In this document: piece after piece, positions 1 through 64,000 of the stretch
How positions within the stretch are numbered: the first letter of the stretch is position 1
Layout of the letters: each line of letters begins with the position of its first letter
DNA from: Escherichia phage UoN_LG358_1
Strand: one strand, 5' to 3'
Length of the DNA stretch: 64,000 nucleotides
Sequence record: OK570374
Notes under the pieces: model-generated
Seen by the model: only the letters and a program-made list of their open reading frames with translations
What the model was told of the DNA's origin: nothing
Database searches by the model: none
Position numbers and translations under genes: made by a program

Positions 1-2123
1 TCTTCAAGCATATACCAAATCACTGGGTATTTTTTAGCAAATTCGTCAGAAGCTTTATTAAAATCAGACTTTGACGATAAGATGAGTTTATTATAAATCT
101 TATAACATAAAGCAATTTTTTTAGCAGCTTTTGACTGTTTCACTACTGTGTTAATAGAGCGGCAATTTAATGCTTCAGCCATCTGGTTGAGAACTAAAGA
201 CTTTTCCCAGTTATCACCGGAGATAAAATTCTTCAGCAACGGATTAAGTGCCTTTATATTAATCATAGCATTGAAGCGTCTGATATTAAACAAATGCGGA
301 TGAATTAAATCATCAAGTACGTCGTCAATCAAATCTGCATAACTATCAGCTAAAATATTAAAAACTGAAGTTAGAGAATTATTGTCTTTGACATATTTCA
401 TTGCGCTAGGACGAATAGTATAAAATTCTTTTATATCTGCCGCTTTACATGCTTGTCTAATATTTTCAATGCTGTAACTCGTAGAGCATTCTGTTCTTAA
501 TTCAACAATGTCTTCTCGATTAATTCCAACTGCTAAACCTTCCAATTCACGAACTTCATTTGCAGTTAAAAACAAATTAGTCGATTCCCAATGAAGTTCT
601 GAATCCAATTTCCATAGATGAACATTCGGAGATTTTGGACGTTTAACCGCATCTGAATTATCTGGCTTATTGATTTCAGCATCTTTGGCACGGGCTTGTT
701 CCATATCAGAAGCTTTAAAAATAACTACTTCATCGCCTTCAAACAACTTCTTGGCAAGTTCTACAACTTCTAAATGGTCTTCATTATTCGGGTCAATTAA
801 AATAACTTGACAGCCTTTATGAATATTAAGGTAACTCATCCCACGAATAGTGCTTGCTCTGCGGTTTGGCTTATCGTCAATCATAAAAACAATCTTTTTC
901 TGATTAACATGAATTAAGCCAGATGCCGAATATCGATTACGCGTGCTCCATGAATTACTAATTTTGCGGCGTTCAGCCATATCGCCGACAAAGTAAGTAT
1001 ACATATTAGATGAATACATTTTATTTTCGAGAGCACGTTGGTCGAAATAATCAAGCCATTCGCGGCAAGTTTTGCCTTGAATTTTTGATTGGCTATTACC
1101 AATAATAGCAAGAGACCTGCTGGAAAATTTCTTTAACTCACGGACCAGTTCTCGCTTATTGGTTATACTTTCAAGATGTTTGATATCGTCTCTTAGATTT
1201 GTTTCTTCGATTTTATTAATTTTATTGCGAATAGCTTCGATAGTTTCTTCATTGTAAGAAAGCTCTTCACGGCTAGGAGTAATATCAAGTTCACCTAATT
1301 CAAAATTAACATAAACTGTGTTATACTTATTATTCAACCATTCGCATTTGATACCAGGAACTTCTTGAACCTTAATCGGATAAACAATTCGTCCATAAAT
1401 CGCATATAAATTCGAATCAGTATCAAAATAAGAGCGTTGTTTATCAAACCACTGCTTTTCTGGAGTAAACTCTTCGAAATAATCAATATTGATATTAGCA
1501 CCTTGAATTTCTGGTTCAACACCAGCAAATGTGCGCAAAGTACGACGGACTTCATGATGCCACTTATCAATATCGTCAGTTTTTACCGGGACAGTAATTT
1601 CAATACCGGTGTATTCATCTTCTTCCATTGCTGTGTCAAACAGCGGAATAATTTCTGGGCCAGTATTTTTCATTATAGCGGTGTAACCGCGCTTACGGCC
1701 CTTATGACAAGAAACGACTGTAAAAGTTTTTGTATAGCTAAATGGAGATTTTGAGCCAAGACCCATTGCCCCGATGAAATCATTTGAGTCGGCTTTAGTT
1801 GAAGCAAAATAAGTATTATACAAGCCTGGAGCATCATCAGTTCCACGAATTTGTTCATCGCTCATACCTGGGCCAAAATCGCGAATTACGAAGCGCGGGT
1901 CTATACGAGTAGGAACTTTAATAGTGAACGGACGAGTTTGACCATTCAGTTTATGAGCATCGAGACAGTTAGTAGATAATTCACGAACGATAGCGTAAAT
2001 TTTATTGGTGTACAACTTGTCTGAAAGAACCATGAACGCTTTCATGTTGTTCTCAATGCCAAACTTACTTGCCTTTTGATTGGCTGAACCAAAAATCTGC
2101 TCTTCTTCTTGTTTAATAATCAT
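1..2123 (-). CDS. rIIA: rIIA protein, partial (3' end beyond window edge); GHKL ATPase-like N-terminus
   Basis: Open minus-strand frame from ATG at 2123 to the window edge; N-terminus MIIKQEEEQIFGS...YTNKIYAIVRELSTNCLDAH resembles T4 rIIA and a GyrB/GHKL ATP-binding fold; sits upstream of genes 60/39 as in T4. Confidence 0.7.
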   Translation of the reverse strand, partial: MIIKQEEEQIFGSANQKASKFGIENNMKAFMVLSDKLYTNKIYAIVRELSTNCLDAHKLNGQTRPFTIKVPTRIDPRFVIRDFGPGMSDEQIRGTDDAPGLYNTYFASTKADSNDFIGAMGLGSKSPFSYTKTFTVVSCHKGRKRGYTAIMKNTGPEIIPLFDTAMEEDEYTGIEITVPVKTDDIDKWHHEVRRTLRTFAGVEPEIQGANINIDYFEEFTPEKQWFDKQRSYFDTDSNLYAIYGRIVYPIKVQEVPGIKCEWLNNKYNTVYVNFELGELDITPSREELSYNEETIEAIRNKINKIEETNLRDDIKHLESITNKRELVRELKKFSSRSLAIIGNSQSKIQGKTCREWLDYFDQRALENKMYSSNMYTYFVGDMAERRKISNSWSTRNRYSASGLIHVNQKKIVFMIDDKPNRRASTIRGMSYLNIHKGCQVILIDPNNEDHLEVVELAKKLFEGDEVVIFKASDMEQARAKDAEINKPDNSDAVKRPKSPNVHLWKLDSELHWESTNLFLTANEVRELEGLAVGINREDIVELRTECSTSYSIENIRQACKAADIKEFYTIRPSAMKYVKDNNSLTSVFNILADSYADLIDDVLDDLIHPHLFNIRRFNAMINIKALNPLLKNFISGDNWEKSLVLNQMAEALNCRSINTVVKQSKAAKKIALCYKIYNKLILSSKSDFNKASDEFAKKYPVIWYMLE

Positions 2124-2145
2124 CTTTTTCTCTCATTCACTTAAA

Positions 2146-2349
2146 TTAATCTTGGTTACGCTTAATCAATTCTGCAACTTCTAGAAGTTCTTCTGCCGTT
2201 GCGGTGTTGTTTTGTATTTTAAACCGTATTTCCTTAAAGCGTTCTTTAAAATCTTCAGCTTCACTCATGTCAAAAAATCTTTGAATGATGCGGTACTCTT
2301 TATATACAGCGTCATCAAATAATACCATACAAACGTTAAAGCTTTTCAT
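2146..2349 (-). CDS. hypothetical protein (rIIA.1 position)
   Basis: 67-aa ORF in track, co-directional, tightly packed after rIIA. Confidence 0.4.
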   Translation of the reverse strand: MKSFNVCMVLFDDAVYKEYRIIQRFFDMSEAEDFKERFKEIRFKIQNNTATAEELLEVAELIKRNQD

Positions 2350-2635
2350 TTCCTACCTCTCTGAGGATGGCTGCAAACTGGCTCATAGTGTGTTTTTCAC
2401 GTACAGAGTAAACCAGCCTCAAAGCGGTTTGTTGTAGGTTCACCGGAATGATCTGGTTGTTTTCAACTAATACAGCAATATGTTCTATCATATTAGAGAA
2501 TTTATTTAACCAGATTTCATCTGGTGTATTCTCTGTTTTATTCAGAAACATATCTTTACTATCTCTAATTGTTGCTGCTACGTTGTATAAATTAACATAA
2601 CTTCCGTTAAGCATTTTCATAGCTGTAATCACCAT
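2336..2635 (-). CDS. hypothetical protein
   Basis: 99-aa ORF in track; overlaps upstream ORF start by a few nt. Confidence 0.4.
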   Translation of the reverse strand: MVITAMKMLNGSYVNLYNVAATIRDSKDMFLNKTENTPDEIWLNKFSNMIEHIAVLVENNQIIPVNLQQTALRLVYSVREKHTMSQFAAILREVGNEKL

Positions 2636-2640
2636 ACTAA

Positions 2641-2668
2641 AAAGGGACTCCCGAAGGAGTCCCTGTTA
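2641..2668 (-). terminator. putative intrinsic terminator (hairpin GGGACUCC-UUCG-GGAGUCCC followed by U-run on minus-strand RNA)
   Basis: Plus strand AAAAGGGACTCCCGAAGGAGTCCCTG; perfect stem with UUCG tetraloop and T-run in the minus orientation. Confidence 0.5.
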
Positions 2669-2824
2669 TTACCATGTGGCTTTTGACACCATACCTGTAA
2701 CTTTCTTCAAAGAGTTGTCCGGCTGACGAACACGAATAGTAGCTATATCGCCAGGGAGAGGAAGAGCATCTCCCCACATATAACCGAAACTTCCATCTAC
2801 AAGCGTTACCCAGATTTGTGACAT
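2669..2824 (-). CDS. small hypothetical protein (51 aa)
   Basis: Hand-translated ORF MSQIWVTLVDGSFGYMWGDALPLPGDIATIRVRQPDNSLKKVTGMVSKATW between gene 60 and the terminator; below the track's length cutoff. Confidence 0.25.
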   Translation of the reverse strand: MSQIWVTLVDGSFGYMWGDALPLPGDIATIRVRQPDNSLKKVTGMVSKATW

Positions 2825-2858
2825 ATACTCTCCTATACGGGCGGAATGCCCGTATTAT

Positions 2859-3386
2859 TTATTCACTCATCCAGACCTTGCGAGGAGCCGCATCATTACC
2901 CATAACCATTTCAAAAAGTTCTTTCCAATTTGGCGGCAATGACACTACGTCATAAACCGGTTGCTGAATAACTCGTTCATATTCATCTTCTTCCAAAGAA
3001 CCAAGTCCTTTGATGTAACGAAGTTTCCATCCAGCAAGTTTATCTTTTTCAGCTTCATATTCGGCGGCATTGTAATACCATTTTTGTTCAGAGCCCTTTG
3101 ACATAATAATCACTGGGGTTTTAACAAACCGAATACGTCCTTCTTCGAACAATTTCGGCCAATTAGCAAAGAACGCTAGCAGGCTTGGATAAATTGACCC
3201 TGTGCCAAATATCTCTATTGTGAGGTATATCAATGATTAGCCCGAAGGCTAACCATCAACATCAGCATCAGTCATGATGGCAATGTTTTTATAATTCAAA
3301 GAAGAAGTTGATGTACGACGTACAATTGTCTGGGCTTTATATGATTTCATATCAATTTCAGTTTCTTTAACTTTAGCAAATTTCAT
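2859..3386 (-). CDS. 60: DNA topoisomerase II small subunit gp60, interrupted by a translational-bypass coding gap (about 3204..3251)
   Basis: N-terminal 45 codons MKFAKVKETEIDMKSYKAQTIVRRTSTSSLNYKNIAIMTDADVDG end at GGT then TAG (3251..3249), followed by UAGCC-UUCG-GGCUA hairpin; same-frame C-terminal segment ...TGSIYPSLLAFFANWPKLFEEGRIRFVKTPVII...YIKGLGSL...NWKELFEM matches T4 gp60 on both sides of its 50-nt hop. Confidence 0.7.
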
Positions 3387-4086
3387 TTAAAACCTCATAA
3401 AATTTTTCATCAGGAGTCCAACCGTTTTTAAACTGATTGAACGCGATTTTGAACAGTTTCGTTTTGATAGTTATATTATTAACCGTTTTCCATTTAGCAA
3501 TTCCGGTTTTCTTATAACTAACTGGGTCATAAACGTTAGCATACCAATCATAAAGGGACGGAATCAACTTAACTGCGTCTGGATTGGTTTTAGATTTGTT
3601 ATACCAAGGTTTAGATTTTTCAAGGGCGGCTGCTACTTTTGTAGCGTTTAACGTGTTACCAACTCCGCATAAACCAAGGTCCTTTATTAAAGGGTCGTCC
3701 GTTCTTAGTCTATAGGTTGTGTTATCTTTATCCTTGTAAACTCCGTATCCTTTCACACCTTCAAATTTTCTTCCGTAATTTACGCCAACCCAATCTTCTT
3801 CAGTGTATTCGCCTTTCGTCAGTAATCGACATTCTCCAGTTTCTTTATTTCTAAGTAAAATTTTGTCACGCATGAACTCAGCAGACCAATCTGAAATCAT
3901 ATTAACATAATTTTTCCTGGCTATTTCATAAAGTTTAGAACGAAATATTGTTCCAGAATTCATTATCCGGTTCAAAGCATAAGACATTTCTTTGTTTTTA
4001 TGAATTTTAAACAATAACCAGTGCGCAATAAAATGTTCGCGATATGTCAATTTTACCAAATTATCTGAAGTATCTAATCCACCCAT
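3373..4086 (-). CDS. mobA: HNH homing endonuclease (MobA-like), inserted between topoisomerase genes 39 and 60
   Basis: 237-aa ORF; HNH signature HHILPRSMGGLDTSDNLVKL...EHFIAHWLL begins in the in-frame stretch upstream of the first ATG (up to 4167), so the true start is uncertain. Confidence 0.6.
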   Translation of the reverse strand: MGGLDTSDNLVKLTYREHFIAHWLLFKIHKNKEMSYALNRIMNSGTIFRSKLYEIARKNYVNMISDWSAEFMRDKILLRNKETGECRLLTKGEYTEEDWVGVNYGRKFEGVKGYGVYKDKDNTTYRLRTDDPLIKDLGLCGVGNTLNATKVAAALEKSKPWYNKSKTNPDAVKLIPSLYDWYANVYDPVSYKKTGIAKWKTVNNITIKTKLFKIAFNQFKNGWTPDEKFYEVLNEIC

Positions 4087-4167
4087 GCTTCTTGGAAGTA
4101 TATGATGAATTTCTCCTTTAACCGGCGGAACCCTGGTTTTACCCCGGGAAATTAGTTTTTCTATAAT

Positions 4168-5721
4168 TCATACTAAGTCTTTTACTTTTTTCCAGACGCC
4201 ATCAATAAAAATTTCGTCATTGATATTAACTACAATATCTTCACCGGCAACATTTACAGTATACCATTGTTCGCCGGCTTCAACTTCCGTGAATGGGTCT
4301 TCACCAATGACTAACCCAGTAATTGCACAAATATCAAAGATTTCTTTGTTTTTCAAAGCATCACCTGCAGACATTCCCCAGGTGTTCATCACTTTACCAC
4401 GTAATGGATAACCGCCATGAAGGGCACGGTCACGAGTATTAATTAGATAACCAATAGCAGAATCACCTTCTGTTAAAAACAAAGTTGTTTCTACTTTATC
4501 ATTACCATATTCGCCAGCTTTGATGTGTTTATGAACTTTAGCTTTGGCCGCCTTTTTCGCTGCTTTGGTTTCTGCTGCTTTCTCTGCCGCTAGTTTACGT
4601 GCTAATGCAGCTTCAATAATCGGCATTAAAATAGCATCAGATTTCATAATCTGATTAGAAATTTTCTTTGCATCGAGATTTAAGTGAGATTTAATTTCGC
4701 CCCATGGACTTGTAAGACGCTCTTTGGTTTGCGAGTCAAAGCGCAAGTTACTCATATCTCGAATAAACATCAACACAGTAAAACACTCTTTAATACGAGC
4801 TTTGTTTACTTCAATTTTGTGTTTACGTTTAATAGCCGGAATTAATTCATTAGCAATTTCGTCAATAACATAATCAATATGCGAACCGCCATTCTTTGTA
4901 TGAATGTTGTTAACATAAGTCATTTGACGAAAACCATCTGGAGAATTACCTATAGCCAAAGAATAATTTTCTTCATCAATAATGATAGCATTTTTATCAT
5001 ACTGCTTAGAATATTTTTTGAAATTACTATCAACTTTTTTATTGTTAAATTTAAATTCAATTTTTGGATAAACGACTGCCAATGTCTGTAAACGGTCCAA
5101 CATAATATCAAAATAAACATCATCAAAATTGTTCATTTCGAAATGGCTAAAATCTGGAATAAATTCTACCTTAGTTCCTTTATAAGAGGATTTTTTGGAT
5201 TTCCAAGAAACATTGTCAGAATTATTGCTACAAGAAACTGTTAATTCATTTTCTCCATCAGATGTTGTACCTTTAAACATAACAGAGAAAATATTAGTCA
5301 ATGAAGAACCAACACCGTTTTGCCCGCCAGTTTTACGCTCTTCATCAGCTCCAAAGTTTCCGCCTGCCTTAGTTTTCGTCCATGCTGCTACTGGACCAGG
5401 AATTTCTTCACCTTCAGGAGTAGTAACCATAGCCTGTGGAATTCCACGGCCATTATCTTCTACGGTCACTTTGCTTGTGGAAGAATCGATATTGACTGAA
5501 ATTTTATTAGCAAATTTAAAACTTGTACGGATAGCTTCATCAACAGAGTTATCGATAATTTCATCAATAAGTTTGAGAACGCCAGCTACGTATTGTACCC
5601 GCTTAAATTCGCCAAAAACAAAACGCTCATGAAATTCGTTAGATACACTTCCGATGTACATTCCAGGACGCTTAAGAACGTGTTCCTTGTCAGAGAGCAT
5701 TTGAATTTTATTTTCAATCAT
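4168..5721 (-). CDS. 39: DNA topoisomerase II large subunit gp39 (GyrB-like ATPase)
   Basis: 517 aa; MIENKIQMLSDKEHVLKRPGMYIGS... GHKL/TOPRIM motifs; length matches T4 gp39. Confidence 0.9.
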   Translation of the reverse strand: MIENKIQMLSDKEHVLKRPGMYIGSVSNEFHERFVFGEFKRVQYVAGVLKLIDEIIDNSVDEAIRTSFKFANKISVNIDSSTSKVTVEDNGRGIPQAMVTTPEGEEIPGPVAAWTKTKAGGNFGADEERKTGGQNGVGSSLTNIFSVMFKGTTSDGENELTVSCSNNSDNVSWKSKKSSYKGTKVEFIPDFSHFEMNNFDDVYFDIMLDRLQTLAVVYPKIEFKFNNKKVDSNFKKYSKQYDKNAIIIDEENYSLAIGNSPDGFRQMTYVNNIHTKNGGSHIDYVIDEIANELIPAIKRKHKIEVNKARIKECFTVLMFIRDMSNLRFDSQTKERLTSPWGEIKSHLNLDAKKISNQIMKSDAILMPIIEAALARKLAAEKAAETKAAKKAAKAKVHKHIKAGEYGNDKVETTLFLTEGDSAIGYLINTRDRALHGGYPLRGKVMNTWGMSAGDALKNKEIFDICAITGLVIGEDPFTEVEAGEQWYTVNVAGEDIVVNINDEIFIDGVWKKVKDLV

Positions 5722-5760
5722 GTTATTATCCCAGTTTGAATTTGTCTGATAATTATATCA

Positions 5761-6126
5761 TCAATTTAATTTAGCAATTAATTCATCACGATATTTCATG
5801 AGATGATGAAGCGCCGGAGCCCCATATATAGGAGAACACAAACTTGAATTAGGTTTTTTACAAAATATGGTGTGAATAGCTTGCTCTTCACTTTCGTATG
5901 AAAACGTCAAAGTTTGGCTATACCGGTCATCATAATAGGCAGCATAATTATTTTCTTCAATTACGATAAATTCTTGAACAACTTTATAATATTTTTGTAA
6001 CCAGATGCACCGTCCGTTATCCAATTTAGTCGGGAACAATGCGAATTTATATTTTCCAATCGCTCGTTCAACTAATCTAAGCTTGCTGGCGGCATTCTTT
6101 TGAATTGAAGATTTTCCAAATATCAT
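5761..6126 (-). CDS. hypothetical protein (39.1 position)
   Basis: 121-aa ORF in track. Confidence 0.45.
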   Translation of the reverse strand: MIFGKSSIQKNAASKLRLVERAIGKYKFALFPTKLDNGRCIWLQKYYKVVQEFIVIEENNYAAYYDDRYSQTLTFSYESEEQAIHTIFCKKPNSSLCSPIYGAPALHHLMKYRDELIAKLN

Positions 6127-6147
6127 AATATTTTTCTCACTTAGCTG

Positions 6148-6327
6148 TTAAGAATAATCGCGATTTTTGTATCCGTTGTAATGAACAGCGGGCGCAGCGG
6201 TTTCTCGGAACATTTTTCCTTCACAATTCAGAAATGAACATTCAATTGGTTCATCACGTTCTGAGACCTTGCGCATCTTTTCTACCTTTTCACCGCAGGC
6301 TTCGCACGTGTAATCATAAATTGGCAT
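6148..6327 (-). CDS. small zinc-ribbon protein (FmdB-like CxxC...CxxC), 59 aa
   Basis: Hand-translated MPIYDYTCEACGEKVEKMRKVSERDEPIECSFLNCEGKMF...; ATG overlaps upstream stop (TAATG); below track cutoff. Confidence 0.3.
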   Translation of the reverse strand: MPIYDYTCEACGEKVEKMRKVSERDEPIECSFLNCEGKMFRETAAPAVHYNGYKNRDYS

Positions 6328-6782
6328 TATAGTAATCCTTTTAACATTTCAATAGCCGCTTTGACTTGATTTTTATTAGTAATTGCTAAAGTGATATGAG
6401 GAATTTCATTTTCTTCTGAAGCTTCATATTCGTCATCGTTTGCTGCTAAATTAGGTGTTTCAAACTTAAAATATTTAGCTTCTTCACGCAGGATAAGGAA
6501 ATATTCATCGCTGACTTTAGCATTCAAGTATCCAGGCAATCCATTGACTGTATCTTGGTCACCAACCAGTACGCCATTACACATTATAGCTGCTTCGGCA
6601 TTACCGGTCTCGGGATTGACATAAATTACTCTAAAAAATCCGCCGTTTTTCTCAATAAAGTCAATAATTTCCTCATTGTACTTATGAGCTTTAGCAAATC
6701 CAACGTAATCGCGGATTGAATACCATTTATCTTCTACAAATTCTTCTAAATTCTGTGTAGTCATTAGATAGTTTCCTTCCAA
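6327..6782 (-). CDS. hypothetical protein
   Basis: 151-aa ORF in track. Confidence 0.5.
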   Translation of the reverse strand: MEGNYLMTTQNLEEFVEDKWYSIRDYVGFAKAHKYNEEIIDFIEKNGGFFRVIYVNPETGNAEAAIMCNGVLVGDQDTVNGLPGYLNAKVSDEYFLILREEAKYFKFETPNLAANDDEYEASEENEIPHITLAITNKNQVKAAIEMLKGLL

Positions 6783-6973
6783 TAAGAAGTTCCGTTTTCA
6801 TTGATGTAACGAACTACCGCATAGATTGCACGGCTGTTTTCGTAAACGTAGGCGTATGTGTGATGTTCTAGATGTCCTTGAACTTCTTTTTGCACAATAG
6901 TCAACTCTGGATTGAACAAGATATCTTCAAACTGCTCTTGTGTTAAAATGCGGTTCATTTTATTTTTCCTCAT
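6764..6973 (-). CDS. hypothetical protein
   Basis: 69-aa ORF in track, immediately downstream of an early-promoter-like element. Confidence 0.45.
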   Translation of the reverse strand: MRKNKMNRILTQEQFEDILFNPELTIVQKEVQGHLEHHTYAYVYENSRAIYAVVRYINENGTSYWKETI

Positions 6974-6989
6974 TTATTTTGATAGGGTT

Positions 6990-7019
6990 ATAGTATCATA
7001 ACCCTCAAGGAAAGTAAAC
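6990..7019 (-). promoter_or_regulatory. T4-type early promoter (-35 GTTTAC, 18-bp spacer, -10 TACTAT)
   Basis: Plus strand shows ATAGTA...GTAAACGGTT, the reverse complement of the recurring early promoter cassette; -10 sits inside inverted repeat GGGTTAT/ATAACCC. Confidence 0.4.
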
Positions 7020-7021
7020 GG

Positions 7022-7474
7022 TTAAACTTTTACGCTCAGAAAACGGGTTGAACGGATTACTGCTGGGATAACTAAATCCAAATCTTTAGTAGCCATTAAA
7101 GCGTATTCACCCTGATAAACCACGTTCGCAACTTCTTCGCCGTCAATATCATAAACCAAGGTAACTAATCCACACTTACGGTCACAAATGTGACAGTCTC
7201 CCTGACCGCCGGAATGCTCGATTGCTGCATCTGCGTTTCGAATTCGTACAATATCGCCAATTTCAATAACACAACGCTGAGAAGCTTCTTTCGTATAAGT
7301 GTTGTTTTCAGACACATAGTAGTCTTTTACATAAATTGTGTTATTAGTTTTAACATCGCGCAGACGATATCCATCACGCTTTGAATGACCTAGAACAATA
7401 CCAACACGACCAGCATTTTTACCACTAATTACACGAAGTTCAGTACCTTTAACAAACATATTATCACCTTTCAA
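7022..7474 (-). CDS. hypothetical protein with KOW-like N-terminus (MotB region); first ATG at 7459
   Basis: Track ORF begins with TTG; ATG at 7459 has SD AAGGTGA; MFVKGTELRVISGKNAGRVGIV is KOW-like; position before dexA. Confidence 0.4.
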   Translation of the reverse strand: MKGDNMFVKGTELRVISGKNAGRVGIVLGHSKRDGYRLRDVKTNNTIYVKDYYVSENNTYTKEASQRCVIEIGDIVRIRNADAAIEHSGGQGDCHICDRKCGLVTLVYDIDGEEVANVVYQGEYALMATKDLDLVIPAVIRSTRFLSVKV

Positions 7475-7525
7475 TTTTCAGTATCAGATTTGAGAAATTA
7501 TTTTATATCAAAATATTTAAAGTTG

Positions 7526-8221
7526 TTATCCACGACCTTTTGGAAGTGAAAGAGGGTCAACTTCATCACCGACCGGAGCTTCTTCTAATCCAAGCGCATA
7601 TCGTTGAGCATATTTCAGCATCAGAATATCTTTAGCACAATCATGAATACTATCATGAGCGATGAACCCGTCGAGTACACCATTACGCAATGGAGTTGTT
7701 GTTAAATTTCTAGTCATCAAAAGAGCTTCTATTGCTGTACGAATGTCTCGTTGATTCCAGAATTTACACGGTTCCAAATTAAATGTGTCAATATCTTTAT
7801 CTTCAATTCCTTTCCGGAGTTCACCTTCACGTAGGATATCAACAAGAATAGGAAAGTCAAATGACTGTCCGCGGCACCATCCGAATGAGTTCCATGCATC
7901 TACTCCGTTATCTTTCAGGAATTTAAGAAGTTTATAAAGTCCTTCGACGTGGTCAATGTCATCATCAGACGGTGCAAGGTTAGCTCTAGCTTCAGCTGAC
8001 TGCTTTTTCCACCAAGCTAAAGTACTTGCACCGAATAACCGAAATGGACGCTGAGACCGGAGGTCAAACTTTAGTTTCATTCCCCTGGAAACTAGTTCGT
8101 CGAACGTTTCGATAACTTCCGGATTAGGGTCAAAAACTACCACCGCACAGTCAATAACTGCTGATCGAGAAACGTTACCGAATGTCTCCCAATCAATAAT
8201 AAAATCTTTTACGCCCGGCAT
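7526..8221 (-). CDS. dexA: exonuclease A (DnaQ-like 3'-5' exonuclease)
   Basis: 231 aa; FIIDWETFG acidic exonuclease motif; position and size match T4 dexA. Confidence 0.7.
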   Translation of the reverse strand: MPGVKDFIIDWETFGNVSRSAVIDCAVVVFDPNPEVIETFDELVSRGMKLKFDLRSQRPFRLFGASTLAWWKKQSAEARANLAPSDDDIDHVEGLYKLLKFLKDNGVDAWNSFGWCRGQSFDFPILVDILREGELRKGIEDKDIDTFNLEPCKFWNQRDIRTAIEALLMTRNLTTTPLRNGVLDGFIAHDSIHDCAKDILMLKYAQRYALGLEEAPVGDEVDPLSLPKGRG

Positions 8222-8442
8222 AGATATTCCTTAAATTCATTAATCTGTTTAGATATTTTATCATTAATTGATATAAGCGGTACTTGTCCTTGGAACCAAG
8301 CGATACTCATAGCTTCGTCGCGAATCTCGTTTAGTTGAAGCAATAACGTAGATTGATGACCGCGCCACCAAGCATCTTCGGGTTTGTTAATTTCAATAGC
8401 ATTAATCAACTTATCAAAATCATCAATATCAAGAGTAAACAT
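8209..8442 (-). CDS. hypothetical protein
   Basis: 77-aa ORF in track. Confidence 0.4.
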   Translation of the reverse strand: MFTLDIDDFDKLINAIEINKPEDAWWRGHQSTLLLQLNEIRDEAMSIAWFQGQVPLISINDKISKQINEFKEYLCRA

Positions 8443-8451
8443 ATTTGTTCC

Positions 8452-9777
8452 TTATACAAAGAAAACATCATGGCGGCCACGAGTTGCACCCACATAAAGA
8501 AGTTCTAGCTTAAACTTATTATCGCTGCTTACGTGAATACACGGAGTATAAATGAAACTACTATCTACAGAAATACCCTGAGCTTTATGGAACGTTGAAC
8601 AAGGTAAAGCTTTAACCTTATGAAATTTTCGTTTAGCATCCCAGAATTCTGACCAAGGAGCTTTACCGCCTTTATTCCAGTTTTTATAAGTATCTGCCGT
8701 CTTTGCCAAGAAAAACTGAAATTTGTTCATTTCTTGTTCGTCAGATATTACATTAATTTTCTCACGAGCATATTCTTCATCGTCATAAGTTTCTACATCT
8801 AAAACCCAGTGACGAATTAGATGTTCACCAGATACTCCCTTTGCTCCCAAGAATGAAGATGTGTAATCTGCACTTAGAATACGAACATATTGACCATTAG
8901 TAAATAATGTTTCATGGAATTTTTTTCCCTCAAATACAAGTTCCCTCATTAAAGGTTCTTGCATAACAATAACTTCTCCTACTACGAACGCTTCTTCCGT
9001 TTGATATAAACGTCTACGAATGATAGAGTTTAATTTATCAACCGACTTATTTGTGAATGCGAGCATTCGGTTTTCAAACAAATCTTCCGGTGATTTGACG
9101 ATACTAAAATATTGCATCATAAAATCTTTAAGTGCCGTTGTACTTGTAAATCCATGCACACCATGACCATCAACAGTTTTTTCGTAAATCCATGAACCGT
9201 TTCTTATATCAGTAGCAACATCAATAATCGGAGCGTTACTGCGCATTACTTCAGTAAGATTTAATTGTTTAAAATCTTTATGAATAAAGAAAGGAGATAT
9301 ATGAGCTTCTGTTTCTCCAGGGTCAACCGGACGAATTTGAGCGACATCTCCAATAGCGACTATAGTACACCATTTAGGAATTGAAGCCATTAGTATTTTA
9401 AATAATTTGCGGTCCCACATTGAAGCTTCGTCACATATTAGCACTCGGCATGATGCTAAATCTGGCACTTCTTTTTGTTCAAACAACATACTTTCTTCAT
9501 ATGTTGTGGGGTTAATTTTTAAAATTTTATGAATAGTATTAGCTTCCATGCCGGACAATTTGGTTAATACTTTTTTGGCTGCATGTGTAGGAGCCGTCAA
9601 AATAATACCAGTTTCGCCAGTAGAAACTAAATGCTCCATGATAAATTTTGTTAACGTAGTTTTACCAGTACCCGCTGGACCGTTGATAGTAACATGGTTT
9701 TTCTTTTCTTTTATAGCTCTAATAGTTTCATCAAATGCTAGTTTCTGGCCAGAAGTCAGCTGCTCAAATGTAATCAT
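8452..9777 (-). CDS. dda: Dda DNA helicase (SF1B)
   Basis: 441 aa; VTINGPAGTGKTTLTKFI...GIILTAPTHAAKKVL closely matches T4 Dda Walker A region. Confidence 0.9.
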   Translation of the reverse strand: MITFEQLTSGQKLAFDETIRAIKEKKNHVTINGPAGTGKTTLTKFIMEHLVSTGETGIILTAPTHAAKKVLTKLSGMEANTIHKILKINPTTYEESMLFEQKEVPDLASCRVLICDEASMWDRKLFKILMASIPKWCTIVAIGDVAQIRPVDPGETEAHISPFFIHKDFKQLNLTEVMRSNAPIIDVATDIRNGSWIYEKTVDGHGVHGFTSTTALKDFMMQYFSIVKSPEDLFENRMLAFTNKSVDKLNSIIRRRLYQTEEAFVVGEVIVMQEPLMRELVFEGKKFHETLFTNGQYVRILSADYTSSFLGAKGVSGEHLIRHWVLDVETYDDEEYAREKINVISDEQEMNKFQFFLAKTADTYKNWNKGGKAPWSEFWDAKRKFHKVKALPCSTFHKAQGISVDSSFIYTPCIHVSSDNKFKLELLYVGATRGRHDVFFV

Positions 9778-10073
9778 ACCACTGATACCCTTTTAACACT
9801 TAATGTGTTCATAATTTGTCTGTTCATTCTACTTTCAATTTCAGAAAGCTTTTTAAACTTCATTTCAACTTTATCGAACCAGAAACGACGTTTCTTAATT
9901 GTAGTTTCTACTTTACCGACATTCAATATATGAGTAAGATAAGTTTTTAGCTGCTCATAATGCTTCACAGCATCATCAAATTTTTCATAGATTGTAGCCT
10001 TTCCAGATTCGAAGTACGGGAGTTCAAACCCGTCTTTATCTTTGTAGACTAACATGTATCCATAGTGCATCAC
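9774..10073 (-). CDS. hypothetical protein (dda.1 position)
   Basis: 99-aa ORF in track. Confidence 0.45.
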   Translation of the reverse strand: MMHYGYMLVYKDKDGFELPYFESGKATIYEKFDDAVKHYEQLKTYLTHILNVGKVETTIKKRRFWFDKVEMKFKKLSEIESRMNRQIMNTLSVKRVSVV

Positions 10074-10852
10074 ATTTTGCCTCGGATAAGTTGTAACAAT
10101 GTTGCAGAAAGTGGAAGACCTTTTTTCAGCTTCGCTTTATCCAAACGAGATAAATTTTGGAAACGAGTAAGACCTTGAATAATAATATCATAATCTTTCA
10201 CGGTGATTTCTGCTTTGCTATTCTTTTTGGATGCAGCGCCTGAAGTTACAGCTTCAGAAGACGGGTATTTTTCAAATATTCTCTTTAATGTTTTAATTCC
10301 GCCTTTGATGCGAGTTTCTAGAGAATCGCGAGTGTCTTTCTGTATTCCGGCTTGCTTAAGATGACTGCGGCGGGCCTGCACGTTTGCCCAAATGCGTTTA
10401 GCTTCTTCACGGCGGACACCGGAAATTTTAGACCAATCAGGCTCTTTGTTCCAATCATGAGTTTCTAATACAAAGTCAGAATGATTGAGGTCAACAGCAG
10501 GTTCTACAACTTTGTTTTTAGAGTCAACGGCGGAAACGATGCGCGCAGCTAGTTCTTCTTGCTTTTTAATGAGGTCATCAATTTCGAAGTTGGCGCGCAG
10601 TTTATTGTACTTCATTTTAACAGGAATAACGTTGCCTTCTACATATCCTTTGTTGTTATCAAACCGCTCGAGAGTCATTTGGTCAGGTCCAAGTTCCTTC
10701 TTGAACTTTTCTCCTGAATATGCACAAGTATCTTGCTCCATGATGTTCATCAAGTACTTCAAAGAAAGATTAAATTCTTTACTTCTAGAAGAAGCACTTT
10801 TGTATGTATGAACCAAACGTTGAGCGATAACAATTTCACGAGGCATGGCCAT
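10070..10852 (-). CDS. hypothetical protein at the T4 srd position; degenerate HNH-like motif
   Basis: 260 aa; CAYSGEKF...MTLERFDNNKGYVEGNVIPV resembles a His-Me finger with Arg in place of the catalytic His; basic C-terminus. Confidence 0.4.
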   Translation of the reverse strand: MAMPREIVIAQRLVHTYKSASSRSKEFNLSLKYLMNIMEQDTCAYSGEKFKKELGPDQMTLERFDNNKGYVEGNVIPVKMKYNKLRANFEIDDLIKKQEELAARIVSAVDSKNKVVEPAVDLNHSDFVLETHDWNKEPDWSKISGVRREEAKRIWANVQARRSHLKQAGIQKDTRDSLETRIKGGIKTLKRIFEKYPSSEAVTSGAASKKNSKAEITVKDYDIIIQGLTRFQNLSRLDKAKLKKGLPLSATLLQLIRGKM

Positions 10853-10907
10853 AACGATATTCCTTATTTGCTTTTTATGCGAAGATGGTATAATGGTTTC
10901 AAGGATT

Positions 10908-10937
10908 ATTCTAATACACTCTATCCGGAAAGTAAAC
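10908..10937 (-). promoter_or_regulatory. T4-type early promoter
   Basis: GTAAACGG element with -10-like TAGAAT 18 bp away on the minus strand, upstream of the ORF starting at 10852. Confidence 0.35.
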
Positions 10938-10939
10938 GG

Positions 10940-11572
10940 TTAGAATGAATAAAAATCCAAATGATATACAGTATATGACGGAGATAAAGGGTCATACTGT
11001 AACTCTTCAATCTCCACTATCTCAAATTGTGTTCCAATAGGGAACATCCATTCATCTTCTCCATTGACCATTTCAAGTTTATCCAGTCTTTCATCAAAAA
11101 TAAAATCTGGGTCTATGCTGTGCATAAATTCTGTGTCTGGCGCAGCCAGAAGCATATTCAGTGCGTGCTCTTGATAGTTAAAAGCAAATGGGCAATTACG
11201 TAATGACAAAATAGTATGAGTACCATACACACTCCCTCCAGCGAATTGTCTTGCTGTGGAAAAATCTGATGTAAATGACGTAACTCGGTCATCAGCAATA
11301 ATTCTTCCTACAGCCATATTTTTCAACCAAGCTTCGGTACGTTTTGACACTCCTCTGTAGAGTTCAACTGGAACGTCAGAACTAATATGCTTACGTATAA
11401 TTTTGTCCAGTTCTACATGCAAAGTTTTGTCAATTTTATCATTCATACACTGCCAAAGTATGCTCTGTTCAAAATCACTGAACATCTTAATTTTTTCTTC
11501 ATACAATCCATAGAGATTGTTATCAACTATGTTACAAACGATTTCATTAAGCTGAGAATTTGTGTATAACAT
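10940..11572 (-). CDS. ADP-ribosyltransferase, ModA/ModB-like (R-S-E class)
   Basis: 210 aa; ELYRGVS (Arg), VTSFTSDFSTA (STS) and GEDEWMF (acidic) motifs in the order typical of mono-ADP-ribosyltransferases; T4 modA/modB position. Confidence 0.6.
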   Translation of the reverse strand: MLYTNSQLNEIVCNIVDNNLYGLYEEKIKMFSDFEQSILWQCMNDKIDKTLHVELDKIIRKHISSDVPVELYRGVSKRTEAWLKNMAVGRIIADDRVTSFTSDFSTARQFAGGSVYGTHTILSLRNCPFAFNYQEHALNMLLAAPDTEFMHSIDPDFIFDERLDKLEMVNGEDEWMFPIGTQFEIVEIEELQYDPLSPSYTVYHLDFYSF

Positions 11573-11598
11573 AATAGCCTCCGTAGTTTACAGAAGCT

Positions 11599-11628
11599 AT
11601 CATAACACATTTTGACTGGGATGTAAAC
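11599..11628 (-). promoter_or_regulatory. T4-type early promoter
   Basis: GTTTAC / 18 bp / TATGAT on the minus strand, just upstream of the ADP-ribosyltransferase start. Confidence 0.4.
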
Positions 11629-11630
11629 GG

Positions 11631-11825
11631 TTATTCTGTCCACGGAGCCCAAGGAGGAGGGTCTAACCAGATAGAAGAGAGTTCTTCTACGAAAGTGTCG
11701 TTGAGTTTTACACCGTGCCGTAAGGCAAGAACAAAAAGCTCTTGTTTGATTTCAGCACGTCGGTTGCCAAATGCTTCTGAATTTTTTGACTGGTCTTCTT
11801 CAAATAAATCAAATAAATCCGACAT
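11631..11825 (-). CDS. hypothetical protein
   Basis: 64-aa ORF in track. Confidence 0.4.
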   Translation of the reverse strand: MSDLFDLFEEDQSKNSEAFGNRRAEIKQELFVLALRHGVKLNDTFVEELSSIWLDPPPWAPWTE

Positions 11826-12310
11826 TACATACCTCTGATGTATTTGACAGCAGTTACGGACATAGTTTTTTCTTCAAATCCATTACGACGAATTCCAGTA
11901 TCATTAAAATGATGCCAAATGAATTTTTCCAATTCAACGATGTGTTCAGGAGTATTTACAATAAATTTTTTGAAGATTTTTGTGCCATATCCATCTGTAT
12001 GACACAAAGCTTCGCTAAAATTGAATTCTGGAAAAATGTATTTCTGACTGAGCAAAGTTTCTACCATACCAAACGGTGAATTTTCGCATTTGTCGATATT
12101 ACAATCATGAATGATTTCTAACAATGCATTTTCGGGAATTCGCATTTTCATAAACTGCTTTTCTAGATTATTATAATGCTCGTTTGAAAAAGGTGCAGGT
12201 TCACCATACTGAGTTAGAACAACTTCAAACTTTTCTCGAGTTTCTTCTACTCGTCGATTAGTTCTTTTATAGAATTTCACTACAAATGACTTTGTTTTCA
12301 TATTTTTCAT
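11825..12310 (-). CDS. hypothetical protein
   Basis: 161-aa ORF in track. Confidence 0.45.
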   Translation of the reverse strand: MKNMKTKSFVVKFYKRTNRRVEETREKFEVVLTQYGEPAPFSNEHYNNLEKQFMKMRIPENALLEIIHDCNIDKCENSPFGMVETLLSQKYIFPEFNFSEALCHTDGYGTKIFKKFIVNTPEHIVELEKFIWHHFNDTGIRRNGFEEKTMSVTAVKYIRGM

Positions 12311-12324
12311 GATATTCTCTTATT

Positions 12325-12528
12325 TTATGACTTATCGCCGTAAATGTTAGTTAAAAGCTTTTTAGCTTCTATTGAAATACGTTTAGCTTCTTGTTCATTG
12401 CGCCAATTTCTAGCGTATTCTTCCGCTTCATGTTGAAGTTCTTGCTCAACTTTAGCAACCCATTCATCATCTAAATGAGTAGGTGTTTCAAACCAATTTT
12501 TGAATTCTTCGTACCATCGTTTAATCAT
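12325..12528 (-). CDS. hypothetical protein
   Basis: 67-aa ORF in track. Confidence 0.4.
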   Translation of the reverse strand: MIKRWYEEFKNWFETPTHLDDEWVAKVEQELQHEAEEYARNWRNEQEAKRISIEAKKLLTNIYGDKS

Positions 12529-12764
12529 AACCAGGATGTCCCAAAGCGAATAACAGATTTTTCACCTACAAAGTGAAAGTGAGCCTCATATACGACACGT
12601 AAAGCAGTACCTTCCTCACGGTAGCAATGAATAAAGATGTCTACTAAATCATACAGATTTGGGCTATTTGTGATAAACAAATGTTCATGAATTAAGCGAT
12701 TTGCAATAAGACTATTGATACCACCAACTTCTTCAACTGGCTTCATCCAGTTAGATGTTTTCAT
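12525..12764 (-). CDS. hypothetical protein (start moved to ATG at 12764 with SD GAGGA)
   Basis: The track ORF extends upstream through the soc terminator hairpin; internal ATG with good SD is more plausible. Confidence 0.4.
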   Translation of the reverse strand: MKTSNWMKPVEEVGGINSLIANRLIHEHLFITNSPNLYDLVDIFIHCYREEGTALRVVYEAHFHFVGEKSVIRFGTSWL

Positions 12765-12811
12765 AATATTATCCTCATTTGATAAAAGAATTATATCATA
12801 TCGTTTAAAAG

Positions 12812-12840
12812 CAAAAAAGGGACTCCCGAAGGAGCCCCTG
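12812..12840 (-). terminator. putative intrinsic terminator downstream of soc
   Basis: AAAAAAGGGACTCCCGAAGGAGCCCCTG: stem with UUCG loop then U-run in the minus orientation. Confidence 0.5.
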
Positions 12841-12843
12841 CAA

Positions 12844-13089
12844 TCAACCACCTGGTACTACTGGCGGTACGCCTTTAAACATATCAGCGTTTTTGGCAAT
12901 CCAAGCGTCTCTTTGAGCTTCTTCAAAAACGGTAGAATACGCCGCTTTTTCGGAAGGGAAGAGTTGATAATGAGAACCAGCAATTTGATGCACGTCGGAG
13001 TAAAGCTTAAAAGCTACAGAAACTTCCATACCTTTTACTTCACCGTCGGCATTTGTATGGTCAAACGTTTTTACGTTAACATAACTCAT
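12844..13089 (-). CDS. soc: small outer capsid protein Soc
   Basis: 81 aa; ...VSVAFKLYSDVHQIAGSHYQLFPSEKAAYSTVFEE... closely matches T4 Soc. Confidence 0.8.
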   Translation of the reverse strand: MSYVNVKTFDHTNADGEVKGMEVSVAFKLYSDVHQIAGSHYQLFPSEKAAYSTVFEEAQRDAWIAKNADMFKGVPPVVPGG

Positions 13090-13121
13090 GTAATTCTCCT
13101 TTGTTGATTACATGAGTATTT

Positions 13122-13274
13122 ATTAATAGTTATTTAAAGCCTCTACTATATCTGCTATGATATCTTCAGAATCGCCAATAAGTTCTCGAAGAGATTTGTA
13201 CTTATCTTCTGGACTTAGAGGATTTAAGCCCCAATATTTTATTAAAGCATTTTCAATATCAGAATATGAAATCA
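13122..13274 (-). CDS. small hypothetical protein (50 aa)
   Basis: Hand-translated MISYSDIENALIKYWGLNPLSPEDKYKSLRELIGDSEDIIADIVEALNNY; ATG directly follows the gene 56 stop. Confidence 0.25.
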
Positions 13275-13793
13275 TTAGTATCCTCGGTTTTGCCGCTCAA
13301 AGTTTTCAGCATTTTTCAGATAGTAAAGTTTAAAGATTTCTTCAGCCGACATGCCTAATCCTTGGAACATATTCAACACAAAGTGAAGAATATCAATCAT
13401 TTCAAATTTAATTTCTAATTGGTCTTTTGAAGACATTTCAGAAATAAGACGATTGCGTAATTCTGCATGTTGTGCTTTCCATGGTTTCCAGACAGAAGAA
13501 GCAGCCTTCTCGCCATTAGACATACCGCCCAGAGAAGTCAACAGCTCACGGAATTCGTCATCGATATAATCTTTCTGATTACGTAGCCAATCAACAACTT
13601 CACCAGCTTTAGCTAAGTCATCTGGATTGCGGTTATAGTCAGGTTTATCATTTGCTAGACGCACTTGCAATGATTTTTGCATGTCAAGCATCACTTGAAG
13701 CGGGTCAATACCAGCATTCACAGCATCATAATACGCATTTTCTGCTTTTTCATTGCCAGAGATGAGTTGAGAACATTCATTAAAATGGGCCAT
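13275..13793 (-). CDS. 56: dCTP pyrophosphatase gp56 (MazG-like)
   Basis: MAHFNECSQLISG...DPLQVMLDMQK... matches T4 gp56; start placed at ATG 13793. Confidence 0.8.
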   Translation of the reverse strand: MAHFNECSQLISGNEKAENAYYDAVNAGIDPLQVMLDMQKSLQVRLANDKPDYNRNPDDLAKAGEVVDWLRNQKDYIDDEFRELLTSLGGMSNGEKAASSVWKPWKAQHAELRNRLISEMSSKDQLEIKFEMIDILHFVLNMFQGLGMSAEEIFKLYYLKNAENFERQNRGY

Positions 13794-13833
13794 TATATTT
13801 CCTGTCAAAGTATTAAATAGTTTAGGAGGATTT

Positions 13834-14043
13834 ATGTCTGAAAAAATTAAAACCCCAGAAAATAAAAATCTGAAGTCTCAATTCGTTGAGAACAAAGGTA
13901 AATTAATCTTAGTTGGAGTTATTACAGCTGTAATAACAGCATGGAACTATATTATCATCCCTTTCGCATTAGCATATGGGTTTACTTTACCTCCAATTCC
14001 ATTGGATAAAGTTATTCATTTCATTATGCTCGGAGGATTTTAA
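13834..14043 (+). CDS. small membrane protein (69 aa), plus strand
   Basis: Strong SD AGGAGGA 7 nt upstream of ATG; hydrophobic segment LILVGVITAVITAWNYIIIPFALAYGF; sits where T4 carries dam. Confidence 0.4.
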   Translation: MSEKIKTPENKNLKSQFVENKGKLILVGVITAVITAWNYIIIPFALAYGFTLPPIPLDKVIHFIMLGGF

Positions 14044-15068
14044 ACTCCAATCTTTGAGTAATTCTTAAGGCGAAGTTGAGCCATCAAACCCGAAGATATA
14101 TTTTCGGAAATATATTTTTCGATGTCTTCAACTTTCGCCCCTTCATTTTTTATCATATCATTAATGTCTTTTTCTTTCCATTGAGATTTATCCCAAAACA
14201 CAACTCTTTCGCCAGCGTCTATCAAACGCTTCATTCGCTTGATTGTGTCTTCTTTTCTTGGTTCATGGTCCATAATCCATACTCTATCTTCTTTAAATGG
14301 AACCAAATCCAAATCAATAGCGCCACCGGTGATGGCAATAGCATTGCCCAAGAACAATGAGTCTATCGGGCCTTCTAATACAAAAATATTTTGACCGGTC
14401 TTTGCTGTGTCTAATCCGTATATTTTTGTTGCATGTTCGTTTCGTTTAATTGTTATGTATTTTTGAGGGGCGTCTTTACGCAATGCTCTTCCTTGAAAAC
14501 TTTCAATAATACCTTTCTCATTAAAGATTGGAATTACTAAACGAGGCTCATTACGTTCTGTTTTATAAGTTCCGGGATTAACGGAATTCACCAAAGCTGG
14601 CCATTCCATCGTAAAATACAAACGGTTCCAACGAGATTTTGGAATACAACGATGTTTAACGTATTTTATAATAGGATGCTCTTCTGACAAACTATCTAAG
14701 CGGCTGCAATGAACTAATTTAATTCCTTCTGGTTCTTTAATTTCAACTTTTTTCACCTCTGGTTTTGTATCAGGCTTAAAAGTCATTTTGTCCTTTCTGA
14801 GTTCTAAAATAAACTCACGGTATAAATCAGGTTCATATTCCTTTAAATACACCCCAATTGGTTTTCCATAATCACAGTTATAACACTTCAAAAATACATC
14901 ATCGCCCGTGCCATAAGCCCAAAAACGAGCTTTTAATGCGTCTTTCTGTGAGTCGCCACAGACTGGGCAGCGGCAGTTTAACTTGAATTGGGATACGTTG
15001 TTTACTTGACGAAAGCGAGGTAAGTGAGATAATGCACGAAATGCATACTCGTTATGGACCCATGACAT
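14040..15068 (-). CDS. 61: DNA primase gp61
   Basis: 342 aa; zinc-ribbon CPVCGDS...CYNC; size matches T4 gp61. Confidence 0.9.
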   Translation of the reverse strand: MSWVHNEYAFRALSHLPRFRQVNNVSQFKLNCRCPVCGDSQKDALKARFWAYGTGDDVFLKCYNCDYGKPIGVYLKEYEPDLYREFILELRKDKMTFKPDTKPEVKKVEIKEPEGIKLVHCSRLDSLSEEHPIIKYVKHRCIPKSRWNRLYFTMEWPALVNSVNPGTYKTERNEPRLVIPIFNEKGIIESFQGRALRKDAPQKYITIKRNEHATKIYGLDTAKTGQNIFVLEGPIDSLFLGNAIAITGGAIDLDLVPFKEDRVWIMDHEPRKEDTIKRMKRLIDAGERVVFWDKSQWKEKDINDMIKNEGAKVEDIEKYISENISSGLMAQLRLKNYSKIGV

Positions 15069-15700
15069 TATACTCTCCTAAAATCGTCTATAATTTTTTG
15101 ATAACTAATATCCGGATATCCCAATTTAATTGCTAATTTTCTAAATTTAACATATCCTATATTACCATTAGAGTTCCAAAGCTCTTTTAATTCATCGTAG
15201 TATTTCCATTGAGGGCCTCTTTTCATTTCTGAAATTATTTTAGAAACATGTGGTCTACGTTTGCCATATGTTGCGCTTCCACTACCCTTTCTTTTTTCTG
15301 ACCACATCTTTTTGGTTTCAATGGAATGTGTTTTTCCATAAAATGGGTTTCCTTTACCGGAGTAAAGACTAGATTGAGTTTTTGATAATTGAGTTCTAAT
15401 CCAACTATATTCCTTATTGTTTCTGCTAGTATATTTTCCATTTATAGTTAATTGCTTAGCAGCGCATAATAACGAATAATATTGCTTTGTGTTCAATTTT
15501 TTATATATTTTTGATAACAATTGATGAACTACGAAATGTTCTGATGCTGTAAGCAAAACCAAATTATCATCACTATCTAGTCCTCCAATAGATTTTGGAA
15601 TTATATGATGTTTTTCTGAATAAAAATTTAATTTAGATTTATCCAGTCCTCGTAATTTAGCTTTGTTGATAATAGAATCATGTATCTTTTGATAATTCAA
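15068..15700 (-). CDS. HNH homing endonuclease
   Basis: 210 aa; HHIIPKSIGGLDSDDNLVLLTASEHFVVH canonical HNH; sits between primase 61 and helicase 41. Confidence 0.7.
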   Translation of the reverse strand: MNYQKIHDSIINKAKLRGLDKSKLNFYSEKHHIIPKSIGGLDSDDNLVLLTASEHFVVHQLLSKIYKKLNTKQYYSLLCAAKQLTINGKYTSRNNKEYSWIRTQLSKTQSSLYSGKGNPFYGKTHSIETKKMWSEKRKGSGSATYGKRRPHVSKIISEMKRGPQWKYYDELKELWNSNGNIGYVKFRKLAIKLGYPDISYQKIIDDFRRV

Positions 15701-15739
15701 TGCATTCTCCTAAGTGGCCTTATTTCTAAGGCCACTATA

Positions 15740-16210
15740 TTACAATTTCTTAAGATTAACTTTAATGCGCTTACGTTTTGAGGGGATTTGTTCTGGACCC
15801 TTGTTGGTTATTGCTCCGGTTGTGGTACCAGAGGCGATATTCTGGACACTTCCACCGGAATCACCGGCTACCATGTCCTCGAACATAGGGAGAGCATCAA
15901 ATATCTCTTTCTGTTCGGATTCGGTTATATTGTATCTAGAAGCGATTGAAGACCAAGCCGACATCATAGAAGCTATTCCATTTAAACCGGGAACAGTTGA
16001 CATCATTCGCTTCATTGAACGAACCGCAGCATGAAACGGAGTATACGCTGCCTTTTCTTCAGGGGTTGATGGTCGTTTAAGCACGCTGCCTTTTTCGTCA
16101 ATGATTTTTGCTTCATATGCGTTCCATTCGGTGAATGGTTTTTGCATTAGACGAATAAACTTATATGCATAAACGGCATCTATACCGTTTTTAATAGTGC
16201 TCATAAACAC
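15740..16210 (-). CDS. hypothetical protein (61.x region)
   Basis: 156-aa ORF in track. Confidence 0.45.
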   Translation of the reverse strand: MFMSTIKNGIDAVYAYKFIRLMQKPFTEWNAYEAKIIDEKGSVLKRPSTPEEKAAYTPFHAAVRSMKRMMSTVPGLNGIASMMSAWSSIASRYNITESEQKEIFDALPMFEDMVAGDSGGSVQNIASGTTTGAITNKGPEQIPSKRKRIKVNLKKL

Positions 16211-16222
16211 CTCCTACGATAT

Positions 16223-16420
16223 TTAATCAATAACAAAAACGGCTTTATTTCCGTTTGCGTCTGTTACTTCATAAGTATCTTCGTCATAGAGAGGTATAAA
16301 CCATTCTACATCAGTATCTGACATAACAGAAATAATATTTTCTGAAATTTTTGTCATTTCGTATTCTTCAAATAAACGAAACACTTCGATATTTGTACTT
16401 GTGCAAGTTGCAGTAGACAT
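16223..16420 (-). CDS. hypothetical protein
   Basis: 65-aa acidic ORF in track. Confidence 0.4.
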   Translation of the reverse strand: MSTATCTSTNIEVFRLFEEYEMTKISENIISVMSDTDVEWFIPLYDEDTYEVTDANGNKAVFVID

Positions 16421-16432
16421 TTAGCCTCTCAT

Positions 16433-16723
16433 TTAAAGTCCAATCCATTCCAGCACTTCAGGAACTGATTTATTTTCACAATAAAGATTAGTGCCAGCAA
16501 CTACCAAATCATTCTGGTCGACATCTTCAATGAGCATCTTTTGATTCGCATTAGCTCCAGCAAGAAGGTCTTTAATTAGCTTAGGTTTTACCGTATCCCA
16601 ATCACCTTCGACAAATTTAAGGCATTGAATAGAATTATAATCAGCTACTCCCGGAGTTGCATGGGCTGGAACTGCTGAACATGATGCTACTACCAATACG
16701 AGACTTGCAATTAACTTTTTCAT
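16433..16723 (-). CDS. sp: periplasmic protein with signal peptide, probable Spackle (Sp)
   Basis: MKKLIASLVLVVASCSAVPAHA signal peptide from ATG 16723; about 97 aa; T4 sp position between 61 and 41. Confidence 0.5.
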   Translation of the reverse strand: MKKLIASLVLVVASCSAVPAHATPGVADYNSIQCLKFVEGDWDTVKPKLIKDLLAGANANQKMLIEDVDQNDLVVAGTNLYCENKSVPEVLEWIGL

Positions 16724-16751
16724 TATTACTCTCCAGTTTGTTGATAAAGTA

Positions 16752-16781
16752 ATAGTATCACATCCTTCCATGGATGTAAAC
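16752..16781 (-). promoter_or_regulatory. T4-type early promoter (conserved cassette with CCATGG in spacer)
   Basis: Plus AATAGTATCACATCCTTCCATGGATGTAAACGG; reverse complement gives GTTTAC-18-TACTAT. Confidence 0.4.
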
Positions 16782-16783
16782 GG

Positions 16784-17008
16784 TCAACTCAAACTTTTCA
16801 TTGCTTCTTCAAACGTTAATTTTTTAACTGAAAGATACCGCGCCGAGCTAATTTTCTTACCATTGCTAAGGACGACCAGTGTCCCGTAGTCCCATCCTGA
16901 TAAATCTATTGAGTTCCATATATCAACACATACTTGTAGTGACTCATCCGCTACTATGAACTTCTCGTGACCATCTCGGTCACGATTGGCAATTAAAACA
17001 TAAATCAA
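16784..17008 (-). CDS. hypothetical protein (dmd position)
   Basis: 74-aa ORF immediately downstream of gene 41. Confidence 0.4.
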   Translation of the reverse strand: MIYVLIANRDRDGHEKFIVADESLQVCVDIWNSIDLSGWDYGTLVVLSNGKKISSARYLSVKKLTFEEAMKSLS

Positions 17009-18444
17009 AATTTAAGTTCCTCTGCAAGTGCGTCCAGCTTAGCTCGGGCTGATGTCTGGTCCGCGCGTTGTTGTCTATTAGCCTCGGCTTTTCGTTGCTG
17101 AGCTCCGGATGTTTCAGTAACTGGAGTTGGCTGAGTTCCACCTTCCTGTGCAATTTCAACCCAGCGTTGATTTCCTTTCTTAACGCCTACCGCAAACTTA
17201 TTCCAAATATTTTTATCGCCATAACGAGATTTAATCTGCTTGATGAGTTGTTGTCCCATCTGAGCAAGTTCTTCTGTCTCAATCACAGCAAGCATGAAGT
17301 CCGCCGTTGCCGGTAAGCCAGCTGATTCTGCAATGTCGGACATATTCATATCAGAAGCATCCCATGCACCACGACCAACCTGAGCCGCAGACCAGACGAC
17401 AGTTTCTGATTCTACCGCCAGCGCACGGAGTTCTTCGGCAATTGCTTTCACTAAAGTGTAACTGTTTTCAGTATAAACACGAATACGGCAAGAACCACAT
17501 ATTCCTAGATAGTCAATCATAATGATATCAGGAACAAAATTCTTTTTAAGTTTTAACTCATTTAGTAAAGCTCTAAATGTGTTCGCATTAGCTCCGCCGG
17601 TAGGATATTGTTTAATGATTAAACGGCCAAGAGTATTTTTATCTCGCCATTTTTCCATCTTACCTTTGTATTCTGCATATGACACATTGCCGTCATCAAT
17701 ATCATCCAAAGATACATCAAGTAAGTTAGCATCAATACGTTTAGCGCAGACCTCCTCGGCCATCTCCATGGAGATATAAAGAACATTCTTACCAGTTTGA
17801 AGATAATCAGCTGCTAAAGAACACAATCCAAGAGACTTACCAACGTTAACACCAGCCATGAGAATGTTGAGAGTGCCAGTTTCTGCCCCGCCCTTAGTGA
17901 TACGGTTCAAAATATTCATCAAGAATGGAACTTTACGAGCCTTGTTCTGATACGCTAACCAACGAGCTTCATAATCTTCCATCCAATCATGACCGACATA
18001 AGAGTCAAAACTAATAGAAAGAGCTTGACGCATAATGTCTGGAATTGCTCCAACATCCGGTAATTTTTTGTTTCTTTTTTCTGGCGGTAGTTCAGCGTTC
18101 GTTTGAATTTCAATGATTTTTGATGTTGCATTATACATCGCATGAGACTGTACATATTTCTCAGTCTCTTTTACCAACCATGCTTGGTCTTCTGGCGTAT
18201 CTGCTAATTTATCAATTAATTTTTTGGCTTGTTCAGCTTCAGATTCACCTAGAGTTGAATTGTCTAACGCAATATTCAAAGCATTGATTGAAGGGACAGA
18301 TTGATATTCGTTGATATGTTTTTGTAATAAGTTAAACACATTTTTAGCCGGGCCATGTTCAAAATATTCTGAATCCATATATGGCCAAACTTTTGCGAAA
18401 TATCCTTGATTAAAAATAAGATGCGATAATATTGTTTCTACCAC
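17005..18444 (-). CDS. 41: replicative DNA helicase gp41 (DnaB-like)
   Basis: 479 aa; Walker A GVNVGKS and DnaB-family architecture; size matches T4 gp41. Confidence 0.9.
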   Translation of the reverse strand: MVETILSHLIFNQGYFAKVWPYMDSEYFEHGPAKNVFNLLQKHINEYQSVPSINALNIALDNSTLGESEAEQAKKLIDKLADTPEDQAWLVKETEKYVQSHAMYNATSKIIEIQTNAELPPEKRNKKLPDVGAIPDIMRQALSISFDSYVGHDWMEDYEARWLAYQNKARKVPFLMNILNRITKGGAETGTLNILMAGVNVGKSLGLCSLAADYLQTGKNVLYISMEMAEEVCAKRIDANLLDVSLDDIDDGNVSYAEYKGKMEKWRDKNTLGRLIIKQYPTGGANANTFRALLNELKLKKNFVPDIIMIDYLGICGSCRIRVYTENSYTLVKAIAEELRALAVESETVVWSAAQVGRGAWDASDMNMSDIAESAGLPATADFMLAVIETEELAQMGQQLIKQIKSRYGDKNIWNKFAVGVKKGNQRWVEIAQEGGTQPTPVTETSGAQQRKAEANRQQRADQTSARAKLDALAEELKF

Positions 18445-18454
18445 GGTAACCTCA

Positions 18455-18814
18455 TTAAAATAATTTGAAACGTTTTTTATTACGCTCAGCTAACGCTTGC
18501 TCAATTTGAATTTTAACACATTTTTCAACATGCGGAGCTAGTTCTGCTTTTCTATCTTCGGATAATGTAGAAAAATCTACAGAAATTTCGTTTCCATTGT
18601 GATTTATTGATGTGACATAAACTATATGCGAAGACCCATCTTCTAATGTTAGCAAAATTTCTTGTACTATATTAGCCATTGCCTTTTTGACAATATCTAA
18701 TGATTTTTGGTAAACTCTTTCTGTCCTCTCAAATTCCCCCTCCTGAGAGGGGGCTTCTTCGACGACTTCAAGATTTAAATCTAATTCGCTTAAATCATAA
18801 TCGTCTTGTTTCAT
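18455..18814 (-). CDS. hypothetical acidic protein at the gene 40 position
   Basis: 119-aa ORF between 41 and uvsX, as T4 gp40. Confidence 0.4.
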   Translation of the reverse strand: MKQDDYDLSELDLNLEVVEEAPSQEGEFERTERVYQKSLDIVKKAMANIVQEILLTLEDGSSHIVYVTSINHNGNEISVDFSTLSEDRKAELAPHVEKCVKIQIEQALAERNKKRFKLF

Positions 18815-19977
18815 TATTCGTCCATCATAGAGTCAAGGTCATCTTCAATTGCTGCCGGAGACGGAGCATGAGAACCTTCGGGAGCTTTGAAAACCTCAGT
18901 TTTTGAATTAATCAATGCATCAACTTCAGCATCAACAACCGCATTACTATCAATTGCGCCCAGTTGATATTTACGTTTAATTGCATCACGGAATGGTTGA
19001 TGCTTGAACATCGGTCCCCAGAAATCTACGCATGATGTAGCTGCGGCGCGCCATGATTTTTCTTCACGAACCATTTCACCGGTTTCAATGTCCAAATATT
19101 CGCGAGCATACCAACCATTTTTTGGTTTAACTACAAACCCAAGCTCCAATGCCATTTCAAGCAAACCGGAATACGGGTCAATACCACCATCAAATTTAAC
19201 ATCAATAAAGAACTTAGATTTCTCTTTAACTGTACGAGATTTTTCTGCGTTTAAAACAAACTGATAACCTTGCAAATCAGTACCGTCTTTAATCTGACGT
19301 TTGCCGATAATGAACACGGTATCTGCAGAATACATCGGGCCAGTACCACCGGTCATTACCGTTTTACTGAACATTTCAATAGTTTCAATTGTATGGTTAA
19401 CTGCAACACATGGAATGTTCTTAATACTGAAATATGGAGTAACGATACGGAACAGAGATTTCAATGCTTTCGCACGTGTCATATCTGCAACCGATTTTTC
19501 ATTCAACGCGTCTTCAGTTTCTTTCTTGGAAGCGAGGTTACCAATTGAGTCGATGAATACAATAACCTTTTCACCACGCTCAATTTCTTCCAGCTGATTT
19601 ACCATATCAATCTTAAGTTGTTCAACAGACTGAACAGGAGTATGAACAACACGGTCAGGGTCAACGCCCATAGATTTCAGATAAGCCGGAGTAATACCGA
19701 ATTCACTATCATAGAACAGACAAATTGCATCTGGATGTTTTGTCATATAAGCACTGACCATTGTCAGAGACATATTCGATTTAAAGTGCTTTGACGGACC
19801 AGCAAAGATTGTTAAACCAGACTGCATACCACCATCTAATGCCCCACTGATTGCAATGTTCAGCATCGGAATTTTAGTACGGATAACGTCTTTTTCGTTG
19901 AAGAATTTTGACTTAGTTAGTTCCGCGGTCATTTTAGAAGTGGATGCTTTAATCAGACGAGATTTTAAATCAGACAT
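18814..19977 (-). CDS. uvsX: UvsX recombinase (RecA-like)
   Basis: 387 aa; MSDLKSRLIKASTSKMTAELTKSKFFNEKDV... near-identical to T4 UvsX N-terminus. Confidence 0.9.
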   Translation of the reverse strand: MSDLKSRLIKASTSKMTAELTKSKFFNEKDVIRTKIPMLNIAISGALDGGMQSGLTIFAGPSKHFKSNMSLTMVSAYMTKHPDAICLFYDSEFGITPAYLKSMGVDPDRVVHTPVQSVEQLKIDMVNQLEEIERGEKVIVFIDSIGNLASKKETEDALNEKSVADMTRAKALKSLFRIVTPYFSIKNIPCVAVNHTIETIEMFSKTVMTGGTGPMYSADTVFIIGKRQIKDGTDLQGYQFVLNAEKSRTVKEKSKFFIDVKFDGGIDPYSGLLEMALELGFVVKPKNGWYAREYLDIETGEMVREEKSWRAAATSCVDFWGPMFKHQPFRDAIKRKYQLGAIDSNAVVDAEVDALINSKTEVFKAPEGSHAPSPAAIEDDLDSMMDE

Positions 19978-20210
19978 TCATTTTTTCCATAAGTCTCCAT
20001 TATATTTTTCTCATAGGTTTAAAGGATAGAGTAATTATATCAAAACAAATTTAAAGCGATTTAACTTTTATTACGCACTTAATTGGTGAGTTGACCATAG
20101 ATTTTCGGGGTTTAGCCATTTTAACCTCAGGTACATCCTCAGTTCTTTTAATCCAACTTTTGTATGGACAGTATTTTTCTTTCTTGGTCATGATATTTCC
20201 GGTTTAAATT

Positions 20211-20235
20211 TTTGAAAGAAGGTACACTAGAAGTA
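20211..20235 (-). terminator. possible terminator or structured element downstream of beta-gt
   Basis: Imperfect inverted repeat GGTACACTAGAAGTATACC followed by a U-rich tract in the minus orientation. Confidence 0.3.
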
Positions 20236-20258
20236 TACCTTCGCGAAAATTTTTAAAC

Positions 20259-21335
20259 TTACAGGTCAATAGCCTTGCGGAACTCTTCTTGCCAAATTGG
20301 TTTTTCATCAAGATATTTTTGAAGAATTTTGTGCTGATATTTCAAAGTTTCAACACGGAACTCTTCATCTTCTTTAATCTTGTTGATTTTATCTACTAAT
20401 TCTTGACGATTACTCACATAAAAGAAATCATTACCTTCCATGATATTCATGTCAGGGTCAAACGTGCTATCGAAGAATGCCACTGCAGTAGATGCTAGAG
20501 CTTCCCATACACGAGGAGTGATTTGGTTGTTATCGTAGGTTTTATCACCTAATACAATAGTAGCATACGCGGTTGAGTTGCGTTGAACCATTTCACGAGA
20601 GTCTACTTTACCGGGGAATACCGGCGGAGTCGTCCAAGGAAATTCTGGGTTCTTGAACTGTTCTGCTTTCACTGAACCAAAGAATTCAACATCCAATCCA
20701 GTATCAAATAGGTATTCAACCATTTTAGCTTCACGGTTACCAGAACGGAAAGTGCCGCCATAAATCAGGTCTCGCATTTTGATGCCATCTGCGGCAATCT
20801 TAAAGACACTATGATACATTTTATGACGGTCCAAAGCAAAATGAACGAATTCTAGTTTATCGGATAAACATCCAACTAAACGATCAGAATGAATTTTCTT
20901 GCATTGCTCTAGATTTCTTCCTTGAGATACAATACGCATTGGAGATGTTACAATGAATTGTTCTTCTTTATATTTACTGGACCATTTCTTTTTAGACATC
21001 CTTCGCCAAGCTTGCTCAAACGGAAGACGAATATCGGTGAACAAATAATAAATTTTTGATTTATACTTATTCATGAACATATAAGCTTCTTTGTTCATCT
21101 TATTTTCTTCGCCGCCATAGAAGTTCAGAGCAGCATTAACGACCAATAAGCGGTCATACACATTCGGGTCTTTTACTGAATCGAAAGAAATTCCATACTG
21201 TGTATTTTTCATTGAAATAAGGTCAACATCAAGACCCATATCTTTTAAACATTCGGACAAATAAATTGTTTCTGAAGCAGGGGTTGTTTTAAACCCCTGG
21301 ATGTTATTGCCCATATTAATAATAGCAATTTTCAT
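20259..21335 (-). CDS. bgt: DNA beta-glucosyltransferase
   Basis: 358 aa; MKIAIINMGNNI...YKSKIYYLFTDIRLPF...SIIWN... strong match to T4 beta-gt. Confidence 0.8.
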   Translation of the reverse strand: MKIAIINMGNNIQGFKTTPASETIYLSECLKDMGLDVDLISMKNTQYGISFDSVKDPNVYDRLLVVNAALNFYGGEENKMNKEAYMFMNKYKSKIYYLFTDIRLPFEQAWRRMSKKKWSSKYKEEQFIVTSPMRIVSQGRNLEQCKKIHSDRLVGCLSDKLEFVHFALDRHKMYHSVFKIAADGIKMRDLIYGGTFRSGNREAKMVEYLFDTGLDVEFFGSVKAEQFKNPEFPWTTPPVFPGKVDSREMVQRNSTAYATIVLGDKTYDNNQITPRVWEALASTAVAFFDSTFDPDMNIMEGNDFFYVSNRQELVDKINKIKEDEEFRVETLKYQHKILQKYLDEKPIWQEEFRKAIDL

Positions 21336-22168
21336 AGTGTCGGTTCAATCTCGCTAAATTTATGAAAAGCATCTGACTTCTGCTTTTTAGCAACACACAT
21401 ACGAAGTACTTTCAAAGGTTCATCAGTACCAAACATAGTTTTGGTTGGGTCACCTTCTGATTTCCACCGAGCTTGAGTTGGGAAGTCAGCATGAATTTTT
21501 TCCAGCGCTCTGTTCTGTTTAGCAGCATTACGCATAGATGATACACCGCCTGGAGCTTGTCCTTTACCTGATTTAACGAGATATTTAAAAATCGCCAAAT
21601 GAGGATAACCCATATTAATGAGTTTAAGAAACGCGTATGTATCTTCGGATAGGTCTACTATACCATATCCAATGTCATCGGCAGAAAGTTTGCTTAAATC
21701 ATAAAAAGTATTTGTAAACCCGTAAGAGTTCTCACGGAAATGACCCCATTTAGAGTCAATCTTGAATATTGGCAAGCGAGCGTGACCATGATAAAAGCCG
21801 CAGTCCATCGCTGTTTCAACATAAAGACAAAGATTATTAAATTCATCCCAGGTCATTCCAACATCATGGAGAATGCGCCGGTCATCTTTTTCGCGAATTT
21901 CCGTTGTATGAATAGTAGTATCATCATCCAACATCCAAATTCGTTGTCCTTGATACATTTCGGTGATTAAACGACGAGTACCAGCAATCCCATTTACATC
22001 ATCCGGGATAGTTACTATTTTAGCAATTGTGCTATATCGAGTTTCGTATTCTTCTTTTTGAGACTCGCGAACTACAAGATGAGCGACATAACCTTCAGGG
22101 AACATGTCTAGGGCAGTAACTGCCCCGGCACGATTATAACTTGGAATTACAAATTGAATCATTTCCAA
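21332..22168 (-). CDS. putative GT-A-fold glycosyltransferase (second DNA sugar-transferase candidate)
   Basis: 278 aa; N-terminal FVIPSYNRAG and DxD-like WMLDDDTT motifs; between beta-gt and gene 42. Confidence 0.5.
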   Translation of the reverse strand: MEMIQFVIPSYNRAGAVTALDMFPEGYVAHLVVRESQKEEYETRYSTIAKIVTIPDDVNGIAGTRRLITEMYQGQRIWMLDDDTTIHTTEIREKDDRRILHDVGMTWDEFNNLCLYVETAMDCGFYHGHARLPIFKIDSKWGHFRENSYGFTNTFYDLSKLSADDIGYGIVDLSEDTYAFLKLINMGYPHLAIFKYLVKSGKGQAPGGVSSMRNAAKQNRALEKIHADFPTQARWKSEGDPTKTMFGTDEPLKVLRMCVAKKQKSDAFHKFSEIEPTL

Positions 22169-22896
22169 TAACCTTTGTAATCTTTCTTTGGTATATGAGT
22201 TTCACCAGTGTGATAAAAATGGTCAACTAGATAAAATTGATTTTCATATACATGGAGGCTTCCGGCGTTCCAAATAATGTCACCAACTACATATTTTTTA
22301 TCGCGACCGCAGTTAAGTGTCTGTACTAATAATTCTAATACATGTTTTTGCCAAGCATAGTCATTACGATAACCTGCCCAGCAATCGTTGCTTCTCATAC
22401 TCACAACAGCATGAACTTGCTCATCGCGAATTAAGTATTGAACCGTGTTTGTACACATGAAATCACTCATACCGTCACGGTTATAATCAGTCTGCATACT
22501 TGGACGAGTATAAATCATAATTCCACGGCGAGAATCTGGATTGACACTCAGTTCAGCCGCACAACTTGCAAATTGGCTATAATTATCTTTATTCCAAATC
22601 GCCCATCCGTAGTTTGAGTTAATCTCGCCGTTTTTGGATGAAATCTGGTCCCAAATTGCTGGAGTTTTTCCTGGAATGTCTTTAACGAATAAACTTTGAG
22701 ACTTATACCATTCTAATTCGCGGGCTACATACTCATCATTAACTGAACCAAAAATAAGTTCTTCATCTGCAACAAAAGACGCGCCGATAATTTCAATAGT
22801 TTTTACGCCAGTTTTGTCAATAACAAACTCTTCATTTTCGAGAGCTACAGCAAATTCCTGACGAATGTCTTGTACTGTCAAAGGTGTGATAATCAT
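22159..22896 (-). CDS. 42: dCMP hydroxymethylase gp42
   Basis: 245 aa; DKTGVKTIEIIGASFVADE...PDSRRGIMIYTRPSMQ...MCTNTVQYLIRD matches T4 gp42. Confidence 0.9.
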   Translation of the reverse strand: MIITPLTVQDIRQEFAVALENEEFVIDKTGVKTIEIIGASFVADEELIFGSVNDEYVARELEWYKSQSLFVKDIPGKTPAIWDQISSKNGEINSNYGWAIWNKDNYSQFASCAAELSVNPDSRRGIMIYTRPSMQTDYNRDGMSDFMCTNTVQYLIRDEQVHAVVSMRSNDCWAGYRNDYAWQKHVLELLVQTLNCGRDKKYVVGDIIWNAGSLHVYENQFYLVDHFYHTGETHIPKKDYKGYWK

Positions 22897-23141
22897 TTTG
22901 CCTCTTTAATTACGATAATTTGTTGAGGTTGGTTATTTTTTCGCTCGGCGACGAATGCCCAAATTAAAGCAACCAACCATCCAATGAAAGTCCAACCAAA
23001 AATAAGATTTAAAAAGAAAATTCCAACATTAGATTTTGTCCCACGAAGAAGAGCAATAATCCACGGAAGAAAATACGCTAAAAACGCTAAGAACAATGAA
23101 CCAAAACCAAGTGCCGCTGTACCCAATACGATAGTTTCCAT
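22893..23141 (-). CDS. imm: superinfection immunity membrane protein Imm
   Basis: Two hydrophobic segments (LGTAALGFGSLFLAFLAYFLPWIIALLRG ... IFFLNLIFGWTFIGWLVALIWAF); T4 imm position; start placed at ATG 23141. Confidence 0.55.
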   Translation of the reverse strand: METIVLGTAALGFGSLFLAFLAYFLPWIIALLRGTKSNVGIFFLNLIFGWTFIGWLVALIWAFVAERKNNQPQQIIVIKEAK

Positions 23142-23169
23142 TATAATTTCCTCTATTTTATCAAATGAT

Positions 23170-23616
23170 TTATTTAGCATTTTTAGCCATACATTTATTA
23201 AAAGCTTTCACTTTTCCGCCTGAACGATAATGAATAACTGCCAGACGAGTTTTATTATTTGGATTTTTGAAGTATTGTTCACGAAGAACTTCTTCATGAG
23301 CTTCTACCACAAATTCACACATTCTGATAGCTTTTTCCTTTTTATCGAGTGCAGCTTGACGTTCATCACCTTCAGCTACTGATTTTTTAATTGCAGCTTC
23401 AAGCGGACTATTCGCGCGCCGTTCTTCAATTTCTTTAATAGCGTTAAGAGTTTCCTGCGAGACTTGAGAAGTTGCACGAGTATAAACCATCCCAGAAGCT
23501 GGTTTGTAAACCAAATTACCTTCACTTCCATAATGTGGTTGCGAATAAGGTTGAATAGAACAACCTGCTAAAGTAGTTGCTGCTAGAACAATCAGTGATT
23601 TCAAATTAAATTTCAT
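23170..23616 (-). CDS. putative lipoprotein
   Basis: MKFNLKSLIVLAATTLAGCS signal peptide with LAGC lipobox from ATG 23616 (SD GAGGA). Confidence 0.5.
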   Translation of the reverse strand: MKFNLKSLIVLAATTLAGCSIQPYSQPHYGSEGNLVYKPASGMVYTRATSQVSQETLNAIKEIEERRANSPLEAAIKKSVAEGDERQAALDKKEKAIRMCEFVVEAHEEVLREQYFKNPNNKTRLAVIHYRSGGKVKAFNKCMAKNAK

Positions 23617-23646
23617 TTTATTTTCCTCATTTGTTTTGATGAGATA

Positions 23647-23676
23647 ATAGTAACACATCCTTCCATGGATGTAAAC
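23647..23676 (-). promoter_or_regulatory. T4-type early promoter (conserved cassette)
   Basis: Plus AATAGTAACACATCCTTCCATGGATGTAAACGGTT; overlaps the gene 43 stop codon. Confidence 0.4.
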
Positions 23677-23678
23677 GG

Positions 23679-26372
23679 TTAGAAGTCAAACATATCTTCT
23701 AACGATGCTTTCTCTTCGTAGTCCATACCAGCAGCCTCACACATGCCAGTCAAAGGTTTGACAAAAGACTTCTGAAAGAGTGTGGTGTAATCCATCCAAG
23801 CCAATACTTCTGAACGAATTTCCTGTGGCAACTCAGTACCGGATGGCCAAGCAATGCACTTATCACCAAACGGGTTTCCTTCGCGCAAAGGAACAATCAT
23901 TACTTTGTTCCCCTCAAGAATTGGAGTAGCGCTGAACCCAGCAGTCGCTCGGTTGTAAGTCAAAGCACCTCGAATGTGGAACGGACACTTAAATCCAGGC
24001 CATCCGTTATCATCATACTTGGCGATGTCATTACATGTCTTAACTTCTGCAATGATTTTGTAATCAAGACCACGGTATTCTTTTTCAAACTGTTTGTAAT
24101 ATTCTTGTACTGATTTTTCACCTTCTTGAAGCATACGACGAATACTTTCTTCCAATGCTGCCTGCACCGCCTTTGGAGTAGAAGATTGCTGAGTTTCCAT
24201 ACCCATGATTTTTAGATGCGGCTCAGTGTAACGAGTATCTTCCATGTCATATACGTTCAATGCATAACGTTTCTTAGCTTTCCAGAAACCGCCAATACCC
24301 TTTGAACCAAGAGGAGGACAAGAAATAGCCTCACGGTCCATATGCATTAGGTGTTCTTTATTATTCATGTACTCACAAAGCTCACGGTAAGCTTTGTCAA
24401 TCATAGGTTCCATTTTTTTCTTACCAAATTGGTTCATGAATTCAACCAAATCATTGGTATTTTTAAAACGCTCTAAACCTACTTTTTCAATTACTTTATC
24501 GACAGAAACGTAAACTGAGTCAGTGTCTCCTGCCGCTATAAAATCTTCATTGGTTGTACCGCATACTCGGTTCAGATACTCGTTAATCTTACGAGCAATC
24601 CACTGGATACCAACCTGACCGAACAGAGTGATAGCAGTCGCATTACGGAGGTCAAAATATCGGAAATAAATGTTACCGAGAGCACCATAAAGACTGTTGA
24701 TGAGAATTTTACGGTTCAACTGGTTTGTATTAGCCAAAATACTCGCAAGTTCACAATCATGTTTCATCGCTTTCAGAGCTGATACACTTAACCCGTAGAG
24801 TTCATTCTTCACTTCATCACTAAAATCTTTATAACGCTCAACCTGAATTTTACCGCCAGTACCGCCGGACTTTGAAGCCATAACAGCATTAATAACTTCG
24901 ATGTTACGTTTTTCGGCTTGCTGCTTTTTCTTCCAATCTTTACGTTGGAAAAATACCTTCGCAATCTCAACCGGGATAATACCCTCACGGTCTTTGTGAT
25001 ACATCCAACCATTTGGTGAACATGAATATGTATCACTAGGACGCGGTGCTGTTCCATTGATGTATTCATGAATTGGATGAAGCTTAAACTGACCAGCGAT
25101 AGTTTCTGGACTGATATTCACTTGACGAATGATACTTGGATAAAGAGACGTCAAGTCAAAACTCATAATATAATTACGAGCACATGCTTTTGGTTCAAAT
25201 ACATAAGCACCTGGGAAGCTCTGCTTAACATGCGAACGTCCTTGCGGAACCACTCGCTTATCTTCTTTGAGACTATTGAAAATAATAGCATCCCAGGTTT
25301 TAATCGGACTCATTACACCGCCAAAAGGCATTTTAGCGTAATAAGACATACTAATTGCTAGGTCGATGAACCCACGAACTTGGTCGATACCTTGCACCGA
25401 TTCAACGTCCATGATGTTATAACTGATATAACGTTGGTGGTTCGTTTCACGCAATTTGTTAATCGGACCGTCATAAGGCAGTTTACCTTTTTTGGTCTCA
25501 TATTTTGCAACATAATCCAAAGTATAAGACGGTTGGTTAGTGAAACTGTACTTTTTGTACAAATCCATGTAATCAAGAATAGTTACGCCGTCAATGCTAA
25601 ATACTTCTTTATCACCGTACATGTTAGTGATAATTTTAGATTTCACGCGATTGATTGGTGAAAAACGCTTCATCGAACGTTCACCTAGAACTTGCTTAAC
25701 GCGGTTCATGATATACGGAATATCAAAACCTTCAATGTTCCAACCGGTGAAAATTACTGGACGCTTTTGTTCCCAAAGACGAATATATTCCATCAACAGT
25801 TCGGCTTCAGTTTCAAACGGTAGATAAACAACCCGGTCAAGAATATCTTGTGGAACTTCGTCGCCGCGCTCTGCTTCACACCGAGCTGCTAACTTTTTAT
25901 CCCATTTGGATACTGACCCATACAACGAATGGAGTAAATCAAAGACATAAAATTTGTCATCAATGGAATCGTAATGAGTGATAGCATCAATTTCATATTC
26001 TGCTTTCATCGGGTCTGGGAATTTATCGCCAGTAACTTCGATGTCACAGTTCGCTACACGAATGAATTTTCGGTCATAAACAATTTCGGAACCATATGTG
26101 TCACTGATATATGCGAGTTTAAAATCATCCATTCCCATTGCTTCAAGACCGACATCTTCCATGCGCTTGAACCAATCACGGGCATCCTTCATTGTAGGAA
26201 AATTAATTGGTTCGCAGTCCTTTCCATAGATGTCTTTGAATTTTGATGGTTTATCAACATGACGGAACAGAGTCGGAGAATATTCGACGCGACGAGTTTT
26301 TTCTACGCCATCTTCAATATATCGTTCAACAATATCATTACCAACAGTTTCTACAGATACATAAAATTTCAT
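23679..26372 (-). CDS. 43: DNA polymerase gp43 (family B)
   Basis: 897 aa; exonuclease and polymerase motifs (DxE, YGGA..., DTDS) and long collinear match to T4 gp43. Confidence 0.95.
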   Translation of the reverse strand: MKFYVSVETVGNDIVERYIEDGVEKTRRVEYSPTLFRHVDKPSKFKDIYGKDCEPINFPTMKDARDWFKRMEDVGLEAMGMDDFKLAYISDTYGSEIVYDRKFIRVANCDIEVTGDKFPDPMKAEYEIDAITHYDSIDDKFYVFDLLHSLYGSVSKWDKKLAARCEAERGDEVPQDILDRVVYLPFETEAELLMEYIRLWEQKRPVIFTGWNIEGFDIPYIMNRVKQVLGERSMKRFSPINRVKSKIITNMYGDKEVFSIDGVTILDYMDLYKKYSFTNQPSYTLDYVAKYETKKGKLPYDGPINKLRETNHQRYISYNIMDVESVQGIDQVRGFIDLAISMSYYAKMPFGGVMSPIKTWDAIIFNSLKEDKRVVPQGRSHVKQSFPGAYVFEPKACARNYIMSFDLTSLYPSIIRQVNISPETIAGQFKLHPIHEYINGTAPRPSDTYSCSPNGWMYHKDREGIIPVEIAKVFFQRKDWKKKQQAEKRNIEVINAVMASKSGGTGGKIQVERYKDFSDEVKNELYGLSVSALKAMKHDCELASILANTNQLNRKILINSLYGALGNIYFRYFDLRNATAITLFGQVGIQWIARKINEYLNRVCGTTNEDFIAAGDTDSVYVSVDKVIEKVGLERFKNTNDLVEFMNQFGKKKMEPMIDKAYRELCEYMNNKEHLMHMDREAISCPPLGSKGIGGFWKAKKRYALNVYDMEDTRYTEPHLKIMGMETQQSSTPKAVQAALEESIRRMLQEGEKSVQEYYKQFEKEYRGLDYKIIAEVKTCNDIAKYDDNGWPGFKCPFHIRGALTYNRATAGFSATPILEGNKVMIVPLREGNPFGDKCIAWPSGTELPQEIRSEVLAWMDYTTLFQKSFVKPLTGMCEAAGMDYEEKASLEDMFDF

Positions 26373-26446
26373 AAGGTTCCTTAGTTTTTCCAGTGGTCCG
26401 AGTGATTAGACCTTGGGTGTATTATATTCTATTCTTTGAATAGCAG

Positions 26447-26466
26447 AAAAGGCCCGGAGGCCTTTT
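26447..26466 (-). terminator. hairpin/terminator between regA and gene 43
   Basis: AAAAGGCC-CGGA-GGCCTTTT symmetric hairpin flanked by A/T runs. Confidence 0.5.
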
Positions 26467-26473
26467 CATTGAG

Positions 26474-26836
26474 TTACGCGCCTATAGTATATTTCGCGAT
26501 AAGTTTCCAATCGTCTTTTTGCTTAAATGTGATGACGCGGAAATTATTTTGCATAGCTTGCAGAGAACCTCTGTCTACGAGTTCGATTAAACCCCAATCT
26601 TCCAGGAGTTGAGCAATTGAGTCGCGGCGGATAATATCTTCATCATCAATAGTGACTGGCCGTCCGTCCAGTTTAAGCATCTCTTTAAAATGAACTACAT
26701 AATAAAGACCCTGCTTCTGTAAGATATGACAACTTTGATATAATACACGGTCTCTGTTATTAGCAATACCCATACGAGTAAGAGTTTCTTTTACTTTCAG
26801 GAAGTCTTCAGGTTGTTTCAGTTTAATTTCGATCAT
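26474..26836 (-). CDS. regA: translational repressor RegA
   Basis: MIEIKLKQPEDFLKVKETLTRMGIANN...LYQSCHILQK... matches T4 RegA; start at ATG 26836. Confidence 0.85.
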   Translation of the reverse strand: MIEIKLKQPEDFLKVKETLTRMGIANNRDRVLYQSCHILQKQGLYYVVHFKEMLKLDGRPVTIDDEDIIRRDSIAQLLEDWGLIELVDRGSLQAMQNNFRVITFKQKDDWKLIAKYTIGA

Positions 26837-26838
26837 TT

Positions 26839-27402
26839 TTACCATTCCAATGCTTGTTTTTTAAATTGTTTTTGTTCTTTAACATTTTTGGTCACGTCTT
26901 TCAAAAATTCATCTGTGACCAACCCTTTGGCTTCTTTTAACACTATGCCCAATTTACCTTTGCGTTCTAGAGTTTCTCTATAAACCTGAGCGTCATTTAA
27001 ATTAATAGTATAATATTTCATTAATACCCTGAGAATAAGTATCTCCTGGGTATCCTCTATTAACTTAGCCCACTTACCAAAACGGCGGCCTTGAGGAACA
27101 GCAGCTACCATATAGTTGAAATGTGCTTCATCTGACAGTTCAGAACCGATAAGATTCATTGTATAAACTGCTGTCATGCATTCCGGATGTTGCGATAACG
27201 CATTTTCAACCATGAATTTGTTATATTCTTTTTGAGCGATGGAACATTGTTTCTTTTCGTTAATTGCGCCGATTATTTCAAAAAATTCATTTTCTGCTTT
27301 CTGTTTGAAAGTATCAGCCATTTCTTGAACTTTGTTCCAATCTTTAGAATACCAAGCTACCTGATGCTCATTAAATTGGACGTCATCATCAAATAAACTC
27401 AT
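26839..27402 (-). CDS. 62: clamp-loader subunit gp62
   Basis: [22 protein letters not shown]... matches T4 gp62; TAATG overlap with gene 44 stop. Confidence 0.85.
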
Positions 27403-28367
27403 TATTTCCACTCATTATTAAGTTCAGCTGTTAAACGCAAGAACATATACATCACATGAAGTTCAGTATTTGAGGCAACTCCTTTGTACTGGTTGTTTTC
27501 ACCAATAATTTCGTACATTGCCATTATACCAGGTCCTTTAAGCATAGAGTATAATTCTTCGGCGAGTTTACCTACAAACCAAGAGTAATCAGTAGAATAT
27601 TTTGGAGCCAAAGCCCTAAGCTGTTTAACATCTCGATTTTTTAGAGCATCAATCACATCTGAAATTGAACTAGAGTCTTTAGTTACAATACTCAGAATTC
27701 CAGCATCCAGAACGCCTTTGGACGAATACATATCAAGTTCGCCAATAGTCTTACGAAAATCTGGAAAGTTCTTTTTAACTAAAGCAGCAACAACTTTTAA
27801 ATCGGCGATTTCAATGTTTTCATTTTTACATATTTCAACCATACGACGAATCATCTGTTTCATCATTGTTGTACGGTCTTCTTCTGTTGCTTGGCCAAAT
27901 TTAATTACTCGGCAACGCGAACGAAGTGGTTCAATAATGCCGTCAATATTGTTGGCAGTAATAATAACAGAACAGTTACTTGAATATGCTTCTAAAAATG
28001 AACGCAAATGACGCTGAGATTCAGCAAGTCCAGAACGGTCAAATTCGTCAATAACAATAACTTTTTGACGACCTTCAATAGAAGCAGAACTTGCAAAATT
28101 AGTTAATGGCCCACGGACAAAATCAATTTTACAATCTGAACCATTCACAAACATCATATCAGCATTTGTGTCATTACACAAAGCTTTTGCTGTAGTTGTT
28201 TTACCTGTACCTGGTGAAGCAGATACCAGAATCATATGAGGGATTTTACCGCTTTTAACAATTTTATTCATTGTTTCGCGGTCGGCGGCGGGAAGGATAC
28301 ATTCTTCAATTGTAGAAGGACGATACCGTTGTTCAAGGATGTGTTCTTTTTCGTTAATTGTAATCAT
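27402..28367 (-). CDS. 44: clamp-loader ATPase gp44 (AAA+)
   Basis: 321 aa; SPGTGKTT Walker A, VIVIDEFD Walker B, SRC motif; matches T4 gp44. Confidence 0.9.
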
Positions 28368-28435
28368 AATTTCCTCATATTAATATTCAAAGCAATGGGG
28401 CCGTAACCCCATTTTAAATCATTTTATTTACAGCA

Positions 28436-29122
28436 TTAAAAATCATGAGTAGAATCAGCTTCCATAGCTACTACATAACTTGCATGTTCACCTTCAAACT
28501 TAGCTGCTGTTTTCTTACCATCAGCCCACAGCATCAGTTTGTATGAAGCGGGTTGCATTTTCATATTAGCCATGTTAATAACAAAGTTAAAGTTATTGGT
28601 GCCGTCATAATCGCCCAAAGTCAAAGAATATTTCACACGAACCAAAGCAGAATCTTCAACTTTATTATAACCGTTCAGAATAATTTTACCATCTTTATTG
28701 GTGAATGTGATGGTATCAATCTGCAAACCACGAGAAACTCGCATCAGCTGCTGAAGGTCTTCACCTTTAAAATCTACAATAACTGAAGCGACCGGGAACG
28801 GAATTGGCTTGCTTGGAAAAACAATGGTGCTTGGGTCAGCTGCTGGCCAGAAAATAGTTGAACGAGCATCTGCGATTTTCACATTACCATAATCTGCCAT
28901 GGAAATCTCTGCGTCTTCATTAACCAAACCAAGAATACCCAGAAAACCATTCAAATCATAAATTGCTACTTCAAAATCAATTGTGTCAGCGATAGTTGCT
29001 TCAGCATAAGTTGTGCCGTTTACAGCACGTGTCATGATAAAGTTACCCTGCTTAAGCATGATACCAGAGTTAATAGTAGAGAAATTTTTCAGAATATTCA
29101 GAGTATCTTTAGACAGTTTCAT
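28436..29122 (-). CDS. 45: sliding clamp gp45
   Basis: MKLSKDTLNILKNFSTINSGIMLKQGNFIMTRAVNGTTYAEA... matches T4 gp45; start at ATG 29122. Confidence 0.9.
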   Translation of the reverse strand: MKLSKDTLNILKNFSTINSGIMLKQGNFIMTRAVNGTTYAEATIADTIDFEVAIYDLNGFLGILGLVNEDAEISMADYGNVKIADARSTIFWPAADPSTIVFPSKPIPFPVASVIVDFKGEDLQQLMRVSRGLQIDTITFTNKDGKIILNGYNKVEDSALVRVKYSLTLGDYDGTNNFNFVINMANMKMQPASYKLMLWADGKKTAAKFEGEHASYVVAMEADSTHDF

Positions 29123-29163
29123 TATTTTTCCTTTCAATTACACGTTTAATAAGATTTATTATA

Positions 29164-29556
29164 TTACTTAAAAGTTTTTGCAAGTTCTTCGATAACTTCT
29201 TCAGATACCAGCAAAGCAGCAGAAATCAATTGTTCATCAGCGTTAACGCAGAAATCATCTTCAAGACGCTCGCCACCAATACGGTCCAGAACAAATTTAG
29301 CGCCGGCAGAAACAGACTCATTGTAATGTTTCCGCATCAGTTCAATCCATTTATCATTTACGGCACGGTCAATTGACTGATAATATGCATGACGCGCTTC
29401 AGCAATAGGGATACGTTTGCGGATAAGTTCAGCACCTTGTTCACCCATAGCAAGTACCCATGCTCGACGAATTTTGTTTTGGTTATTAGGGTTAGAGTCA
29501 GTACGTACATTTTTAGGCTGGATATCTTTAGTATCAATTGCAAAATTCAAGTTCAT
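29164..29556 (-). CDS. rpbA: RNA polymerase-binding protein RpbA
   Basis: 130 aa; position after gene 45 and similarity to T4 RpbA. Confidence 0.75.
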
Positions 29557-29572
29557 AATATTTCCTATTCAA

Positions 29573-29764
29573 TTAATCAAAATATTCTATTACTGTCCAA
29601 GCGGTGTTGCGGTTAGACATTATTTTAACATATTCGTCTTTAAAAGCATCTCTGAGCTGTATTTCAGTAACTAAGTGGTCTTCACCTGAAAAATTATTAG
29701 TCAGAATATATCTTTTAATTTCCGGTACGGCCAACAGCTGTTGGCCATTTTTAAAGTCTGTCAT
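29573..29764 (-). CDS. hypothetical protein (45.2 position)
   Basis: 63-aa ORF in track. Confidence 0.4.
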   Translation of the reverse strand: MTDFKNGQQLLAVPEIKRYILTNNFSGEDHLVTEIQLRDAFKDEYVKIMSNRNTAWTVIEYFD

Positions 29765-31446
29765 TTTTCCATTACCGTGAATCTGCCAACTTTCTTCATC
29801 TGAAGATGTTGCCCATAATCCTGCGGGTCATGGTCTTTATGGCTTATGATAAAGATATTACTATCAGTCATTCCATTGAGAATTGTTCCTACTCGCTTAA
29901 TACCTTCATTATCAAACGCGCCATCATAAACTTCATCAAGAAAGAGACAGTTAATTTTAACATTAGAAACTTTTTCAGCAATGTCTCGCCACGTGAACAG
30001 CAACGCAATATCAATACGAGCTTTTTCGCCTTGGCTGAATGACGCATAACTGAATTCTTCGCGCCCGCGAGATTTAATAGTTTCGGTGAATTCTTCGTTC
30101 AAAGTAAAGACATAATCAGCTTCCATAATTTTAAGATACTGATTAATCTGTTTGTTGAACATCGGAATATATTTGCTAATAATAGCTCCCTTGATACCCG
30201 AATCTTTCAGCATTTCAGTTAAAATGCCTCGATGATATTTTTCCATAACCATATTGGATTTGGTATCAACTATTTTATTCAATTCTTCGTTAAGCGTTTT
30301 AATCTCATCGGCATGATTGATGAATTCTTTTGATGCTTTTTCAATCGCCGCTTTTACTTTTTTAGCCTTTTCTACTGTTGAAATTAAAGTTTGCTTTTTA
30401 GATTTTATGTCTTGAGCAAGTTCACGTTGCGTTCTAACGTTGCTCTCATATTCATGCACTAGTGTCTCTAGATTGGCTCTATGACTTTCTAACGACTCTG
30501 ATTTATGTTTACATTCATTAATCTTATCGTTAATCTGAGTGACTAGAGATGACCCAGAGTCTAATTGTTGCATGCATGTTGGGCATGAACCTCCAGAATG
30601 ATACAAAGAAACAACCTTGTTATATGAGTCAATTTTAGACTTAATCAACAGAGTTTGATTACCAATTTCAGTAAACGCGGACCGAGGGTCTTCATCAAGC
30701 ACGATAGATGTTAAACGCTCAGTTGCTTTTTCAATTTCGGATTTGATAGAACGTGCTTCAGTCGCAAGTTCATCATACATGGTCTGAAAACGAGCTATAT
30801 TTTCTCCTGATAGCTTTTTCTGGCGTTCAACGTTCTCTTCATAAATTTTAATCTGTTGGATAATTCCGTCTTTCTTTGCGTCCAACACAGAGACTTGTGA
30901 ATTAATTTCTCTTATATGAGATTTATTCAATTTATCCATTTCAGCTAATGTAGAAACTTCGAGCAAGTCTTCTACTAACTTCCGCCGAGCTGGAGTACTC
31001 AAACCCATGAACGGTGTATAACCAGCTGTACCAAGCACAACTACTTGCTTAAAGCTGGAATAAGACATTTTGATAAGTTCTTCAAAATAGCTTTGAAAAT
31101 CTTTAACAGAAGCTGCCTCGTCCAGGCGAACTCCGTCTCGAGTTATTTCAAAGATATTCGGCTTTTGACCGCGCTTTATATAAAAATGCTTACCGTCATA
31201 CTCCATCCAAAGCTCTACTAACATATCTTTTTTATTAATAGAGTTTACTAGTTGTCCTTTCTTAATATCACGGAACGGTTTGCCAAATAAAGCAAATGTA
31301 ATAGCTTCCAGCATGGTACTCTTACCACCACCATTTTTGCCGGTGATGAGAGTTTTTTGTACCTTATCAAGTTGAATATCAATTGGAACTTGTCCAACAG
31401 ACATTATATTAGAATATTTTACTCTATTAAGTTTAAAGGTTTTCAT
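29761..31446 (-). CDS. 46: recombination endonuclease subunit gp46 (Rad50/SbcC-like)
   Basis: 561 aa; Walker A GKNGGGKST, coiled-coil middle with CPTC zinc hook, signature/Walker B at C-terminus. Confidence 0.9.
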   Translation of the reverse strand: MKTFKLNRVKYSNIMSVGQVPIDIQLDKVQKTLITGKNGGGKSTMLEAITFALFGKPFRDIKKGQLVNSINKKDMLVELWMEYDGKHFYIKRGQKPNIFEITRDGVRLDEAASVKDFQSYFEELIKMSYSSFKQVVVLGTAGYTPFMGLSTPARRKLVEDLLEVSTLAEMDKLNKSHIREINSQVSVLDAKKDGIIQQIKIYEENVERQKKLSGENIARFQTMYDELATEARSIKSEIEKATERLTSIVLDEDPRSAFTEIGNQTLLIKSKIDSYNKVVSLYHSGGSCPTCMQQLDSGSSLVTQINDKINECKHKSESLESHRANLETLVHEYESNVRTQRELAQDIKSKKQTLISTVEKAKKVKAAIEKASKEFINHADEIKTLNEELNKIVDTKSNMVMEKYHRGILTEMLKDSGIKGAIISKYIPMFNKQINQYLKIMEADYVFTLNEEFTETIKSRGREEFSYASFSQGEKARIDIALLFTWRDIAEKVSNVKINCLFLDEVYDGAFDNEGIKRVGTILNGMTDSNIFIISHKDHDPQDYGQHLQMKKVGRFTVMEK

Positions 31447-32275
31447 TTAATATCCGTCTGTCAAATTCGGCTACTATAGCTTGTAAAGAACTTGTTATGG
31501 GATGCCCGAGTTTAATAAGTTCTTTTGAAAATGTAGAATATCTAGGTTTATTCATTTTAATCCACTCTGTATAAAGCAAATCAAAATTTTGCCATTGATA
31601 CGATTTTCTTCTGGATTTTAAATGAGCCTCTCTAATTTCGTCATTCTTCCAACTTTGAGAAACTCCCAATGATAAAGATTTACGATAATCTAAATTTTTA
31701 GATGAGAGTCTAGTTGCATTTAAATGCTTAATTTTATTTTCTGGATTTTCAAACCACTCTTTAGTTTTCTTAGATACTAAAGACTTAAATTCATTTGAAT
31801 TTACTCGTTCCAGGTGAATTTTTAAATTATCGGAATTTTCAAACCATCGTTTGACTGCTTGGCTAATTTTTATTCTGTTTTCTGCTATTGAATAATAACT
31901 GGACATTTTGATTGAAATAGCCTTTGAAATTTCAGTAGAAACTTTTGAATATATTTTAGCCATTTCTTCAAATTCTTCAAAACTACATTTATAAGCAGTT
32001 TTGCTATTATTCATTCTATTAATAGCTTGCAACATTCTATAATCTTTAGTTTCAGACAATATAGCATGTGCAATAAAATGGTTATAATGTGTTAAATGCA
32101 CAATATTTGACGGGTCTTTAGCATATTCTGGAAAAATGGACTTTGGTAAAATATGATGAGCTTGAGTATGTCCTTTGTTTAACTTGGTTGAATTAGTTTT
32201 AATAAATTCTACATACTTATTAACGCCTTCCCATTGAGGGAAGGCTGCTTTTAATATAGTCTCAGCGTCAATCAT
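31433..32275 (-). CDS. HNH homing endonuclease inserted between genes 46 and 47
   Basis: 280 aa; HHILPKS...NIVHLTHYNHFIAH HNH motif plus repeated WFEN-type motifs in the C-terminal half; overlaps both neighbours. Confidence 0.65.
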   Translation of the reverse strand: MIDAETILKAAFPQWEGVNKYVEFIKTNSTKLNKGHTQAHHILPKSIFPEYAKDPSNIVHLTHYNHFIAHAILSETKDYRMLQAINRMNNSKTAYKCSFEEFEEMAKIYSKVSTEISKAISIKMSSYYSIAENRIKISQAVKRWFENSDNLKIHLERVNSNEFKSLVSKKTKEWFENPENKIKHLNATRLSSKNLDYRKSLSLGVSQSWKNDEIREAHLKSRRKSYQWQNFDLLYTEWIKMNKPRYSTFSKELIKLGHPITSSLQAIVAEFDRRILNENL

Positions 32276-33294
32276 TGATTTTGGACCTCGATATAAAGTT
32301 GATTAGCATATTTTATAACTGCTTTCCTGTCATCGTTGGATAAATCAGGTAAAGAGTTAATATATTCTTCCATAAGTTCAAGTAAGCTTTTAACTTCTAC
32401 TTCAGCTTCTTCATCAACTTCAAGAGAATTATCAATCTTTGAAACGGTACGAAGCTCATGAACAACTTTTTCGAGTTCGCTTTCAAATTTTGGAAGGTCT
32501 TTATCAACTTCTGTAATAATGACACGAACTGAAATATTTTTGTAACGATTAATATCAAATTTACCCTTAAATGGATAAATTATTTTTTGATGCCAACATG
32601 TTTCGTTTTCGATAAAATCAAAACTGTCATCTTGAGTGTCCTGTATCCAAAAACCTCGCGGGTCATTTTCGTCTCCCGCAGTAAGTGTCCATGGTGTGCC
32701 AATATATTTGACATTAGCGGCACTAGAGATAGTATGGAAGTGTCCAGAACGAACATGTTTATATTTTTTAAGGAAATCAGGTTCCAACCCGTGGGATTTT
32801 AATCCTTTGTAGTAATAAAAACCACTTAATTCCCAATGACCAATGCAAATATCAGCATCAGATGTTTTGATGTGATTCATTATATCGGACGCGTTCTCTT
32901 CGCACATCCACGGAATCATATCAATCAAACAACCATCAAAATCTACAGTTTCAGGAATATCATGAATTATGATATGGTCATATTTACCGAGAATCTCAGT
33001 AATCGCGTTAGGGCGAAGTGTGTTCTTATAATGCATGTCATGATTACCAATTATGGTATGCATCGTAATACCAGCTTCATCCAATAGCGTTGCTATCTCA
33101 CGGGCAAATTCCATAGTCTTATGAGTGATAGCTTTACGAACGTCAAAGATGTCGCCGTACTGAACCCATGTAGTTATGCCATGCTTTTTAGAATATTCAA
33201 TCTTTTGACGTATTCCATCTCGCTGGATATTCTGAAGCCAAGGGTCATCGCCCTTAACTCCTAAATGCCAATCACCTGTGTGAAGAATTTTCAT
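32272..33294 (-). CDS. 47: recombination endonuclease subunit gp47 (Mre11/SbcD-like)
   Basis: 340 aa; MKILHTGDWHLG phosphoesterase motif I and GNHD motifs. Confidence 0.9.
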   Translation of the reverse strand: MKILHTGDWHLGVKGDDPWLQNIQRDGIRQKIEYSKKHGITTWVQYGDIFDVRKAITHKTMEFAREIATLLDEAGITMHTIIGNHDMHYKNTLRPNAITEILGKYDHIIIHDIPETVDFDGCLIDMIPWMCEENASDIMNHIKTSDADICIGHWELSGFYYYKGLKSHGLEPDFLKKYKHVRSGHFHTISSAANVKYIGTPWTLTAGDENDPRGFWIQDTQDDSFDFIENETCWHQKIIYPFKGKFDINRYKNISVRVIITEVDKDLPKFESELEKVVHELRTVSKIDNSLEVDEEAEVEVKSLLELMEEYINSLPDLSNDDRKAVIKYANQLYIEVQNQ

Positions 33295-33434
33295 ATATCA
33301 AGCGCCGTCATAGCTGAGAGAATTAATATCATAGAAATGAACCCATCTGGTGTAGAAAAGAATCCAACCCAACAAGCTCGGCCAAATAAGTATAATCCTG
33401 CCAATAGGCTAAGTATGCCTAAGTAAGTAATCAT
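33291..33434 (-). CDS. small hydrophobic peptide (47 aa)
   Basis: Hand-translated MITYLGILSLLAGLYLFGRACWVGFFSTPDGFISMILILSAMTALDI; stop overlaps gene 47 ATG (ATGA). Confidence 0.25.
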   Translation of the reverse strand: MITYLGILSLLAGLYLFGRACWVGFFSTPDGFISMILILSAMTALDI

Positions 33435-33480
33435 CTTTTCACCCCAAATATATTTTTAACATGTACAAAAATGATAATTA

Positions 33481-33510
33481 ATTATATCAAATGTATAAAA
33501 AGCAAATTAA
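33481..33510 (-). promoter_or_regulatory. possible MotA-dependent middle promoter
   Basis: Minus strand aTTTGCTTTtta (MotA-box-like) 13 bp upstream of TATAAT. Confidence 0.35.
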
Positions 33511-33836
33511 TACGCGCACAATATTTTTGAAACGTTTGACTGGTTAATTTTGTGAATAAACTCACATTTTTCTTCTGGCGATAATTCGTGATTTCTGATG
33601 AGTGTCGCACAAGGATATTTTGGTGGATAATCTTTCTTTAAAACTAAAAGCAACTCATCCAAATATCCGCAACTATCATAAGCATGCCGAAGTTTAACAA
33701 TATCAACATGCTTAATGCGTTCAAAATCTTTAGAGCTTTGTACTGTACTTCGCCAATGCACTTCATTATCTTTAGTCGTTGGAGAAATATAAACTGCAAC
33801 TCTTAGTTCAGTGTCATTTAATTTAATTTTTTCCAT
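33507..33836 (-). CDS. hypothetical protein (occupies T4 alpha-gt region)
   Basis: ATG 33836 with SD GAGG; track ORF starts with TTG further upstream. Confidence 0.45.
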   Translation of the reverse strand: MEKIKLNDTELRVAVYISPTTKDNEVHWRSTVQSSKDFERIKHVDIVKLRHAYDSCGYLDELLLVLKKDYPPKYPCATLIRNHELSPEEKCEFIHKINQSNVSKILCAY

Positions 33837-33845
33837 TATTACCTC

Positions 33846-33871
33846 AAAGAACAAAGGGAGCCTCGGCTCCC
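33846..33871 (-). terminator. hairpin GGGAGCC-GAG-GCTCCC, possible terminator
   Basis: Perfect 6-bp GC-rich stem followed by a U-rich stretch in the minus orientation, immediately before the next SD. Confidence 0.35.
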
Positions 33872-34008
33872 TTAAATTTTACGATATGTTATAGTATTTT
33901 CGGCTTTTGCTTTATCGTGTAATAGTTTGAATTGTGACATCATTTCAGACATGCTGTTATGTATTTTTGTATAATCAACAGTCTTCTTTGGAGTTTCTGC
34001 CACGATTT

Positions 34009-34221
34009 TTACCATTTCCACCACCGTTTAACTTGAAAAGTATCAGCCCAAACTAATGTTTTTTCATCTATAGCAATCTCTGAACTTTTAGTTACACCAT
34101 ACGGACCAAGAATTTTGTATGTGTTTTTAGAAGTTTTTAGAGCCATTGTTCCATTAACCATAGATAGAGTGAAACAGGCATTAACTTTAAGACGTTTGAA
34201 TTTAACCTTTACTATTGCCAT
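34009..34221 (-). CDS. hypothetical protein
   Basis: 70-aa ORF in track. Confidence 0.3.
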   Translation of the reverse strand: MAIVKVKFKRLKVNACFTLSMVNGTMALKTSKNTYKILGPYGVTKSSEIAIDEKTLVWADTFQVKRWWKW

Positions 34222-34534
34222 TTACAATTTCCCAAATCTGTCGACGAGTGGTTTCCCACTGTACTTTGACAAGTTCATCTGTATAAGGTTGGCGTAAAAT
34301 GTCCCGAGATTTCTCGATAGCATATTTGTACGCCGCGAAGTTATTTTCTACTACTACTGCTCTTTGTGCATGCTCATTTAAACGTTTAAGTTCTTTTGCA
34401 TGCTTTTTATAAATTTTCGCTGCTTTAGCGTTAGCTTCTTGACGTGTTGCTTCTTCCATTCGAGCGATAATTTGTTCTACTTCTTCTGGGTTTTCATCAA
34501 TTTTATTGATATTATCAATAATCTCTGGAGACAT
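34202..34534 (-). CDS. hypothetical protein
   Basis: 110-aa ORF in track. Confidence 0.45.
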   Translation of the reverse strand: MSPEIIDNINKIDENPEEVEQIIARMEEATRQEANAKAAKIYKKHAKELKRLNEHAQRAVVVENNFAAYKYAIEKSRDILRQPYTDELVKVQWETTRRQIWEIVNGNSKG

Positions 34535-34543
34535 TTAATTACC

Positions 34544-34744
34544 TTATTTTGGAAAATAATCCAATGAAAAATAAAATCCGTCAGGAGATACAACATACTG
34601 ATGAGGAACTTCTTTTCCATCAACAATAAATGTAATATCATGCGGATTAGTTGGGTCAATATGAATATCCATTTCGAGAACTTCCCTTAAATACATTTTT
34701 AGTATATAAGGAATAGCTTCTAATTCTGGAATATCTTCAAGCAT
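34544..34744 (-). CDS. hypothetical protein
   Basis: ATG 34744 follows the gp55 stop; track ORF extends upstream into gene 55. Confidence 0.4.
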   Translation of the reverse strand: MLEDIPELEAIPYILKMYLREVLEMDIHIDPTNPHDITFIVDGKEVPHQYVVSPDGFYFSLDYFPK

Positions 34745-34754
34745 TCCTGCGAGG

Positions 34755-35294
34755 TCAATCTTCAGCCTCATATAAAAAATCCAAATTCGGAGAATCATCT
34801 ATTTCAACACTCTTTTTGTCAGACCCTGGTGCTTTGTAGGTAGATTCTTCATAATGCGTCATTTTATCGTAGATGTCCTGAATGAACGTTTCATCTGCTA
34901 ACGCGACCATATCATCGTCACGACTGTCATAGACATTGTGAACAAAATAGCTATATTTCTTTGCCATCTCTTTGCGTTCTTTTTTGATACGCTGAACGAA
35001 AGCATTAAAACAAGCCTGAGTTATGTATGCATGTGGGTTTTTGTATTTCTCTTCGTCAAAGTTTTTGAGACCTTTAATAGCAGCCTCAACTCCATCAGAA
35101 ATCATTTCATCTTTCCATGATTGGGTGTATCCTGAAAAGTTAAAACGCTTTGACAATCCCTCGGAAATAAGCATAATAGCTTTTCCAATAGTGTCATTCT
35201 GACGAACAAGCGTTCCTTCTGGCGCTTCTCTACATTTTTGTTTCCATTCACATATTGCGTTGTAAAGCTCTTTGTTGTTTACATAGTCAGCCAT
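34755..35294 (-). CDS. 55: late-transcription sigma factor gp55
   Basis: 179 aa; ...[32 protein letters not shown]...[23 protein letters not shown]... near-identical to T4 gp55. Confidence 0.9.
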
Positions 35295-35363
35295 TAATAC
35301 CTCATCGCCTCAAGTTTATATATACTTTTATTATATCATATTTGTGGGACAAGAGGTTATTTG

Positions 35364-35651
35364 CTAATTAGAAGAACGAAGAATGCAATACATCTGAAAA
35401 AGTTGTTCACCAATTTCTTTAAATTGGTCAAATAAAAGAAAATAAGCTGTGTATGAATACAAGTCATTATCTTCCCAAAAATCGTTGAAACTATTAAACA
35501 TTTCGGTGTAATCTTTTTGGTTGAGCTTTGAAGCATGAGAATGCCAATATACTCCAGGCATCGCATCGGTTTCAAATTTAATTCCCATCATATAATCAAC
35601 ACTAAAAATACCAAAATTCTCAATAATTAATTTAAGTTCTGTTCTTTTCAT
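35364..35651 (-). CDS. hypothetical protein
   Basis: 95-aa ORF in track. Confidence 0.4.
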   Translation of the reverse strand: MKRTELKLIIENFGIFSVDYMMGIKFETDAMPGVYWHSHASKLNQKDYTEMFNSFNDFWEDNDLYSYTAYFLLFDQFKEIGEQLFQMYCILRSSN

Positions 35652-35689
35652 TGCTCCTCACATGTTTCGGCAAGTTTGTTCACAATTAA

Positions 35690-35941
35690 TCATAATTCAA
35701 ACGCAGTAAAACTATCAGCAACTAAACTGGCAAATAGATGAAACGGAATAATGTTTTCCTCGTCTTCAACTTCTTCAATGAATTGCTCATATAAAATCTC
35801 GTTGGTATAATCACGGAAAATAGCTATATCGCTTTCCCAACATGCTCCAGTTAATTCGTTTAAAAAATAAACTGAGCCATCATTATGGATTATCCATTCT
35901 CTATAATTTTCTAAAACAATAGAAATTTGTTTATATTTCAT
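35690..35941 (-). CDS. hypothetical protein
   Basis: 83-aa ORF in track. Confidence 0.4.
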   Translation of the reverse strand: MKYKQISIVLENYREWIIHNDGSVYFLNELTGACWESDIAIFRDYTNEILYEQFIEEVEDEENIIPFHLFASLVADSFTAFEL

Positions 35942-36168
35942 AGAACAAGTTCCTTAGCAGCTTCTAAAGCTTTATCCATTGAACTGAATGCATCTACTGA
36001 GTGATAATCTTTACCTGTGTATTCATATAACCACCAGGCGTCAAAGTCTTCTTCAATAACGTAACCAACACCGTTCTTCGAAGTACCTTCAATCATCAGT
36101 CTCCCATCTTCAACAGAAGCATCAAATCCTGCGAGTTCTAAATCTGCGACAATTTGTTCTTTATTCAT
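35938..36168 (-). CDS. hypothetical protein
   Basis: 76-aa ORF in track; ATGA overlap. Confidence 0.4.
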   Translation of the reverse strand: MNKEQIVADLELAGFDASVEDGRLMIEGTSKNGVGYVIEEDFDAWWLYEYTGKDYHSVDAFSSMDKALEAAKELVL

Positions 36169-36424
36169 TCAGATATTCCTCAAGCTCTTTTCTTGTTAAT
36201 CCTTCATTCCACATAGTAGCAGGATTAGGACAATCAGTGTTGCTAGTACTAATAGGATAATATCTCATTTCTTTACCAAGAGCATACAGACATCCAAATG
36301 CTTCGTAATAATTGACAGCTTGGTAAGTTTCAATCTGTTCTGGCAATGAAATAGCCTTTGCGCCTGTAATAGTGGGTTTCAAGTAAACTACAATAAGTGC
36401 TATGCCTTCGCCGAATTCGCTCAT
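36161..36424 (-). CDS. hypothetical protein
   Basis: 87-aa ORF in track. Confidence 0.4.
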   Translation of the reverse strand: MSEFGEGIALIVVYLKPTITGAKAISLPEQIETYQAVNYYEAFGCLYALGKEMRYYPISTSNTDCPNPATMWNEGLTRKELEEYLNE

Positions 36425-36759
36425 TTTGCCGCCTTAACAATTTTGAGGTCAACAAATCCTTTCTTGCGCTGATTTTTCATTTTACGAATAGTGCGTTCGG
36501 AAATTTCAGGTTTTTTATTTGTTGGAATACCAAAAGCATCTAGATTAAATTCATCAATAATATAACAAACAATCAATTCACGAATTCGAGCTTTTCCGAT
36601 CTTCTGGTCGTTCTCTTTCATAGTTCCATGAAGAGCAGTTTCCCATTCATCTAAAATTTCAGGCGTGACAATAACAGATTTGAATTCACCATCAACTTTC
36701 ATTTCTTCAACTTTAGGGAAAACAAAAGAGTTCAGAACGTTTTTGATAGCTTGTGACAT
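36421..36759 (-). CDS. hypothetical protein
   Basis: 112-aa ORF in track. Confidence 0.45.
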   Translation of the reverse strand: MSQAIKNVLNSFVFPKVEEMKVDGEFKSVIVTPEILDEWETALHGTMKENDQKIGKARIRELIVCYIIDEFNLDAFGIPTNKKPEISERTIRKMKNQRKKGFVDLKIVKAAK

Positions 36760-36869
36760 GTTATTTTCCTCATTGGTCGTTAGATGTTTGACATAGAGAT
36801 TTTAATTTAAAATCCCTATAGCAAACTCAACTCATCTGTATGTTTTTAGCATTATGAACAATTTTGAAA

Positions 36870-37055
36870 TTATCCTTCGACATACCAACCTTTATCTTGC
36901 CACGCTTCGCCTTTATACCAACGAGTCATATCATAACCGCCATTGTCGCGAACCGTTCCATTATCATAAATGAAATACTCATCTGATGTGAAATATTCAT
37001 GACGAATACACTTGCCGGTAATTTTTGAAGTCATCACAGCTTCTTGGTAAGTCAT
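36870..37055 (-). CDS. hypothetical protein
   Basis: 61-aa ORF in track. Confidence 0.35.
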   Translation of the reverse strand: MTYQEAVMTSKITGKCIRHEYFTSDEYFIYDNGTVRDNGGYDMTRWYKGEAWQDKGWYVEG

Positions 37056-37333
37056 TATGCACCTCTTACAGCATCAATCAATTCTCGTACCACAGTATCC
37101 AATTCACTTGTGTATACATCCGGAACCAGAGCTTTAATACAATTACTCATTCGTCCCGGGTAGTGTTGAGCATGATTGAGCGAAACATCTGTCCGACAAC
37201 CCTTCGCCCGGAAAACAACTTCTTCGTCAGAGATTTCAACTGTGAGTGGCACTTTATCGGTGGATGAAGTACGAATAATCATTTCATACTTAATCATACT
37301 CGTTTTAGATACGATAATCATCTTTAACTCCAT
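37055..37333 (-). CDS. hypothetical protein (start at ATG 37333)
   Basis: Track ORF starts at GTG inside the promoter; first ATG lies downstream of the predicted transcription start. Confidence 0.4.
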   Translation of the reverse strand: MELKMIIVSKTSMIKYEMIIRTSSTDKVPLTVEISDEEVVFRAKGCRTDVSLNHAQHYPGRMSNCIKALVPDVYTSELDTVVRELIDAVRGA

Positions 37334-37351
37334 TTGTGTGGTATGAGGTAA

Positions 37352-37380
37352 TAGTAACACAGTTTTTGGAGGATGTAAAC
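37352..37380 (-). promoter_or_regulatory. T4-type early promoter
   Basis: Plus ATAGTAACACAGTTTTTGGAGGATGTAAAC; reverse complement GTTTAC-18-TACTAT. Confidence 0.4.
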
Positions 37381-37398
37381 GGTTGATATGAAAGAAAA

Positions 37399-37421
37399 GA
37401 GGGACCGCTAGGGTCCCTCGG
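37399..37421 (-). terminator. putative intrinsic terminator downstream of nrdH
   Basis: GAGGGACC-GCTA-GGGTCCCTC hairpin followed by a U-rich run in the minus orientation. Confidence 0.5.
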
Positions 37422-37471
37422 ATTTAAAGTCAATATATTATATTAGAATGATGCAAGAATGGGATAGAGTA

Positions 37472-37783
37472 TCACTCTTCGTCCAGGTTATAACCTAAGA
37501 CGCTAAGTTGTTCTAATAGGTGGGATTTGTTGCGTATTCTTTGGTTGTTCAAAAAGACGATAGGATATCGTAGAGCTAAACTCGGATAACTACCTACACG
37601 TTTAGCCGCTTCAGTAATTCGGTCTCTGTCGTAGACAAATCCAACTTCGTTTTCGTTTGGAATTATTACATCGTAAAAAGCATAAGGGATATTTTCATCA
37701 TCCAAAGTTTTACGAATTGAATAGCAGGCCGGACACCGGCCTACTGTCTCAGGAATTCCGTATATTTCTATTTTTGCAGACAT
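37472..37783 (-). CDS. nrdH: glutaredoxin-like protein NrdH
   Basis: 103 aa; IEIYGIPETVGRCPAC redox motif; located upstream of nrdG/nrdD. Confidence 0.55.
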   Translation of the reverse strand: MSAKIEIYGIPETVGRCPACYSIRKTLDDENIPYAFYDVIIPNENEVGFVYDRDRITEAAKRVGSYPSLALRYPIVFLNNQRIRNKSHLLEQLSVLGYNLDEE

Positions 37784-38262
37784 CTTATTTCTTCAATAAG
37801 CGCTTCAATTTGTTTAAGTTTATCTTCAATTGAAGCTTTGGAGGTTGATTCAATTATGTATTTCTCGTCAACTTCATATAGAACATCTTTGTCGTAGAAG
37901 TTGAATAAACAGCTTTGGTCAAAATCGTCCGCGTCAAAAATACGCTTATCATGACTAAGAATTCTCATGACTTCAGCATGTTCACCATACCCATTTAATT
38001 CTAGTACTTTGAATGCGCCGCCCTTGAGCTCGTCATAAAGTTTTTCATCACCTTTAGCCCGGCCCGCAGATAACCATTTGCTTACTTCCGCCGGGTTATA
38101 AGCGTACCATTGACCTGCTTTGAATTCAGTAATCATATTAATATTGTCCAAAGAAAATGAAAGCATAAAGAGCAGGGAACTCTTCACCAAAACGCTCAAT
38201 GTAACTGTACATGTACACTTGAAGTTCATGAATCCAAGGATAGTGAATCTGCATTTAACCAT
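37768..38262 (-). CDS. hypothetical protein (true start probably an internal ATG at 38166 or 38136)
   Basis: Track ORF overlaps the nrdG 3' end; internal Met codons give a shorter non-overlapping product. Confidence 0.4.
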   Translation of the reverse strand: MVKCRFTILGFMNFKCTCTVTLSVLVKSSLLFMLSFSLDNINMITEFKAGQWYAYNPAEVSKWLSAGRAKGDEKLYDELKGGAFKVLELNGYGEHAEVMRILSHDKRIFDADDFDQSCLFNFYDKDVLYEVDEKYIIESTSKASIEDKLKQIEALIEEIRCLQK

Positions 38263-38717
38263 TCCTCATTGTGTTGTTTCCATAGCCGCTGGTTATCTGA
38301 ACCACGCCATGGCTTATCAGTTGGGTTATCTTGTTCATATTTACCATCAATAATAACATCAATGTATTTTAGCAATTCAAGGTGCTTGATGTCTTCAAAC
38401 TTGTAACCAGTCCACATCCAGATATCTTTTTTGGGAAAACGCGCTTTAACCCATTTAACTAGAGCTTCAATATCTTCTCTGTTGCCTCGATAAAGAGGGT
38501 CTCCTCCAGTAAGAGTAAGTCCTTGGATGTATGGTTTTGAAAGATGCTCTGCGATTTCTTTTACTGTATTAGAGTTAAATGTCTCACCGTTGCAAGGGTT
38601 CCAAGTGCTTTTATTATAGCATCCTTGGCATTTATGAATACAACCCGTAACGAAAAGAACGACCCTGCAACCAGGGCCATTCACAAAATCGCATGGATAA
38701 ATTCTATCATATTTCAA
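38226..38717 (-). CDS. nrdG: anaerobic ribonucleotide reductase activating protein NrdG (radical SAM)
   Basis: 163 aa; Cys-rich N-terminus CDFVNGPGCRVVLFVTGCIHKCQGC typical of NrdG. Confidence 0.85.
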   Translation of the reverse strand: MKYDRIYPCDFVNGPGCRVVLFVTGCIHKCQGCYNKSTWNPCNGETFNSNTVKEIAEHLSKPYIQGLTLTGGDPLYRGNREDIEALVKWVKARFPKKDIWMWTGYKFEDIKHLELLKYIDVIIDGKYEQDNPTDKPWRGSDNQRLWKQHNEEWLNADSLSLDS

Positions 38718-40530
38718 TGTGTTTTGTCCTATGCATGATTTCTTTATTCTTACCTAGGTTAAATCCTCGATCAGAAGGATTACCGAGATATCCGCAAGTC
38801 CTTCTAATAGTATTCATCTTCTTAGGATTAGTCTCGCCACAAACAGTACATTCAAATCCGTTTTCAGTTGGTTTCATTTCATGAGTTGACCCGCAACTCA
38901 AACATTTATCAACTGGCATATTAACACCAAAATAATCCAGTTTTTCTACAGCATAATCCCAGACTGCTTCAAGAGCTTGAATATTTCTCTTCATATCAGG
39001 CAATTCAACATAAGATATGTGTCCACCCTTTGCAATGAAGTGGTATTTTGCTTCTCGGTCAATTTTTTCAAATGGAGAAATTTTTTCTTCAACTGAAACA
39101 TGGAAGCTATTAGTATACCATCCTTTGTCGGTTACGCCTTTGACTATTCCGTGTTCGGCTGCGTCAATTTTACAGAAACGATAACATAACGATTCTGCCG
39201 GGGTACTATAAAGGCTAAAAGCATATCCTGTTTCTTCGGTCCATTCGCGGAGATAATCATTCATGTGTTTAAGCACTAATTCACCGATGCCTTTGTAGGT
39301 CATTAGTTCAAGCTCGTGAATTCCGATATATCCAAGCGAAATAGAACTTCTACCATTTTTAAACAACTCAATGATTTCATCATCCGGTTTCATTCGAACG
39401 CCAAAAGCTCCTTCTTGATACAGAATCGGAGCCACAGAAGCTTTTACACCTTTTAACGATTCAATACGAAGCAGCAGCGCGTCTTTACAAATCTTCATTC
39501 GGCAGTCTAGTAGATGCATGAGCATGTTTAAATCTGTTTTGCCGTTGACCTGAGAATCCAAAGCTATACGAGGAAGATTTAATGTAACAACACCTAAATT
39601 ATTGCGTCCGTCAAGAATAAATTTACCATCGGAATTTTTCCATGCGCTCAAAAAGCTTCTGCACCCCATTGGAGATACAGGAATAGGAGAACCAGTAATC
39701 TTACGATTATTTTTGGCGCTAATAATATCGGGATACATTCGCTTAGAAGCGCATTCTAAAGCTAGTTGTTTGATATCATAATTTGGGTCTTCACTGTGGA
39801 GATTTAAACCTTCTTCAACGAACATAACCAATTTAGGAAAAATTGGAGTAATTCCATGACGACCTAATCCTCGAATACGATTTTTAAGAATAGCTTGTTG
39901 AATTAGTTTTTCTTCCCAAGATGTCCCCATACCAAATGTAATGGTAACGAAAGGCGTTTGGCCGTTAGAGCTGAAAAGTGTATTAACTTCATATTCATAT
40001 CCTTGAAAAGCATCGAATACATCTTTTTCTGTTTTCTCTTGAGCATATAATTCAGCGTCCGTAATATGATATCGGCGAGCGTCTTCGATATGTTTGTTGA
40101 AAGTTGCTTCTACATAAGGAGCTAGTACTTGGTCAACATTAGCAAATGTAGTTCCACCATATTGATGAGAAGCTACTTGAGCTGTAATTTGAGCCATTAC
40201 GGCAGTTGCTACACCGATTGAATTTGATGTTTCAATTTCAGCATTACCGAGTTTAAACCCATTTTGAAGCATTCCGGCTAAATCTACTAAGCAACAGTTA
40301 GTAAACGGAAGCGATGGTGAATAATCCATGTCATGAAAATGGATAATTCCTTTATCATGAGCATCTAGTATAGAGACTGGAATGACCTTACGGGCGACAT
40401 GTTTAGAAACAATGCCGGCCATAAGGTCACGTTGGGTGGGAAATACCCGCGAATCTTTATTCGCGTTTTCATTTAAAAGGTCTGTATTAGTTCTGTCAAA
40501 CAGACCTTTGATTTCGGTTTCAATTGTCAT
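38707..40530 (-). CDS. nrdD: anaerobic ribonucleoside-triphosphate reductase NrdD
   Basis: 607 aa continuous ORF (no intron); C-terminal glycyl-radical motif RRTCGYLG and CxxC zinc site. Confidence 0.9.
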   Translation of the reverse strand: MTIETEIKGLFDRTNTDLLNENANKDSRVFPTQRDLMAGIVSKHVARKVIPVSILDAHDKGIIHFHDMDYSPSLPFTNCCLVDLAGMLQNGFKLGNAEIETSNSIGVATAVMAQITAQVASHQYGGTTFANVDQVLAPYVEATFNKHIEDARRYHITDAELYAQEKTEKDVFDAFQGYEYEVNTLFSSNGQTPFVTITFGMGTSWEEKLIQQAILKNRIRGLGRHGITPIFPKLVMFVEEGLNLHSEDPNYDIKQLALECASKRMYPDIISAKNNRKITGSPIPVSPMGCRSFLSAWKNSDGKFILDGRNNLGVVTLNLPRIALDSQVNGKTDLNMLMHLLDCRMKICKDALLLRIESLKGVKASVAPILYQEGAFGVRMKPDDEIIELFKNGRSSISLGYIGIHELELMTYKGIGELVLKHMNDYLREWTEETGYAFSLYSTPAESLCYRFCKIDAAEHGIVKGVTDKGWYTNSFHVSVEEKISPFEKIDREAKYHFIAKGGHISYVELPDMKRNIQALEAVWDYAVEKLDYFGVNMPVDKCLSCGSTHEMKPTENGFECTVCGETNPKKMNTIRRTCGYLGNPSDRGFNLGKNKEIMHRTKHIEI

Positions 40531-41612
40531 TTTAAGCCTTTCTTTAAATAATAGACATAATCTTCAAGCCATTCTATTGTCAATAGAATTTCTTCGGGGC
40601 TTTTTAAATTAGCCTTTATTTCTTTAAAAGAATTTGTCATTATTTTAGAAGTATGTTCAATTTTAATAGTTTCTACTAAATTTAAAGTCGAAAGTCTCTC
40701 AATGTAAGACTTTTTATCTTCAATTTGTAATTTAATAATCTCGCCAGATTTAACAAATTTAGAACAGCTTCCACGATTAGAACCAAAGAATTCTTCGACT
40801 TCGGAATTTGACGCAAACTTTTTACCAGTTTCCACATGTTGAAACTTCCATCGCTGACGTCGAATTGAAGGATGTAGTGTCCATCGATCTTTTATAATAT
40901 CAAGTTTTCCATTTAATAAATTTGTAATATGAGACGATGAAATATCATTTTTTCTTGCAAATTCAGCTTGATTTATTACTTCGATTTCGCACGAATTTAG
41001 TTCATCCCAAATTTTAAATTTAGAAACAGAATGATACACTGATAATTTTTCTTCCTTTGAGCGACCAAATTGCCAGCCAGAATCTAAATACTTTTGAACA
41101 TCATCGGGTTTAACATATTTGGTTTTTTGACCAATTTTATACATCATCGGCCATGAAACATGCTCATTTCCTTTGTCAAAATTCATCCATCGAGCAATAT
41201 CTTCTTCTGTTAAATCATCGAAGCAGTTAGGGTTAAAATGCCCGCCAATTTGTTTGTTTAACCACATAGGGTCTCGTAATACGTCATTAGCAAGTTGCAT
41301 TTCCATTTCAGCCATTAAAGTTTTACCCCAAGTTGGATACCATCCAACAATTAGATATTCTTTAGGCTTTATACCATTTTCCAACATCGAATTCAATTCA
41401 TTTGATGAAGATGTATAAGTCTTCCAATCTGATTCTTCAAATCCTTTTTTAGGACCGCGTTTAAACGTTGAAGGGGCAGCTTTAATTCTTTTCCAAATCT
41501 TTTTAGCGCCTACATACTTTTTACCGTCTTCAAACGTGATTACATAAACAAATCCAATATTATTTTTAATATCTGTTTCTTCAAAAACAGACCAATGACC
41601 ATAATCTGACAT
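40527..41612 (-). CDS. GIY-YIG homing endonuclease (Seg-like), free-standing next to nrdD
   Basis: 361 aa; N-terminal GFVYVITFEDGKKYVGAKK matches the GIY-(10-11)-YIG motif; long C-terminal putative DNA-binding region. Confidence 0.6.
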   Translation of the reverse strand: MSDYGHWSVFEETDIKNNIGFVYVITFEDGKKYVGAKKIWKRIKAAPSTFKRGPKKGFEESDWKTYTSSSNELNSMLENGIKPKEYLIVGWYPTWGKTLMAEMEMQLANDVLRDPMWLNKQIGGHFNPNCFDDLTEEDIARWMNFDKGNEHVSWPMMYKIGQKTKYVKPDDVQKYLDSGWQFGRSKEEKLSVYHSVSKFKIWDELNSCEIEVINQAEFARKNDISSSHITNLLNGKLDIIKDRWTLHPSIRRQRWKFQHVETGKKFASNSEVEEFFGSNRGSCSKFVKSGEIIKLQIEDKKSYIERLSTLNLVETIKIEHTSKIMTNSFKEIKANLKSPEEILLTIEWLEDYVYYLKKGLK

Positions 41613-41677
41613 TATAAATACATCCTTTTTACTAATATTATGATGTATTTATACAATAAGCTAAACCATTAATTTAT

Positions 41678-41842
41678 CTCAATTATATAGCCAATATGTC
41701 CTTGCCCATTTCTTACGGTTTCGGATTTGAGTTTTAGTCGGCTTAGTAGAGAACCACCAGGAAATTTTATATCCATCGTCAAAATCAAAAATTAGATGCC
41801 ATTTAGACATCTGATTTGATACATACTTTAATTCAGTTTTCA
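41678..41842 (-). CDS. small hypothetical protein (54 aa)
   Basis: Hand-translated MKTELKYVSNQMSKWHLIFDFDDGYKISWWFSTKPTKTQIRNRKKWARTYWLYN. Confidence 0.2.
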
Positions 41843-41850
41843 TTTAAATA

Positions 41851-42270
41851 CTAGCTGGAAAAAGATAGCTGTTTTTCTAGAGCTCGAATATAATCCGCTG
41901 CTGCTTGCATTATATTAGCTTCATACCCATTAACACGGATTTTCGCGGCTTCAAGATGGTCTGTTATTGGTTGTCCGTCGTCAAAAAATCCTAAAGTAAC
42001 CGCTGGAAATAAATCAGAATCATATTCTTCGATTTCTTTAAGTTGATACATACCGTCTTCACAGTAAAAACACCAGAACCAACTATCGCGAGCGTTAATA
42101 TGAAGATAAGGGCCGTTTTTAATTTTGACAGAAGTGATACCGTCTTCATGGCCGTTTTCTTTGTCAACAGTAATAACTTTAAAAACAGTTCCGACTTTCA
42201 TTTCAGGAAATTGTTCCAGAAGTTCTTCATCGTCTTCAATAATTTCAAAAACTTTATTCACTAAACTCAT
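41851..42270 (-). CDS. hypothetical protein
   Basis: Track ORF (151 aa) with probable start at ATG 42270 directly after the upstream stop. Confidence 0.4.
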   Translation of the reverse strand: MSLVNKVFEIIEDDEELLEQFPEMKVGTVFKVITVDKENGHEDGITSVKIKNGPYLHINARDSWFWCFYCEDGMYQLKEIEEYDSDLFPAVTLGFFDDGQPITDHLEAAKIRVNGYEANIMQAAADYIRALEKQLSFSS

Positions 42271-42271
42271 A

Positions 42272-42631
42272 TTAAATTCCATCACTTTTAGTATTAGGAG
42301 TATCAAATAATGATATTACACAATCCGGATTTCCAGTTATATGACAGCTTGTAAACAGTGCCCAACGGCTTAAAGCCCATTTACCTAAAATAATTTTAGA
42401 CCTTTTGTTGGATTCTTCAACGCTGAGAGTCATATTAAGTCTTGGAAAATAAACAGAAGTGATACCAGTGATTTCTCCAGTGTCAGTAAAACTTGTGTAG
42501 CATTTGGAAATAACAAGTTCATCACCAGGGATAACACCCATATCTCTGAAATAGTCTATCACATCTCCAAGCTCATGCTTGACTTTAAAAACTTCCGGTT
42601 TTACTGTAAGTTTAAGTCCAGTTAAATTCAT
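42272..42631 (-). CDS. hypothetical protein
   Basis: 119-aa ORF in track. Confidence 0.4.
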   Translation of the reverse strand: MNLTGLKLTVKPEVFKVKHELGDVIDYFRDMGVIPGDELVISKCYTSFTDTGEITGITSVYFPRLNMTLSVEESNKRSKIILGKWALSRWALFTSCHITGNPDCVISLFDTPNTKSDGI

Positions 42632-42754
42632 TATTACCCTCGAAATCTAATATCTCATTCATCATGGGTTCATTATAACATGGTTCTTCATCCGTGTAAA
42701 CTGGTTCTTCCGGTTCTGGCTCGACGGTTTCCCATCTGGCGGCCCACCAAGGTT

Positions 42755-43063
42755 TTATAGTTCCACCCATTCTGTAATTGTCCTCGTTACAACACGTTCG
42801 TGTTTCTCAACAAGCGAAACATTTGGAGTAATATAGTACCAGTCAGAATGGTACGAGCCTGAACGAGTTTCATTTACGGCGATATAAACGTCATGTTTTG
42901 TAGAATAATAAACTGATTGACGATATTGATATTTGTGCTCTTGAACCCAGTCTTTGGTTTCCACTTCTTCAAGATATTCAGAATCGTCAAAATCATAATG
43001 CTCGTAATAACCATCATGGTCTTTCATGATTTCTTTAAGAATAGCAGTTTGTTCAGGAGTCAT
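42755..43063 (-). CDS. hypothetical protein
   Basis: 102-aa ORF in track. Confidence 0.4.
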   Translation of the reverse strand: MTPEQTAILKEIMKDHDGYYEHYDFDDSEYLEEVETKDWVQEHKYQYRQSVYYSTKHDVYIAVNETRSGSYHSDWYYITPNVSLVEKHERVVTRTITEWVEL

Positions 43064-43223
43064 TATTTACCTCGTAGACGGTTAAGCTGTTCGTCATCAG
43101 CCCAGCTCTCAAGTCCAGATGGCAAATCGCATTCAATTTGCCAAAGTAACTCTTCAACTTCATAAAGTCTAAATAGTTCTTCTTGTTTAATAACTGCTTC
43201 GTCATCGTTCAATTCGATTGTTT

Positions 43224-43415
43224 TCATTGCAATGTCCACATAAATTTGAAAAGATTTTCTTGGACTACAGCATCATCCCAGCCCCAAACATTAATGTCTT
43301 CTGCTAATTTGCTTGGAAGTACATCAAGAACTTGCTGAATACTAGGAGCTGATATACCAATTCTTTTAGCACATCGACTATAAGCAACTAAAAATTCGTC
43401 ATAGTTATTAATCAT
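43224..43415 (-). CDS. hypothetical protein
   Basis: 63-aa ORF in track. Confidence 0.35.
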   Translation of the reverse strand: MINNYDEFLVAYSRCAKRIGISAPSIQQVLDVLPSKLAEDINVWGWDDAVVQENLFKFMWTLQ

Positions 43416-43635
43416 AAAGTTTCACCATACAATCACCGTATTTCCACTTTGACATAACCTTTTCGCCGGTAGAGTAAGTTACTTCAACCTTAGCTCGGTG
43501 ATTTTTTATTTGAACAATTCGGCCAGTTTCAAGACTGCCGTAGCCGTAATAAAGCGCAATTATATCATTAACGAAAAGCTCCTTTCCGCGATAATCACGC
43601 ATATAATCTTGACCTTCAACCATGCATTCTATCAC
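43408..43635 (-). CDS. hypothetical protein
   Basis: 75-aa ORF in track. Confidence 0.35.
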   Translation of the reverse strand: MIECMVEGQDYMRDYRGKELFVNDIIALYYGYGSLETGRIVQIKNHRAKVEVTYSTGEKVMSKWKYGDCMVKLYD

Positions 43636-43895
43636 CGAAAATACTCGCGCAATTTATCAAAACCACCAATATAACTTCCATCTGGAGCAAATATTTGCGG
43701 TACGGTAAGACCGATTTGTGTATCTCTTCCAAGACGAGTCAAAAGTTCAGCAATAATTTCATCGTCAAATACACCTTTTTCTGGCATGATATTGATGAAT
43801 TCATATGGTTGTTTTTTAACATCCAGAAGACGTTTAGCGTTATCACAGAATACGCATTTATGAATGTTGCTGTCGTAACCGAATACTTTGAACAT
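43632..43895 (-). CDS. nrdC: thioredoxin/glutaredoxin NrdC
   Basis: 87 aa; MFKVFGYDSNIHKCVFCDNAKRLL...GGFDKLREYF near-identical to T4 NrdC (CxxC). Confidence 0.85.
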   Translation of the reverse strand: MFKVFGYDSNIHKCVFCDNAKRLLDVKKQPYEFINIMPEKGVFDDEIIAELLTRLGRDTQIGLTVPQIFAPDGSYIGGFDKLREYFR

Positions 43896-44401
43896 TATTT
43901 TACCTCTACGGGGAATACTTGGGCCAATTTTGCAGCAATAGCTTTATCAATAATTTCGCTAAAACTTTCGTTCAATCGAGAAACAATCATTTCTTCATAT
44001 TGTCGTTCATTAATCTTGATTGCATCAGCGATATAATTTTCCATTCGTTTAGCTGCTGCGTCTACCGAGCTCACAAGTGAGTCCAAAAGTTGTTCATGCG
44101 CTATACGTTCAGCTTCTTCTTTCATCACTCGTTTGAGTTCAACTGTACCCTTAACATTCCAGCCATTACGCTCAAAAAACTTCTCGAGCTCTTTGCGAAC
44201 CGCATCTTCTACGTTAGGAATGTTAGAACCTTGAAAAGCAATTTCAGATTTAACTGCTTCCGTAATTTTATTTTTGGAGTCTTTAACAACAAGTTCTTTA
44301 ACAATATTGTTAATCACAGATTGTTGTAAAGCAACTCGCATTGCAGAGCCTTCAGGGAACAACTGACGAACTGCGTGAGTATCTAATTTTAAATCAATCA
44401 T
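43895..44401 (-). CDS. hypothetical protein
   Basis: 168-aa ORF in track. Confidence 0.45.
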   Translation of the reverse strand: MIDLKLDTHAVRQLFPEGSAMRVALQQSVINNIVKELVVKDSKNKITEAVKSEIAFQGSNIPNVEDAVRKELEKFFERNGWNVKGTVELKRVMKEEAERIAHEQLLDSLVSSVDAAAKRMENYIADAIKINERQYEEMIVSRLNESFSEIIDKAIAAKLAQVFPVEVK

Positions 44402-44721
44402 TCTGTAATAACCTCATAATATGCGTCGATTGCTGCTACATGAATTTGGTCGGATATATTTTTATACGGATTTTTAGTAAATTTTTGATTTGCTTTATGT
44501 TTAAAATAAATTACATCAAAAGCTGTAGCCGCGTTAATACAGTTATGAATAAAATTAATATCAGTTTTTTCGCCGGCGTCAATAGTGTGTTGTACAATAA
44601 TTTCAGCGTGTAATTTACGAAGTTCTTTAAAAAGAGACTTCATTTCTTCTGATTCGCACATTGCGTCAGATGAACTAAAGGGATTCATAACTAACCTCAA
44701 TGTCAAATTTACCAATTTCAC
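44398..44721 (-). CDS. hypothetical protein
   Basis: 107-aa ORF in track. Confidence 0.4.
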   Translation of the reverse strand: MKLVNLTLRLVMNPFSSSDAMCESEEMKSLFKELRKLHAEIIVQHTIDAGEKTDINFIHNCINAATAFDVIYFKHKANQKFTKNPYKNISDQIHVAAIDAYYEVITE

Positions 44722-44902
44722 GAAAAATTAAATTCAACAAATCCTCTTCAGTAAAATTGGACGATGAGCAGCAACTAGCGAATAGATGAAGTTCATTATA
44801 TTGTACACCGTCAATAACTACATCGTATCCCTCGGCTGAATTCCAGCAACCCAGATCGCAATCTCCACTATCAGCATACAGCTTAGTTACTTCAATTTTC
44901 AT
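44675..44902 (-). CDS. hypothetical protein
   Basis: 75-aa ORF in track. Confidence 0.35.
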   Translation of the reverse strand: MKIEVTKLYADSGDCDLGCWNSAEGYDVVIDGVQYNELHLFASCCSSSNFTEEDLLNLIFREIGKFDIEVSYESL

Positions 44903-45087
44903 TTAGCACCTTTGTGTTTGCATTGACCACATGGCTCGTAATCATCAGAGCTTGTCTGAGTTGGTTTAGATGAAATGATAAGCTCACCATCGCCAATAGT
45001 TTCAATTAAATCTTTAATAATATTATCATCAATTGGTTGAACAGAAACAAGTTGCTTAGCTAATTCGTTTGGATTAATTAGTTTCAT
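44899..45087 (-). CDS. hypothetical protein
   Basis: 62-aa ORF in track. Confidence 0.35.
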   Translation of the reverse strand: MKLINPNELAKQLVSVQPIDDNIIKDLIETIGDGELIISSKPTQTSSDDYEPCGQCKHKGAK

Positions 45088-45307
45088 TTAACACCTTTGT
45101 AAATTTATGTTTGCATTTACGACATTTCATTTTAAGAACTTCAGTATGCCAATCCACTAATTGGACTTGATTGGTTTCACATTTTGGACAAGGAGTAACT
45201 TGTTTCATGGACCGTTCACGACGGTCCGCCATTTCTAATACAGTAGTCCAATCAATTTCAAAATCTTCTTCGTCTTGAACTAAATCTTCTTTTAATTGGT
45301 TCCGCAT
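45074..45307 (-). CDS. hypothetical Cys-rich protein
   Basis: 77-aa ORF with CPKC...CRKC zinc-ribbon-like pairs. Confidence 0.35.
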   Translation of the reverse strand: MRNQLKEDLVQDEEDFEIDWTTVLEMADRRERSMKQVTPCPKCETNQVQLVDWHTEVLKMKCRKCKHKFTKVLNETN

Positions 45308-46281
45308 AATACTGCATTAGCCTCTTTCAGTTTCTGTGATTGTTCTTTAAGACGTTTAAGTTTTAAATTAGACTTCTTAATTTTATCACTTAAATCTTTT
45401 TGCACTGATACTTCTTTTTCAATTTCCACTTTAATTAGGTCAATAAAGTGCTGAATCTGATTAGAGACATGTGTTTCTACCAATACATCAGTTGTCTCAA
45501 ACTGCATTGTCGGAGAAAATTTATTATAAACCACCGGATTATTAGCGTCAATGCGCCGTGAATAAGTTCCGCTAATAGTATCTTTCATGTCTTCAGTCTC
45601 TTTCAATTTGATATTAATTTTAATTCTTGTTTTACGTTTTGCATCACCGTAGCTAATATCGGCATTAACATTTTCAACAACGTTCATATGCTTTAAACCG
45701 GCGGCAAGTTGTTCAGCTATAATTCTAGAAACAGTATCAGACTGCCCAATCATCATTTTAATTGAAAATTGAATATCATAATCTCTTAGAGGAGACATAG
45801 TTACTTCAGTTTGAACATATCTCAACCGGTTGATAAAACACTGAGAATATTCATGAATTAACGTTTTACGGCCAAGTGTAATAATTTGTTTGTATTCACT
45901 CTTTAAAGCATTAATAAATTTGTATTTAAAAATTTCAGACTTTTCACAAATAATTTTTCGTTCACTCGTTGAATTTCTTTCTTCGGTGAACATGTTTGAT
46001 GCGCTTAATTCCATGAATGAGCGCAAGCGCATCACTGATGTGATATACGAAGTTATTTTACAACGAGTCACTTCTTGAAAAAATTCATCATATGTTTTAG
46101 TAGAATACAGATTGTAATTAAATTTGTTGAACAGAAAATTCAATATTTTAGCGTCAAAACCTTTTGAAACTAAAACGTCAATATACTGTTGTATCTTAGT
46201 TTTATTTTCATAGCCAAAATCAAACGTTGGTTTCATGTATTCTTTCAAATCTGCTGCTGTTTTAATTTCTTCAAATTTCAT
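45292..46281 (-). CDS. hypothetical protein (nrdC.x region)
   Basis: Start placed at ATG 46281 (SD GGAG); track ORF has an unlikely hydrophobic extension. Confidence 0.45.
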   Translation of the reverse strand: MKFEEIKTAADLKEYMKPTFDFGYENKTKIQQYIDVLVSKGFDAKILNFLFNKFNYNLYSTKTYDEFFQEVTRCKITSYITSVMRLRSFMELSASNMFTEERNSTSERKIICEKSEIFKYKFINALKSEYKQIITLGRKTLIHEYSQCFINRLRYVQTEVTMSPLRDYDIQFSIKMMIGQSDTVSRIIAEQLAAGLKHMNVVENVNADISYGDAKRKTRIKINIKLKETEDMKDTISGTYSRRIDANNPVVYNKFSPTMQFETTDVLVETHVSNQIQHFIDLIKVEIEKEVSVQKDLSDKIKKSNLKLKRLKEQSQKLKEANAVLCGTN

Positions 46282-46321
46282 TTCAATTATCTCCAGAACC
46301 CGTAAACCCATTATAACACTA

Positions 46322-47104
46322 TTAATTGGTAAGCATTTTAACAGCAGATGGGCGTTTATAAAAAGCGTGAGTATTGTCATCAACTGCTTTAGTAAAAGTA
46401 GCTTTGAACTCAATTTCGCCGCGATAATTTACATCAACTGCTCCAGGTAATGAACCATAAACAGTAGCTCCATTTTCAAGACGCACCATCATTTTAGCAG
46501 ATACTCCCCAATAGTCTTGGTAAATTTTTGTTGAAACTACTCTGCCTTTTACTACTTGTTTTCCTTCAGGTGCTTCGCCTTTAGTTGCTTTAAGTTTATC
46601 GTAGTAAGCATTGAACCATTCTTCGGAGTATTTCTGAATTGCTTCAAGAATACTTTTATGGGCTCTAATTTCTGCCATCAAAACTGCAGTATTATCTTCA
46701 AGTTCCCAATGCTTATATGGTTCGCGGACTTCAATAGGGCATCCGTAAAGCTTGAGCTCATTAAGCATATCAGATGTTAAACGAAGTTTCCACCAGCCAA
46801 AATCTCCAGTGAATTCCGGCTTATCTAAAACATCGAGCTCAGTAACATACGGAAGGTAACTCCCTCCATGATAAGCTTCAACTTCGCCAAGTTCATTTTC
46901 CCAAAGATAACCGTCAAACGGAGCATGTGGACGGTCGTCAATTCCCCATGTTGGTGCAACCACCCTTTCAAATCCTTCGCGACTGTAGAGAGTCTTCGCC
47001 CATCCTGCATTCAATTCCTGAGCGTATTTTTCAACTTTCGCTCGGCGAGCAGCACGTGCTTTGCGATTTTCATCTAAGATTGAATTGATGATATCAGTTA
47101 ACAT
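46322..47104 (-). CDS. hypothetical protein
   Basis: 260-aa ORF in track. Confidence 0.45.
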   Translation of the reverse strand: MLTDIINSILDENRKARAARRAKVEKYAQELNAGWAKTLYSREGFERVVAPTWGIDDRPHAPFDGYLWENELGEVEAYHGGSYLPYVTELDVLDKPEFTGDFGWWKLRLTSDMLNELKLYGCPIEVREPYKHWELEDNTAVLMAEIRAHKSILEAIQKYSEEWFNAYYDKLKATKGEAPEGKQVVKGRVVSTKIYQDYWGVSAKMMVRLENGATVYGSLPGAVDVNYRGEIEFKATFTKAVDDNTHAFYKRPSAVKMLTN

Positions 47105-47157
47105 TTTAGTCTCCGTTAGTAGATTACGAGACTATCATATACTAAACTTAATTCGTT

Positions 47158-47205
47158 GTAAACGGTTGAAGTAAAAATTTTTGAATTCGCCAGAACGGTT
47201 GAGAG
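47158..47205 (-). repeat. third (diverged) copy of the 48-bp element found in the 122-bp tandem repeat near 62.3 kb
   Basis: GTAAACGGTTGAAGTAAAAATTTTTGAATTCGCCAGAACGGTTGAGAG differs at one position from 62242..62289. Confidence 0.6.
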
Positions 47206-47245
47206 GAACTTTCTTAGGAAGGATGATTAATCATATTACGAGGAT

Positions 47246-47272
47246 ATAAAAATGCCCCAGCGAAGCCGGGGC
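47246..47272 (-). terminator. putative intrinsic terminator
   Basis: Minus-strand RNA CCCCGGC-UUCG-CUGGGG followed by AUUUUUAU. Confidence 0.5.
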
Positions 47273-47277
47273 GTACA

Positions 47278-47607
47278 CTAGTGGTAAGATGGCGCAACAT
47301 TGTCACCTTGGAACCAGGCCGAATTGGAAGATACTTTATTAGCATATTCCCATTTTTCTGTTAAGTCATTTAGCCCGGCTTGCATTTTCGCGTATGACGC
47401 TTGCTGATATCGGTCCATTGTTATTAAAGATTTTGCCATTGCGGACAAAAGTTTTCGCCTACCTTCATTGCCATAATTATGAATAAGCGTTCTATTATAT
47501 TCCGGCACTAAAAATGAAAGCGAATGTCTGATGTCAGACAAATGCTCAGCCTTTAATTTTAATCTTTTAACGGCAATAGTTTTTCTTAACTTTTCAATCA
47601 TTGTCAA
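47278..47607 (-). CDS. hypothetical protein
   Basis: 109-aa ORF in track. Confidence 0.4.
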   Translation of the reverse strand: MTMIEKLRKTIAVKRLKLKAEHLSDIRHSLSFLVPEYNRTLIHNYGNEGRRKLLSAMAKSLITMDRYQQASYAKMQAGLNDLTEKWEYANKVSSNSAWFQGDNVAPSYH

Positions 47608-47796
47608 TTATCCTCGGTTTGCTAATGCGCATTCAATATCATTAGCATTAATATAATCCTCAGCAAAAACGATATCACCGATTTTTAGTTGAATTACAAA
47701 TAGAGAGTCTAAAAACTCAGGTGGTTTAATCTCGATAGACATTTCTTCTTTAATAATTTCTATTACCGCGCGGTGTAATTCATCTTTAGTCATCAT
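47608..47796 (-). CDS. hypothetical protein
   Basis: 62-aa ORF in track. Confidence 0.35.
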   Translation of the reverse strand: MMTKDELHRAVIEIIKEEMSIEIKPPEFLDSLFVIQLKIGDIVFAEDYINANDIECALANRG

Positions 47797-48032
47797 TTAC
47801 CCGCAATTAAAACACCGACCATAAAAATAATCCAGAACGGGTAAAAGAAAACCATTGACCATTCTGCAACTATTTTTGTCAGTTTATGTTTAGTAGTGCG
47901 ACAGCTCGACGCTGGCATTCCAATACACCAAGCAAATTTTCTAACAAATAAAAAACCGATAATTAAATAAGCAACTACACCTAATACAATTAAAATTTCC
48001 ATAATTACACCGCCATTATAAACCCAATGCAT
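47793..48032 (-). CDS. hypothetical membrane protein
   Basis: 79-aa ORF with two hydrophobic segments. Confidence 0.4.
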   Translation of the reverse strand: MHWVYNGGVIMEILIVLGVVAYLIIGFLFVRKFAWCIGMPASSCRTTKHKLTKIVAEWSMVFFYPFWIIFMVGVLIAGK

Positions 48033-48366
48033 CCCGTTCTGATTCGGTTAATTTTGCTAAAGCTTGTTCACGTACTCGTTTAATGCGCTCTTCTTTGTCT
48101 TTGGCAGTTTCTCGTTGAATATCAAAACCGTTTTTAACGATAAATGAAAGCGTCTTTCCATCTGCAAATATAACTGTTAAAGCTTCTTTTGACATGTCTG
48201 AAACATGTCCATCACTGCCGTACCAGGATTTACCAGCGACGCTCTCGCGCGCTTTTTCATATGAGTCATAGTATCCATAATGTTGAGTTCTGCGGTCATC
48301 TGGGGATATCGTAGCTTCCCAGACCTTTTCAATTTTACTGCTAATAATAGTTGTATTATTAATCAT
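48016..48366 (-). CDS. hypothetical protein
   Basis: 116-aa ORF in track. Confidence 0.4.
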   Translation of the reverse strand: MINNTTIISSKIEKVWEATISPDDRRTQHYGYYDSYEKARESVAGKSWYGSDGHVSDMSKEALTVIFADGKTLSFIVKNGFDIQRETAKDKEERIKRVREQALAKLTESERDALGL

Positions 48367-48419
48367 TTTTTAATTCCTCAATATGGCTTTCGCAATTAAT
48401 CACAAAAACTCTTTAATTT

Positions 48420-48698
48420 CTACCTGCATAATTTACCCTTAAATAATTCTGCCCGGGCAGCTCGTTTAGGTTCGCAGTTCCAATATTTATCTTTACATGG
48501 AGTGCTGCAAAACTTATGTTGCCAACTACGCTTTGTAATAACCTTTCGGCAATAAGGACAATACATTTTTGTCCCTACTTTCACTGAAGTATTATTATCA
48601 TAAATTGGTTTCATTACATTATAACGAGTATCTAATTCTTCCTCTTCAACGTAATCCCAATCTTCATCTAATCCGTATCCCATTATCCTTTGCTCCAA
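48420..48698 (-). CDS. hypothetical zinc-ribbon protein
   Basis: 92 aa; CPYC...CSTPC...C Cys cluster. Confidence 0.4.
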   Translation of the reverse strand: MEQRIMGYGLDEDWDYVEEEELDTRYNVMKPIYDNNTSVKVGTKMYCPYCRKVITKRSWQHKFCSTPCKDKYWNCEPKRAARAELFKGKLCR

Positions 48699-49676
48699 TT
48701 ATTTCAGCATTGTTACTTCTGAGATTTCACGCCAATTTTTCTCGTCTGTTGCTACGAAATCCGCCAAATACAAGGCAGTACGTAATGATACATTACGAAG
48801 ACGGTTTACGTTGTTTTTCATAAATTCGAGAACATCAACAACCTGTGAATTACGTAATCCGCGATTTTGTAACATCCGGGTATTCATAATAACTTCTTCA
48901 ACGCGGACCATTATTTCTTCATTTGAATGAACACCTAAATCTAAATAAACTGAACGTGATACCAAAGCAGCAAGATGCGGTGCTAATTTGCTTCCACGTT
49001 CTAATTCTTTATCAATATCAACGTTTGTGATAAAAACTACTGTTCCCTCATATTCAAATTCATTTGGGATGTTTTTTTCTTCCAAGTAAGAAGAAGCAGT
49101 ACTCCAACATACCTTACGTTTATCACCCGAATCCAAAGCAGCTTTAAGAAGATTTAGAATATCCATATCAGAAAATACGTCCACATCATCAATAAGCAGA
49201 ACTGAATTAGCTTCACGAGATTCCCAAAGACGGCAGTAAAGACCAATCCCGGAAATTTTACCATTGACTGATTTATATTCAATTCTACCATCATTGTGAG
49301 CATTTTCCAATGCTTTATCTAAGGTGTAAGTTTTACCAATACCCGCAGCGCCCGAGATGATAAGTGAACGAATGTTACCATTTATAATACCATTCGTCAT
49401 AAATCCCATAACGTTAAAGCGCTTATTAATGCGAGCTTTCATATCATCTACGCTTTCGATAAGTTCAATCTTTTTAGTAGTTCCGCTGTAGCTGATATCT
49501 GATTTGTAAACCCAAACACCTTTTTTCTTACCATTAATCATTACGAATACTTTACCATCACCTTGGGCAGCATCTTCGGGTTTCAAAGTTTCCGGGAACC
49601 ATTCCCCTACTAATTCGAACGTCCCGGAAATTTCTTTTCCGAAGTTAATACCTTTATTGATAGTGATGGTTGTCAT
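48699..49676 (-). CDS. P-loop NTPase (AAA-like ATPase) of unknown function
   Basis: Walker A GAAGIGKT, Walker B VLLIDDVD, sensor-like FITN; start at ATG 49676 downstream of an early promoter. Confidence 0.5.
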   Translation of the reverse strand: MTTITINKGINFGKEISGTFELVGEWFPETLKPEDAAQGDGKVFVMINGKKKGVWVYKSDISYSGTTKKIELIESVDDMKARINKRFNVMGFMTNGIINGNIRSLIISGAAGIGKTYTLDKALENAHNDGRIEYKSVNGKISGIGLYCRLWESREANSVLLIDDVDVFSDMDILNLLKAALDSGDKRKVCWSTASSYLEEKNIPNEFEYEGTVVFITNVDIDKELERGSKLAPHLAALVSRSVYLDLGVHSNEEIMVRVEEVIMNTRMLQNRGLRNSQVVDVLEFMKNNVNRLRNVSLRTALYLADFVATDEKNWREISEVTMLK

Positions 49677-49725
49677 TTTATTCTCCAAGTTAGTTTTTGT
49701 TTTACCATTTATTTGGTATGAAGTA

Positions 49726-49755
49726 ATAGTATCATCATTTCATACCGTTGTAAAC
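49726..49755 (-). promoter_or_regulatory. T4-type early promoter with -10 inside hairpin loop
   Basis: GTTTAC-18-TACTAT on the minus strand; inverted repeat GGTATGAA/TTCATACC (49715..49746) brackets the -10. Confidence 0.4.
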
Positions 49756-49763
49756 ATTATTTT

Positions 49764-49982
49764 TTAAATTAATGCTAAAATTTCGTTGACGTAGTAAGGA
49801 CGAACTTTGGAGTTCAAGAAAAATTCATCAACGAAGTCAATCAATTCATCAGTAGTACCAGAAATGTTTGCTAACTTAGAGAAAACTTCTCCGACCATCA
49901 AAGCTTCAAATTTAACGTTGTATTGACGAGCTACTTCTTCGGCTTTTGTGACGTTATTTACTACGATTTGCAAAGTTTTCAT
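49764..49982 (-). CDS. hypothetical small protein
   Basis: Start at ATG 49982 (SD GGAG); MKTLQIVVNNVTKAEE... Confidence 0.4.
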   Translation of the reverse strand: MKTLQIVVNNVTKAEEVARQYNVKFEALMVGEVFSKLANISGTTDELIDFVDEFFLNSKVRPYYVNEILALI

Positions 49983-50010
49983 TTTATTCTCCTTTGGTTT
50001 TGATAGTGCT

Positions 50011-50040
50011 ATAATACCATATGTCATAGCACTTGTAAAC
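50011..50040 (-). promoter_or_regulatory. T4-type early promoter with -10 inside hairpin loop
   Basis: GTTTAC-18-TATTAT; inverted repeat AGTGCTAT/ATAGCACT (50005..50033). Confidence 0.4.
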
Positions 50041-50041
50041 A

Positions 50042-50278
50042 TTATTTTTTGAAATTTGCGTTTTTAACAGTAACTTCATCTTCTGGGTTGAAAACGAACT
50101 GCTTAAACAATGTTTCTGCTTTTGGATTGAAAATCATAGTGAAGAAAGTTAAAGTGCCCGGTTCAACTTCACGAACTCCGCAGATATCATATTCAACGTT
50201 ATCAACGATAAGTTTATTTGAGTTTAGTGCATCTTTAGCTTTGATTACAGAAGTTTCGATTTTCAGGGTAACTTTCAT
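50042..50278 (-). CDS. hypothetical small protein
   Basis: Start at ATG 50278; MKVTLKIETSVIKAKDA... Confidence 0.4.
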   Translation of the reverse strand: MKVTLKIETSVIKAKDALNSNKLIVDNVEYDICGVREVEPGTLTFFTMIFNPKAETLFKQFVFNPEDEVTVKNANFKK

Positions 50279-50393
50279 TTTATTCTCCAATGTATCAGTT
50301 TGTTTGGTATGAGGTAATAGTATCAAACTTTAAAGCATCTGTACACACTTTTTGAAAATTTTCTTCAAAAACAACAAAACCTCCCGAAGGAGG

Positions 50394-50648
50394 TTATTTG
50401 GAGTATTTTTCTAGCTGGCGCTCAGCGAACCGTTTAGGTAGCATAAACAACCATTTTAGGATATGCCAGAGACCCGTTAAGATAAAAACAGGTAACCATA
50501 ATAGTAATACAAACAGGTAAGAAGAAGTGTCCTCAATCGTCCCTCGTTTAACGAGGGCATTTGTTATAAACCAGCCGCATGTTAGATAAACTAACGTAAC
50601 AATGATAGGCATAATCCACCAAAGCTGAGCTAAAAGTAAAGTAACCAT
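50394..50648 (-). CDS. small two-helix membrane protein
   Basis: 84 aa; two hydrophobic stretches (WWIMPIIVTLVYLTCGWFI / LFVLLLWLPVFILTGLW); immediately downstream of the nucleotidyltransferase. Confidence 0.45.
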   Translation of the reverse strand: MVTLLLAQLWWIMPIIVTLVYLTCGWFITNALVKRGTIEDTSSYLFVLLLWLPVFILTGLWHILKWLFMLPKRFAERQLEKYSK

Positions 50649-50651
50649 AAT

Positions 50652-51662
50652 TCACCGGTAGTAATGGTTGTGATTTTCAAGATAAACCTCTTCCAAGAAC
50701 TTGTCCCAGAATGTCATATCAATTTTGTTAGGCATTCCATTTTTAGACGCAGTCATTGCCAGTGCTTCAACTTCATCTACGATGTCTTCAAGACTAGCTT
50801 GGACATCTTTGAATGGGATTAATCCTTGCTTAATTTCTAAGATGAATGGTGCAGTACAAAGAGGATATTTTAAGTCGCCTGTTTTGTAAATTTCCTTTAA
50901 CTGATATCCAGCACGGTACGCATGACTCAGAGCTTTCCAATCAATGCCTTCGTTAGCTTCTGCCTTTCGTGCTCGTTCGCCATATTCACTATCAAGTTTG
51001 TTTAAAGACTGTTTGAGCTCAGTAACAGAGAGTGTAGTCTGGTATTTGCGTCCTAATACAGTATAGAACGTCTGTGGACCAGTTTTCTCATGGTTATGGA
51101 ATACCCATTCACAGAATTCATTCTCTGGAAGACGATGTTTGATATCTTCAACCTTAGTACGACGTGGACGTGTCGGAATACATTCCTGATGGTCAACCCA
51201 CTGCTCAGGAACTTGATTAACAATTTCAAGAACCTGGCGAAGAGCAGCCAGGCGCGAACCTTTTACACCATATTTGGCAGCTTGTTTCCGGACATATCCA
51301 AGATAAGATTTCATATTAGTGGTGTAAAACCGCCAACGGTTGTCTTGAATAAATTTCCACACTTCGGGCAAATCAGATTTAACAATCATATTGCTAGGAG
51401 TATGAAGCATATCAAGAGCAACAGTTTCTCCTTGCTTAGCGAGTTCCAACCAATATTTGAGAGAATAGAGTTCATGGTCCACGTCGTCTTTGGTGTTTTT
51501 AGTTTCAGTGTTATTGGTGTTAAAATTCGTGTGGTTCATAGCCCGCCCAAGTAGAATGTCTCGGGCGTTTGGAACAAAAATTTCTTTAAAATCGACATCA
51601 CTTTCAGGCGTAGATGTACCGTATAAATGACTTCCAAAATAGCTTTTTACGACTGTTTTCAT
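50652..51662 (-). CDS. Pol-beta-superfamily nucleotidyltransferase-like protein
   Basis: N-terminal GSHLYGTSTPESDVDF (GS...SDxD) plus downstream acidic DVDH; start at ATG 51662 abutting the upstream stop. Confidence 0.5.
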   Translation of the reverse strand: MKTVVKSYFGSHLYGTSTPESDVDFKEIFVPNARDILLGRAMNHTNFNTNNTETKNTKDDVDHELYSLKYWLELAKQGETVALDMLHTPSNMIVKSDLPEVWKFIQDNRWRFYTTNMKSYLGYVRKQAAKYGVKGSRLAALRQVLEIVNQVPEQWVDHQECIPTRPRRTKVEDIKHRLPENEFCEWVFHNHEKTGPQTFYTVLGRKYQTTLSVTELKQSLNKLDSEYGERARKAEANEGIDWKALSHAYRAGYQLKEIYKTGDLKYPLCTAPFILEIKQGLIPFKDVQASLEDIVDEVEALAMTASKNGMPNKIDMTFWDKFLEEVYLENHNHYYR

Positions 51663-51663
51663 A

Positions 51664-52215
51664 TTAGCCCCAAAATAATCCGTATGCATCCAGCGCATTT
51701 GTATCTTTAAAATTAATCATTTCAATTTTACGAGTATTTTCGTTTTCAACGACCACAGCAGAACAGCTATCGTTGATGTAAACTACTTTCCAATATCCAG
51801 AGCTAGAAGGTTTAGAAAGCATATCGCCAACAGCCACAGGTCTGTTAATGAATTTTTTCTTATTTACAACTTTACATAATGTGTATTTTTTAGGGTCAAA
51901 AACAAGTTCTTCACCTTTATATTCGACAACAGAAAAATGTTCAACTTTGAAAAAATCTGAGCCATTATAATAAAGAATTTCGTCTTTAAAGTCCAATTGA
52001 ATGATGGCGTCCGGGTCTCCAACTACTGTGCCAAATATATAATTCTGGCGGTTAACGTCTGAAAACTCTCCAAAACAAGTTTTACCTACTATACGTATTT
52101 CGTATTTTTTGGTTCCAGAGGGGTCAATCAAAATATTAAGAATATCGCCAGTTTCAATTGGTACTAGTTCCGGTTCAATTACTGTCTTGGGTTTTTTAAA
52201 TGAAATTTTGCTCAT
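51664..52215 (-). CDS. hypothetical protein
   Basis: First ATG at 52215; track ORF starts at TTG. Confidence 0.4.
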   Translation of the reverse strand: MSKISFKKPKTVIEPELVPIETGDILNILIDPSGTKKYEIRIVGKTCFGEFSDVNRQNYIFGTVVGDPDAIIQLDFKDEILYYNGSDFFKVEHFSVVEYKGEELVFDPKKYTLCKVVNKKKFINRPVAVGDMLSKPSSSGYWKVVYINDSCSAVVVENENTRKIEMINFKDTNALDAYGLFWG

Positions 52216-52222
52216 GTTTTTC

Positions 52223-52678
52223 TCACTTTTTAACAAATTCAATTAATGGACAAATTTTTTCTTTTCGTGCTTTAATATATTGGATAACAATGCTTTTACT
52301 TTCCGTCTTTTCACCAGCTTCTATCTTTTTAATACGATTTTTGAGCCGGGTCGCATAAATTTTACTCTGCACTTTATAGCATAAAAGATTTATACCAACA
52401 AGCACTCCAAAAATAGCGCTTATAACAATAATTCCAATAATTGTTCCTAGAATTACACTTCCTACTGAATTTGAAATACCAATGGAAGATAACAGATATA
52501 TTGCTAAATCAACTCCAATTAAACTACATGCAAATAATATAATAAAAATTACTGAAGCAGACATAATTAGTACAAGTACAATTTTCCAAAAATACACACA
52601 TAAACTATTCGGCCGAGTAAAAGAACTAAAAAAGAAGTCATAAATTCGACAATGCCAAGAACTAGTATTAATAATCAT
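52223..52678 (-). CDS. hypothetical multi-pass membrane protein
   Basis: 151-aa ORF with several hydrophobic segments. Confidence 0.4.
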   Translation of the reverse strand: MIINTSSWHCRIYDFFFSSFTRPNSLCVYFWKIVLVLIMSASVIFIILFACSLIGVDLAIYLLSSIGISNSVGSVILGTIIGIIVISAIFGVLVGINLLCYKVQSKIYATRLKNRIKKIEAGEKTESKSIVIQYIKARKEKICPLIEFVKK

Positions 52679-52926
52679 TGTTCATTTCCTTTCATAGAAG
52701 GCAGTACAATATTCAAATAGTCACGAAGTTTTTCAGCTTCGGTTTTTAACAGAAAAATTTCTACGTCTTCGTCTTCATAATCTCTATGAATTATGCTAAC
52801 AATCTCATAGTTTTGTCCTTGATACCCATGTTCAATAACATCTAAGTTGAGAACACTTATTTCGCCAAAAGATGCATCAATTACATTAGCTTCGCGGCCA
52901 ACGCCTTTAAAATTCATTACTGTCAT
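52675..52926 (-). CDS. hypothetical protein
   Basis: 83-aa ORF in track. Confidence 0.4.
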   Translation of the reverse strand: MTVMNFKGVGREANVIDASFGEISVLNLDVIEHGYQGQNYEIVSIIHRDYEDEDVEIFLLKTEAEKLRDYLNIVLPSMKGNEQ

Positions 52927-53023
52927 TACTATTTCCTATTATTAACAATACAATTATAATTAAAAGAACTATAGATATTATAGTCTCAAATCCATAAAGC
53001 GTAATAAATTCTATCATTTATGC

Positions 53024-53305
53024 TTATCCTGTTTGATTGGTTTTGTTAGCAATATAAGACATTTTAGCAGCATAAACATAAGAAGAACTTTTATGAATAA
53101 TTTGAGCTAAATGGGGCAGTGCTTCAGTATCTTTTATAAACCTTTCTAGCTGTGAACGACATATTCCATCTTCTAGCATTTCATCATATATGGTATACAT
53201 CAAAAACCCGGTCTGGCCCTTGTACTGGCAAATTTCAATTCGTTCATTGCCGTCATAACAACGAGTAACAAGCAAATCACCTACTTCAAGTTTTGGAAAA
53301 CTCAT
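53024..53305 (-). CDS. hypothetical protein
   Basis: 93-aa ORF in track. Confidence 0.4.
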   Translation of the reverse strand: MSFPKLEVGDLLVTRCYDGNERIEICQYKGQTGFLMYTIYDEMLEDGICRSQLERFIKDTEALPHLAQIIHKSSSYVYAAKMSYIANKTNQTG

Positions 53306-53687
53306 CTTACACTCCCCAGATATTAAAGTTCATTGTAAACTTACTTTAGCAAATTCAGCGATATTATTCGTTGTCCACTGTTTCCCAAGCAAGAGTTACT
53401 ACAATGTTTTCAATAGATTGCACTAAGTGTTGTTTTGCACCAGTTGATAAATCATACTGACATAACGAATTAGCTAATTCAATTAACTTTCTTTTAGTCT
53501 CTTCATGAGCTGTTTCGTCATATTTCATTGTAAACTTCCCTTAACTAATTCAACGATACCATTCACAAGATTGTAAGTAAACAATGGATGATTGTATTGA
53601 ACGAACAGATAAACAGCAATAATAACGTTTTTCATATATCCTCCATATGATGAGATAATTATACCATATCTCATCATGAATGTACAA

Positions 53688-54107
53688 TCAAAAACTAAAT
53701 GAATTCAAAAATGATTTTTCATCTATCGGGCTATTATTTTTAGCGTATTCAGCATCTTTTGGGTCACTAAATTCATTATCTTTCAATTCTGCGCAGAAAT
53801 GAATTGCTCCACCAAAATTAGTAAAAACTCGGTTCAAATTATAAACCGTGCTTCGCTCTGAAGTCTCAACGCCCATATCAGCCAAAGAAGATTCAGTTAC
53901 GTATTCTTTAATACCATCAAAACTTTTATACTTTCGAATATGTTTAACAAACCAAGATTTAGAATACCCAAAATCTACCAAGAATGGATGACTCAAAACA
54001 ATAAGTTTGTCAATAGACTCTTCTGAGACTTCAGTTTCGGTACGATGAATTCCATAGACATGATACAGAACTCGGCCAGGGACAAAATCTTCGAATTTAG
54101 CTTTCAT
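53688..54107 (-). CDS. hypothetical protein
   Basis: 139-aa ORF downstream of an early promoter. Confidence 0.45.
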   Translation of the reverse strand: MKAKFEDFVPGRVLYHVYGIHRTETEVSEESIDKLIVLSHPFLVDFGYSKSWFVKHIRKYKSFDGIKEYVTESSLADMGVETSERSTVYNLNRVFTNFGGAIHFCAELKDNEFSDPKDAEYAKNNSPIDEKSFLNSFSF

Positions 54108-54137
54108 GATATTTTCCTCATTTGTTTTGATAAGTTA

Positions 54138-54167
54138 ATAGTAACACAGTTTTTGGAGGATGTAAAC
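54138..54167 (-). promoter_or_regulatory. T4-type early promoter
   Basis: Plus ATAGTAACACAGTTTTTGGAGGATGTAAACGGTTGATATGAAA, near-identical to the cassette at 37352..37380. Confidence 0.4.
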
Positions 54168-54182
54168 GGTTGATATGAAAAT

Positions 54183-54206
54183 GCCCTGGACTGATGCCAG
54201 GGCGAT
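54183..54206 (-). terminator. putative intrinsic terminator downstream of rI.-1
   Basis: GCCCTGG-ACTGATG-CCAGGGC hairpin followed by AUUUUCAU in the minus orientation. Confidence 0.5.
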
Positions 54207-54210
54207 AGGA

Positions 54211-54597
54211 TTACTCCAAGGTAAGGAGGTACTTCAGTTGGTAAAATGCTCCAACAATCTCATCCACCGTGTTCTGTATAGCGCGAGGAATTTTATCATA
54301 AATTGTGTCAGATTCAGTTAAGATGAGTTCAATCATTTTTATAGTGTCGCTTGGCAAAGTCTTTTGTTCTGGAATGTCCGGAACGTAAGGCTTGCCAGAA
54401 AAGCCTAGCCATTGTTCACCAAACTTATCAATCAAGTCAGGTAATTCATCAAATATAAAATTGTATGCTTTATGACGAGCATAGCTTTTAGTTTCGAAAT
54501 GAGCTGAATGAAAATATGAACGAGAAACCATTAACAAGCCAAGATATCTATTGGCTTCGTTTGATTTGCCGCCTTTAGCAAAATCTTCAAATTTCAT
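54211..54597 (-). CDS. hypothetical protein (rI.-1 position)
   Basis: Start at ATG 54597; adjacent to rI. Confidence 0.45.
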   Translation of the reverse strand: MKFEDFAKGGKSNEANRYLGLLMVSRSYFHSAHFETKSYARHKAYNFIFDELPDLIDKFGEQWLGFSGKPYVPDIPEQKTLPSDTIKMIELILTESDTIYDKIPRAIQNTVDEIVGAFYQLKYLLTLE

Positions 54598-54871
54598 GTT
54601 CTTCCTTTTCAGTAAATCGATTAGTGTAATATTCTTTAGCAACCTCTACACCAGCAGCTTCGCACGTGCTAGTACATGGTTGTCTATCCCATTTTGACTT
54701 AACAAATGAGAAGAATTGCTCACTTTCCCGTTTATTATAAATTTTATATTGAGTATACACTTTAAGCGCACCCTCAAAATACTCATCAAATTTAGGATTA
54801 AACGTGTCTGCATGTACTGGAACACACATAATTCCAATAAGCGCAGATAGAAATAGAGCTCTTAAGGCCAT
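54587..54871 (-). CDS. rI: lysis inhibition regulator rI (membrane-anchored periplasmic protein)
   Basis: 94 aa; N-terminal signal-anchor MALRALFLSALIGIMCVPVHA and ...NPKFDEYFEGA...EQFFSFV...QPCTS resembling T4 RI. Confidence 0.6.
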   Translation of the reverse strand: MALRALFLSALIGIMCVPVHADTFNPKFDEYFEGALKVYTQYKIYNKRESEQFFSFVKSKWDRQPCTSTCEAAGVEVAKEYYTNRFTEKEEHEI

Positions 54872-54882
54872 AATCGGCCTCC

Positions 54883-55101
54883 TTATTTTTGTCCAGTGTT
54901 TTGTTTGTGCTGTAATACAGCCTTAACTTCACTGAGGTATTTTTCCAGCTTACGTTTACGTGTATAATCTGCTTTCGAACCGTATAGACGTAATTCTTCT
55001 TGAAGGTGCGAAATACCATGCCCAATCTCACGACGAAGTTCGTCCAATTGTTCTACAGTAAGATTACGAAGTTGCTTTTCGTTTAAATGCTGCATATACA
55101 C
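54883..55101 (-). CDS. hypothetical protein (rI.1 position)
   Basis: 72-aa ORF in track. Confidence 0.4.
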
Positions 55102-55142
55102 CTCATTAGTTAGTAATAGTATTTATAAATGTAGTACTATTA

Positions 55143-55721
55143 TTACATACCAGTTAATTCACACCAGTGTTTGCGGCAAAGAGATACATACTTATCTTCG
55201 CCACCTAACTCTATTGTATTACCTTCTTTCACAGCGTTTCCATTTTCATCTATACGAGCCACCATGGTAGCTTTTCTTCCGCAATGACAAACGCCTTTCA
55301 TTTCTATCAATTTGTCAGCAACCGCCAAAAGAGAAGCTGAACCAGTAAATAATTTACCTCTAAAATCTGTGCGCAATCCATATGCCATAACTGGAACATT
55401 ATAGATATCCACGATTTTACATAACTCATGAACATTAGCTTCAGTTAAAAATTGCGCTTCATCAACAAATACGCAATGAATATCTCGTTGAGTTTGAGCC
55501 CATTTGAAAAATTCAAATATATCCATATCAGGCGTGATTACATTAGCTTCTTGGCGAAGACCAATGCGTGACACAACTTCAGTTGCCGAATCTCTATCAT
55601 CAATTCCCGGTTTGAGAATTAATGTACCCATACCACGTTCTTTATAGTTATGAGCAGCTGTAAGAAGAGAAGCTGATTTCCCGGCATTCATGCTTGCATA
55701 GTTAAAATACAATTGAGCCAT
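55143..55721 (-). CDS. tk: thymidine kinase
   Basis: 192 aa; MAQLYFNYASMNAGKSASLLTAAHNYKERGM... P-loop and C-terminal zinc-binding cysteines; near-identical to T4 Tk. Confidence 0.9.
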   Translation of the reverse strand: MAQLYFNYASMNAGKSASLLTAAHNYKERGMGTLILKPGIDDRDSATEVVSRIGLRQEANVITPDMDIFEFFKWAQTQRDIHCVFVDEAQFLTEANVHELCKIVDIYNVPVMAYGLRTDFRGKLFTGSASLLAVADKLIEMKGVCHCGRKATMVARIDENGNAVKEGNTIELGGEDKYVSLCRKHWCELTGM

Positions 55722-55909
55722 TATAAGTCCTTCACTAAATTTTCCAGATATTGTTCTAGAGCATTTTCAGCTTTTGTTAATTTATCTGATAATTGATAAT
55801 ATGTTTCAGCGTCGCCATAATCAGAATTAATCTCAAACGACATATCTTTTTCCAAATCAATTATATCACTAATCATCTGAAGTATATCATGCTTTTGTTC
55901 CTTTGTCAT
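55721..55909 (-). CDS. hypothetical protein (tk.1 position)
   Basis: 62-aa ORF; ATGA-type overlap. Confidence 0.4.
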   Translation of the reverse strand: MTKEQKHDILQMISDIIDLEKDMSFEINSDYGDAETYYQLSDKLTKAENALEQYLENLVKDL

Positions 55910-56079
55910 GTCGTTATCTCATCTAAATATTTTTTAAACGCTGCTTTATCGTCATCTAAAATTTTACGATAAGTTTCCCAATCATGACCAGTAATTAATT
56001 CAGCTTCATAATTAATTTGAGAATTCAAAAGCTCTTCGACTAAATAAAGTATTTCTTTATTTTGCTCAGTAGTAATCAT
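55906..56079 (-). CDS. small hypothetical protein (57 aa)
   Basis: Hand-translated MITTEQNKEILYLVEELLNSQINYEAELITGHDWETYRKILDDDKAAFKKYLDEITT with ATGA overlaps at both ends. Confidence 0.3.
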   Translation of the reverse strand: MITTEQNKEILYLVEELLNSQINYEAELITGHDWETYRKILDDDKAAFKKYLDEITT

Positions 56080-56339
56080 ACTGGCTCTCCTGGTTCAATC
56101 CATTCTGGAGTATATTGAAAGAATCCTTCACCAACGTGATTCTTACACGTTTTGTTGGAGCAATATAACCACCAATCCCATGCATTATAAGGTGGAGTAT
56201 TCATCAGCCCGTCATTACATAAAGAAAATACTACGGGCCATTTACAATCTTTACAACGGTGTTTTTCTTTTATATGAGTTTGCATTTTAGCCATCCCAAT
56301 CCACAACAATAATATCAATGTCAGGAGTAAACATATCAA
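56076..56339 (-). CDS. hypothetical Cys-rich protein
   Basis: 87-aa ORF; probable start at internal MAKMQTHIKEKHRCKDCKW. Confidence 0.4.
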   Translation of the reverse strand: MICLLLTLILLLWIGMAKMQTHIKEKHRCKDCKWPVVFSLCNDGLMNTPPYNAWDWWLYCSNKTCKNHVGEGFFQYTPEWIEPGEPV

Positions 56340-56739
56340 TAATCAACTCAATTTTATTCCAATCACCGCCTGCGATACCGGCACCAATGCGAGGAATATA
56401 AATCACAGGCCTGAATAATTGTCTTTTAGCCCAACAATTTAATCCCTGGAAAGCATAGAGTAATGCACCATAATTGATGTTAGGACCTGGCTCGTATTGG
56501 GTATAAAGATTAAAGCAAATTTGACCACGTTCGCCAGTCGCTTGAGTGTAATTTCCCAATTTATCTGGGTCTGCATGCTCAGTTTCGTAAACATCAATTT
56601 CCAAAATAGGAGGATATGCCTTAGCTAGTTGTCCAGCTACTCCTGCACCCATTGTATGGAAACAATTACAACCGTGAGCTACATTGTGACCTTCTAAGAA
56701 TATTTTTACAATATCGCCTTTGATATATTTTTTAATCAT
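56287..56739 (-). CDS. macro-domain-like protein (putative ADP-ribose binding/hydrolase)
   Basis: 150 aa; GDIVKIF...NVAHGCNCFHTMGAGVAGQL and later RIGAGIAGGDW resemble macro-domain nucleotide-binding loops. Confidence 0.45.
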   Translation of the reverse strand: MIKKYIKGDIVKIFLEGHNVAHGCNCFHTMGAGVAGQLAKAYPPILEIDVYETEHADPDKLGNYTQATGERGQICFNLYTQYEPGPNINYGALLYAFQGLNCWAKRQLFRPVIYIPRIGAGIAGGDWNKIELIIDMFTPDIDIIVVDWDG

Positions 56740-57137
56740 TTTTTCACCATATAAGTTGAATATTCGTCAACATCATTATATACTCTAATAAAAAATGTAT
56801 CGCACGTTTTCATTATAGTTTTCGCTGTGTTATAACTATCAAATGACGCTATCAAAAACGATTGCTCTATTTCTCCTTTAGCGCTTTTCTCGCAGCCCCT
56901 GATATTAAAAGAACCAACGGGTATAACGACTTGGTCACCTTTATCATTATAATTATAAAACGATATACCAAGAAGCTCTTTAATTGGAATATAAATTAAT
57001 TCTACATTTCGTTTAAAAGAACCGGAAGTTTCAATTTGTTTACCGGTTAGTGCTAAAACCTCTTCAGGATAGCCTGGGAGTTTTTCCCAGGCATTCAACG
57101 CAAATGTAACGAATAATAAACATATTAATTTTTTCAA
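56736..57137 (-). CDS. secreted/periplasmic hypothetical protein
   Basis: 133 aa; N-terminal signal peptide MKKLICLLFVTFALNA. Confidence 0.45.
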   Translation of the reverse strand: MKKLICLLFVTFALNAWEKLPGYPEEVLALTGKQIETSGSFKRNVELIYIPIKELLGISFYNYNDKGDQVVIPVGSFNIRGCEKSAKGEIEQSFLIASFDSYNTAKTIMKTCDTFFIRVYNDVDEYSTYMVKK

Positions 57138-57454
57138 TTAGTTAATCCTCTCATGTATTGCTCTAATAATCTATTTCGGTAATCAAAACAGATTTCAGTA
57201 TTTGGAGCTTTATCACACAGATTATTAAGTTGTTTAGTTTTACGATTTATTAAAACGTTCCACTCCGATTTTGATTTAGATGCTCTTACTCCGTCTTCAT
57301 ACGCCCCGTCCAATTGCAAGGACAAGATATCAATACATTCTGCGTTTGTAGAACAAAATGATTTAGCGATTTTAAGCGATTCCTCCATATTATCACCAGA
57401 AGCGTTTGCTCCTGATATAAGCAAAAGACTAAGCACAAGAGCGATTTTTTGCAT
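57134..57454 (-). CDS. secreted/periplasmic hypothetical protein
   Basis: 106 aa; signal peptide MQKIALVLSLLLISGANA; four cysteines. Confidence 0.45.
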   Translation of the reverse strand: MQKIALVLSLLLISGANASGDNMEESLKIAKSFCSTNAECIDILSLQLDGAYEDGVRASKSKSEWNVLINRKTKQLNNLCDKAPNTEICFDYRNRLLEQYMRGLTN

Positions 57455-58002
57455 TATTCTACCTCAATTCTCAATAGTTTATTTGACTTTAGATAATATG
57501 CTTTTTCTAGGACTTGACTAGCATATCCGTTTCCAGATTTCCAGTTGTTCCCGGCGTTGTAACTTGCAATAGCTTTTCGCATATTACCATTATATCTATT
57601 TAACCAATAAGAAAGTTCAATATATGACCATGACGCTGAATTCGAGCGTTTATTCAACATTTTAATTATTTCAGCATCAGTCATTTCCCATCCAATTTGT
57701 TTCAATCTAGCCCGCATTGTTGGAAGATAGTTTTGAAACATTCCATATGCTTGGTGACCAGATTTTCCTTTGGTTTTCAACCCAGCGGAAGATTCTTGCC
57801 AGACCAAAGCTGCCATAATATAACCTAGCCCTTTATTATCATAGCGGTTTGCTTGTGTTTTATATTTGCCATCCTTTGCAAATTGCTCTCCAAACTGATA
57901 AGCATAATTCAGATTTTCGAGTTGGACATTACTGAAGTTGTGCTCGGACCCAAAGGCCATTGAACAAAAGGCCAATAGACCTACGCATAGAGCTTTTTTC
58001 AT
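57454..58002 (-). CDS. soluble lytic transglycosylase-like protein with signal peptide (vs.1-like)
   Basis: 182 aa; signal peptide, ALVWQESS (catalytic Glu region), AYGMFQ and YNAG motifs typical of the SLT domain. Confidence 0.55.
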   Translation of the reverse strand: MKKALCVGLLAFCSMAFGSEHNFSNVQLENLNYAYQFGEQFAKDGKYKTQANRYDNKGLGYIMAALVWQESSAGLKTKGKSGHQAYGMFQNYLPTMRARLKQIGWEMTDAEIIKMLNKRSNSASWSYIELSYWLNRYNGNMRKAIASYNAGNNWKSGNGYASQVLEKAYYLKSNKLLRIEVE

Positions 58003-58020
58003 GTTTACCTCATTTAAAAC

Positions 58021-58488
58021 TTAAAGATAAATTACGTGTTTGCTAGTTTTTCCTTCGTATCTATTTGTATTAACAAAAGCCATCCGACACTGCATAGAAT
58101 AAGGAGTAGAGAAAGTTTTACCAGGAGTAGGTTTTGAAACAGTGAAACCAAGCCAAAGAGTTTTGTCAGTGATTTCAAGGCGAAGAGGTCGATACTCAAT
58201 ATTTGGGTCTAAATTTTCTTCTGCATCTGGTCGTTCCGGGAGCTCAAGAAATTCATTAACTTCGACAACATGATTTGAAAGCTTGTGAAAAAGTTCAAAA
58301 ACATAGTTCTCGTCAATTTCTCGTTGAATGGCGCGGTCCAATAAATGCTGAGAATATTTTACATGAAAACCTGGAACTCCAGCGGATTCGCATGCTGCTT
58401 TTATTTCGGAATTAATTTTAGCAAATTCCGTTTCAAAAAGACGACGAAGTTTGTTGCGGCGGATGAATACTTCTGCGTTAGTTGACAT
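58021..58488 (-). CDS. regB: endoribonuclease RegB
   Basis: 155 aa; EVFIRRNKLRRLFETEF...FHVKYSQHLLDRAIQREIDENYVFELFHK... near-identical to T4 RegB. Confidence 0.85.
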   Translation of the reverse strand: MSTNAEVFIRRNKLRRLFETEFAKINSEIKAACESAGVPGFHVKYSQHLLDRAIQREIDENYVFELFHKLSNHVVEVNEFLELPERPDAEENLDPNIEYRPLRLEITDKTLWLGFTVSKPTPGKTFSTPYSMQCRMAFVNTNRYEGKTSKHVIYL

Positions 58489-58516
58489 TTATTTCTCCTC
58501 TTTATGATATAAGATT

Positions 58517-58546
58517 ATAATAACACATCCAGAGGAGAAAGTAAAC
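58517..58546 (-). promoter_or_regulatory. T4-type early promoter upstream of regB
   Basis: GTTTAC-18-TATTAT on the minus strand. Confidence 0.4.
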
Positions 58547-58565
58547 GGTTTGTAGGCTTAATGTC

Positions 58566-58796
58566 TTAGTTGTATTTCACTTCCTCATTTGTAGCAATAT
58601 CATATTCAACTAAACGAATAGGCTCTTCCATCCCATACCCACTCATAGAGATATAAGTGGATGGATAAATTGTTTCTTTTCCGTCCCAAGTACCGCCGGA
58701 CCATGCTTCCATAAAGTCTTGTTCGCCGGAATTAACTAGCCAATCAACAAATGATTTAAGGGCCATTTCCGACCCTTCAATAACGATTTTAGCCAT
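58566..58796 (-). CDS. hypothetical protein
   Basis: 76-aa ORF in track. Confidence 0.4.
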   Translation of the reverse strand: MAKIVIEGSEMALKSFVDWLVNSGEQDFMEAWSGGTWDGKETIYPSTYISMSGYGMEEPIRLVEYDIATNEEVKYN

Positions 58797-58823
58797 GATG
58801 CTTACACCTTATAATGATAAATC

Positions 58824-59366
58824 TTATTGCATTCCTATCACAAAAAATTGCGGTCGCGCAGTTTGATTGTTTTTATAACAATCAACTCGACAACAATACT
58901 GCATGGTTTCCATATGAACATCGTAAAGCTTATCCATATCAGGAGCTTTTACAGGTTCATCAATTATATACAAGATTCTTGAAAGCGATAGACCTCGGAA
59001 TTTGTATCCTTTATTGCCTATAAAACTACGCACAGAATCAGTGAACAAGCGAAATCGGATATCATCATTAGAATAACGCGAAAATTCCTTTTTAATGTGA
59101 TTTGCGGAAAGTTCAGCGTATGCTGATTTATTGGATAAAACAATAACCGTTCCACCATCATACAGCCAATTGGCGGCGAAGTTAGTTACAGCGATTGATT
59201 TACCAGATTGGCGCCCACCGTCTAGTCGAAGAGTGCAATATTCTTTAAGCAGGGTTTCTAATGGCGGAACCCAGCCATTTTTGCAAATTTCATCTACTCT
59301 AGCATCAGAATGATGTGTAAAAGCATTCATCAGGGATAGATATGGTGCAGTTAAAAATGTTCTCAT
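58824..59366 (-). CDS. hypothetical P-loop protein
   Basis: 180 aa; DGGRQSGKS Walker-A-like and LYIIDEP Walker-B-like. Confidence 0.4.
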   Translation of the reverse strand: MRTFLTAPYLSLMNAFTHHSDARVDEICKNGWVPPLETLLKEYCTLRLDGGRQSGKSIAVTNFAANWLYDGGTVIVLSNKSAYAELSANHIKKEFSRYSNDDIRFRLFTDSVRSFIGNKGYKFRGLSLSRILYIIDEPVKAPDMDKLYDVHMETMQYCCRVDCYKNNQTARPQFFVIGMQ

Positions 59367-59542
59367 TTGTTTCTCTTAAGTTTGTGGGCCGTTCCGTGGC
59401 ACATGATTGGTCCTTCTACCGCTATGTAAACCCATTACCGCACTTGGGCTCGACCTTATTACAGGTTGGAAAAGGTTCATCACTCAGAGGACACGACGTT
59501 CATGAGGAGAGGCTGCGTTACCCTTTATTAGGCAGGAAATGT

Positions 59543-59806
59543 TTAAGCTTTACCGCCTGAAACAATTCCAAAATTATCAAAATCGTCTTCAATGTCAGAA
59601 GGGTCTACTTTTTTACCAGGTACAACATAAGCAATTTCGCGGCGTTTAGCATGAGTAACAATTTCTTTGCCTAAACCATTAAAGAAAGAATAGCCATTTC
59701 GTTTTAGAGACCCAAAGTCTTCTGCGTCACCAGTAAATGCACGCACTTTAAATGCGCCTTTTGGAGCTTTTACTGACTCATTAATAAATTCTTCGTAAGT
59801 TTTCAT
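59543..59806 (-). CDS. internal (capsid-injected) protein with capsid-targeting sequence
   Basis: 87 aa; N-terminal MKTYEEFINES matches the T4 IP capsid-targeting consensus. Confidence 0.55.
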   Translation of the reverse strand: MKTYEEFINESVKAPKGAFKVRAFTGDAEDFGSLKRNGYSFFNGLGKEIVTHAKRREIAYVVPGKKVDPSDIEDDFDNFGIVSGGKA

Positions 59807-59837
59807 TTAATTTCCTTTATGAACCAAATATTAGTAA

Positions 59838-59881
59838 TGTTCTGTAGAATAATTATAACATCATCTACAGAACATGTAAAC
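59838..59881 (-). promoter_or_regulatory. early promoter with -10 (TATAAT) in the loop of an 11-bp perfect hairpin
   Basis: Inverted repeat TGTTCTGTAGA/TCTACAGAACA with 15-nt loop; GTAAAC immediately adjacent. Confidence 0.4.
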
Positions 59882-59883
59882 AT

Positions 59884-60360
59884 TTATTTGATTGATTTAA
59901 CGTATCGAGTAACACCTTTGTCGTTAACAAACGCAATCTTACCGCGGCTGTTATACATCGTTACAGTACGCTGATAGCCATAAGTCTGTTTACCTGCCTG
60001 ATAACCAATCAAAGCGAAGTTATCTTCACCAGGCTTGTTCAGTTTAGCTTTGATACGTTCATGACCATAAGCCATTAAACTTCTCTGGTCGCCTGTGTTC
60101 AATGCTTTACGAACACTTTCATCGTCGACGGATGAAACAAAATCCTCAAATGAGCTGAACTTGGCGTGGCTCTTGTTGTAAAGTTTGCCTTCGACTACAT
60201 AGTTATAGCCCATAACATCCATATCAACTTCAGTACCATCTTCAAGTACTACAGTGATTTTCTGACCTTTCTTGTATTTCAGCAGACCATCAGTAGATTC
60301 GTTGATGATAATCTGAGAAATGACGCGGGCTTCATTGATAAAATCTTCATAAGTTTTCAT
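59884..60360 (-). CDS. internal protein with capsid-targeting sequence
   Basis: Start at ATG 60360: MKTYEDFINEA... Confidence 0.55.
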   Translation of the reverse strand: MKTYEDFINEARVISQIIINESTDGLLKYKKGQKITVVLEDGTEVDMDVMGYNYVVEGKLYNKSHAKFSSFEDFVSSVDDESVRKALNTGDQRSLMAYGHERIKAKLNKPGEDNFALIGYQAGKQTYGYQRTVTMYNSRGKIAFVNDKGVTRYVKSIK

Positions 60361-60404
60361 GTATAATTCCATTGCTGATTGACGTTAATTATTATAACTA
60401 ATTT

Positions 60405-60824
60405 TTAATTAGCATAAACGGCTTTACCGTAATATTTGTACCAGCCTAGTTTTTGAGAAATTTTCTCATCCAGACGTTGTTGACTAATTTGAATAGACCA
60501 AATAGATGGATGGTAATCATTTTTCCATTCGTTTGGAATATCATTTAAATCTTGAATTGACGTATCTTTTATATTAAATCCTCGTTTTAAACATTCGGCA
60601 ATAATTTCTTTATGTCGGTTTTTGAGAAATAAAAGTTTATCATAAAAGAACGTGACATGGCCCGACCCAAGAACAAAAGTAGAACTGATTTTAAAATCCG
60701 AAGGACGTTTGCCGGCCTTAACGTGCTTACGTACTGCTCCAAAAACACGAGGAAGTTCGCGGTACTCGGCAATTAAATGCTGATCAGCAAGTTCAGATAC
60801 TAAAGTCAAATTTATACGAGTCAT
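60405..60824 (-). CDS. denV: endonuclease V (pyrimidine-dimer DNA glycosylase)
   Basis: [35 protein letters not shown]... near-identical to T4 DenV; start at ATG 60824. Confidence 0.85.
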
Positions 60825-60830
60825 ACGTTT

Positions 60831-60869
60831 CTCCTGTAGATGTTGAATATTATAAATCATCTACAGGAG
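60831..60869 (-). promoter_or_regulatory. 12-bp perfect hairpin sequestering the denV Shine-Dalgarno, with -10-like TATAAT in the loop
   Basis: CTCCTGTAGATG / CATCTACAGGAG inverted repeat; AGGAG of the 3' arm lies 6 nt upstream of the denV ATG. Confidence 0.5.
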
Positions 60870-60878
60870 AAGTAAATT

Positions 60879-61211
60879 TTATTTAAAAGCAGCTTTCAAT
60901 TCTTTGAATGCTTTAGAACTCAAAGTAAAAGATTCAGCGCCGATGCGAAAGAATGCGCTGTCATTATCTACAGCTACACCAATTTGTGTAGAACCCTCAG
61001 AGCCCTTCCACTTACCACCGTCGCGAAGGACTTTGACAATAGCTGTGGTTTGTAGTTTAGATGTCTGAAAACGTTCATTTCCAATTTGGAAGTAAACCCC
61101 ATCTTTATCAGTTACTAAAGCGAATTTAGTCGACCCTTCTGTGTCTTTAATAGTAGCTTCAGCGATCTGAGACAATAATGCCTCAGTAATAAATTCATCA
61201 TATGTTTTCAT
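60879..61211 (-). CDS. internal protein with capsid-targeting sequence
   Basis: Start at ATG 61211: [15 protein letters not shown]...; two internally similar halves. Confidence 0.55.
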
Positions 61212-61698
61212 ATGCTTTCCAAGTTCCTGTTTCAAAAGTTTTAATAACGCGGCGTGCGCGATTAGTTGTTTGTCTGTACCATTTAGATTGAGCTAAATTT
61301 ACAGCAGCTCTATCCCAATCTTTAGCTTTTAATAAAGCCATAGAATTTTTAAAACCCGCTACACCAGCTACACCCATTTGAAAAACCATGTTAATCAGAG
61401 CAGCCAGACGAGGTTCATCACCAATAAAAGAATTATATACAGGTTTTAATGTAGCATTTTTAAGAATTCCAGAAACTGCAGTTTCAACATCATTCTTGAA
61501 AATAAGTTCAGCTTCTGATTGAGTAATTTTGCCAGACGTATTACGGCCAACAAGACGGTCCAACTCACTGATAGCTACGGATTTATTAGGGTTTTTAGTC
61601 AAAAGATGACCTATACCGACGGTCCAAAAACCTTCGGTATCTTTATAAATTTCAAGTTTTAAACCTTCGTCGATGCGAAGCATGTCAAAAATGTTCAT
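61198..61698 (-). CDS. e: endolysin (T4 lysozyme)
   Basis: 166 aa; [35 protein letters not shown]... near-identical to T4 lysozyme. Confidence 0.9.
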
Positions 61699-61725
61699 AA
61701 TACCTCCCCTTTAATAGAGGTATTT
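61699..61725 (-). promoter_or_regulatory. hairpin sequestering the lysozyme SD, with late-promoter-like TAATAAATA just upstream
   Basis: AUACCUC...GAGGUAU stem places GGAGGU in the 3' arm immediately before the e ATG, as described for T4 gene e. Confidence 0.5.
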
Positions 61726-61726
61726 A

Positions 61727-62023
61727 TTAATCCCAACTTTTGACAAAAAGGTCTGTCATGAATTCTTCTAGTCGGGTTTCTACAGACGAGGAAACGTCAG
61801 ATGATGTAGAAACTAGATAACCACAGATAGGCTTAAAACTTTCTAAATTACTTTCCATTTCATATTTAATTTGCTCTTCGGACTCATTATCACCAAATGA
61901 ATAGAGATAATTATATCCATTTTTTGAATTTACATAAATTGCTACACTCATTATACCGTCCAAATTATATAGTACGTCCTTCGACGATTTTAGCGAAAGA
62001 CCAATTTTTAGTAATAAACTCAA
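61727..62023 (-). CDS. hypothetical protein
   Basis: 98-aa ORF in track (start may be internal). Confidence 0.35.
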   Translation of the reverse strand: MSLLLKIGLSLKSSKDVLYNLDGIMSVAIYVNSKNGYNYLYSFGDNESEEQIKYEMESNLESFKPICGYLVSTSSDVSSSVETRLEEFMTDLFVKSWD

Positions 62024-62165
62024 TGATTAAATTCAATTCTTTAGCTTCGACAATATCAGTTACGTGGTTTTCGTGATTTCCAGTATTCAGAACAGCACGG
62101 AAACGATCGAATTTACCAAAATCGTTAGTTACTTTATCGATAGTTACAGTGTTAAATTTAGCCAT
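61965..62165 (-). CDS. hypothetical small protein
   Basis: Start at ATG 62165; MAKFNTVTIDKV...; leader and promoter near-identical to those of the gene starting at 49676. Confidence 0.4.
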   Translation of the reverse strand: MAKFNTVTIDKVTNDFGKFDRFRAVLNTGNHENHVTDIVEAKELNLIIEFITKNWSFAKIVEGRTI

Positions 62166-62219
62166 GATTTTATTCTCCAAGTTAGTTTTTGTTTTACCAT
62201 TTATTTGGTATGAAGTAAT

Positions 62220-62341
62220 AATAACACATCCGTCCATGGATGTAAACGGTTGAAGTAAAAATTTTTGAATTCACCAGAACGGTTGAGAGATTGGATACAG
62301 AAAGGATAATAGATTATAAATCTATACAAATAAAAATGCCC
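62220..62341 (-). repeat. 122-bp tandem direct repeat, copy 1 (contains an early promoter)
   Basis: Identical to 62342..62463 by direct comparison. Confidence 0.85.
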
Positions 62342-62463
62342 AATAACACATCCGTCCATGGATGTAAACGGTTGAAGTAAAAATTTTTGAATTCACCAGA
62401 ACGGTTGAGAGATTGGATACAGAAAGGATAATAGATTATAAATCTATACAAATAAAAATGCCC
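62342..62463 (-). repeat. 122-bp tandem direct repeat, copy 2 (contains an early promoter)
   Basis: Identical to 62220..62341. Confidence 0.85.
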
Positions 62464-62480
62464 TAGAGTTAAACTAGGGC
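62452..62480 (-). terminator. putative intrinsic terminator
   Basis: GCCCTAG-AGTTAAA-CTAGGGC hairpin followed by AUUUUUAUUU in the minus orientation. Confidence 0.5.
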
Positions 62481-62488
62481 GTGAGAGA

Positions 62489-63049
62489 TTAAATCTTATA
62501 GAACCTGAACGGATTTATATGGAAAGCAAGCATTGCTCTGGGTATCGGACGGGATAATAAGCTTTTAAGTTTCCACCCACAATAAACTCGTAGGTAAAAT
62601 TGAATTTTTCCAATTCTTAGATAAGGAACAGCAGCAAAAACTCCCCAAGCGTCATCGTTCCACATAAACAGCCATCCATGATGAGCTTTATCTGGAGAAC
62701 CCGATTCTACATTAGGGTTTCCACGATAATGAAACTCAGATGTAGCGGGGCGGCCAAGGACATAATATGCAAAGTTATAAGCTTTATTTCGCCACAGCCA
62801 TGCTACGCGTTGAAAGTATTTACCTAAAACTGGAATTTTACGAATTTTCGACCAGCGTTCAATATGTCCACGGTCTCCATCAATAGGATTGTCGTATGTT
62901 TCCATCCAACGGAATCCTTTAGGTAAGTGACCAGTCTTTTCAGAATAGAATGGAACAATAAATGGAGTCAATACAACAGCTAAAACCATAGAAATGAAAT
63001 CTAGTGGAACAAGAAAAATCCATGAAGCGTATTTTAGAAATTTAGTCAT
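62489..63049 (-). CDS. hypothetical membrane protein
   Basis: 186 aa; N-terminal hydrophobic segment IFLVPLDFISMVLAVVLTPFIV. Confidence 0.45.
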   Translation of the reverse strand: MTKFLKYASWIFLVPLDFISMVLAVVLTPFIVPFYSEKTGHLPKGFRWMETYDNPIDGDRGHIERWSKIRKIPVLGKYFQRVAWLWRNKAYNFAYYVLGRPATSEFHYRGNPNVESGSPDKAHHGWLFMWNDDAWGVFAAVPYLRIGKIQFYLRVYCGWKLKSLLSRPIPRAMLAFHINPFRFYKI

Positions 63050-63176
63050 AATCTACTCTAATTAAAATATTTATTATAGCATAAAGAATTGAAATAAGGA
63101 TTCAAACCTTATAGAGTTGCACAGACTTATCTGCCTTCGAATTCCTCACTAAGTTTAAGCAACTATTCAATTAAAT

Positions 63177-63253
63177 TGGTCGAGACAGAAGGATTCTAAC
63201 CTTCAACCTACGGTTTAGAAGACCGTTGCTCTATACTATTAAGCTATGCCTCG
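63177..63253 (-). tRNA. tRNA-Arg (anticodon UCU), CCA encoded
   Basis: Hand-folded cloverleaf: acceptor CGAGGCA/TGTCTCG, D stem GCTT/GAGC, anticodon stem ACGGT/ACCGT with loop CTTCTAA, T stem GAAGG/CCTTC. Confidence 0.55.
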
Positions 63254-63819
63254 GAAATAGTTTTGCGTCTATATACTTCTCCGTCGTAATATTTATCGAC
63301 AAGACGCTTTACTTGACTGTGTGATATTTTTAATATTTTAGAGGCATCAGAAACCCACCCAAATTTAGTTTTATCCACGTCTTTTATTAAGTTTAATTGA
63401 GACGTAGATAATTCTAGACCTCTAATCTTGGCTTTAGCACTACCAGCTTTTCCTAGTTTAACACCGGCCAAATAAAGTTGTTCCTTGGTTCGAGTATCAA
63501 CTCTTTTTCCATTTGTATGGAGGTCTTTATTATTTTGGCTATTAGTAGCGCAATAAACATTTTCAATAGAATAAGGTCCAGAATCACCGATGCGACACAT
63601 ACAATATTGTTGAGCTTTATTACCGCGTTTTTCTAATTTTCCAGTTGAAATCCACCAATTAAGCCAGGACTCATATGTAAATAACCATTCTATGTTTCTA
63701 GCCTTCGCCTTTCTTCTTTGATTTTCATATTTAACTTTCATGTTTATTGCTTTCACTCGGCTATCCAATTTTAAGAAGAGTGAGAGTCTTAGTCTTGTAC
63801 GGAGTAACCTTTTATGCAT
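63244..63819 (-). CDS. hypothetical protein in tRNA cluster; possible HNH-family (HNH_3-like) homing endonuclease
   Basis: YCMCRIGDSGPYSIENVYCATNSQNN resembles an HNH_3 core with Arg in place of His; start uncertain (ATG 63819 or 63741). Confidence 0.35.
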   Translation of the reverse strand: MHKRLLRTRLRLSLFLKLDSRVKAINMKVKYENQRRKAKARNIEWLFTYESWLNWWISTGKLEKRGNKAQQYCMCRIGDSGPYSIENVYCATNSQNNKDLHTNGKRVDTRTKEQLYLAGVKLGKAGSAKAKIRGLELSTSQLNLIKDVDKTKFGWVSDASKILKISHSQVKRLVDKYYDGEVYRRKTISEA

Positions 63820-63877
63820 TGGCAGCTATCGCGCGATTCGCACTTCCGATAAATGGAGTTACCGTTACACTCTAATT

Positions 63878-63953
63878 TGGCTGGGAATACTGGGCTCGAA
63901 CCAGTGCATCCCGGAATCAAAATCCGGTGCCTTACCAACTTGGCTAATTCCCA
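63878..63953 (-). tRNA. tRNA-Gln (anticodon UUG), CCA encoded
   Basis: Reverse complement TGGGAATTAGCCAAGTTGGTAAGGCACCGGATTTTGATTCCGGGATGCACTGGTTCGAGCCCAGTATTCCCAGCCA folds as a canonical cloverleaf. Confidence 0.8.
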
Positions 63954-63959
63954 ATTATT

Positions 63960-64000
63960 TGGTGGCCCCTGCTGGACTTGAACCAGCGACCAAGCGATTA
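63960..64000 (-). tRNA. tRNA, 3' portion only (5' part beyond window); identity undetermined
   Basis: Reverse complement ends ...GCTGGTTCAAGTCCAGCAGGGGCCACCA (T arm, acceptor 3' strand, CCA). Confidence 0.5.

Follow-up and report, generated by a model that had tools for sequence, protein, structure and literature searches.

The 64,000-nucleotide stretch of Escherichia phage UoN_LG358_1 that we analysed (sequence record OK570374; hereafter, the window) very probably carries a programmed translational bypass cassette of the T4 gene 60 type, borne on a MobA homing-endonuclease element in the Toprim region of the topoisomerase II large-subunit gene. In textbooks, gene 60 bypassing stands as the extreme case of translational recoding, and to our knowledge bypassing of this type was known from T4 only for about 30 years. 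Judged by its sequence, the window is a Gelderlandvirus, an S16-like Salmonella phage; its first 20 kb have 98.6% identity to Salmonella phage S16 and 99.0% to STP4-a. By the same measure, the cassette is already known: it is identical to that of S16 and was described in 2022 in a bioinformatic preprint (Manning & Atkins, bioRxiv 2022, 10.1101/2022.08.31.505936). That preprint places the MobA element in six phage clades, Salmonella phages among them, lists S16 with GGU and GGC as take-off and landing codons, and describes a conserved UAG, a UUCG stem-loop with compensatory changes, a mini Shine-Dalgarno (mini-SD) sequence 5–7 nt upstream of the landing site, and conserved residues in the N-terminal segment of gene 60 (NTE). 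The novelty implied in the original prediction is therefore not supported, the GGU/GGC pair being listed for S16 and in-frame gaps being present in three other clades.

Because an identical cassette has already been described, the present one adds little as a discovery; its residual value is as a natural variant (tRNA-Gly3, a 48-nt gap, and a 16-bp helix) for mechanistic work, and we found no experimental test of bypassing in an S16-type cassette in the literature. Where nature has changed the tRNA or the lengths of gap and helix but left the core signals in place, the variants reveal which features are really needed; they are also ready-made constructs for models of P-site tRNA identity, of the 'extended stem-loop' as a motor, and of mini-SD positioning. 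There is also a practical fix to annotation, as gp60 of this clade is split into two unrelated CDSs in GenBank.

The minus-strand ORF 3386..3249 codes for a 45-aa peptide (MKFAKVKETEIDMKSYKAQTIVRRTSTSSLNYKNIAIMTDADVDG) and closes with GAT GCT GAT GTT GAT GGT TAG, which confirms base for base the predicted N-terminal segment ending in GAT GGT TAG; the Toprim DADVDG motif is encoded in it, as is the nascent-peptide signal (Table 1). The TAG is followed by CCUUCGGGCUAAUCAUUGAUAUACCUCACAAUAGAGAUAUUU and then by GGC ACA GGG UCA AUU UAU CCA (TGSIYP), with the frame open to 2859 through the remainder of the Toprim/TOPRIM_C region. The predicted UAGCC-UUCG-GGCUA hairpin is present at 3251..3238 and is identical to the T4 core, and the larger take-off stem-loop around it contains both the take-off codon and the UAG. 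Between GGT and GGC there are 45 nt, so that in the counting convention used for T4 (where the gap is 50 nt) the gap is 48 nt, in frame, and has TAG and TAA inside it, as had been proposed. The codons are also as proposed, GGC at 3206..3204 being a matching landing codon, but it is not the nearest one: a second GGC lies inside the hairpin (3242..3240), where landing would be non-productive because a UAA is directly next to it. The corresponding 5′ stretch of the T4 gap is left unscanned (2024 Atkins-lab preprint). The GAG at 3215..3213 has the same 6-nt spacing to the landing codon as in T4, and in the window cassette the stretch from the hairpin to the landing codon is free of GG. On the plus strand, the ORF list holds no ORF of at least 30 aa that overlaps 3204..3254.

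Table 1. Predicted gene 60 bypass cassette and neighbouring genes in the window.
Feature	Position	Strand	Basis or remark
Gene 39-like ORF1, topoisomerase II large-subunit N-terminal part, 517 aa	4168..5721	minus	Pfam HATPase_c and DNA_gyraseB
mobA HNH homing-endonuclease gene, disrupted	3373..4171	minus	S16 alignment, translation
Gene 60 N-terminal segment (NTE), 45 codons, ending at the take-off codon	3252..3386	minus	
Take-off stem-loop, 16 bp (AUGUUGAUGGUUAGCC / GGCUAAUCAUUGAUAU), UUCG tetraloop	3227..3262	minus	Fold and covariation
Take-off codon GGU (Gly45)	3254..3252	minus	Letters read directly
UAG stop, predicted in the A site at take-off	3251..3249	minus	Letters and ORF list
Hairpin core UAGCC / UUCG / GGCUA	3251-3247 / 3246-3243 / 3242-3238	minus	
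Coding gap, predicted to be untranslated, 48 nt, UAG through landing codon	3204..3251	minus	In frame, with UAG and UAA
AUACCUCA motif within the gap	3221..3228	minus	Pairwise gap alignments
Mini-SD GAG, 6 nt 5′ of the landing codon	3213..3215	minus	
Landing codon GGC	3204..3206	minus	Decoding would restart at ACA 3203..3201
Gene 60 C-terminal segment, 114 codons and stop	2859..3203	minus	Pfam TOPRIM_C; 8yo3 alignment

Joining GGT to GGC gives ...DADVDG-TGSIYPSLL, with one glycine, in agreement with the gene of the close relative STP4-a. STP4-a has a single uninterrupted topoisomerase gene of 608 codons, and in a four-way alignment the element is a clean insertion relative to it: STP4-a reads GAT GTT GAC GGA ACA GGG TCA (DVDGTGS), the inserted genomes read GAT GTT GAT GGT, then TAG plus 42 nt, then GGC ACA GGG TCA, and the join regenerates DVDGTGS exactly. 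The insertion point is the invariant G of the Toprim DxDxDG motif, which becomes the junction glycine. Residues 1–159 of the fused product align to residues 517–676 of T4 gp39-gp60 (PDB 8yo3) with no gap at the junction; the one gap, of a single residue, lies upstream in the NTE. The first 45 residues also align to the nascent chain of T4 resolved in a stalled ribosome (structure 5np6, 5np6_C). We propose that bypassing would yield one gp60 of 159 aa and 18,426 Da (18.4 kDa), with a predicted junction peptide that contains DADVDGTGSIYPSLL and a predicted tryptic junction peptide NIAIMTDADVDGTGSIYPSLLAFFANWPK. GenBank records of the S16 clade annotate two separate CDSs for gp60 and miss the 159-aa product.

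The RNA signals are unlikely to have arisen by chance. The 14-mer TAGCCTTCGGGCTA, which is the T4 hairpin core, occurs once in the 64-kb window (0.13 occurrences are expected when two mismatches are allowed), and the predicted folding energy of the stem-loop is −19.8 kcal/mol (z = −5.4), a value that none of 200 shuffles equals. Its helix is a contiguous 16 bp, as compared with 10 bp and −14.7 kcal/mol predicted for the equivalent T4 segment. [quoted passage not shown] We ruled out the hairpin as a terminator, since a scan of the minus strand gave no terminator-like site, and an Rfam scan that included self-splicing introns assigned no family to the region, its sole match being a chance snoRNA (E = 0.73). 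When the regions upstream and downstream of the cassette were folded in search of a T4-type 5′ stem-loop and 3′ forward barrier, they were no better than shuffles, and the T4 regions were equally so; Manning & Atkins (10.1101/2022.08.31.505936) describe both the 5′ stem-loop and the barrier structures as poorly conserved.

The nascent peptide and the gap are conserved. The equivalents of T4 Y16, Q19, R24, Y33, M39, and T40 are invariant in nine aligned NTE variants or clades, and the position of T4 V22 is V in eight of the nine, the window included. The gap is 80–86% identical to the T4 and Proteus-phage cassettes versus 68–73% for the coding DNA on either side (the NTE and 150 nt downstream, in which third positions are only ~50% identical). 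Coding DNA next to the gap thus diverges more from clade to clade than the gap does, which speaks for selection acting on the RNA as such. The gap is also 100% identical in S16, SEA1, and two Logan contigs, but such constancy inside one clade is weak evidence of selection, since mobA shows as little change between the window and S16; the cross-clade comparison is the stronger argument.

Within the gap, AUACCUCA (3228..3221) is common to the S16, T4/HY01, Proteus-phage, and Shewanella Thanatos-1 cassettes (as AUACCUCA in Thanatos-1), and gap alignments show that the Acinetobacter clades lack it. No string with CCUC in it is present in the text of the preprint by Manning & Atkins. In predicted folds, the CUC of this motif can pair with the mini-SD GAG, a pairing without covariation support.

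If gene 60 were truly split, the 45-aa peptide would end at the UAG, a separate C-terminal protein would start in or after the gap, and the two would assemble non-covalently with no hop. Gene callers and GenBank do place separate starts here (ATT, TTG, or an ATG further downstream), division into gp39 and gp60 already makes the topoisomerase a split enzyme, and an in-frame ORF of 124 aa begins with UUG at 3233, so that frame alone permits internal initiation. However, this UUG lies in the 3′ arm of the −19.8 kcal/mol helix and lacks a good SD, the annotated starts are mutually inconsistent, and a split would sever the invariant DxDxDG Toprim motif from the next helix. Two polypeptides would also leave the GGU/GGC pair, the GAG spacing, the GG-free gap, the T4-like peptide residues, and the conservation of the gap above that of coding DNA without explanation, and we consider a split gene very improbable.

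The gap length, a multiple of three, would equally permit read-through of both the UAG and the UAA, which would add 16 residues to the Toprim domain and give a product ~1.8 kDa heavier, and the Proteus-phage clade has only one in-frame stop between the two parts of the gene. A wild-type host, however, would achieve two successive suppressions, one of them at UAA, with extremely low efficiency, and the insertion would sit directly after the invariant DxDxDG. Because the T4, KARL-1, Thanatos, and Aes012 homologues are out of frame (50, 43, 52, and 17 nt), the family is independent of read-through; we regard this as the least credible of the alternatives, with hardly any chance of being correct. 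Programmed stop-codon read-through at a single leaky stop was also rejected as a class for the window cassette, which has two in-frame stops, UAG and UAA.

To place the bypass cassette among its relatives, we used the NTE in a tblastn search, which returned 75 phage records from Escherichia, Salmonella, Proteus, Acinetobacter, Aeromonas, and Shewanella phages plus two partial Enterobacter-phage matches, and we took cassettes from representative phage records and from Logan metagenome contigs (Table 2). [quoted passage not shown] We dropped the in-frame gap as a special property of the window, as four of the eight cassette types are in frame, near the one-third expected by chance, and the S16 type shares the trait with three other clades (42, 51, and 57 nt). 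A take-off at an Asp codon in the style of KARL-1 was ruled out for the window, where GGU precedes the UAG and GAU-to-GAU landings give out-of-frame nonsense.

Table 2. Take-off and landing codons and gap lengths of the extracted cassettes.
Cassette	Take-off / landing	Gap	Frame
Aes012	GAC / GAC	17 nt	Out of frame
Stupor, LemonAid	GGU / GGC	42 nt	In frame
KARL-1 group	GAU / GAC	43 nt	Out of frame
S16 clade and window	GGU / GGC	48 nt	In frame
T4, HY01	GGA / GGA	50 nt	Out of frame
Pm5461	GGG / GGA	51 nt	In frame
Thanatos-1	GGU / GGU	52 nt	Out of frame
Logan L023-25	GGG / GGA	57 nt	In frame

The closest known cassette is that of S16, whose sequence is identical from 3269 to 3184, a segment that runs through take-off codon, hairpin, and gap and includes the GAG and the landing codon; the NTE protein, the CTE (the element-encoded C-terminal extension of the gene 39-like ORF), and mobA are the same apart from a deletion in mobA, and the order of gp39, homing endonuclease, and two 'gp60-like' CDSs is shared. 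The window differs from S16 in this 11-nt mobA deletion, in six synonymous changes in the NTE, and in its STP4-a-like flanks. With T4 gene 60 the cassette shares the insertion glycine in DxDxDG, the UAG after take-off, the hairpin core, the GAG spacing, the conserved nascent-peptide residues, and 80% identity in the gap. Unlike T4, which has GGA/GGA (tRNA-Gly2, UCC) and a 50-nt gap with a frame change, the window has GGU/GGC (tRNA-Gly3, GCC) and a 48-nt gap in frame, and its NTE is one residue shorter, with V in place of T4 H44.

Two other members of the element family have in-frame gaps and some of the same features. Proteus phage Pm5461 has a 15-bp take-off helix and an ACCUCA motif along with its 51-nt gap, but differs from the window in its GGG/GGA codons and its single in-frame stop. 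Acinetobacter phage Stupor has GGU/GGC codons as in the window and a 42-nt gap, but its loop is GCAA, AGG stands in place of UAG after take-off, and its gap is only 58% identical. In Stupor and LemonAid (L006/L007, ~620..680), the gap runs GGT AGG ... TAA ... TTT GGC, with one TAA in frame. In its text, the preprint has Stupor-type cassettes 'shift frame', whereas by our count they are in frame.

Three Logan contigs (L023-L025, from DRR848657, SRR30397383, and ERR10789510; ~2636..2700) carry an undescribed Proteus-like variant with GGG take-off, GGA landing, and an extra AAGAUUAA before the mini-SD; its in-frame gap of 57 nt is the longest in the survey. A fourth (L026, a 922-nt contig from SRR26879390) has the NTE variant MSKLMKLSDIDMSKYKAQTNVRRKAMKSNMSYNNVAIMTDADVDG and ends GAT GGT TAG CCTTCG, the contig stopping within the hairpin. 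A protein-database search with the 45-aa NTE returned only four clusters, as such short ORFs are rarely called, and gave these Proteus-like variants and the partial GGT-TAG contig. A scan of IMG/VR for GAYGGNTAGCCTTCGGGCTA gave one contig, which is probably Pm5461-like and adds no diversity.

By analogy with T4, we envisage that a ribosome would translate the 45-codon NTE and arrive with GGU in the P site, bound by peptidyl-tRNA-Gly(GCC), and with UAG in the A site, where the nascent peptide and the UUCG-capped take-off stem-loop would favour dissociation of codon and anticodon over termination. The ribosome would then slide 45 nt with the peptidyl-tRNA retained, GAG would pair with the 16S anti-SD and so position the ribosome, and the tRNA would re-pair with the GGC six nucleotides downstream of the GAG, decoding restarting at ACA. 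GGU and GGC are both read by tRNA-Gly with the anticodon GCC, so the proposal that one such tRNA could serve at both codons holds by established wobble rules. The phage tRNA cluster (63177..63953) encodes tRNA-Arg(UCU) and tRNA-Gln(UUG), and since neither the window nor the S16 tRNA cluster (Gln, Met) has a tRNA-Gly gene, a host tRNA is the likely carrier, most likely host tRNA-Gly3(GCC) and not the tRNA-Gly2(UCC) of T4. The end of the window at 64000 may cut off the tRNA-Met that is present in S16.

It is possible, though we think it unlikely, that the S16-type cassette is a functionally distinct variant, in which the use of host tRNA-Gly3(GCC), the non-identical codons, the contiguous 16-bp 'extended' helix, and the conserved AUACCUCA would go together with an efficiency or regulation perhaps unlike that of T4. 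With the gap in frame, a single reporter would allow a direct comparison of the products of bypass, termination, and read-through.

The element is otherwise organised as in S16. The last ~44 codons of the gene 39-like ORF are the CTE, and the alignment to the parental STP4-a breaks at ~4297, the start of the insert. In the window, mobA has lost 11 nt (GTTTGATATAT) after codon 3 (after 4162; window 4150..4175, S16 locus L001 2239..2270), a deletion defined against S16, the SEA1-independent Logan contigs L016/L020, and AKM_NP4. It shifts the frame, with a stop after 10 codons, and the remaining ORF (4086..3373, 237 aa) begins downstream of the EIHHILPRS HNH motif; in S16 MobA this motif is the only part with an HNH match, and that a weak, sub-threshold one (residues 24–43), and the 237-aa remnant has no Pfam match. 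Apart from the deletion, the mobA DNA is identical to that of S16 at 771 of 771 positions, and the MobA/CTE/NTE architecture is the same. As judged from its reading frame, mobA is a pseudogene in the window, and the bypass cassette is by the same reading intact. At the DNA level, the gap presumably shields the target site of the element itself against cleavage by MobA, as shown for T4.

T4 topoisomerase mutants (genes 39/52/60) are viable, with DNA synthesis delayed, and this, together with the frameshift in mobA, might suggest that the window holds a decaying relic, in which the endonuclease is dead, gp60 is made inefficiently, and host gyrase or reduced topoisomerase suffices. We think this very improbable. 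Endonuclease decay is found also in T4, KARL-1, and Aes012, and SEA1 is without mobA altogether; in T4 the endonuclease is likewise defective, yet bypassing is efficient. In the window, the cassette and NTE have no disabling change, none of the six NTE differences from S16 alters an amino acid, and S16, SEA1 (with mobA lost), and the window have one and the same gap sequence.

What is new to the window appears to be only the mobA deletion and the presence of an S16-type element in an STP4-a-like backbone, both of them minor. A three-way map of SNPs shows S16-like sequence at 4369..3177, between stretches that are STP4-a-like (6146..4477 and 3138..2744), the S16-like block comprising the element with ~70 nt upstream and ~25 nt downstream. 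Such a mosaic is consistent with homing accompanied by co-conversion, or with recombination of the element into an STP4-a-type genome. The six synonymous differences from S16 are all transitions and are clustered in the 117-nt NTE (3354, 3345, 3324, 3318, 3282, and 3270), and five window-unique synonymous sites lie just 3′ of the landing codon, at 3183..3153; one possibility is that this synonymous cluster is a patch from a third element or parent.

What the first reader, a model, noticed from the sequence alone, without database searches (positions are those of the whole stretch)
3373..4170. MobA-like HNH endonuclease continues in frame from the gp39 stop codon with no canonical start ahead of its HNH motif
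The frame carrying the HNH motif (IHHILPRSMGGLDTSDNL...) is open from the gene 39 TGA (4170..4168) and the first ATG (4086) falls in the middle of the motif. A functional enzyme would need a non-AUG start, reinitiation or stop-codon readthrough; otherwise this is a decaying endonuclease. Together with the bypass element it forms the T4-like mobile cassette splitting topoisomerase II.
Basis: partly seen in the sequence, partly recalled or inferred. Interest (0 to 1): 0.45.

Follow-up and report, generated by a model that had tools for sequence, protein, structure and literature searches.

The report
Frameshifted MobA homing endonuclease pseudogene
The odd "start-less" HNH endonuclease gene between the two halves of the phage topoisomerase gene is a known MobA homing endonuclease that an 11-base deletion just after its real start codon has knocked out of frame, so it is an ordinary, very recent pseudogene and not a case of unusual translation.

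Summary
On the minus strand the HNH-bearing frame is open from the gene 39 TGA (4170-4168). Its first canonical start, ATG 4086, lies after the catalytic His-His (4107-4102).

The cause is simple. The window is a Gelderlandvirus (Salmonella phage S16 / STP4-a group). In S16 and NP4 the same gene is an intact 269-aa MobA homing endonuclease. It starts at an ATG that overlaps the gene 39 stop (ATGA; window 4171-4169). The window lacks 11 bp (S16 GTTTGATATAT) between 4162 and 4161, after codon 3. The native start now reads MNYRKTNFPG-stop, and the gene body has fallen by coincidence into the gene 39 frame.

Apart from the deletion, the window is identical to S16 from 4476 to 3355, while the backbone follows STP4-a, which has no insert. 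So the cassette arrived recently by homing and the endonuclease then died.

I found no support for recoding: no conserved signal, no RNA structure and no suppressor tRNA. MobA decay inside the gene 39/60 hop cassette is already described for T4, KARL-1 and Aes012. This is a new allele of a known element and of low interest.

The parts
4168..5721 (-). Gene 39 (topoisomerase II large subunit, N-terminal part, 517 aa). It includes the cassette-encoded C-terminal extension from about 4297 to the TGA at 4170-4168.
   Evidence: ORF list; S16 annotation gp4; alignment to the uninterrupted STP4-a gene breaks at 4297.
3204..4297 (-). MobA mobile element. It is 1094 bp here and 1105 bp in S16, and it replaces 58 bp of the uninterrupted topoisomerase gene of STP4-a.
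   Evidence: BLAST of the window against STP4-a leaves window 3204-4297 and STP4-a 3274-3331 unaligned; multiple alignment. Size and layout match the published 1097-1106 nt element.
4139..4171 (-). Remnant of the native MobA start. The ATG at 4171-4169 overlaps the gene 39 TGA (ATGA). After the deletion it reads a 10-codon ORF, MNYRKTNFPG, ending at TAA 4141-4139.
   Evidence: Frame translation. S16 and NP4 annotate the 269-aa endonuclease from this ATG. The (A/G)TGAATTA start is conserved in four clades.
4161..4162 (-). Site of the 11-bp deletion. S16 and NP4 have GTTTGATATAT here. Placement is ambiguous by one G. It is a frameshift after codon 3 of mobA.
   Evidence: Three-way DNA alignment of window, S16 and NP4.
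3373..4167 (-). Body of the MobA gene, equivalent to S16 residues 6-269. It is now in the gene 39 frame, with its stop at 3375-3373. Its DNA is identical to S16.
   Evidence: PHROG 655 'homing endonuclease', E = 2e-52 for the S16 protein.
4023..4113 (-). HNH catalytic motif: His26-His27 at 4107-4102, Asn41 at 4062-4060, His50 at 4035-4033 and His54 at 4023-4021 (S16 numbering).
   Evidence: Pfam HNH and HNH_5 matches, both below the curated cut-off. A profile search aligns positions 19-50 to the HNH domains of solved structures. These residues are invariant in four MobA clades.
4084..4086 (-). First canonical start in the MobA frame. It equals Met33 of intact MobA, lies downstream of the catalytic His-His, and has no Shine-Dalgarno sequence.
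   Evidence: SD duplex energy only -0.7 kcal/mol.
3249..3386 (-). Gene 60 first segment (45 codons plus TAG). It overlaps the end of mobA by 14 nt. The take-off codon GGT is at 3254-3252 and the stop TAG at 3251-3249.
   Evidence: S16 annotation gp2.4.
3204..3251 (-). 48-nt coding gap of the translational bypass. It runs from the TAG, through the hairpin AGCC-UUCG-GGCU, to the landing codon GGC at 3206-3204.
   Evidence: Direct reading and coordinates. The GGU/GGC take-off and landing pair is reported for S16 by Manning & Atkins 2022.
2859..3203 (-). Gene 60 second segment (resumes TGSIYPSLL..., stop 2861-2859).
   Evidence: ORF 2859-3233 contains this frame. It is collinear with the 3' part of the uninterrupted STP4-a gene.

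Best explanation
This is a MobA-type HNH homing endonuclease gene inactivated by a single 11-bp deletion immediately after its third codon. In intact relatives the gene starts at an ATG overlapping the gene 39 stop codon (ATGA). That layout implies translational coupling, which is an inference. Here ribosomes starting at that ATG make only a 10-residue peptide. The 264 remaining codons sit in the gene 39 frame behind its TGA, and no canonical start precedes the catalytic histidines, so no active endonuclease should be made. The cassette as a whole (gene 39 tail, mobA, gene 60 leader, 48-nt bypass) is S16-type and sits in an STP4-a-like backbone with short S16-like flanks. It therefore entered this lineage recently by homing or recombination. 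The endonuclease was then lost, or was already dead in the donor, as expected in the life cycle of a homing endonuclease once its target site is occupied. The split topoisomerase and the hop remain intact. The sequence comparisons are shown directly. The lack of protein and of activity is inferred.
For: 1. Window, S16 and NP4 differ in the endonuclease gene only by the 11-bp gap at 4162/4161. There are no substitutions between 4476 and 3355, against 12 upstream and 36 downstream in the 3-kb comparison. Under a uniform rate, P(0 substitutions in 1122 bp) is about 1.5e-8.
2. S16 and NP4 annotate a 269-aa endonuclease from the ATG that overlaps the gene 39 stop.
3. The N-terminus MNY..IY..LI and the (A/G)TGAATTA start are conserved in Salmonella, Escherichia, Proteus and Acinetobacter phage MobA. 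Most of about 1000 Mob-family tblastn matches begin at residue 1.
4. The HNH motif straddles ATG 4086. The Pfam match is lost when the protein starts at 4086, and solved HNH domains align to positions 19-50.
5. At informative sites the window follows STP4-a from 6146 to 4477 and from 3138 to 2826, and follows S16 from 4369 to 3177. The backbone is 99.7% identical to STP4-a.
6. Assembly quality is good: only 8 small gap openings in 49.5 kb against STP4-a, and most are multiples of three, adjacent compensating pairs, or lie outside listed ORFs.
7. The literature says MobA is 269-279 aa, overlaps the gene 39 tail out of frame by 1-20 nt, and is pseudogenised or lost in several genomes, including lab T4.
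Against: The gene body carries no further decay (no substitutions against S16), so sequence alone cannot show relaxed selection. By chance the body is in frame with gene 39, so natural UGA leakiness could yield traces of a gp39-MobA fusion containing MobA residues 8-269. AUU 4110 is preceded by a strong AAGGAG and would retain the His-His. No read-level data are available to confirm the deletion.
Confidence: 0.9

Rival explanations
1. The endonuclease is still made at a low but functional level by non-standard translation. Possible routes are readthrough of the gene 39 UGA (a gp39-MobA fusion), a +1 shift of the 10-codon ORF at GGG-UAA onto GGU, or initiation at AUU 4110.
For: The body is exactly in frame with gene 39, and the 4th base after UGA is A. 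The 10-codon ORF ends CCG GGG UAA, where a +1 slip would enter the MobA frame. AUU 4110 sits behind AAGGAG (duplex energy -7.5 kcal/mol) and precedes the His-His. From general knowledge, a homing nuclease needs few molecules.
Against: The layout was created by a deletion and is absent from all relatives, so nothing has been selected for recoding. The junction RNA folds no better than shuffled sequence (z = 0.71). No suppressor tRNA is present in the window or in the S16 tRNA cluster. For the +1 route there is no SD-like element upstream of GGG-UAA (read directly from the sequence), and GGG to GGU re-pairing mismatches at the wobble base. The AAGGAG lies only 2 nt from AUU 4110. Every route loses invariant N-terminal residues (Y3, I6, Y7, and for some routes L10 and I11).
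Confidence: 0.05
2. The 11-bp gap is a sequencing or assembly error, and the real phage has an intact S16-type mobA.
For: The allele was found nowhere else: not in 50,697 phage records, IMG/VR, JGI metagenomes or GTDB genomes, and its 237-aa product is not on record. The missing stretch is AT-rich. These phages encode dCMP hydroxymethylase and glucosyltransferases (annotated in STP4-a), and from general knowledge such DNA modification can disturb some sequencing chemistries.
Against: An 11-bp loss is not a typical base-calling error. The rest of the window shows only 8 small gap openings in 49.5 kb against its nearest relative, and most are in-frame lengths, adjacent compensating pairs, or lie outside listed ORFs. 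The intact allele was also absent from the three large collections, so absence there carries little weight.
Confidence: 0.04
3. A 237-aa N-terminally truncated protein from ATG 4086 is made. It would act as a nuclease-dead DNA-binding protein, for example by occupying the MobA target site.
For: ATG 4086 is the first canonical start downstream of the two upstream stops. The 237-aa product still matches most of PHROG 655 (E = 7e-34), so the C-terminal region is intact.
Against: There is no Shine-Dalgarno sequence before ATG 4086 (-0.7 kcal/mol). The same internal ATG exists in intact S16, so it is not a new feature. Zero substitutions give no sign of selection. No such role is known for this family.
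Confidence: 0.02

Closest known systems
Salmonella phage S16 gp3 homing endonuclease (YP_007501046) and its gene 39 / mobA / gene 60 cassette (Salmonella clade of the MobA element; Manning & Atkins 2022)
   Same: Same position, same boundaries, same GGT/GGC bypass. The DNA is identical across the endonuclease gene except for the deletion.
   Different: S16 has the extra GTTTGATATAT and therefore one 269-aa ORF from the ATG overlapping the gene 39 stop. The window's copy is frameshifted after codon 3. The window's backbone is STP4-a-like, not S16-like. The gene 60 leader (3354-3270) carries 6 substitutions against S16.
Phage T4 mobA / 60.1 (annotated 'defective DNA endonuclease, H-N-H family')
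   Same: A MobA-family gene between genes 39 and 60, next to the ribosomal hop. It is disrupted, so no full-length ORF remains. The N-terminal sequence VNYEKIYNDLIVRGKTRV..GEIHHILPRSMGG is homologous to the window's.
   Different: The T4 reference differs from an intact Tequatrovirus copy (ELT1) by about nine separate 1-2 nt insertions spread over about 220 bp. The window has one 11-bp deletion at the very 5' end. T4-type MobA starts at a GTG about 20 nt before the gene 39 stop, not at an ATGA overlap. The T4 gap is 50 nt with GGA/GGA; here it is 48 nt with GGT/GGC.
Salmonella phage SEA1 (Gelderlandvirus): cassette without endonuclease
   Same: Split topoisomerase with the cassette-encoded gene 39 tail, gene 60 leader and an identical bypass sequence.
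   Different: In SEA1 the endonuclease ORF is replaced by about 47 nt, which is a later stage of decay than the window's single frameshift.
Programmed +1 frameshifting at a stop codon (prfB type) or 'savior' recoding of indels
   Same: A short ORF ends at a stop codon, and a +1 slip there would restore the downstream frame.
   Different: There is no conserved shift site, no SD-like stimulator at the right distance, and no conservation in relatives. The arrangement is a one-off product of a deletion.

Membership tests
MobA mobile element (topoisomerase II gene 39/60 splitting cassette with translational bypass) | Inserted at the conserved site in the topoisomerase large-subunit gene, replacing 55-75 nt; element of about 1.1 kb | tested here: met
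   Window 3204-4297 (1094 bp, or 1105 with the missing 11 bp) replaces 58 bp of STP4-a. Published range is 1097-1106 nt.
MobA mobile element (topoisomerase II gene 39/60 splitting cassette with translational bypass) | Adds an in-frame C-terminal extension to gene 39 and an N-terminal leader to gene 60 | tested here: met
   The gene 39 ORF continues from 4297 to 4168 in cassette sequence. The gene 60 leader is at 3386-3252.
MobA mobile element (topoisomerase II gene 39/60 splitting cassette with translational bypass) | Bypass cassette: matched take-off and landing codons, a stop codon after take-off, and a take-off hairpin | tested here: met
   GGT 3254-3252, TAG, hairpin AGCC-UUCG-GGCU, GGC 3206-3204, 48-nt gap. 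Tested at sequence level only; bypassing itself was not tested.
MobA mobile element (topoisomerase II gene 39/60 splitting cassette with translational bypass) | Intact MobA ORF of 269-279 aa that overlaps the gene 39 tail out of frame by 1-20 nt | tested here: not met
   The start ATG 4171 overlaps the TGA by 4 nt as in S16, but the ORF stops after 10 codons because of the 11-bp deletion. The published description allows for pseudogenised copies.
MobA mobile element (topoisomerase II gene 39/60 splitting cassette with translational bypass) | Endonuclease nicks the empty target site and drives homing | not testable with these tools
   Only an indirect footprint is available: S16-like co-conversion tracts flank the insert in an STP4-a-like backbone.
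HNH (beta-beta-alpha-metal) endonucleases | His ... Asn ... His catalytic motif | tested here: met
   EIHHILPRSMGGLDTSDNLVKLTYREHFIAH is present in the frame. It aligns to HNH domains of solved structures (E = 0.016-0.5) and to PHROG 655 and 12434.
HNH (beta-beta-alpha-metal) endonucleases | Reaches the Pfam HNH (PF01844) curated threshold | tested here: not met
   14.6-14.7 bits against a cut-off of 21.4, for both the intact S16 protein and the window frame. This is a divergent Mob-type HNH.
HNH (beta-beta-alpha-metal) endonucleases | An expressible ORF that includes the first catalytic His | tested here: not met
   There is no ATG, GTG or TTG between the TGA at 4170-4168 and the His-His at 4107-4102.
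Programmed recoding (stop-codon readthrough or +1 frameshift) | Arrangement conserved among relatives | tested here: not met
   All four phage records with this MobA (>=99% protein identity) have the intact single ORF. The deletion allele was found nowhere else.
Programmed recoding (stop-codon readthrough or +1 frameshift) | Stimulatory RNA structure or a dedicated suppressor tRNA | tested here: not met
   Fold z-score is 0.71. The tRNAs present are only Arg(tct) and Gln(ttg) in the window, and Arg, Gln and Met in S16.

The most novel reading that the evidence does not exclude
Because the 11-bp deletion happens to place MobA residues 8-269 in frame behind the gene 39 UGA, natural UGA leakiness (or initiation at AUU 4110 behind AAGGAG) could yield trace amounts of a gp39-MobA fusion or a shortened MobA that still nicks empty target sites. 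The 'dead' cassette would then retain some mobility, making it an accidental case of readthrough rescuing a homing endonuclease.
Probability: 0.05. Interest if true: 0.45.

Novelty: new member of a known kind. Interest (0 to 1): 0.15.

Why it matters
The main use is as a correction. A gene caller would annotate a 237-aa "HNH endonuclease" here that lacks its catalytic histidines, and a reader might suspect recoding. In fact it is a one-lesion pseudogene of the well-described MobA element.

There is modest added value. Together with published genomes, the genus Gelderlandvirus now shows all four stages of the homing-endonuclease life cycle at one site:
- empty site (STP4-a and others);
- intact endonuclease (S16);
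- freshly frameshifted endonuclease (this window);
- endonuclease deleted, with the split gene and hop retained (SEA1).

The clean co-conversion footprint suggests the cassette moved between lineages recently. This phage and S16 would make a natural near-isogenic pair for testing MobA-dependent homing and whether the hop is still needed once the nuclease is dead.

Tried and rejected
- **Other copies of the deletion allele.** I searched for the exact junction in the phage records, IMG/VR, JGI metagenomes and GTDB genomes with a gapped pattern covering both alleles, and for the 237-aa product by exact look-up. All were negative. The intact junction was also absent from the three large collections, so these negatives say little.
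- **A recoding signal.** The junction RNA fold is no better than shuffles. No suppressor tRNA was found. A near-cognate start scan found only AUU 4110 and AUA 4101 behind a strong SD, at poor spacings of 2 and 11 nt, and AUA lies after the His-His. I checked by hand for a hop from the GTA before the TGA to the GTA at 4142-4140; it lands out of frame, so I rejected it.
- **Pfam as proof of HNH membership.** The match is below threshold even for the intact protein. I relied instead on PHROGs, PDB profile alignments and the invariant residues.
- **The primary experimental paper (Bonocora et al. 2011, PNAS).** It is not held in the library. Its results are cited only as summarised by Manning & Atkins 2022.
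- **Not attempted.** Structure prediction of the N-terminal segment was not run, because the alignment sequences come from fetched loci that the tool does not accept, and the verdict does not depend on it. dN/dS could not be computed because there are no substitutions.
- **A first four-way MAFFT run with localpair timed out.** I repeated it with faster settings.
Full report
**What is in the sequence**

On the minus strand, gene 39 (topoisomerase II large subunit, N-terminal part) runs from 5721 to its TGA at 4170-4168. The same frame then stays open: IIEKLISRGKTRVPPVKGEIHHILPRSMGGLDTSDNLVKLTYREHFIAH... down to a stop at 3375-3373. That frame has no ATG, GTG or TTG before ATG 4086. The His-His of the HNH motif is at 4107-4102, upstream of that ATG.

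In its own frame it reads only MNYRKTNFPG before a TAA at 4141-4139.

**Where the window comes from**

The 3-kb region is 98% identical to Salmonella phage S16 (Gelderlandvirus) and to its near-duplicates UTK0003 and NP4. Its flanks are 94.9-99.1% identical to STP4-a, Melville, STML-198 and CGG4-1, which lack about 1.1 kb and have an uninterrupted topoisomerase gene. A 12-kb sample elsewhere in the window is 99.7% identical to STP4-a and 98.3% to S16.

**The cause of the start-less frame**

S16 and NP4 annotate a 269-aa homing endonuclease whose ATG overlaps the gene 39 stop by 4 nt. A direct alignment shows that the window lacks 11 bp (GTTTGATATAT in S16 and NP4) between 4162 and 4161, just after codon 3. 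It shows no other difference from S16 anywhere between 4476 and 3355.

The deletion shifts the body of the gene by one position. It now lies in the gene 39 frame, behind the TGA. Any frameshifting indel had to put the body in one of the two other frames, so this is a one-in-two coincidence.

**Is the S16 start the true start?**

Intact MobA proteins from four clades were compared: S16, Escherichia phage ELT1, Proteus phage Pm5461 and Acinetobacter phage Stupor. They share an invariant N-terminus (M1 N2 Y3 I6 Y7 L10 I11 ... G23 E24 H26 H27). They also share a start context (A/G)TGAATTA that overlaps the end of gene 39. Most of about 1000 Mob-family tblastn matches begin at query residue 1. The segment put out of frame in the window is therefore a conserved part of the protein.

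**Where the catalytic motif lies**

- Pfam HNH and HNH_5 match residues 24-43 of S16 MobA, equivalent to window 4113-4054. Both matches are below the curated threshold, and both vanish when the protein starts at ATG 4086.
- PHROG 655 ("homing endonuclease") matches with E = 2e-52.
- A profile of the four MobAs aligns positions 19-50 (GEIHHILPRSMGGxDDxxNLVKLTYREH) to the HNH domains of a group II intron maturase, Cas8f-HNH fusions, McrA and pyocin AP41.
- ATG 4086 is Met33, between the His-His and Asn41. A product starting there would lack the first catalytic histidine.

This part of the reading stands.

**The element and its history**

Against STP4-a, window 3204-4297 (1094 bp, or 1105 in S16) replaces 58 bp of the uninterrupted gene. 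This agrees with the published MobA element: 1097-1106 nt, 55-75 nt replaced, MobA of 269-279 aa overlapping the gene 39 tail out of frame by 1-20 nt, and the gene 60 leader overlapping MobA by 8-32 nt. Here that last overlap is 14 nt.

The bypass reads GGT (3254-3252), TAG, the hairpin AGCC-UUCG-GGCU, then the landing codon GGC (3206-3204). The gap is 48 nt. GGU/GGC is the pair reported for S16.

At sites where S16 and STP4-a differ, the window follows STP4-a from 6146 to 4477 (one exception, at 4549). It follows S16 from 4369 to 3177 (one exception, at 3179), and STP4-a again from 3138 to 2826 (two exceptions, at 2892 and 2880). With zero substitutions in 1122 bp of cassette against 48 in the rest of the comparison (P about 1.5e-8 under a uniform rate), this is the footprint expected of homing with short co-conversion tracts. 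An S16-type cassette entered an STP4-a-like genome recently.

Salmonella phage SEA1 keeps the gene 39 tail, the gene 60 leader and the hop, but about 47 nt stand in place of the endonuclease ORF. One genus therefore shows four states of the cassette: empty, intact, frameshifted and endonuclease-deleted.

**Could the enzyme still be made?**

- The junction RNA folds no better than shuffled sequence (z = 0.71).
- The window encodes only tRNA-Arg(tct) and tRNA-Gln(ttg). The S16 cluster has Arg, Gln and Met, so there is no suppressor.
- Among near-cognate codons in frame, only AUU 4110 and AUA 4101 lie behind a strong SD (AAGGAG), at spacings of 2 and 11 nt. AUA is already past the His-His. ATG 4086 has no SD.
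- A +1 slip at CCG-GGG-UAA would enter the MobA frame, but it has no upstream stimulator (read from the sequence) and a wobble mismatch on re-pairing.
- None of these features is conserved, because relatives simply have the intact ORF.

Trace readthrough of the gene 39 UGA would give a gp39-MobA fusion carrying residues 8-269. I cannot exclude this, and I rate residual function at about 5%.

**Artefact check**

Across 49.5 kb aligned to STP4-a there are only 8 small gap openings. They are 6 and 3 nt long, adjacent compensating pairs, or single bases of which three lie outside listed ORFs. The assembly is clean, and an 11-bp artefact is unlikely, though this cannot be proven without reads. The allele was found nowhere else. 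The intact allele was also absent from the three large collections, so those negatives are weak evidence.

**Comparison with what is known**

The MobA element, its role in homing and the protective role of the hop were established by Bonocora et al. 2011, cited here only through Manning & Atkins 2022. The latter lists S16 among the carriers. It states that the endonuclease is pseudogenised in lab T4, KARL-1 and Aes012 and lost entirely in other genomes.

The T4 reference annotates mobA as a 37-aa "defective" fragment plus ORF 60.1. It differs from intact ELT1 by about nine small insertions. The window's copy is a much fresher wreck: one lesion and no other change.

**Verdict**

This is a new allele of a known element and a routine stage of a known life cycle, so interest is low.

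Noticed in passing
window 3204-3254 (minus strand): The translational bypass of gene 60 has take-off GGT, TAG, a UUCG-capped hairpin, landing GGC and a 48-nt gap (T4 has 50 nt with GGA/GGA). This stretch shows no difference from S16 in the window/S16 alignment. The GGU/GGC pair is already reported for S16.
   Followed up: partly
window 3270-3354 (gene 60 leader): Six substitutions against S16 fall within 85 bp, directly after 1122 bp with none. Two of them (3282, 3270) match neither S16 nor STP4-a, and 3270 is shared with SEA1. The cassette donor was S16-like but not S16, or there is a second recombination breakpoint here.
   Followed up: partly
window 31433-32275 (minus strand): A 280-aa ORF with a Mob-type HNH motif (HTQAHHILPKS...NIVHLTHYNHFIAH) sits between the SbcC-like and SbcD-like (gene 46/47) homologues and overlaps both neighbours. 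STP4-a has only about 260 bp at this position. It looks like another, apparently intact, free-standing homing endonuclease.
   Followed up: partly
window 41778-42227: About 450 bp have no counterpart in STP4-a; part of a 151-aa ORF (41851-42306) lies in this stretch. Its nature was not examined.
   Followed up: no
window 6509-6627: About 120 bp do not align to STP4-a in the megablast comparison, although both flanks are more than 99% identical.
   Followed up: no
L003 (Salmonella phage SEA1) 2139-2188: SEA1 retains the split topoisomerase, the cassette-encoded tails and an identical bypass sequence, but about 47 nt of unrelated sequence replace the whole endonuclease ORF.
   Followed up: partly
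L005 (T4 NC_000866) 3450-3667: The T4 reference mobA/60.1 region carries 11 extra nucleotides in about nine separate 1-2 nt insertions relative to the intact ELT1 copy, with only 8 substitutions. So many scattered single-base insertions could be real decay or old sequencing errors; I could not tell which.
   Followed up: partly
window 4171-4190: The native MobA ATG has essentially no Shine-Dalgarno sequence (-0.9 kcal/mol) and overlaps the gene 39 stop as ATGA. This suggests that MobA expression in intact relatives depends on translational coupling to gene 39.
   Followed up: no
window 63177-63953: tRNA-Arg(tct) and tRNA-Gln(ttg) lie at the edge of the window. The S16 cluster has one more tRNA (tRNA-Met), whose counterpart would lie beyond the window end.
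   Followed up: partly

Follow-up and report, generated by a model that had tools for sequence, protein, structure and literature searches.

Free-standing homing endonuclease genes as probable mobile cassettes in a Gelderlandvirus genome

Our preferred reading, to which we give a probability of about 0.85, is that the phage analysed here is STP4-a-like and carries three free-standing homing endonuclease genes (HEGs) that are active, or were so until recently, and that would spread by 'intronless homing', together with a conserved srd gene and a cassette in the tRNA cluster, ORF5, that is most likely also an HEG. The analysis covered a stretch of 64 kb (the window), which by sequence belongs to a Gelderlandvirus, i.e. 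an S16-like, T4-like Salmonella phage, with STP4-a as its nearest relative. Backbone identity to STP4-a is 99.7%, and the two genomes differ mainly in endonuclease-centred cassettes.

A sequence-only reading had flagged five ORFs as homing endonuclease genes or HNH-like candidates, and all five were found at the coordinates given, each on the minus strand (Table 1). Judged from their sequences, three of the five are genuine free-standing HEGs (HEG1, HEG2, and HEG3), the fourth corresponds to srd, an ordinary gene of T4, and the fifth is a candidate His-less endonuclease (ORF5). The GC content of the HEGs is 0.29–0.32 compared with 0.36 for the whole window. Ten other ORFs of the window without assigned function were scanned for endonuclease families and none was found. 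RefSeq annotation already covers these genes. HEG1, HEG2, and HEG3 all show clear signs of mobility or recent horizontal spread in the sequence comparisons described below.

Table 1 Features of the window discussed in the text
Feature	Position	Strand	Context or remark
mobA-like HNH gene	3373..4180	-	Splits topoisomerase II large subunit; S16-type cassette, block 3204-4297
srd orthologue, not HEG	10070..10852	-	N-terminal PacI-like His-Me finger domain, aa 1-115
Primase codons 2-11, substitution cluster	15036..15065	-	6 substitutions (5 silent, 1 F/Y) vs HEG1-less S16
HEG1, free-standing HNH + NUMOD3 HEG, 210 aa, TTG start	15068..15700	-	Between gene 61.1-like ORF and primase (gene 61)
Insertion block carrying HEG1, 622 bp	15082..15703	.	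Flanked by duplicated TTCTCCTAA = primase Shine-Dalgarno
Recombinant patch, Melville/SEA1 haplotype in STP4-a-type backbone	31384..32611	.	63 bp of gene 46 + HEG2 + ~340 bp of gene 47
HEG2, free-standing HNH (Mob-type) HEG, 280 aa	31433..32275	-	Between genes 47 and 46; 46.1 homologue replaced
nrdD, uninterrupted 607-aa ORF, no intron	38707..40530	-	Probable HEG3 target gene
Identical run window = STP4-a = S16 = SEA1, 1163 bp, HEG3-centred	40517..41679	.	Longest run common to S16 + SEA1 together
HEG3, free-standing GIY-YIG (SegE/I-TevII-like) HEG, 361 aa	40527..41612	-	Directly upstream of nrdD, 4-bp ATGA overlap
tRNA-Arg	63177-63253		One side of ORF5 cassette
ORF5, T2 'trna.1'-family protein, 165 aa from M27	63244..63741	-	PacI-like His-less beta-beta-alpha-Me domain; probable C-terminal HTH
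ORF5 cassette, 504 bp	63258..63761	.	Replaces 266-bp tRNA-Asn + spacer of STP4-a
tRNA-Gln	63878-63953		Other side of ORF5 cassette

HNH genes next to primase and recombination genes

The description of HEG1 as a canonical HNH gene agrees with its motif and matches. The His-Asn-His residues are kept in EKHHIIPKSIGG...DNLVLLT..EHFVVH (HHIIPKSIGG..DNLVLLT..EHFVVH), the protein matches phrog_655 'homing endonuclease' (5e-52) and T4 MobB (44% identity over 110 aa, E=3e-25), and it carries a separate DNA-binding module, Pfam NUMOD3, at 25.4 bits (cut-off 20.4), while the Pfam HNH match (3.7e-4, 21.0 bits) lies marginally under the cut-off of 21.4. The C-terminus of HEG1 is resembled by that of SegA (E=8e-11). 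HEG1 is inserted between the Shine-Dalgarno sequence and the ATG of the primase gene such that the old primase Shine-Dalgarno now serves HEG1, the last codons of HEG1 (AGGAGAGTATAATG) supply a new one for primase, and the HEG1 stop and the primase start overlap as TAATG. A scan for consensus promoters and terminators around HEG1 gave nothing above shuffle expectation. Among the relatives, only STP4-a has HEG1; the same type of insertion architecture is also present in Karamvirus VPA32, Kanagawavirus PEi20, and Jiaodavirus 5N, giving four genera in all. Compared with S16, the primase gene of the window differs at seven positions in 1029 nt, six of which lie within codons 2-11 (P=7e-9), and we consider that this cluster could be a homing site that has been altered or, alternatively, a short tract of co-conversion.

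HEG2 had been described as an HNH ORF wedged between and overlapping genes 46 and 47, and this was confirmed, the overlaps being 14 bp with gene 46 and 4 bp with gene 47. The His-Asn-His residues are kept in the motif HHILPKSI...NIVHLTHYNHFIAH, and HEG2 matches phrog_655 (2.9e-36) and T4 MobB/MobC (E~1e-7); Pfam gave no match to HEG2 and no NUMOD module was detected in it. HEG2 is present in Melville, SEA1, and CF-SP2 and absent from STP4-a, S16, CGG4-1, and STML-198. Thus, HEG1 and HEG2 are each present or absent among near-identical genomes, with clean empty sites and flanks that are 98–100% identical, and these are the footprints expected when genomes with and without such genes are compared. 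The sites themselves are not special to the window phage: HEG1-type genes lie upstream of primase in the four genera mentioned, and both T2 and F2 have HEG2-type genes upstream of gene 46; T6 has a HEG2 homologue at a similar map position. We found no specific paper on 46/47 or 61 as an HEG insertion site.

The region around HEG2 also contains what we interpret as a co-conversion patch of ~1.2 kb, in which HEG2 and parts of both neighbors have the haplotype of Melville and SEA1. All 24 differences between the window and STP4-a in gene 46 are located within codons 1-21 (P~5e-35). Conversely, window and Melville differ at 1 of 843 nt in HEG2 and at 81 of 1686 nt in gene 46. Copies of HEG2 with 99.9% identity occur in genomes that differ from the window at up to 81 nt of gene 46 (P=1e-16). 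Over its first 72 nt, gene 46 of the window matches T2 at 59 positions, T4 at 57, and the native STP4-a sequence at only 48. Because this co-transferred 5' end is T2/T4-like, inter-genus transfer is suggested, and this short part of gene 46 seems to have arrived together with HEG2 from E. coli T-even phages. We also considered that the diverged 5' end of gene 46 represents a recoded, 'immune' target; this idea is weakened because T4, which lacks the HEG, has the same type of sequence, so that there is no need to read the 63 diverged bp as an 'immunised' target.

The GIY-YIG gene at nrdD and the case for homing

The third gene had been read as a GIY-YIG ORF abutting an intronless nrdD, and both parts of this description stand. 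HEG3 matches Pfam SegE_GIY-YIG (PF19835; 2.3e-33, residues 9-122), phrog_7363 (2e-193), and T4 I-TevII (E=4e-7); the identity to the latter is only 23.5% over 268 aa and, therefore, does not allow target specificity to be inferred. The probable target gene is nrdD, which contains the I-TevII intron in T4. In RB16, a gene of the HEG3 family also lies upstream of nrdD. HEG3 shows 0 differences in 1086 nt from S16, SEA1, and STP4-a, while the 1824 nt of nrdD differ at 27, 16, and 3 positions, respectively (Poisson P=1e-7 for S16 and 7e-5 for SEA1). On the nrdD side, however, a co-conversion tract is not visible because differences restart at a distance of only 11 bp from HEG3. A 450-bp block at 41778-42227 that is absent in four relatives was considered as a tandem paralogue or as cargo of the HEG; the paralogue idea was rejected, and the block represents the ancestral pin gene, which was lost in the other genomes.

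HEG3 is present at the same site in 13 of 13 Gelderlandvirus records with no empty site within the genus, and this raises the question of whether it is a domesticated, immobile gene that was fixed for a phage function such as excluding competitors or replacing gene 49. Its site corresponds to the position of gene 49 in T4, no gp49 homologue was found in the 64-kb window, and HEG3 is translationally coupled to nrdD, all of which would fit such a role. However, the lack of any difference in HEG3 extends to synonymous as well as non-synonymous sites while nrdD differs by 0.9–1.5%, arguing for recent spread rather than long vertical descent under selection. Moreover, the family (84 phage records overall) is sporadic across T4-like phages and occurs in varied contexts, and GIY-YIG homing enzymes are not known to act as Endo VII-type Holliday-junction resolvases. 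We, therefore, hold domestication to be very improbable, and the zero divergence points to mobility of HEG3 within Gelderlandvirus.

Taken together, the suggestion that the HEGs mark recombination hot spots is supported because HEG presence varies, a 1.2-kb donor-type patch surrounds HEG2, mostly silent primase changes are clustered next to HEG1, and HEGs are less diverged than their flanks. Specifically, HEG2 and HEG3 hold the longest identical runs between the window and Melville and constitute the least-diverged DNA of the window in comparison with Melville, S16, and SEA1. In the mechanism that we propose, during co-infection with a relative lacking the HEG, the endonuclease would cut the DNA of this relative in or near the conserved gene next to the HEG (primase 61, 46/47, or nrdD); recombination enzymes of the phage would repair the break from the HEG-carrying genome; and repair would copy the HEG together with a short flanking stretch, i.e. 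co-conversion. The cassettes are promoter-less and translationally embedded, with HEG1 taking the primase ribosome-binding site and giving a new one in return, and HEG2 and HEG3 overlapping the stop and start codons of their neighbors. The cleavage activity of HEG1-3, the positions of their cleavage sites, and their super-Mendelian inheritance are inferred parts of this mechanism.

Alternatively, the HEGs could be inactive and the cassettes passive, with frequent general recombination and occasional deletion in co-infecting T-even phages generating the same patterns. Recombination among T-even phages is so free that ordinary exchange could move patches, and the genomes compared are mosaic, with numerous patches that are either identical or diverged. 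In addition, presence/absence variation extends to the non-HEG pin gene and an internal-virion-protein gene; the HEG2 homologue of T2 is split into two ORFs; and an 11-bp deletion has removed the start codon of the mobA-like gene, indicating that some of these HEGs are decaying. Yet three of the four largest cassette differences between the window and STP4-a centre on endonuclease or endonuclease-like genes, HEG2 and HEG3 are the least-diverged segments in comparison with the most distant relatives, and the ORFs and catalytic motifs of HEG1-3 are intact. Finally, one gene family occupies one site in several genera, which points to site-specific targeting. On this evidence, we regard passive cassettes as unlikely and favor intronless homing.

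His-less domains in Srd and the tRNA cluster

The two remaining flagged ORFs had been listed as HNH-like candidates with Arg replacing the catalytic His, and they fared differently. The first, at 10070-10852, is rejected as a homing gene: a conserved gene of T4, it keeps its T4 position and is found as the same gene at the same site in relatives with no sign of mobility, the very situation that the sequence-only reading had named as refuting. It aligns with T4 Srd over its full length (38% identity over 264 aa, E=9e-48), matches phrog_1400 (5.6e-88), and the order dda-dda.1-srd-mod is kept in the window, T4, STP4-a, S16, and Melville. The Arg-for-His 'HNH-like' signature is also present in the T4 protein itself. 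Srd matched no significant Pfam family, and its N-terminal domain belongs to a much larger family with 1215 representatives and no Pfam model, in which an R/Y/N/N signature is invariant and kept in T4 Srd. Srd is annotated as an RNase E activator and as a sigma-factor decoy/anti-sigma factor, but not as a nuclease.

The second ORF, flagged as 63244-63819, is a reasonable candidate, and its true start is at 63741. The ORF5 cassette has a single mismatch to S16, while the DNA on either side of it is diverged from S16 but identical to STP4-a, and the family has a patchy distribution in tRNA clusters. ORF5, therefore, acts like a mobile cassette and, as a candidate, most likely represents a non-canonical type of homing endonuclease; in Pfam, it matched no significant family.

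A beta-beta-alpha-Me fold was found for the PacI-like domains of both ORF5 and Srd, and PacI is the best structural match for both. PacI, in group 20 of the His-Me finger enzymes, is active without the His and uses an omega-loop Tyr (PMC5714182). In both families, Arg invariably stands where the His would be, and seven residues on, in the loop, there is an invariant Tyr, which is putatively equivalent to the PacI Tyr. The Arg would represent a PacI-type His-less architecture common to a large family and not a decayed HNH motif. By sequence, PDB searches with a single Srd sequence, an ORF5 profile, and an Srd-domain profile gave nothing meaningful and no detectable similarity to PacI, and direct BLASTP gave no similarity between ORF5 and Srd. 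In the profile-profile comparison of the two families (hhalign), the motifs are in register; however, the probability is only 2% (E=0.025) and common ancestry of ORF5 and Srd is, therefore, not established.

There is a considerable chance, if somewhat short of even, that ORF5 is a sequence-specific DNA- or RNA-binding protein, e.g. a tRNA-cluster regulator, in which the His-Me-like domain is dead, as perhaps also in Srd. An invariant Arg stands in place of the canonical His that acts as general base, no sequence match was found in Pfam or the PDB, several His-Me groups without the His are inactive binders (PMC5714182), and Srd, which has the same signature, carries the non-nuclease annotations given above. 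These arguments have to be weighed against the match of both proteins to an enzyme that is active without the His, the invariant Tyr at the matching loop position in both families, and the HEG-like architecture, distribution, and cassette swapping of ORF5. A bolder proposal, which we advance tentatively and hold to be rather doubtful, is that ORF5/trna.1 proteins form an unrecognised family of free-standing HEGs with a PacI-type His-less site (Arg at the His position and the loop Tyr as nucleophile) that home into T-even tRNA clusters, here displacing tRNA-Asn. In this proposal, Srd may itself be, or derive from, a nuclease because its N-domain sits in a larger family with the same R/Y/N/N signature.

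Implications and relation to known systems

Free-standing HEGs are a major driver of T-even mosaicism and marker exclusion. It is well supported that the HEGs described here are an instance of this well-known T-even feature, i.e. ordinary biology and no new kind of system, and they leave the concepts established for T4 unchanged. The window nevertheless offers unusually clean natural examples, namely a backbone differing in cassettes, a mapped 1.2-kb patch, and an imported stretch of gene 46. Because S16-like phages are in development for Salmonella biocontrol, knowing which loci are converted in mixed infection is useful for cocktail stability and the choice of engineering sites. The sole question that might be new is posed by the PacI-like His-less domain in the tRNA-cluster ORF and Srd. 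Compared with the PacI restriction endonuclease and group 20, the probable HTH of ORF5 differs in being C-terminal. Shen et al. (2010) reportedly described zinc-binding Cys clusters for PacI; such clusters are not evident here, where the invariant Cys residues are limited to C47/C49 in ORF5 and to C43 in Srd.

In comparison with T4, the HEG density that had been called high is not so: the window contains four HEGs and one candidate in 64 kb, while T4 has six annotated in its first 50 kb. Likewise, the view that T4 has no HEGs at these loci is correct for 61/41 and 46/47 and incorrect for nrdD, where T4 has I-TevII and mobC and which is, therefore, a hot spot in T4 as well; the tRNA cluster of T4 contains segB. 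The closest counterparts are the T4 Mob HNH enzymes (MobA-E, of which MobE is characterised): the HNH domain at the N-terminus of MobB/MobC is also present in HEG1, HEG2, and the mobA-like ORF (E=3e-25 to 1e-6), and both sets of genes have a patchy distribution. T4 mobE, mobA, and mobC are, like HEG1 and HEG2, promoter-less and lie between conserved genes with stop/start overlaps (PMC2988022). In contrast, no T4 mob gene is located at 61.1/61 or 47/46, and the C-terminal DNA-binding regions of the T4 Mob proteins are unlike those of HEG1 and HEG2. HEG3 has the GIY-YIG domain type of SegE, a member of the Seg family, and the nrdD association of I-TevII; however, I-TevII is intron-encoded and ~258 aa long (777-nt T4 CDS), while HEG3 is free-standing, 361 aa long, and next to an nrdD without an intron. 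ORF5 resembles T4 SegB in being a small ORF between tRNA genes, adjoining tRNA-Arg, with a tRNA-containing allele in relatives, but SegB is a GIY-YIG enzyme without sequence relationship to the PacI-like His-Me finger protein ORF5. Through the action of SegB, the tRNA region of T2 is replaced, and with it T2 trna.1, the homologue of ORF5 (PMC2330249). The T4 Seg and Mob enzymes, with co-conversion and marker exclusion, provide the mechanistic precedent for the homing proposed here (PMC2988022, PMC2330249).

Genomic setting and inventory

By megablast against the phage collection, the window belongs to Gelderlandvirus (S16-like, T4-like Salmonella phages), with STP4-a as its closest relative (99.7% identity across most of the 64 kb, rising to 100% near the primase gene). 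The T4 early-region order is kept (rIIA ... 39 ... dda-srd-mod ... 61 ... 41 ... 43 ... 46-47 ... 55 ... nrdD ... tRNAs), all genes discussed lie on the minus strand, and the exact cassette combination of the window is matched by no record in the phage collection. The sequence-only reading had flagged five ORFs, three as homing endonuclease genes (HEG1 to HEG3) and two as HNH-like candidates with Arg in place of the catalytic His. All five are present exactly as described; most of the observation stands, as does the interpretation of three of the five.

Homing endonuclease genes and related ORFs in the window
Feature	Coordinates	Strand	Assignment	Basis or context
mobA-like HNH gene	3373-4180 (block 3204-4297)	minus	S16-type cassette	splits topoisomerase II large subunit
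srd orthologue	10070-10852	minus	not a homing gene	phrog_1400, T4 Srd match, synteny
HEG1	15068-15700	minus	HNH homing endonuclease gene	HNH motif, NUMOD3, phrog_655, MobB match
HEG2	31433-32275	minus	HNH homing endonuclease gene	phrog_655, HNH motif, MobB/MobC and HEG1 matches
HEG3	40527-41612	minus	GIY-YIG homing endonuclease gene	SegE-type domain, I-TevII alignment
ORF5	63244-63741 (165 aa; flagged as 63244-63819)	minus	candidate only	

Within Gelderlandvirus, genomes seem to vary in structure mainly through their HEG and cassette content. In Melville, the DNA polymerase gene and regA are separated by a gene annotated as a homing endonuclease (24722-25426 of that genome), and SEA1 has three variable ORFs, labelled 'hypothetical protein' or unannotated (19034-19810, 12424-13374 and 34851-35471), of which one splits uvsX, one follows soc and one follows gene 47. 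At ~59466 the window lacks 825 bp of STP4-a (7409-8233 there), including the 'internal virion protein' gene STP4a_115. Positions 62220-62463 hold two identical 122-bp copies in tandem of a sequence that is single-copy in STP4-a; this perfect duplication could be real or an assembly artefact. The 119 bp at 6509-6627 are a small hypervariable segment: they align with Melville and have no megablast alignment to STP4-a, S16 or SEA1 (about 116 bp in each), in which the flanks are 97-99% identical.

Insertion and probable transfer of HEG1, HEG2 and HEG3

HEG1, between primase gene 61 and helicase gene 41, bears out its proposed HNH assignment: the motif has the textbook form (EKHHIIPKSIGG...DNLVLLT..EHFVVH), NUMOD3 scored over its Pfam cut-off and HNH 0.4 bit under its own, and the protein matches phrog_655 'homing endonuclease' (5e-52) and the N-terminus of T4 MobB (44% identity, E=3e-25). 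The window and STP4-a have 622 bp (15082-15703), cleanly inserted, that S16, Melville and SEA1 lack. HEG-less genomes have the order hairpin GGCCTTAGAAATAAGGCC, ACTTAGGAGAATAT, primase ATG, and the insertion point lies after the primase Shine-Dalgarno sequence and before the primase ATG. HEG1 starts at a TTG and has the old primase ribosome-binding site, and its end (...AGGAGAGTATAATG) provides a new Shine-Dalgarno sequence and a TAATG stop/start overlap for the primase. Because the same family lies directly upstream of primase in the same architecture in three further genera (Karamvirus VPA32, Kanagawavirus PEi20 and Jiaodavirus 5N; 49-63% protein identity), the HEG1 lineage is predicted to consist of endonucleases specialised for one site. 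The primase differs from that of S16 at 7 of 1029 nt, six of them in codons 2-11 adjoining the insertion (P=7e-9) and five of these six silent, a cluster that looks like an altered homing site or a short co-conversion tract. Within 15700-15745, the TTG start is six nt after the captured Shine-Dalgarno sequence, a two-codon mini-ORF (ATG-CAT-TGA) overlaps it, and the conserved hairpin is just upstream; these features might mean low expression of the endonuclease.

A Pfam search gave no match for HEG2. It matches phrog_655 (2.9e-36), MobB/MobC and HEG1, carries the motif HHILPKSI...NIVHLTHYNHFIAH, and shares 4 bp with gene 47 and 14 bp with gene 46, in agreement with the HNH ORF that had been placed there. 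The 47/46 interval holds a 46.1 homologue in STP4-a (a 68-aa ORF, 30% identity to T4 46.1), S16, CGG4-1 and STML-198, and HEG2 in its place in the window, Melville, SEA1 and CF-SP2. All 24 differences in gene 46 between the window and STP4-a fall in the first 21 codons, with none in the remaining ~1620 nt (P~5e-35). At informative sites the haplotype switches from STP4-a to Melville and back between 31384 and 32611, a Melville-type patch of ~1.2 kb comprising 63 bp of gene 46, HEG2 and ~340 bp of gene 47. HEG2 itself has a single difference in 843 nt from the copies in Melville and SEA1, as against 81 of 1686 for Melville gene 46 (P=1e-16). The clustering in gene 46, the haplotype patch and the low divergence are evidence for a recent transfer of HEG2 with co-conversion. 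The co-travelling 63-bp segment of gene 46 matches T2 at 59/72, T4 at 57/72 and the native Gelderlandvirus allele at 48/72, shares a 26-nt identical run with E. coli T-even phages, and has a GC of 0.25 versus 0.43 in the native allele. Because of this resemblance to E. coli T-even phages, the element appears to have come into Gelderlandvirus from a Tequatrovirus-like donor.

HEG3 has the expected GIY-YIG domain, of SegE type (Pfam 2.3e-33), aligns with T4 I-TevII over 268 residues (E=4e-7), and overlaps by 4 bp an uninterrupted nrdD of 607 codons. The proposed comparison of insertion sites with relatives found empty sites for HEG1 and HEG2; HEG3 is at the same site in every Gelderlandvirus record, which, as the sequence-only reading would have it, might be a point against mobility. 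In its 1086 nt, however, HEG3 has no difference from STP4-a, S16 or SEA1 and three from Melville, versus 3, 27, 16 and 42, respectively, in the 1824 nt of adjoining nrdD (Poisson P=1e-7 for S16, 7e-5 for SEA1, 4e-8 for Melville). Over about 47 kb aligned, no run shared identically with S16 and SEA1 exceeds the 1163 bp centred on HEG3; against Melville, the two longest identical runs, 886 bp and 748 bp, are HEG2 and part of HEG3, respectively. With 84 phage records the family is rare, and its contexts vary: next to nrdD on its upstream side in RB16, likewise overlapping it by 4 bp, after pin without nrdD in phiR1-RT, beside aerobic RNR genes in an Aeromonas phage and at other locations in Vibrio phages. 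Because of this near-zero divergence, the longest identical runs and the scattered contexts, HEG3 would be mobile despite its fixation, which is best read as the outcome of a recent sweep within Gelderlandvirus.

HEG3 and a 54-aa ORF lie between nrdD and pin in the segment 38707-42306. The pin gene (inhibitor of host Lon protease; ORF 41851-42306) corresponds to a 450-bp block, 41778-42227, kept in the window and CGG4-1 and absent from STP4-a, S16, Melville and SEA1. Six window-specific substitutions packed into 41680-41772, adjoining this block, suggest a further recombination junction.

The mobA-like gene and the Arg-for-His ORFs

S16 has the mobA-like cassette, and STP4-a and Melville lack it. 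Compared with S16 gp3, the copy in the window has lost 11 bp, and with them its ATG and first codons; because the first Met then falls after the HHILPRS histidines, this is probably a dead endonuclease gene.

Both ORFs flagged for Arg replacing His have the motif as described, but one is srd and the other, ORF5 in the tRNA cluster, stays a candidate only. The srd ORF matches phrog_1400 (5.6e-88) and T4 Srd (38% identity, E=9e-48), and its neighbours, dda.1 and mod, are those found in T4 and every relative. The ORF5 gene is shorter than flagged, because the first 26 codons fall in sequence that STP4-a shares and the alignments to homologues begin only at about residue 22-27. It is a homologue of T2 'trna.1', an ORF of unassigned function in the T2 tRNA region, which T4 SegB excludes in crosses (PMC2330249). 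No more than about half of the Gelderlandvirus records have ORF5, and its distribution among T4-like phages of Aeromonas, Klebsiella, Enterobacter and E. coli is patchy; it is very often located within tRNA clusters. Here it lies between tRNA-Arg and tRNA-Gln, where STP4-a has tRNA-Asn plus spacer; the 504-bp cassette (63258-63761) has one difference from the S16 copy, and its flanks are identical to STP4-a with many differences from S16. Because of this patchy distribution, the allele swap with tRNA-Asn and the S16-type insert in STP4-a-type flanks, the candidate behaves like the other cassettes. The two alleles differ in tRNA content, since tRNA-Asn(gtt) is found only in that of STP4-a (11985-12250 there).

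ORF5 and Srd share R, then Y at +7, N at +11 and N at +20 with identical spacing, and T4 Srd retains all four residues. A systematic classification of His-Me fingers describes a PacI group, mostly viral and with an HTH-like domain attached, whose missing catalytic His is replaced in role by an omega-loop Tyr (PMC5714182). On this ground the Arg at the His position is a family signature, not decay. At the sequence level, homology of the ORF5 and Srd families to PacI, or to each other, is not statistically established. Residues 1-115 of Srd (10508-10852), T4 Srd included, form a PacI-like His-Me finger with invariant R63/Y70/N74/N83, in a domain family of at least 1215 cluster representatives and no Pfam model, which raises the question of present or past nuclease activity of Srd. 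This histidine-less signature, common to ORF5 and Srd, is the most interesting residue of the case.

Comparison with T4 and its relatives

Ten further uncharacterised ORFs in the window gave no match to endonuclease families, so that the count is HEG1, HEG2, HEG3, the mobA-like gene and the ORF5 candidate, or 4-5 per 64 kb. The claimed high density does not hold, because the first 50 kb of T4 alone contain six annotated homing endonuclease genes; the T4 total is 15 (PMC2988022). That the loci are empty in T4 is true of the 47/46 site, although its sister phage T2 has a HEG2 homologue there, directly upstream of gene 46 and split into two ORFs; F2 has one with the same 14-bp overlap, and T6 one at a similar map position. 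It fails for nrdD, a homing hot spot in T4 with intron I-TevII and with mobC between nrdD and nrdG. The position held by HEG3 is that of gene 49 (endonuclease VII) in T4, a homologue of which was not found within the 64-kb window. RefSeq already labels HEG1 and HEG3 (in STP4-a) and HEG2 (in Melville) as homing endonucleases. Intronless homing, together with the co-conversion and marker exclusion that go with it, is textbook knowledge for T4 (PMC2988022), and it is well supported that the flagged HEGs are an ordinary case of this known phenomenon.
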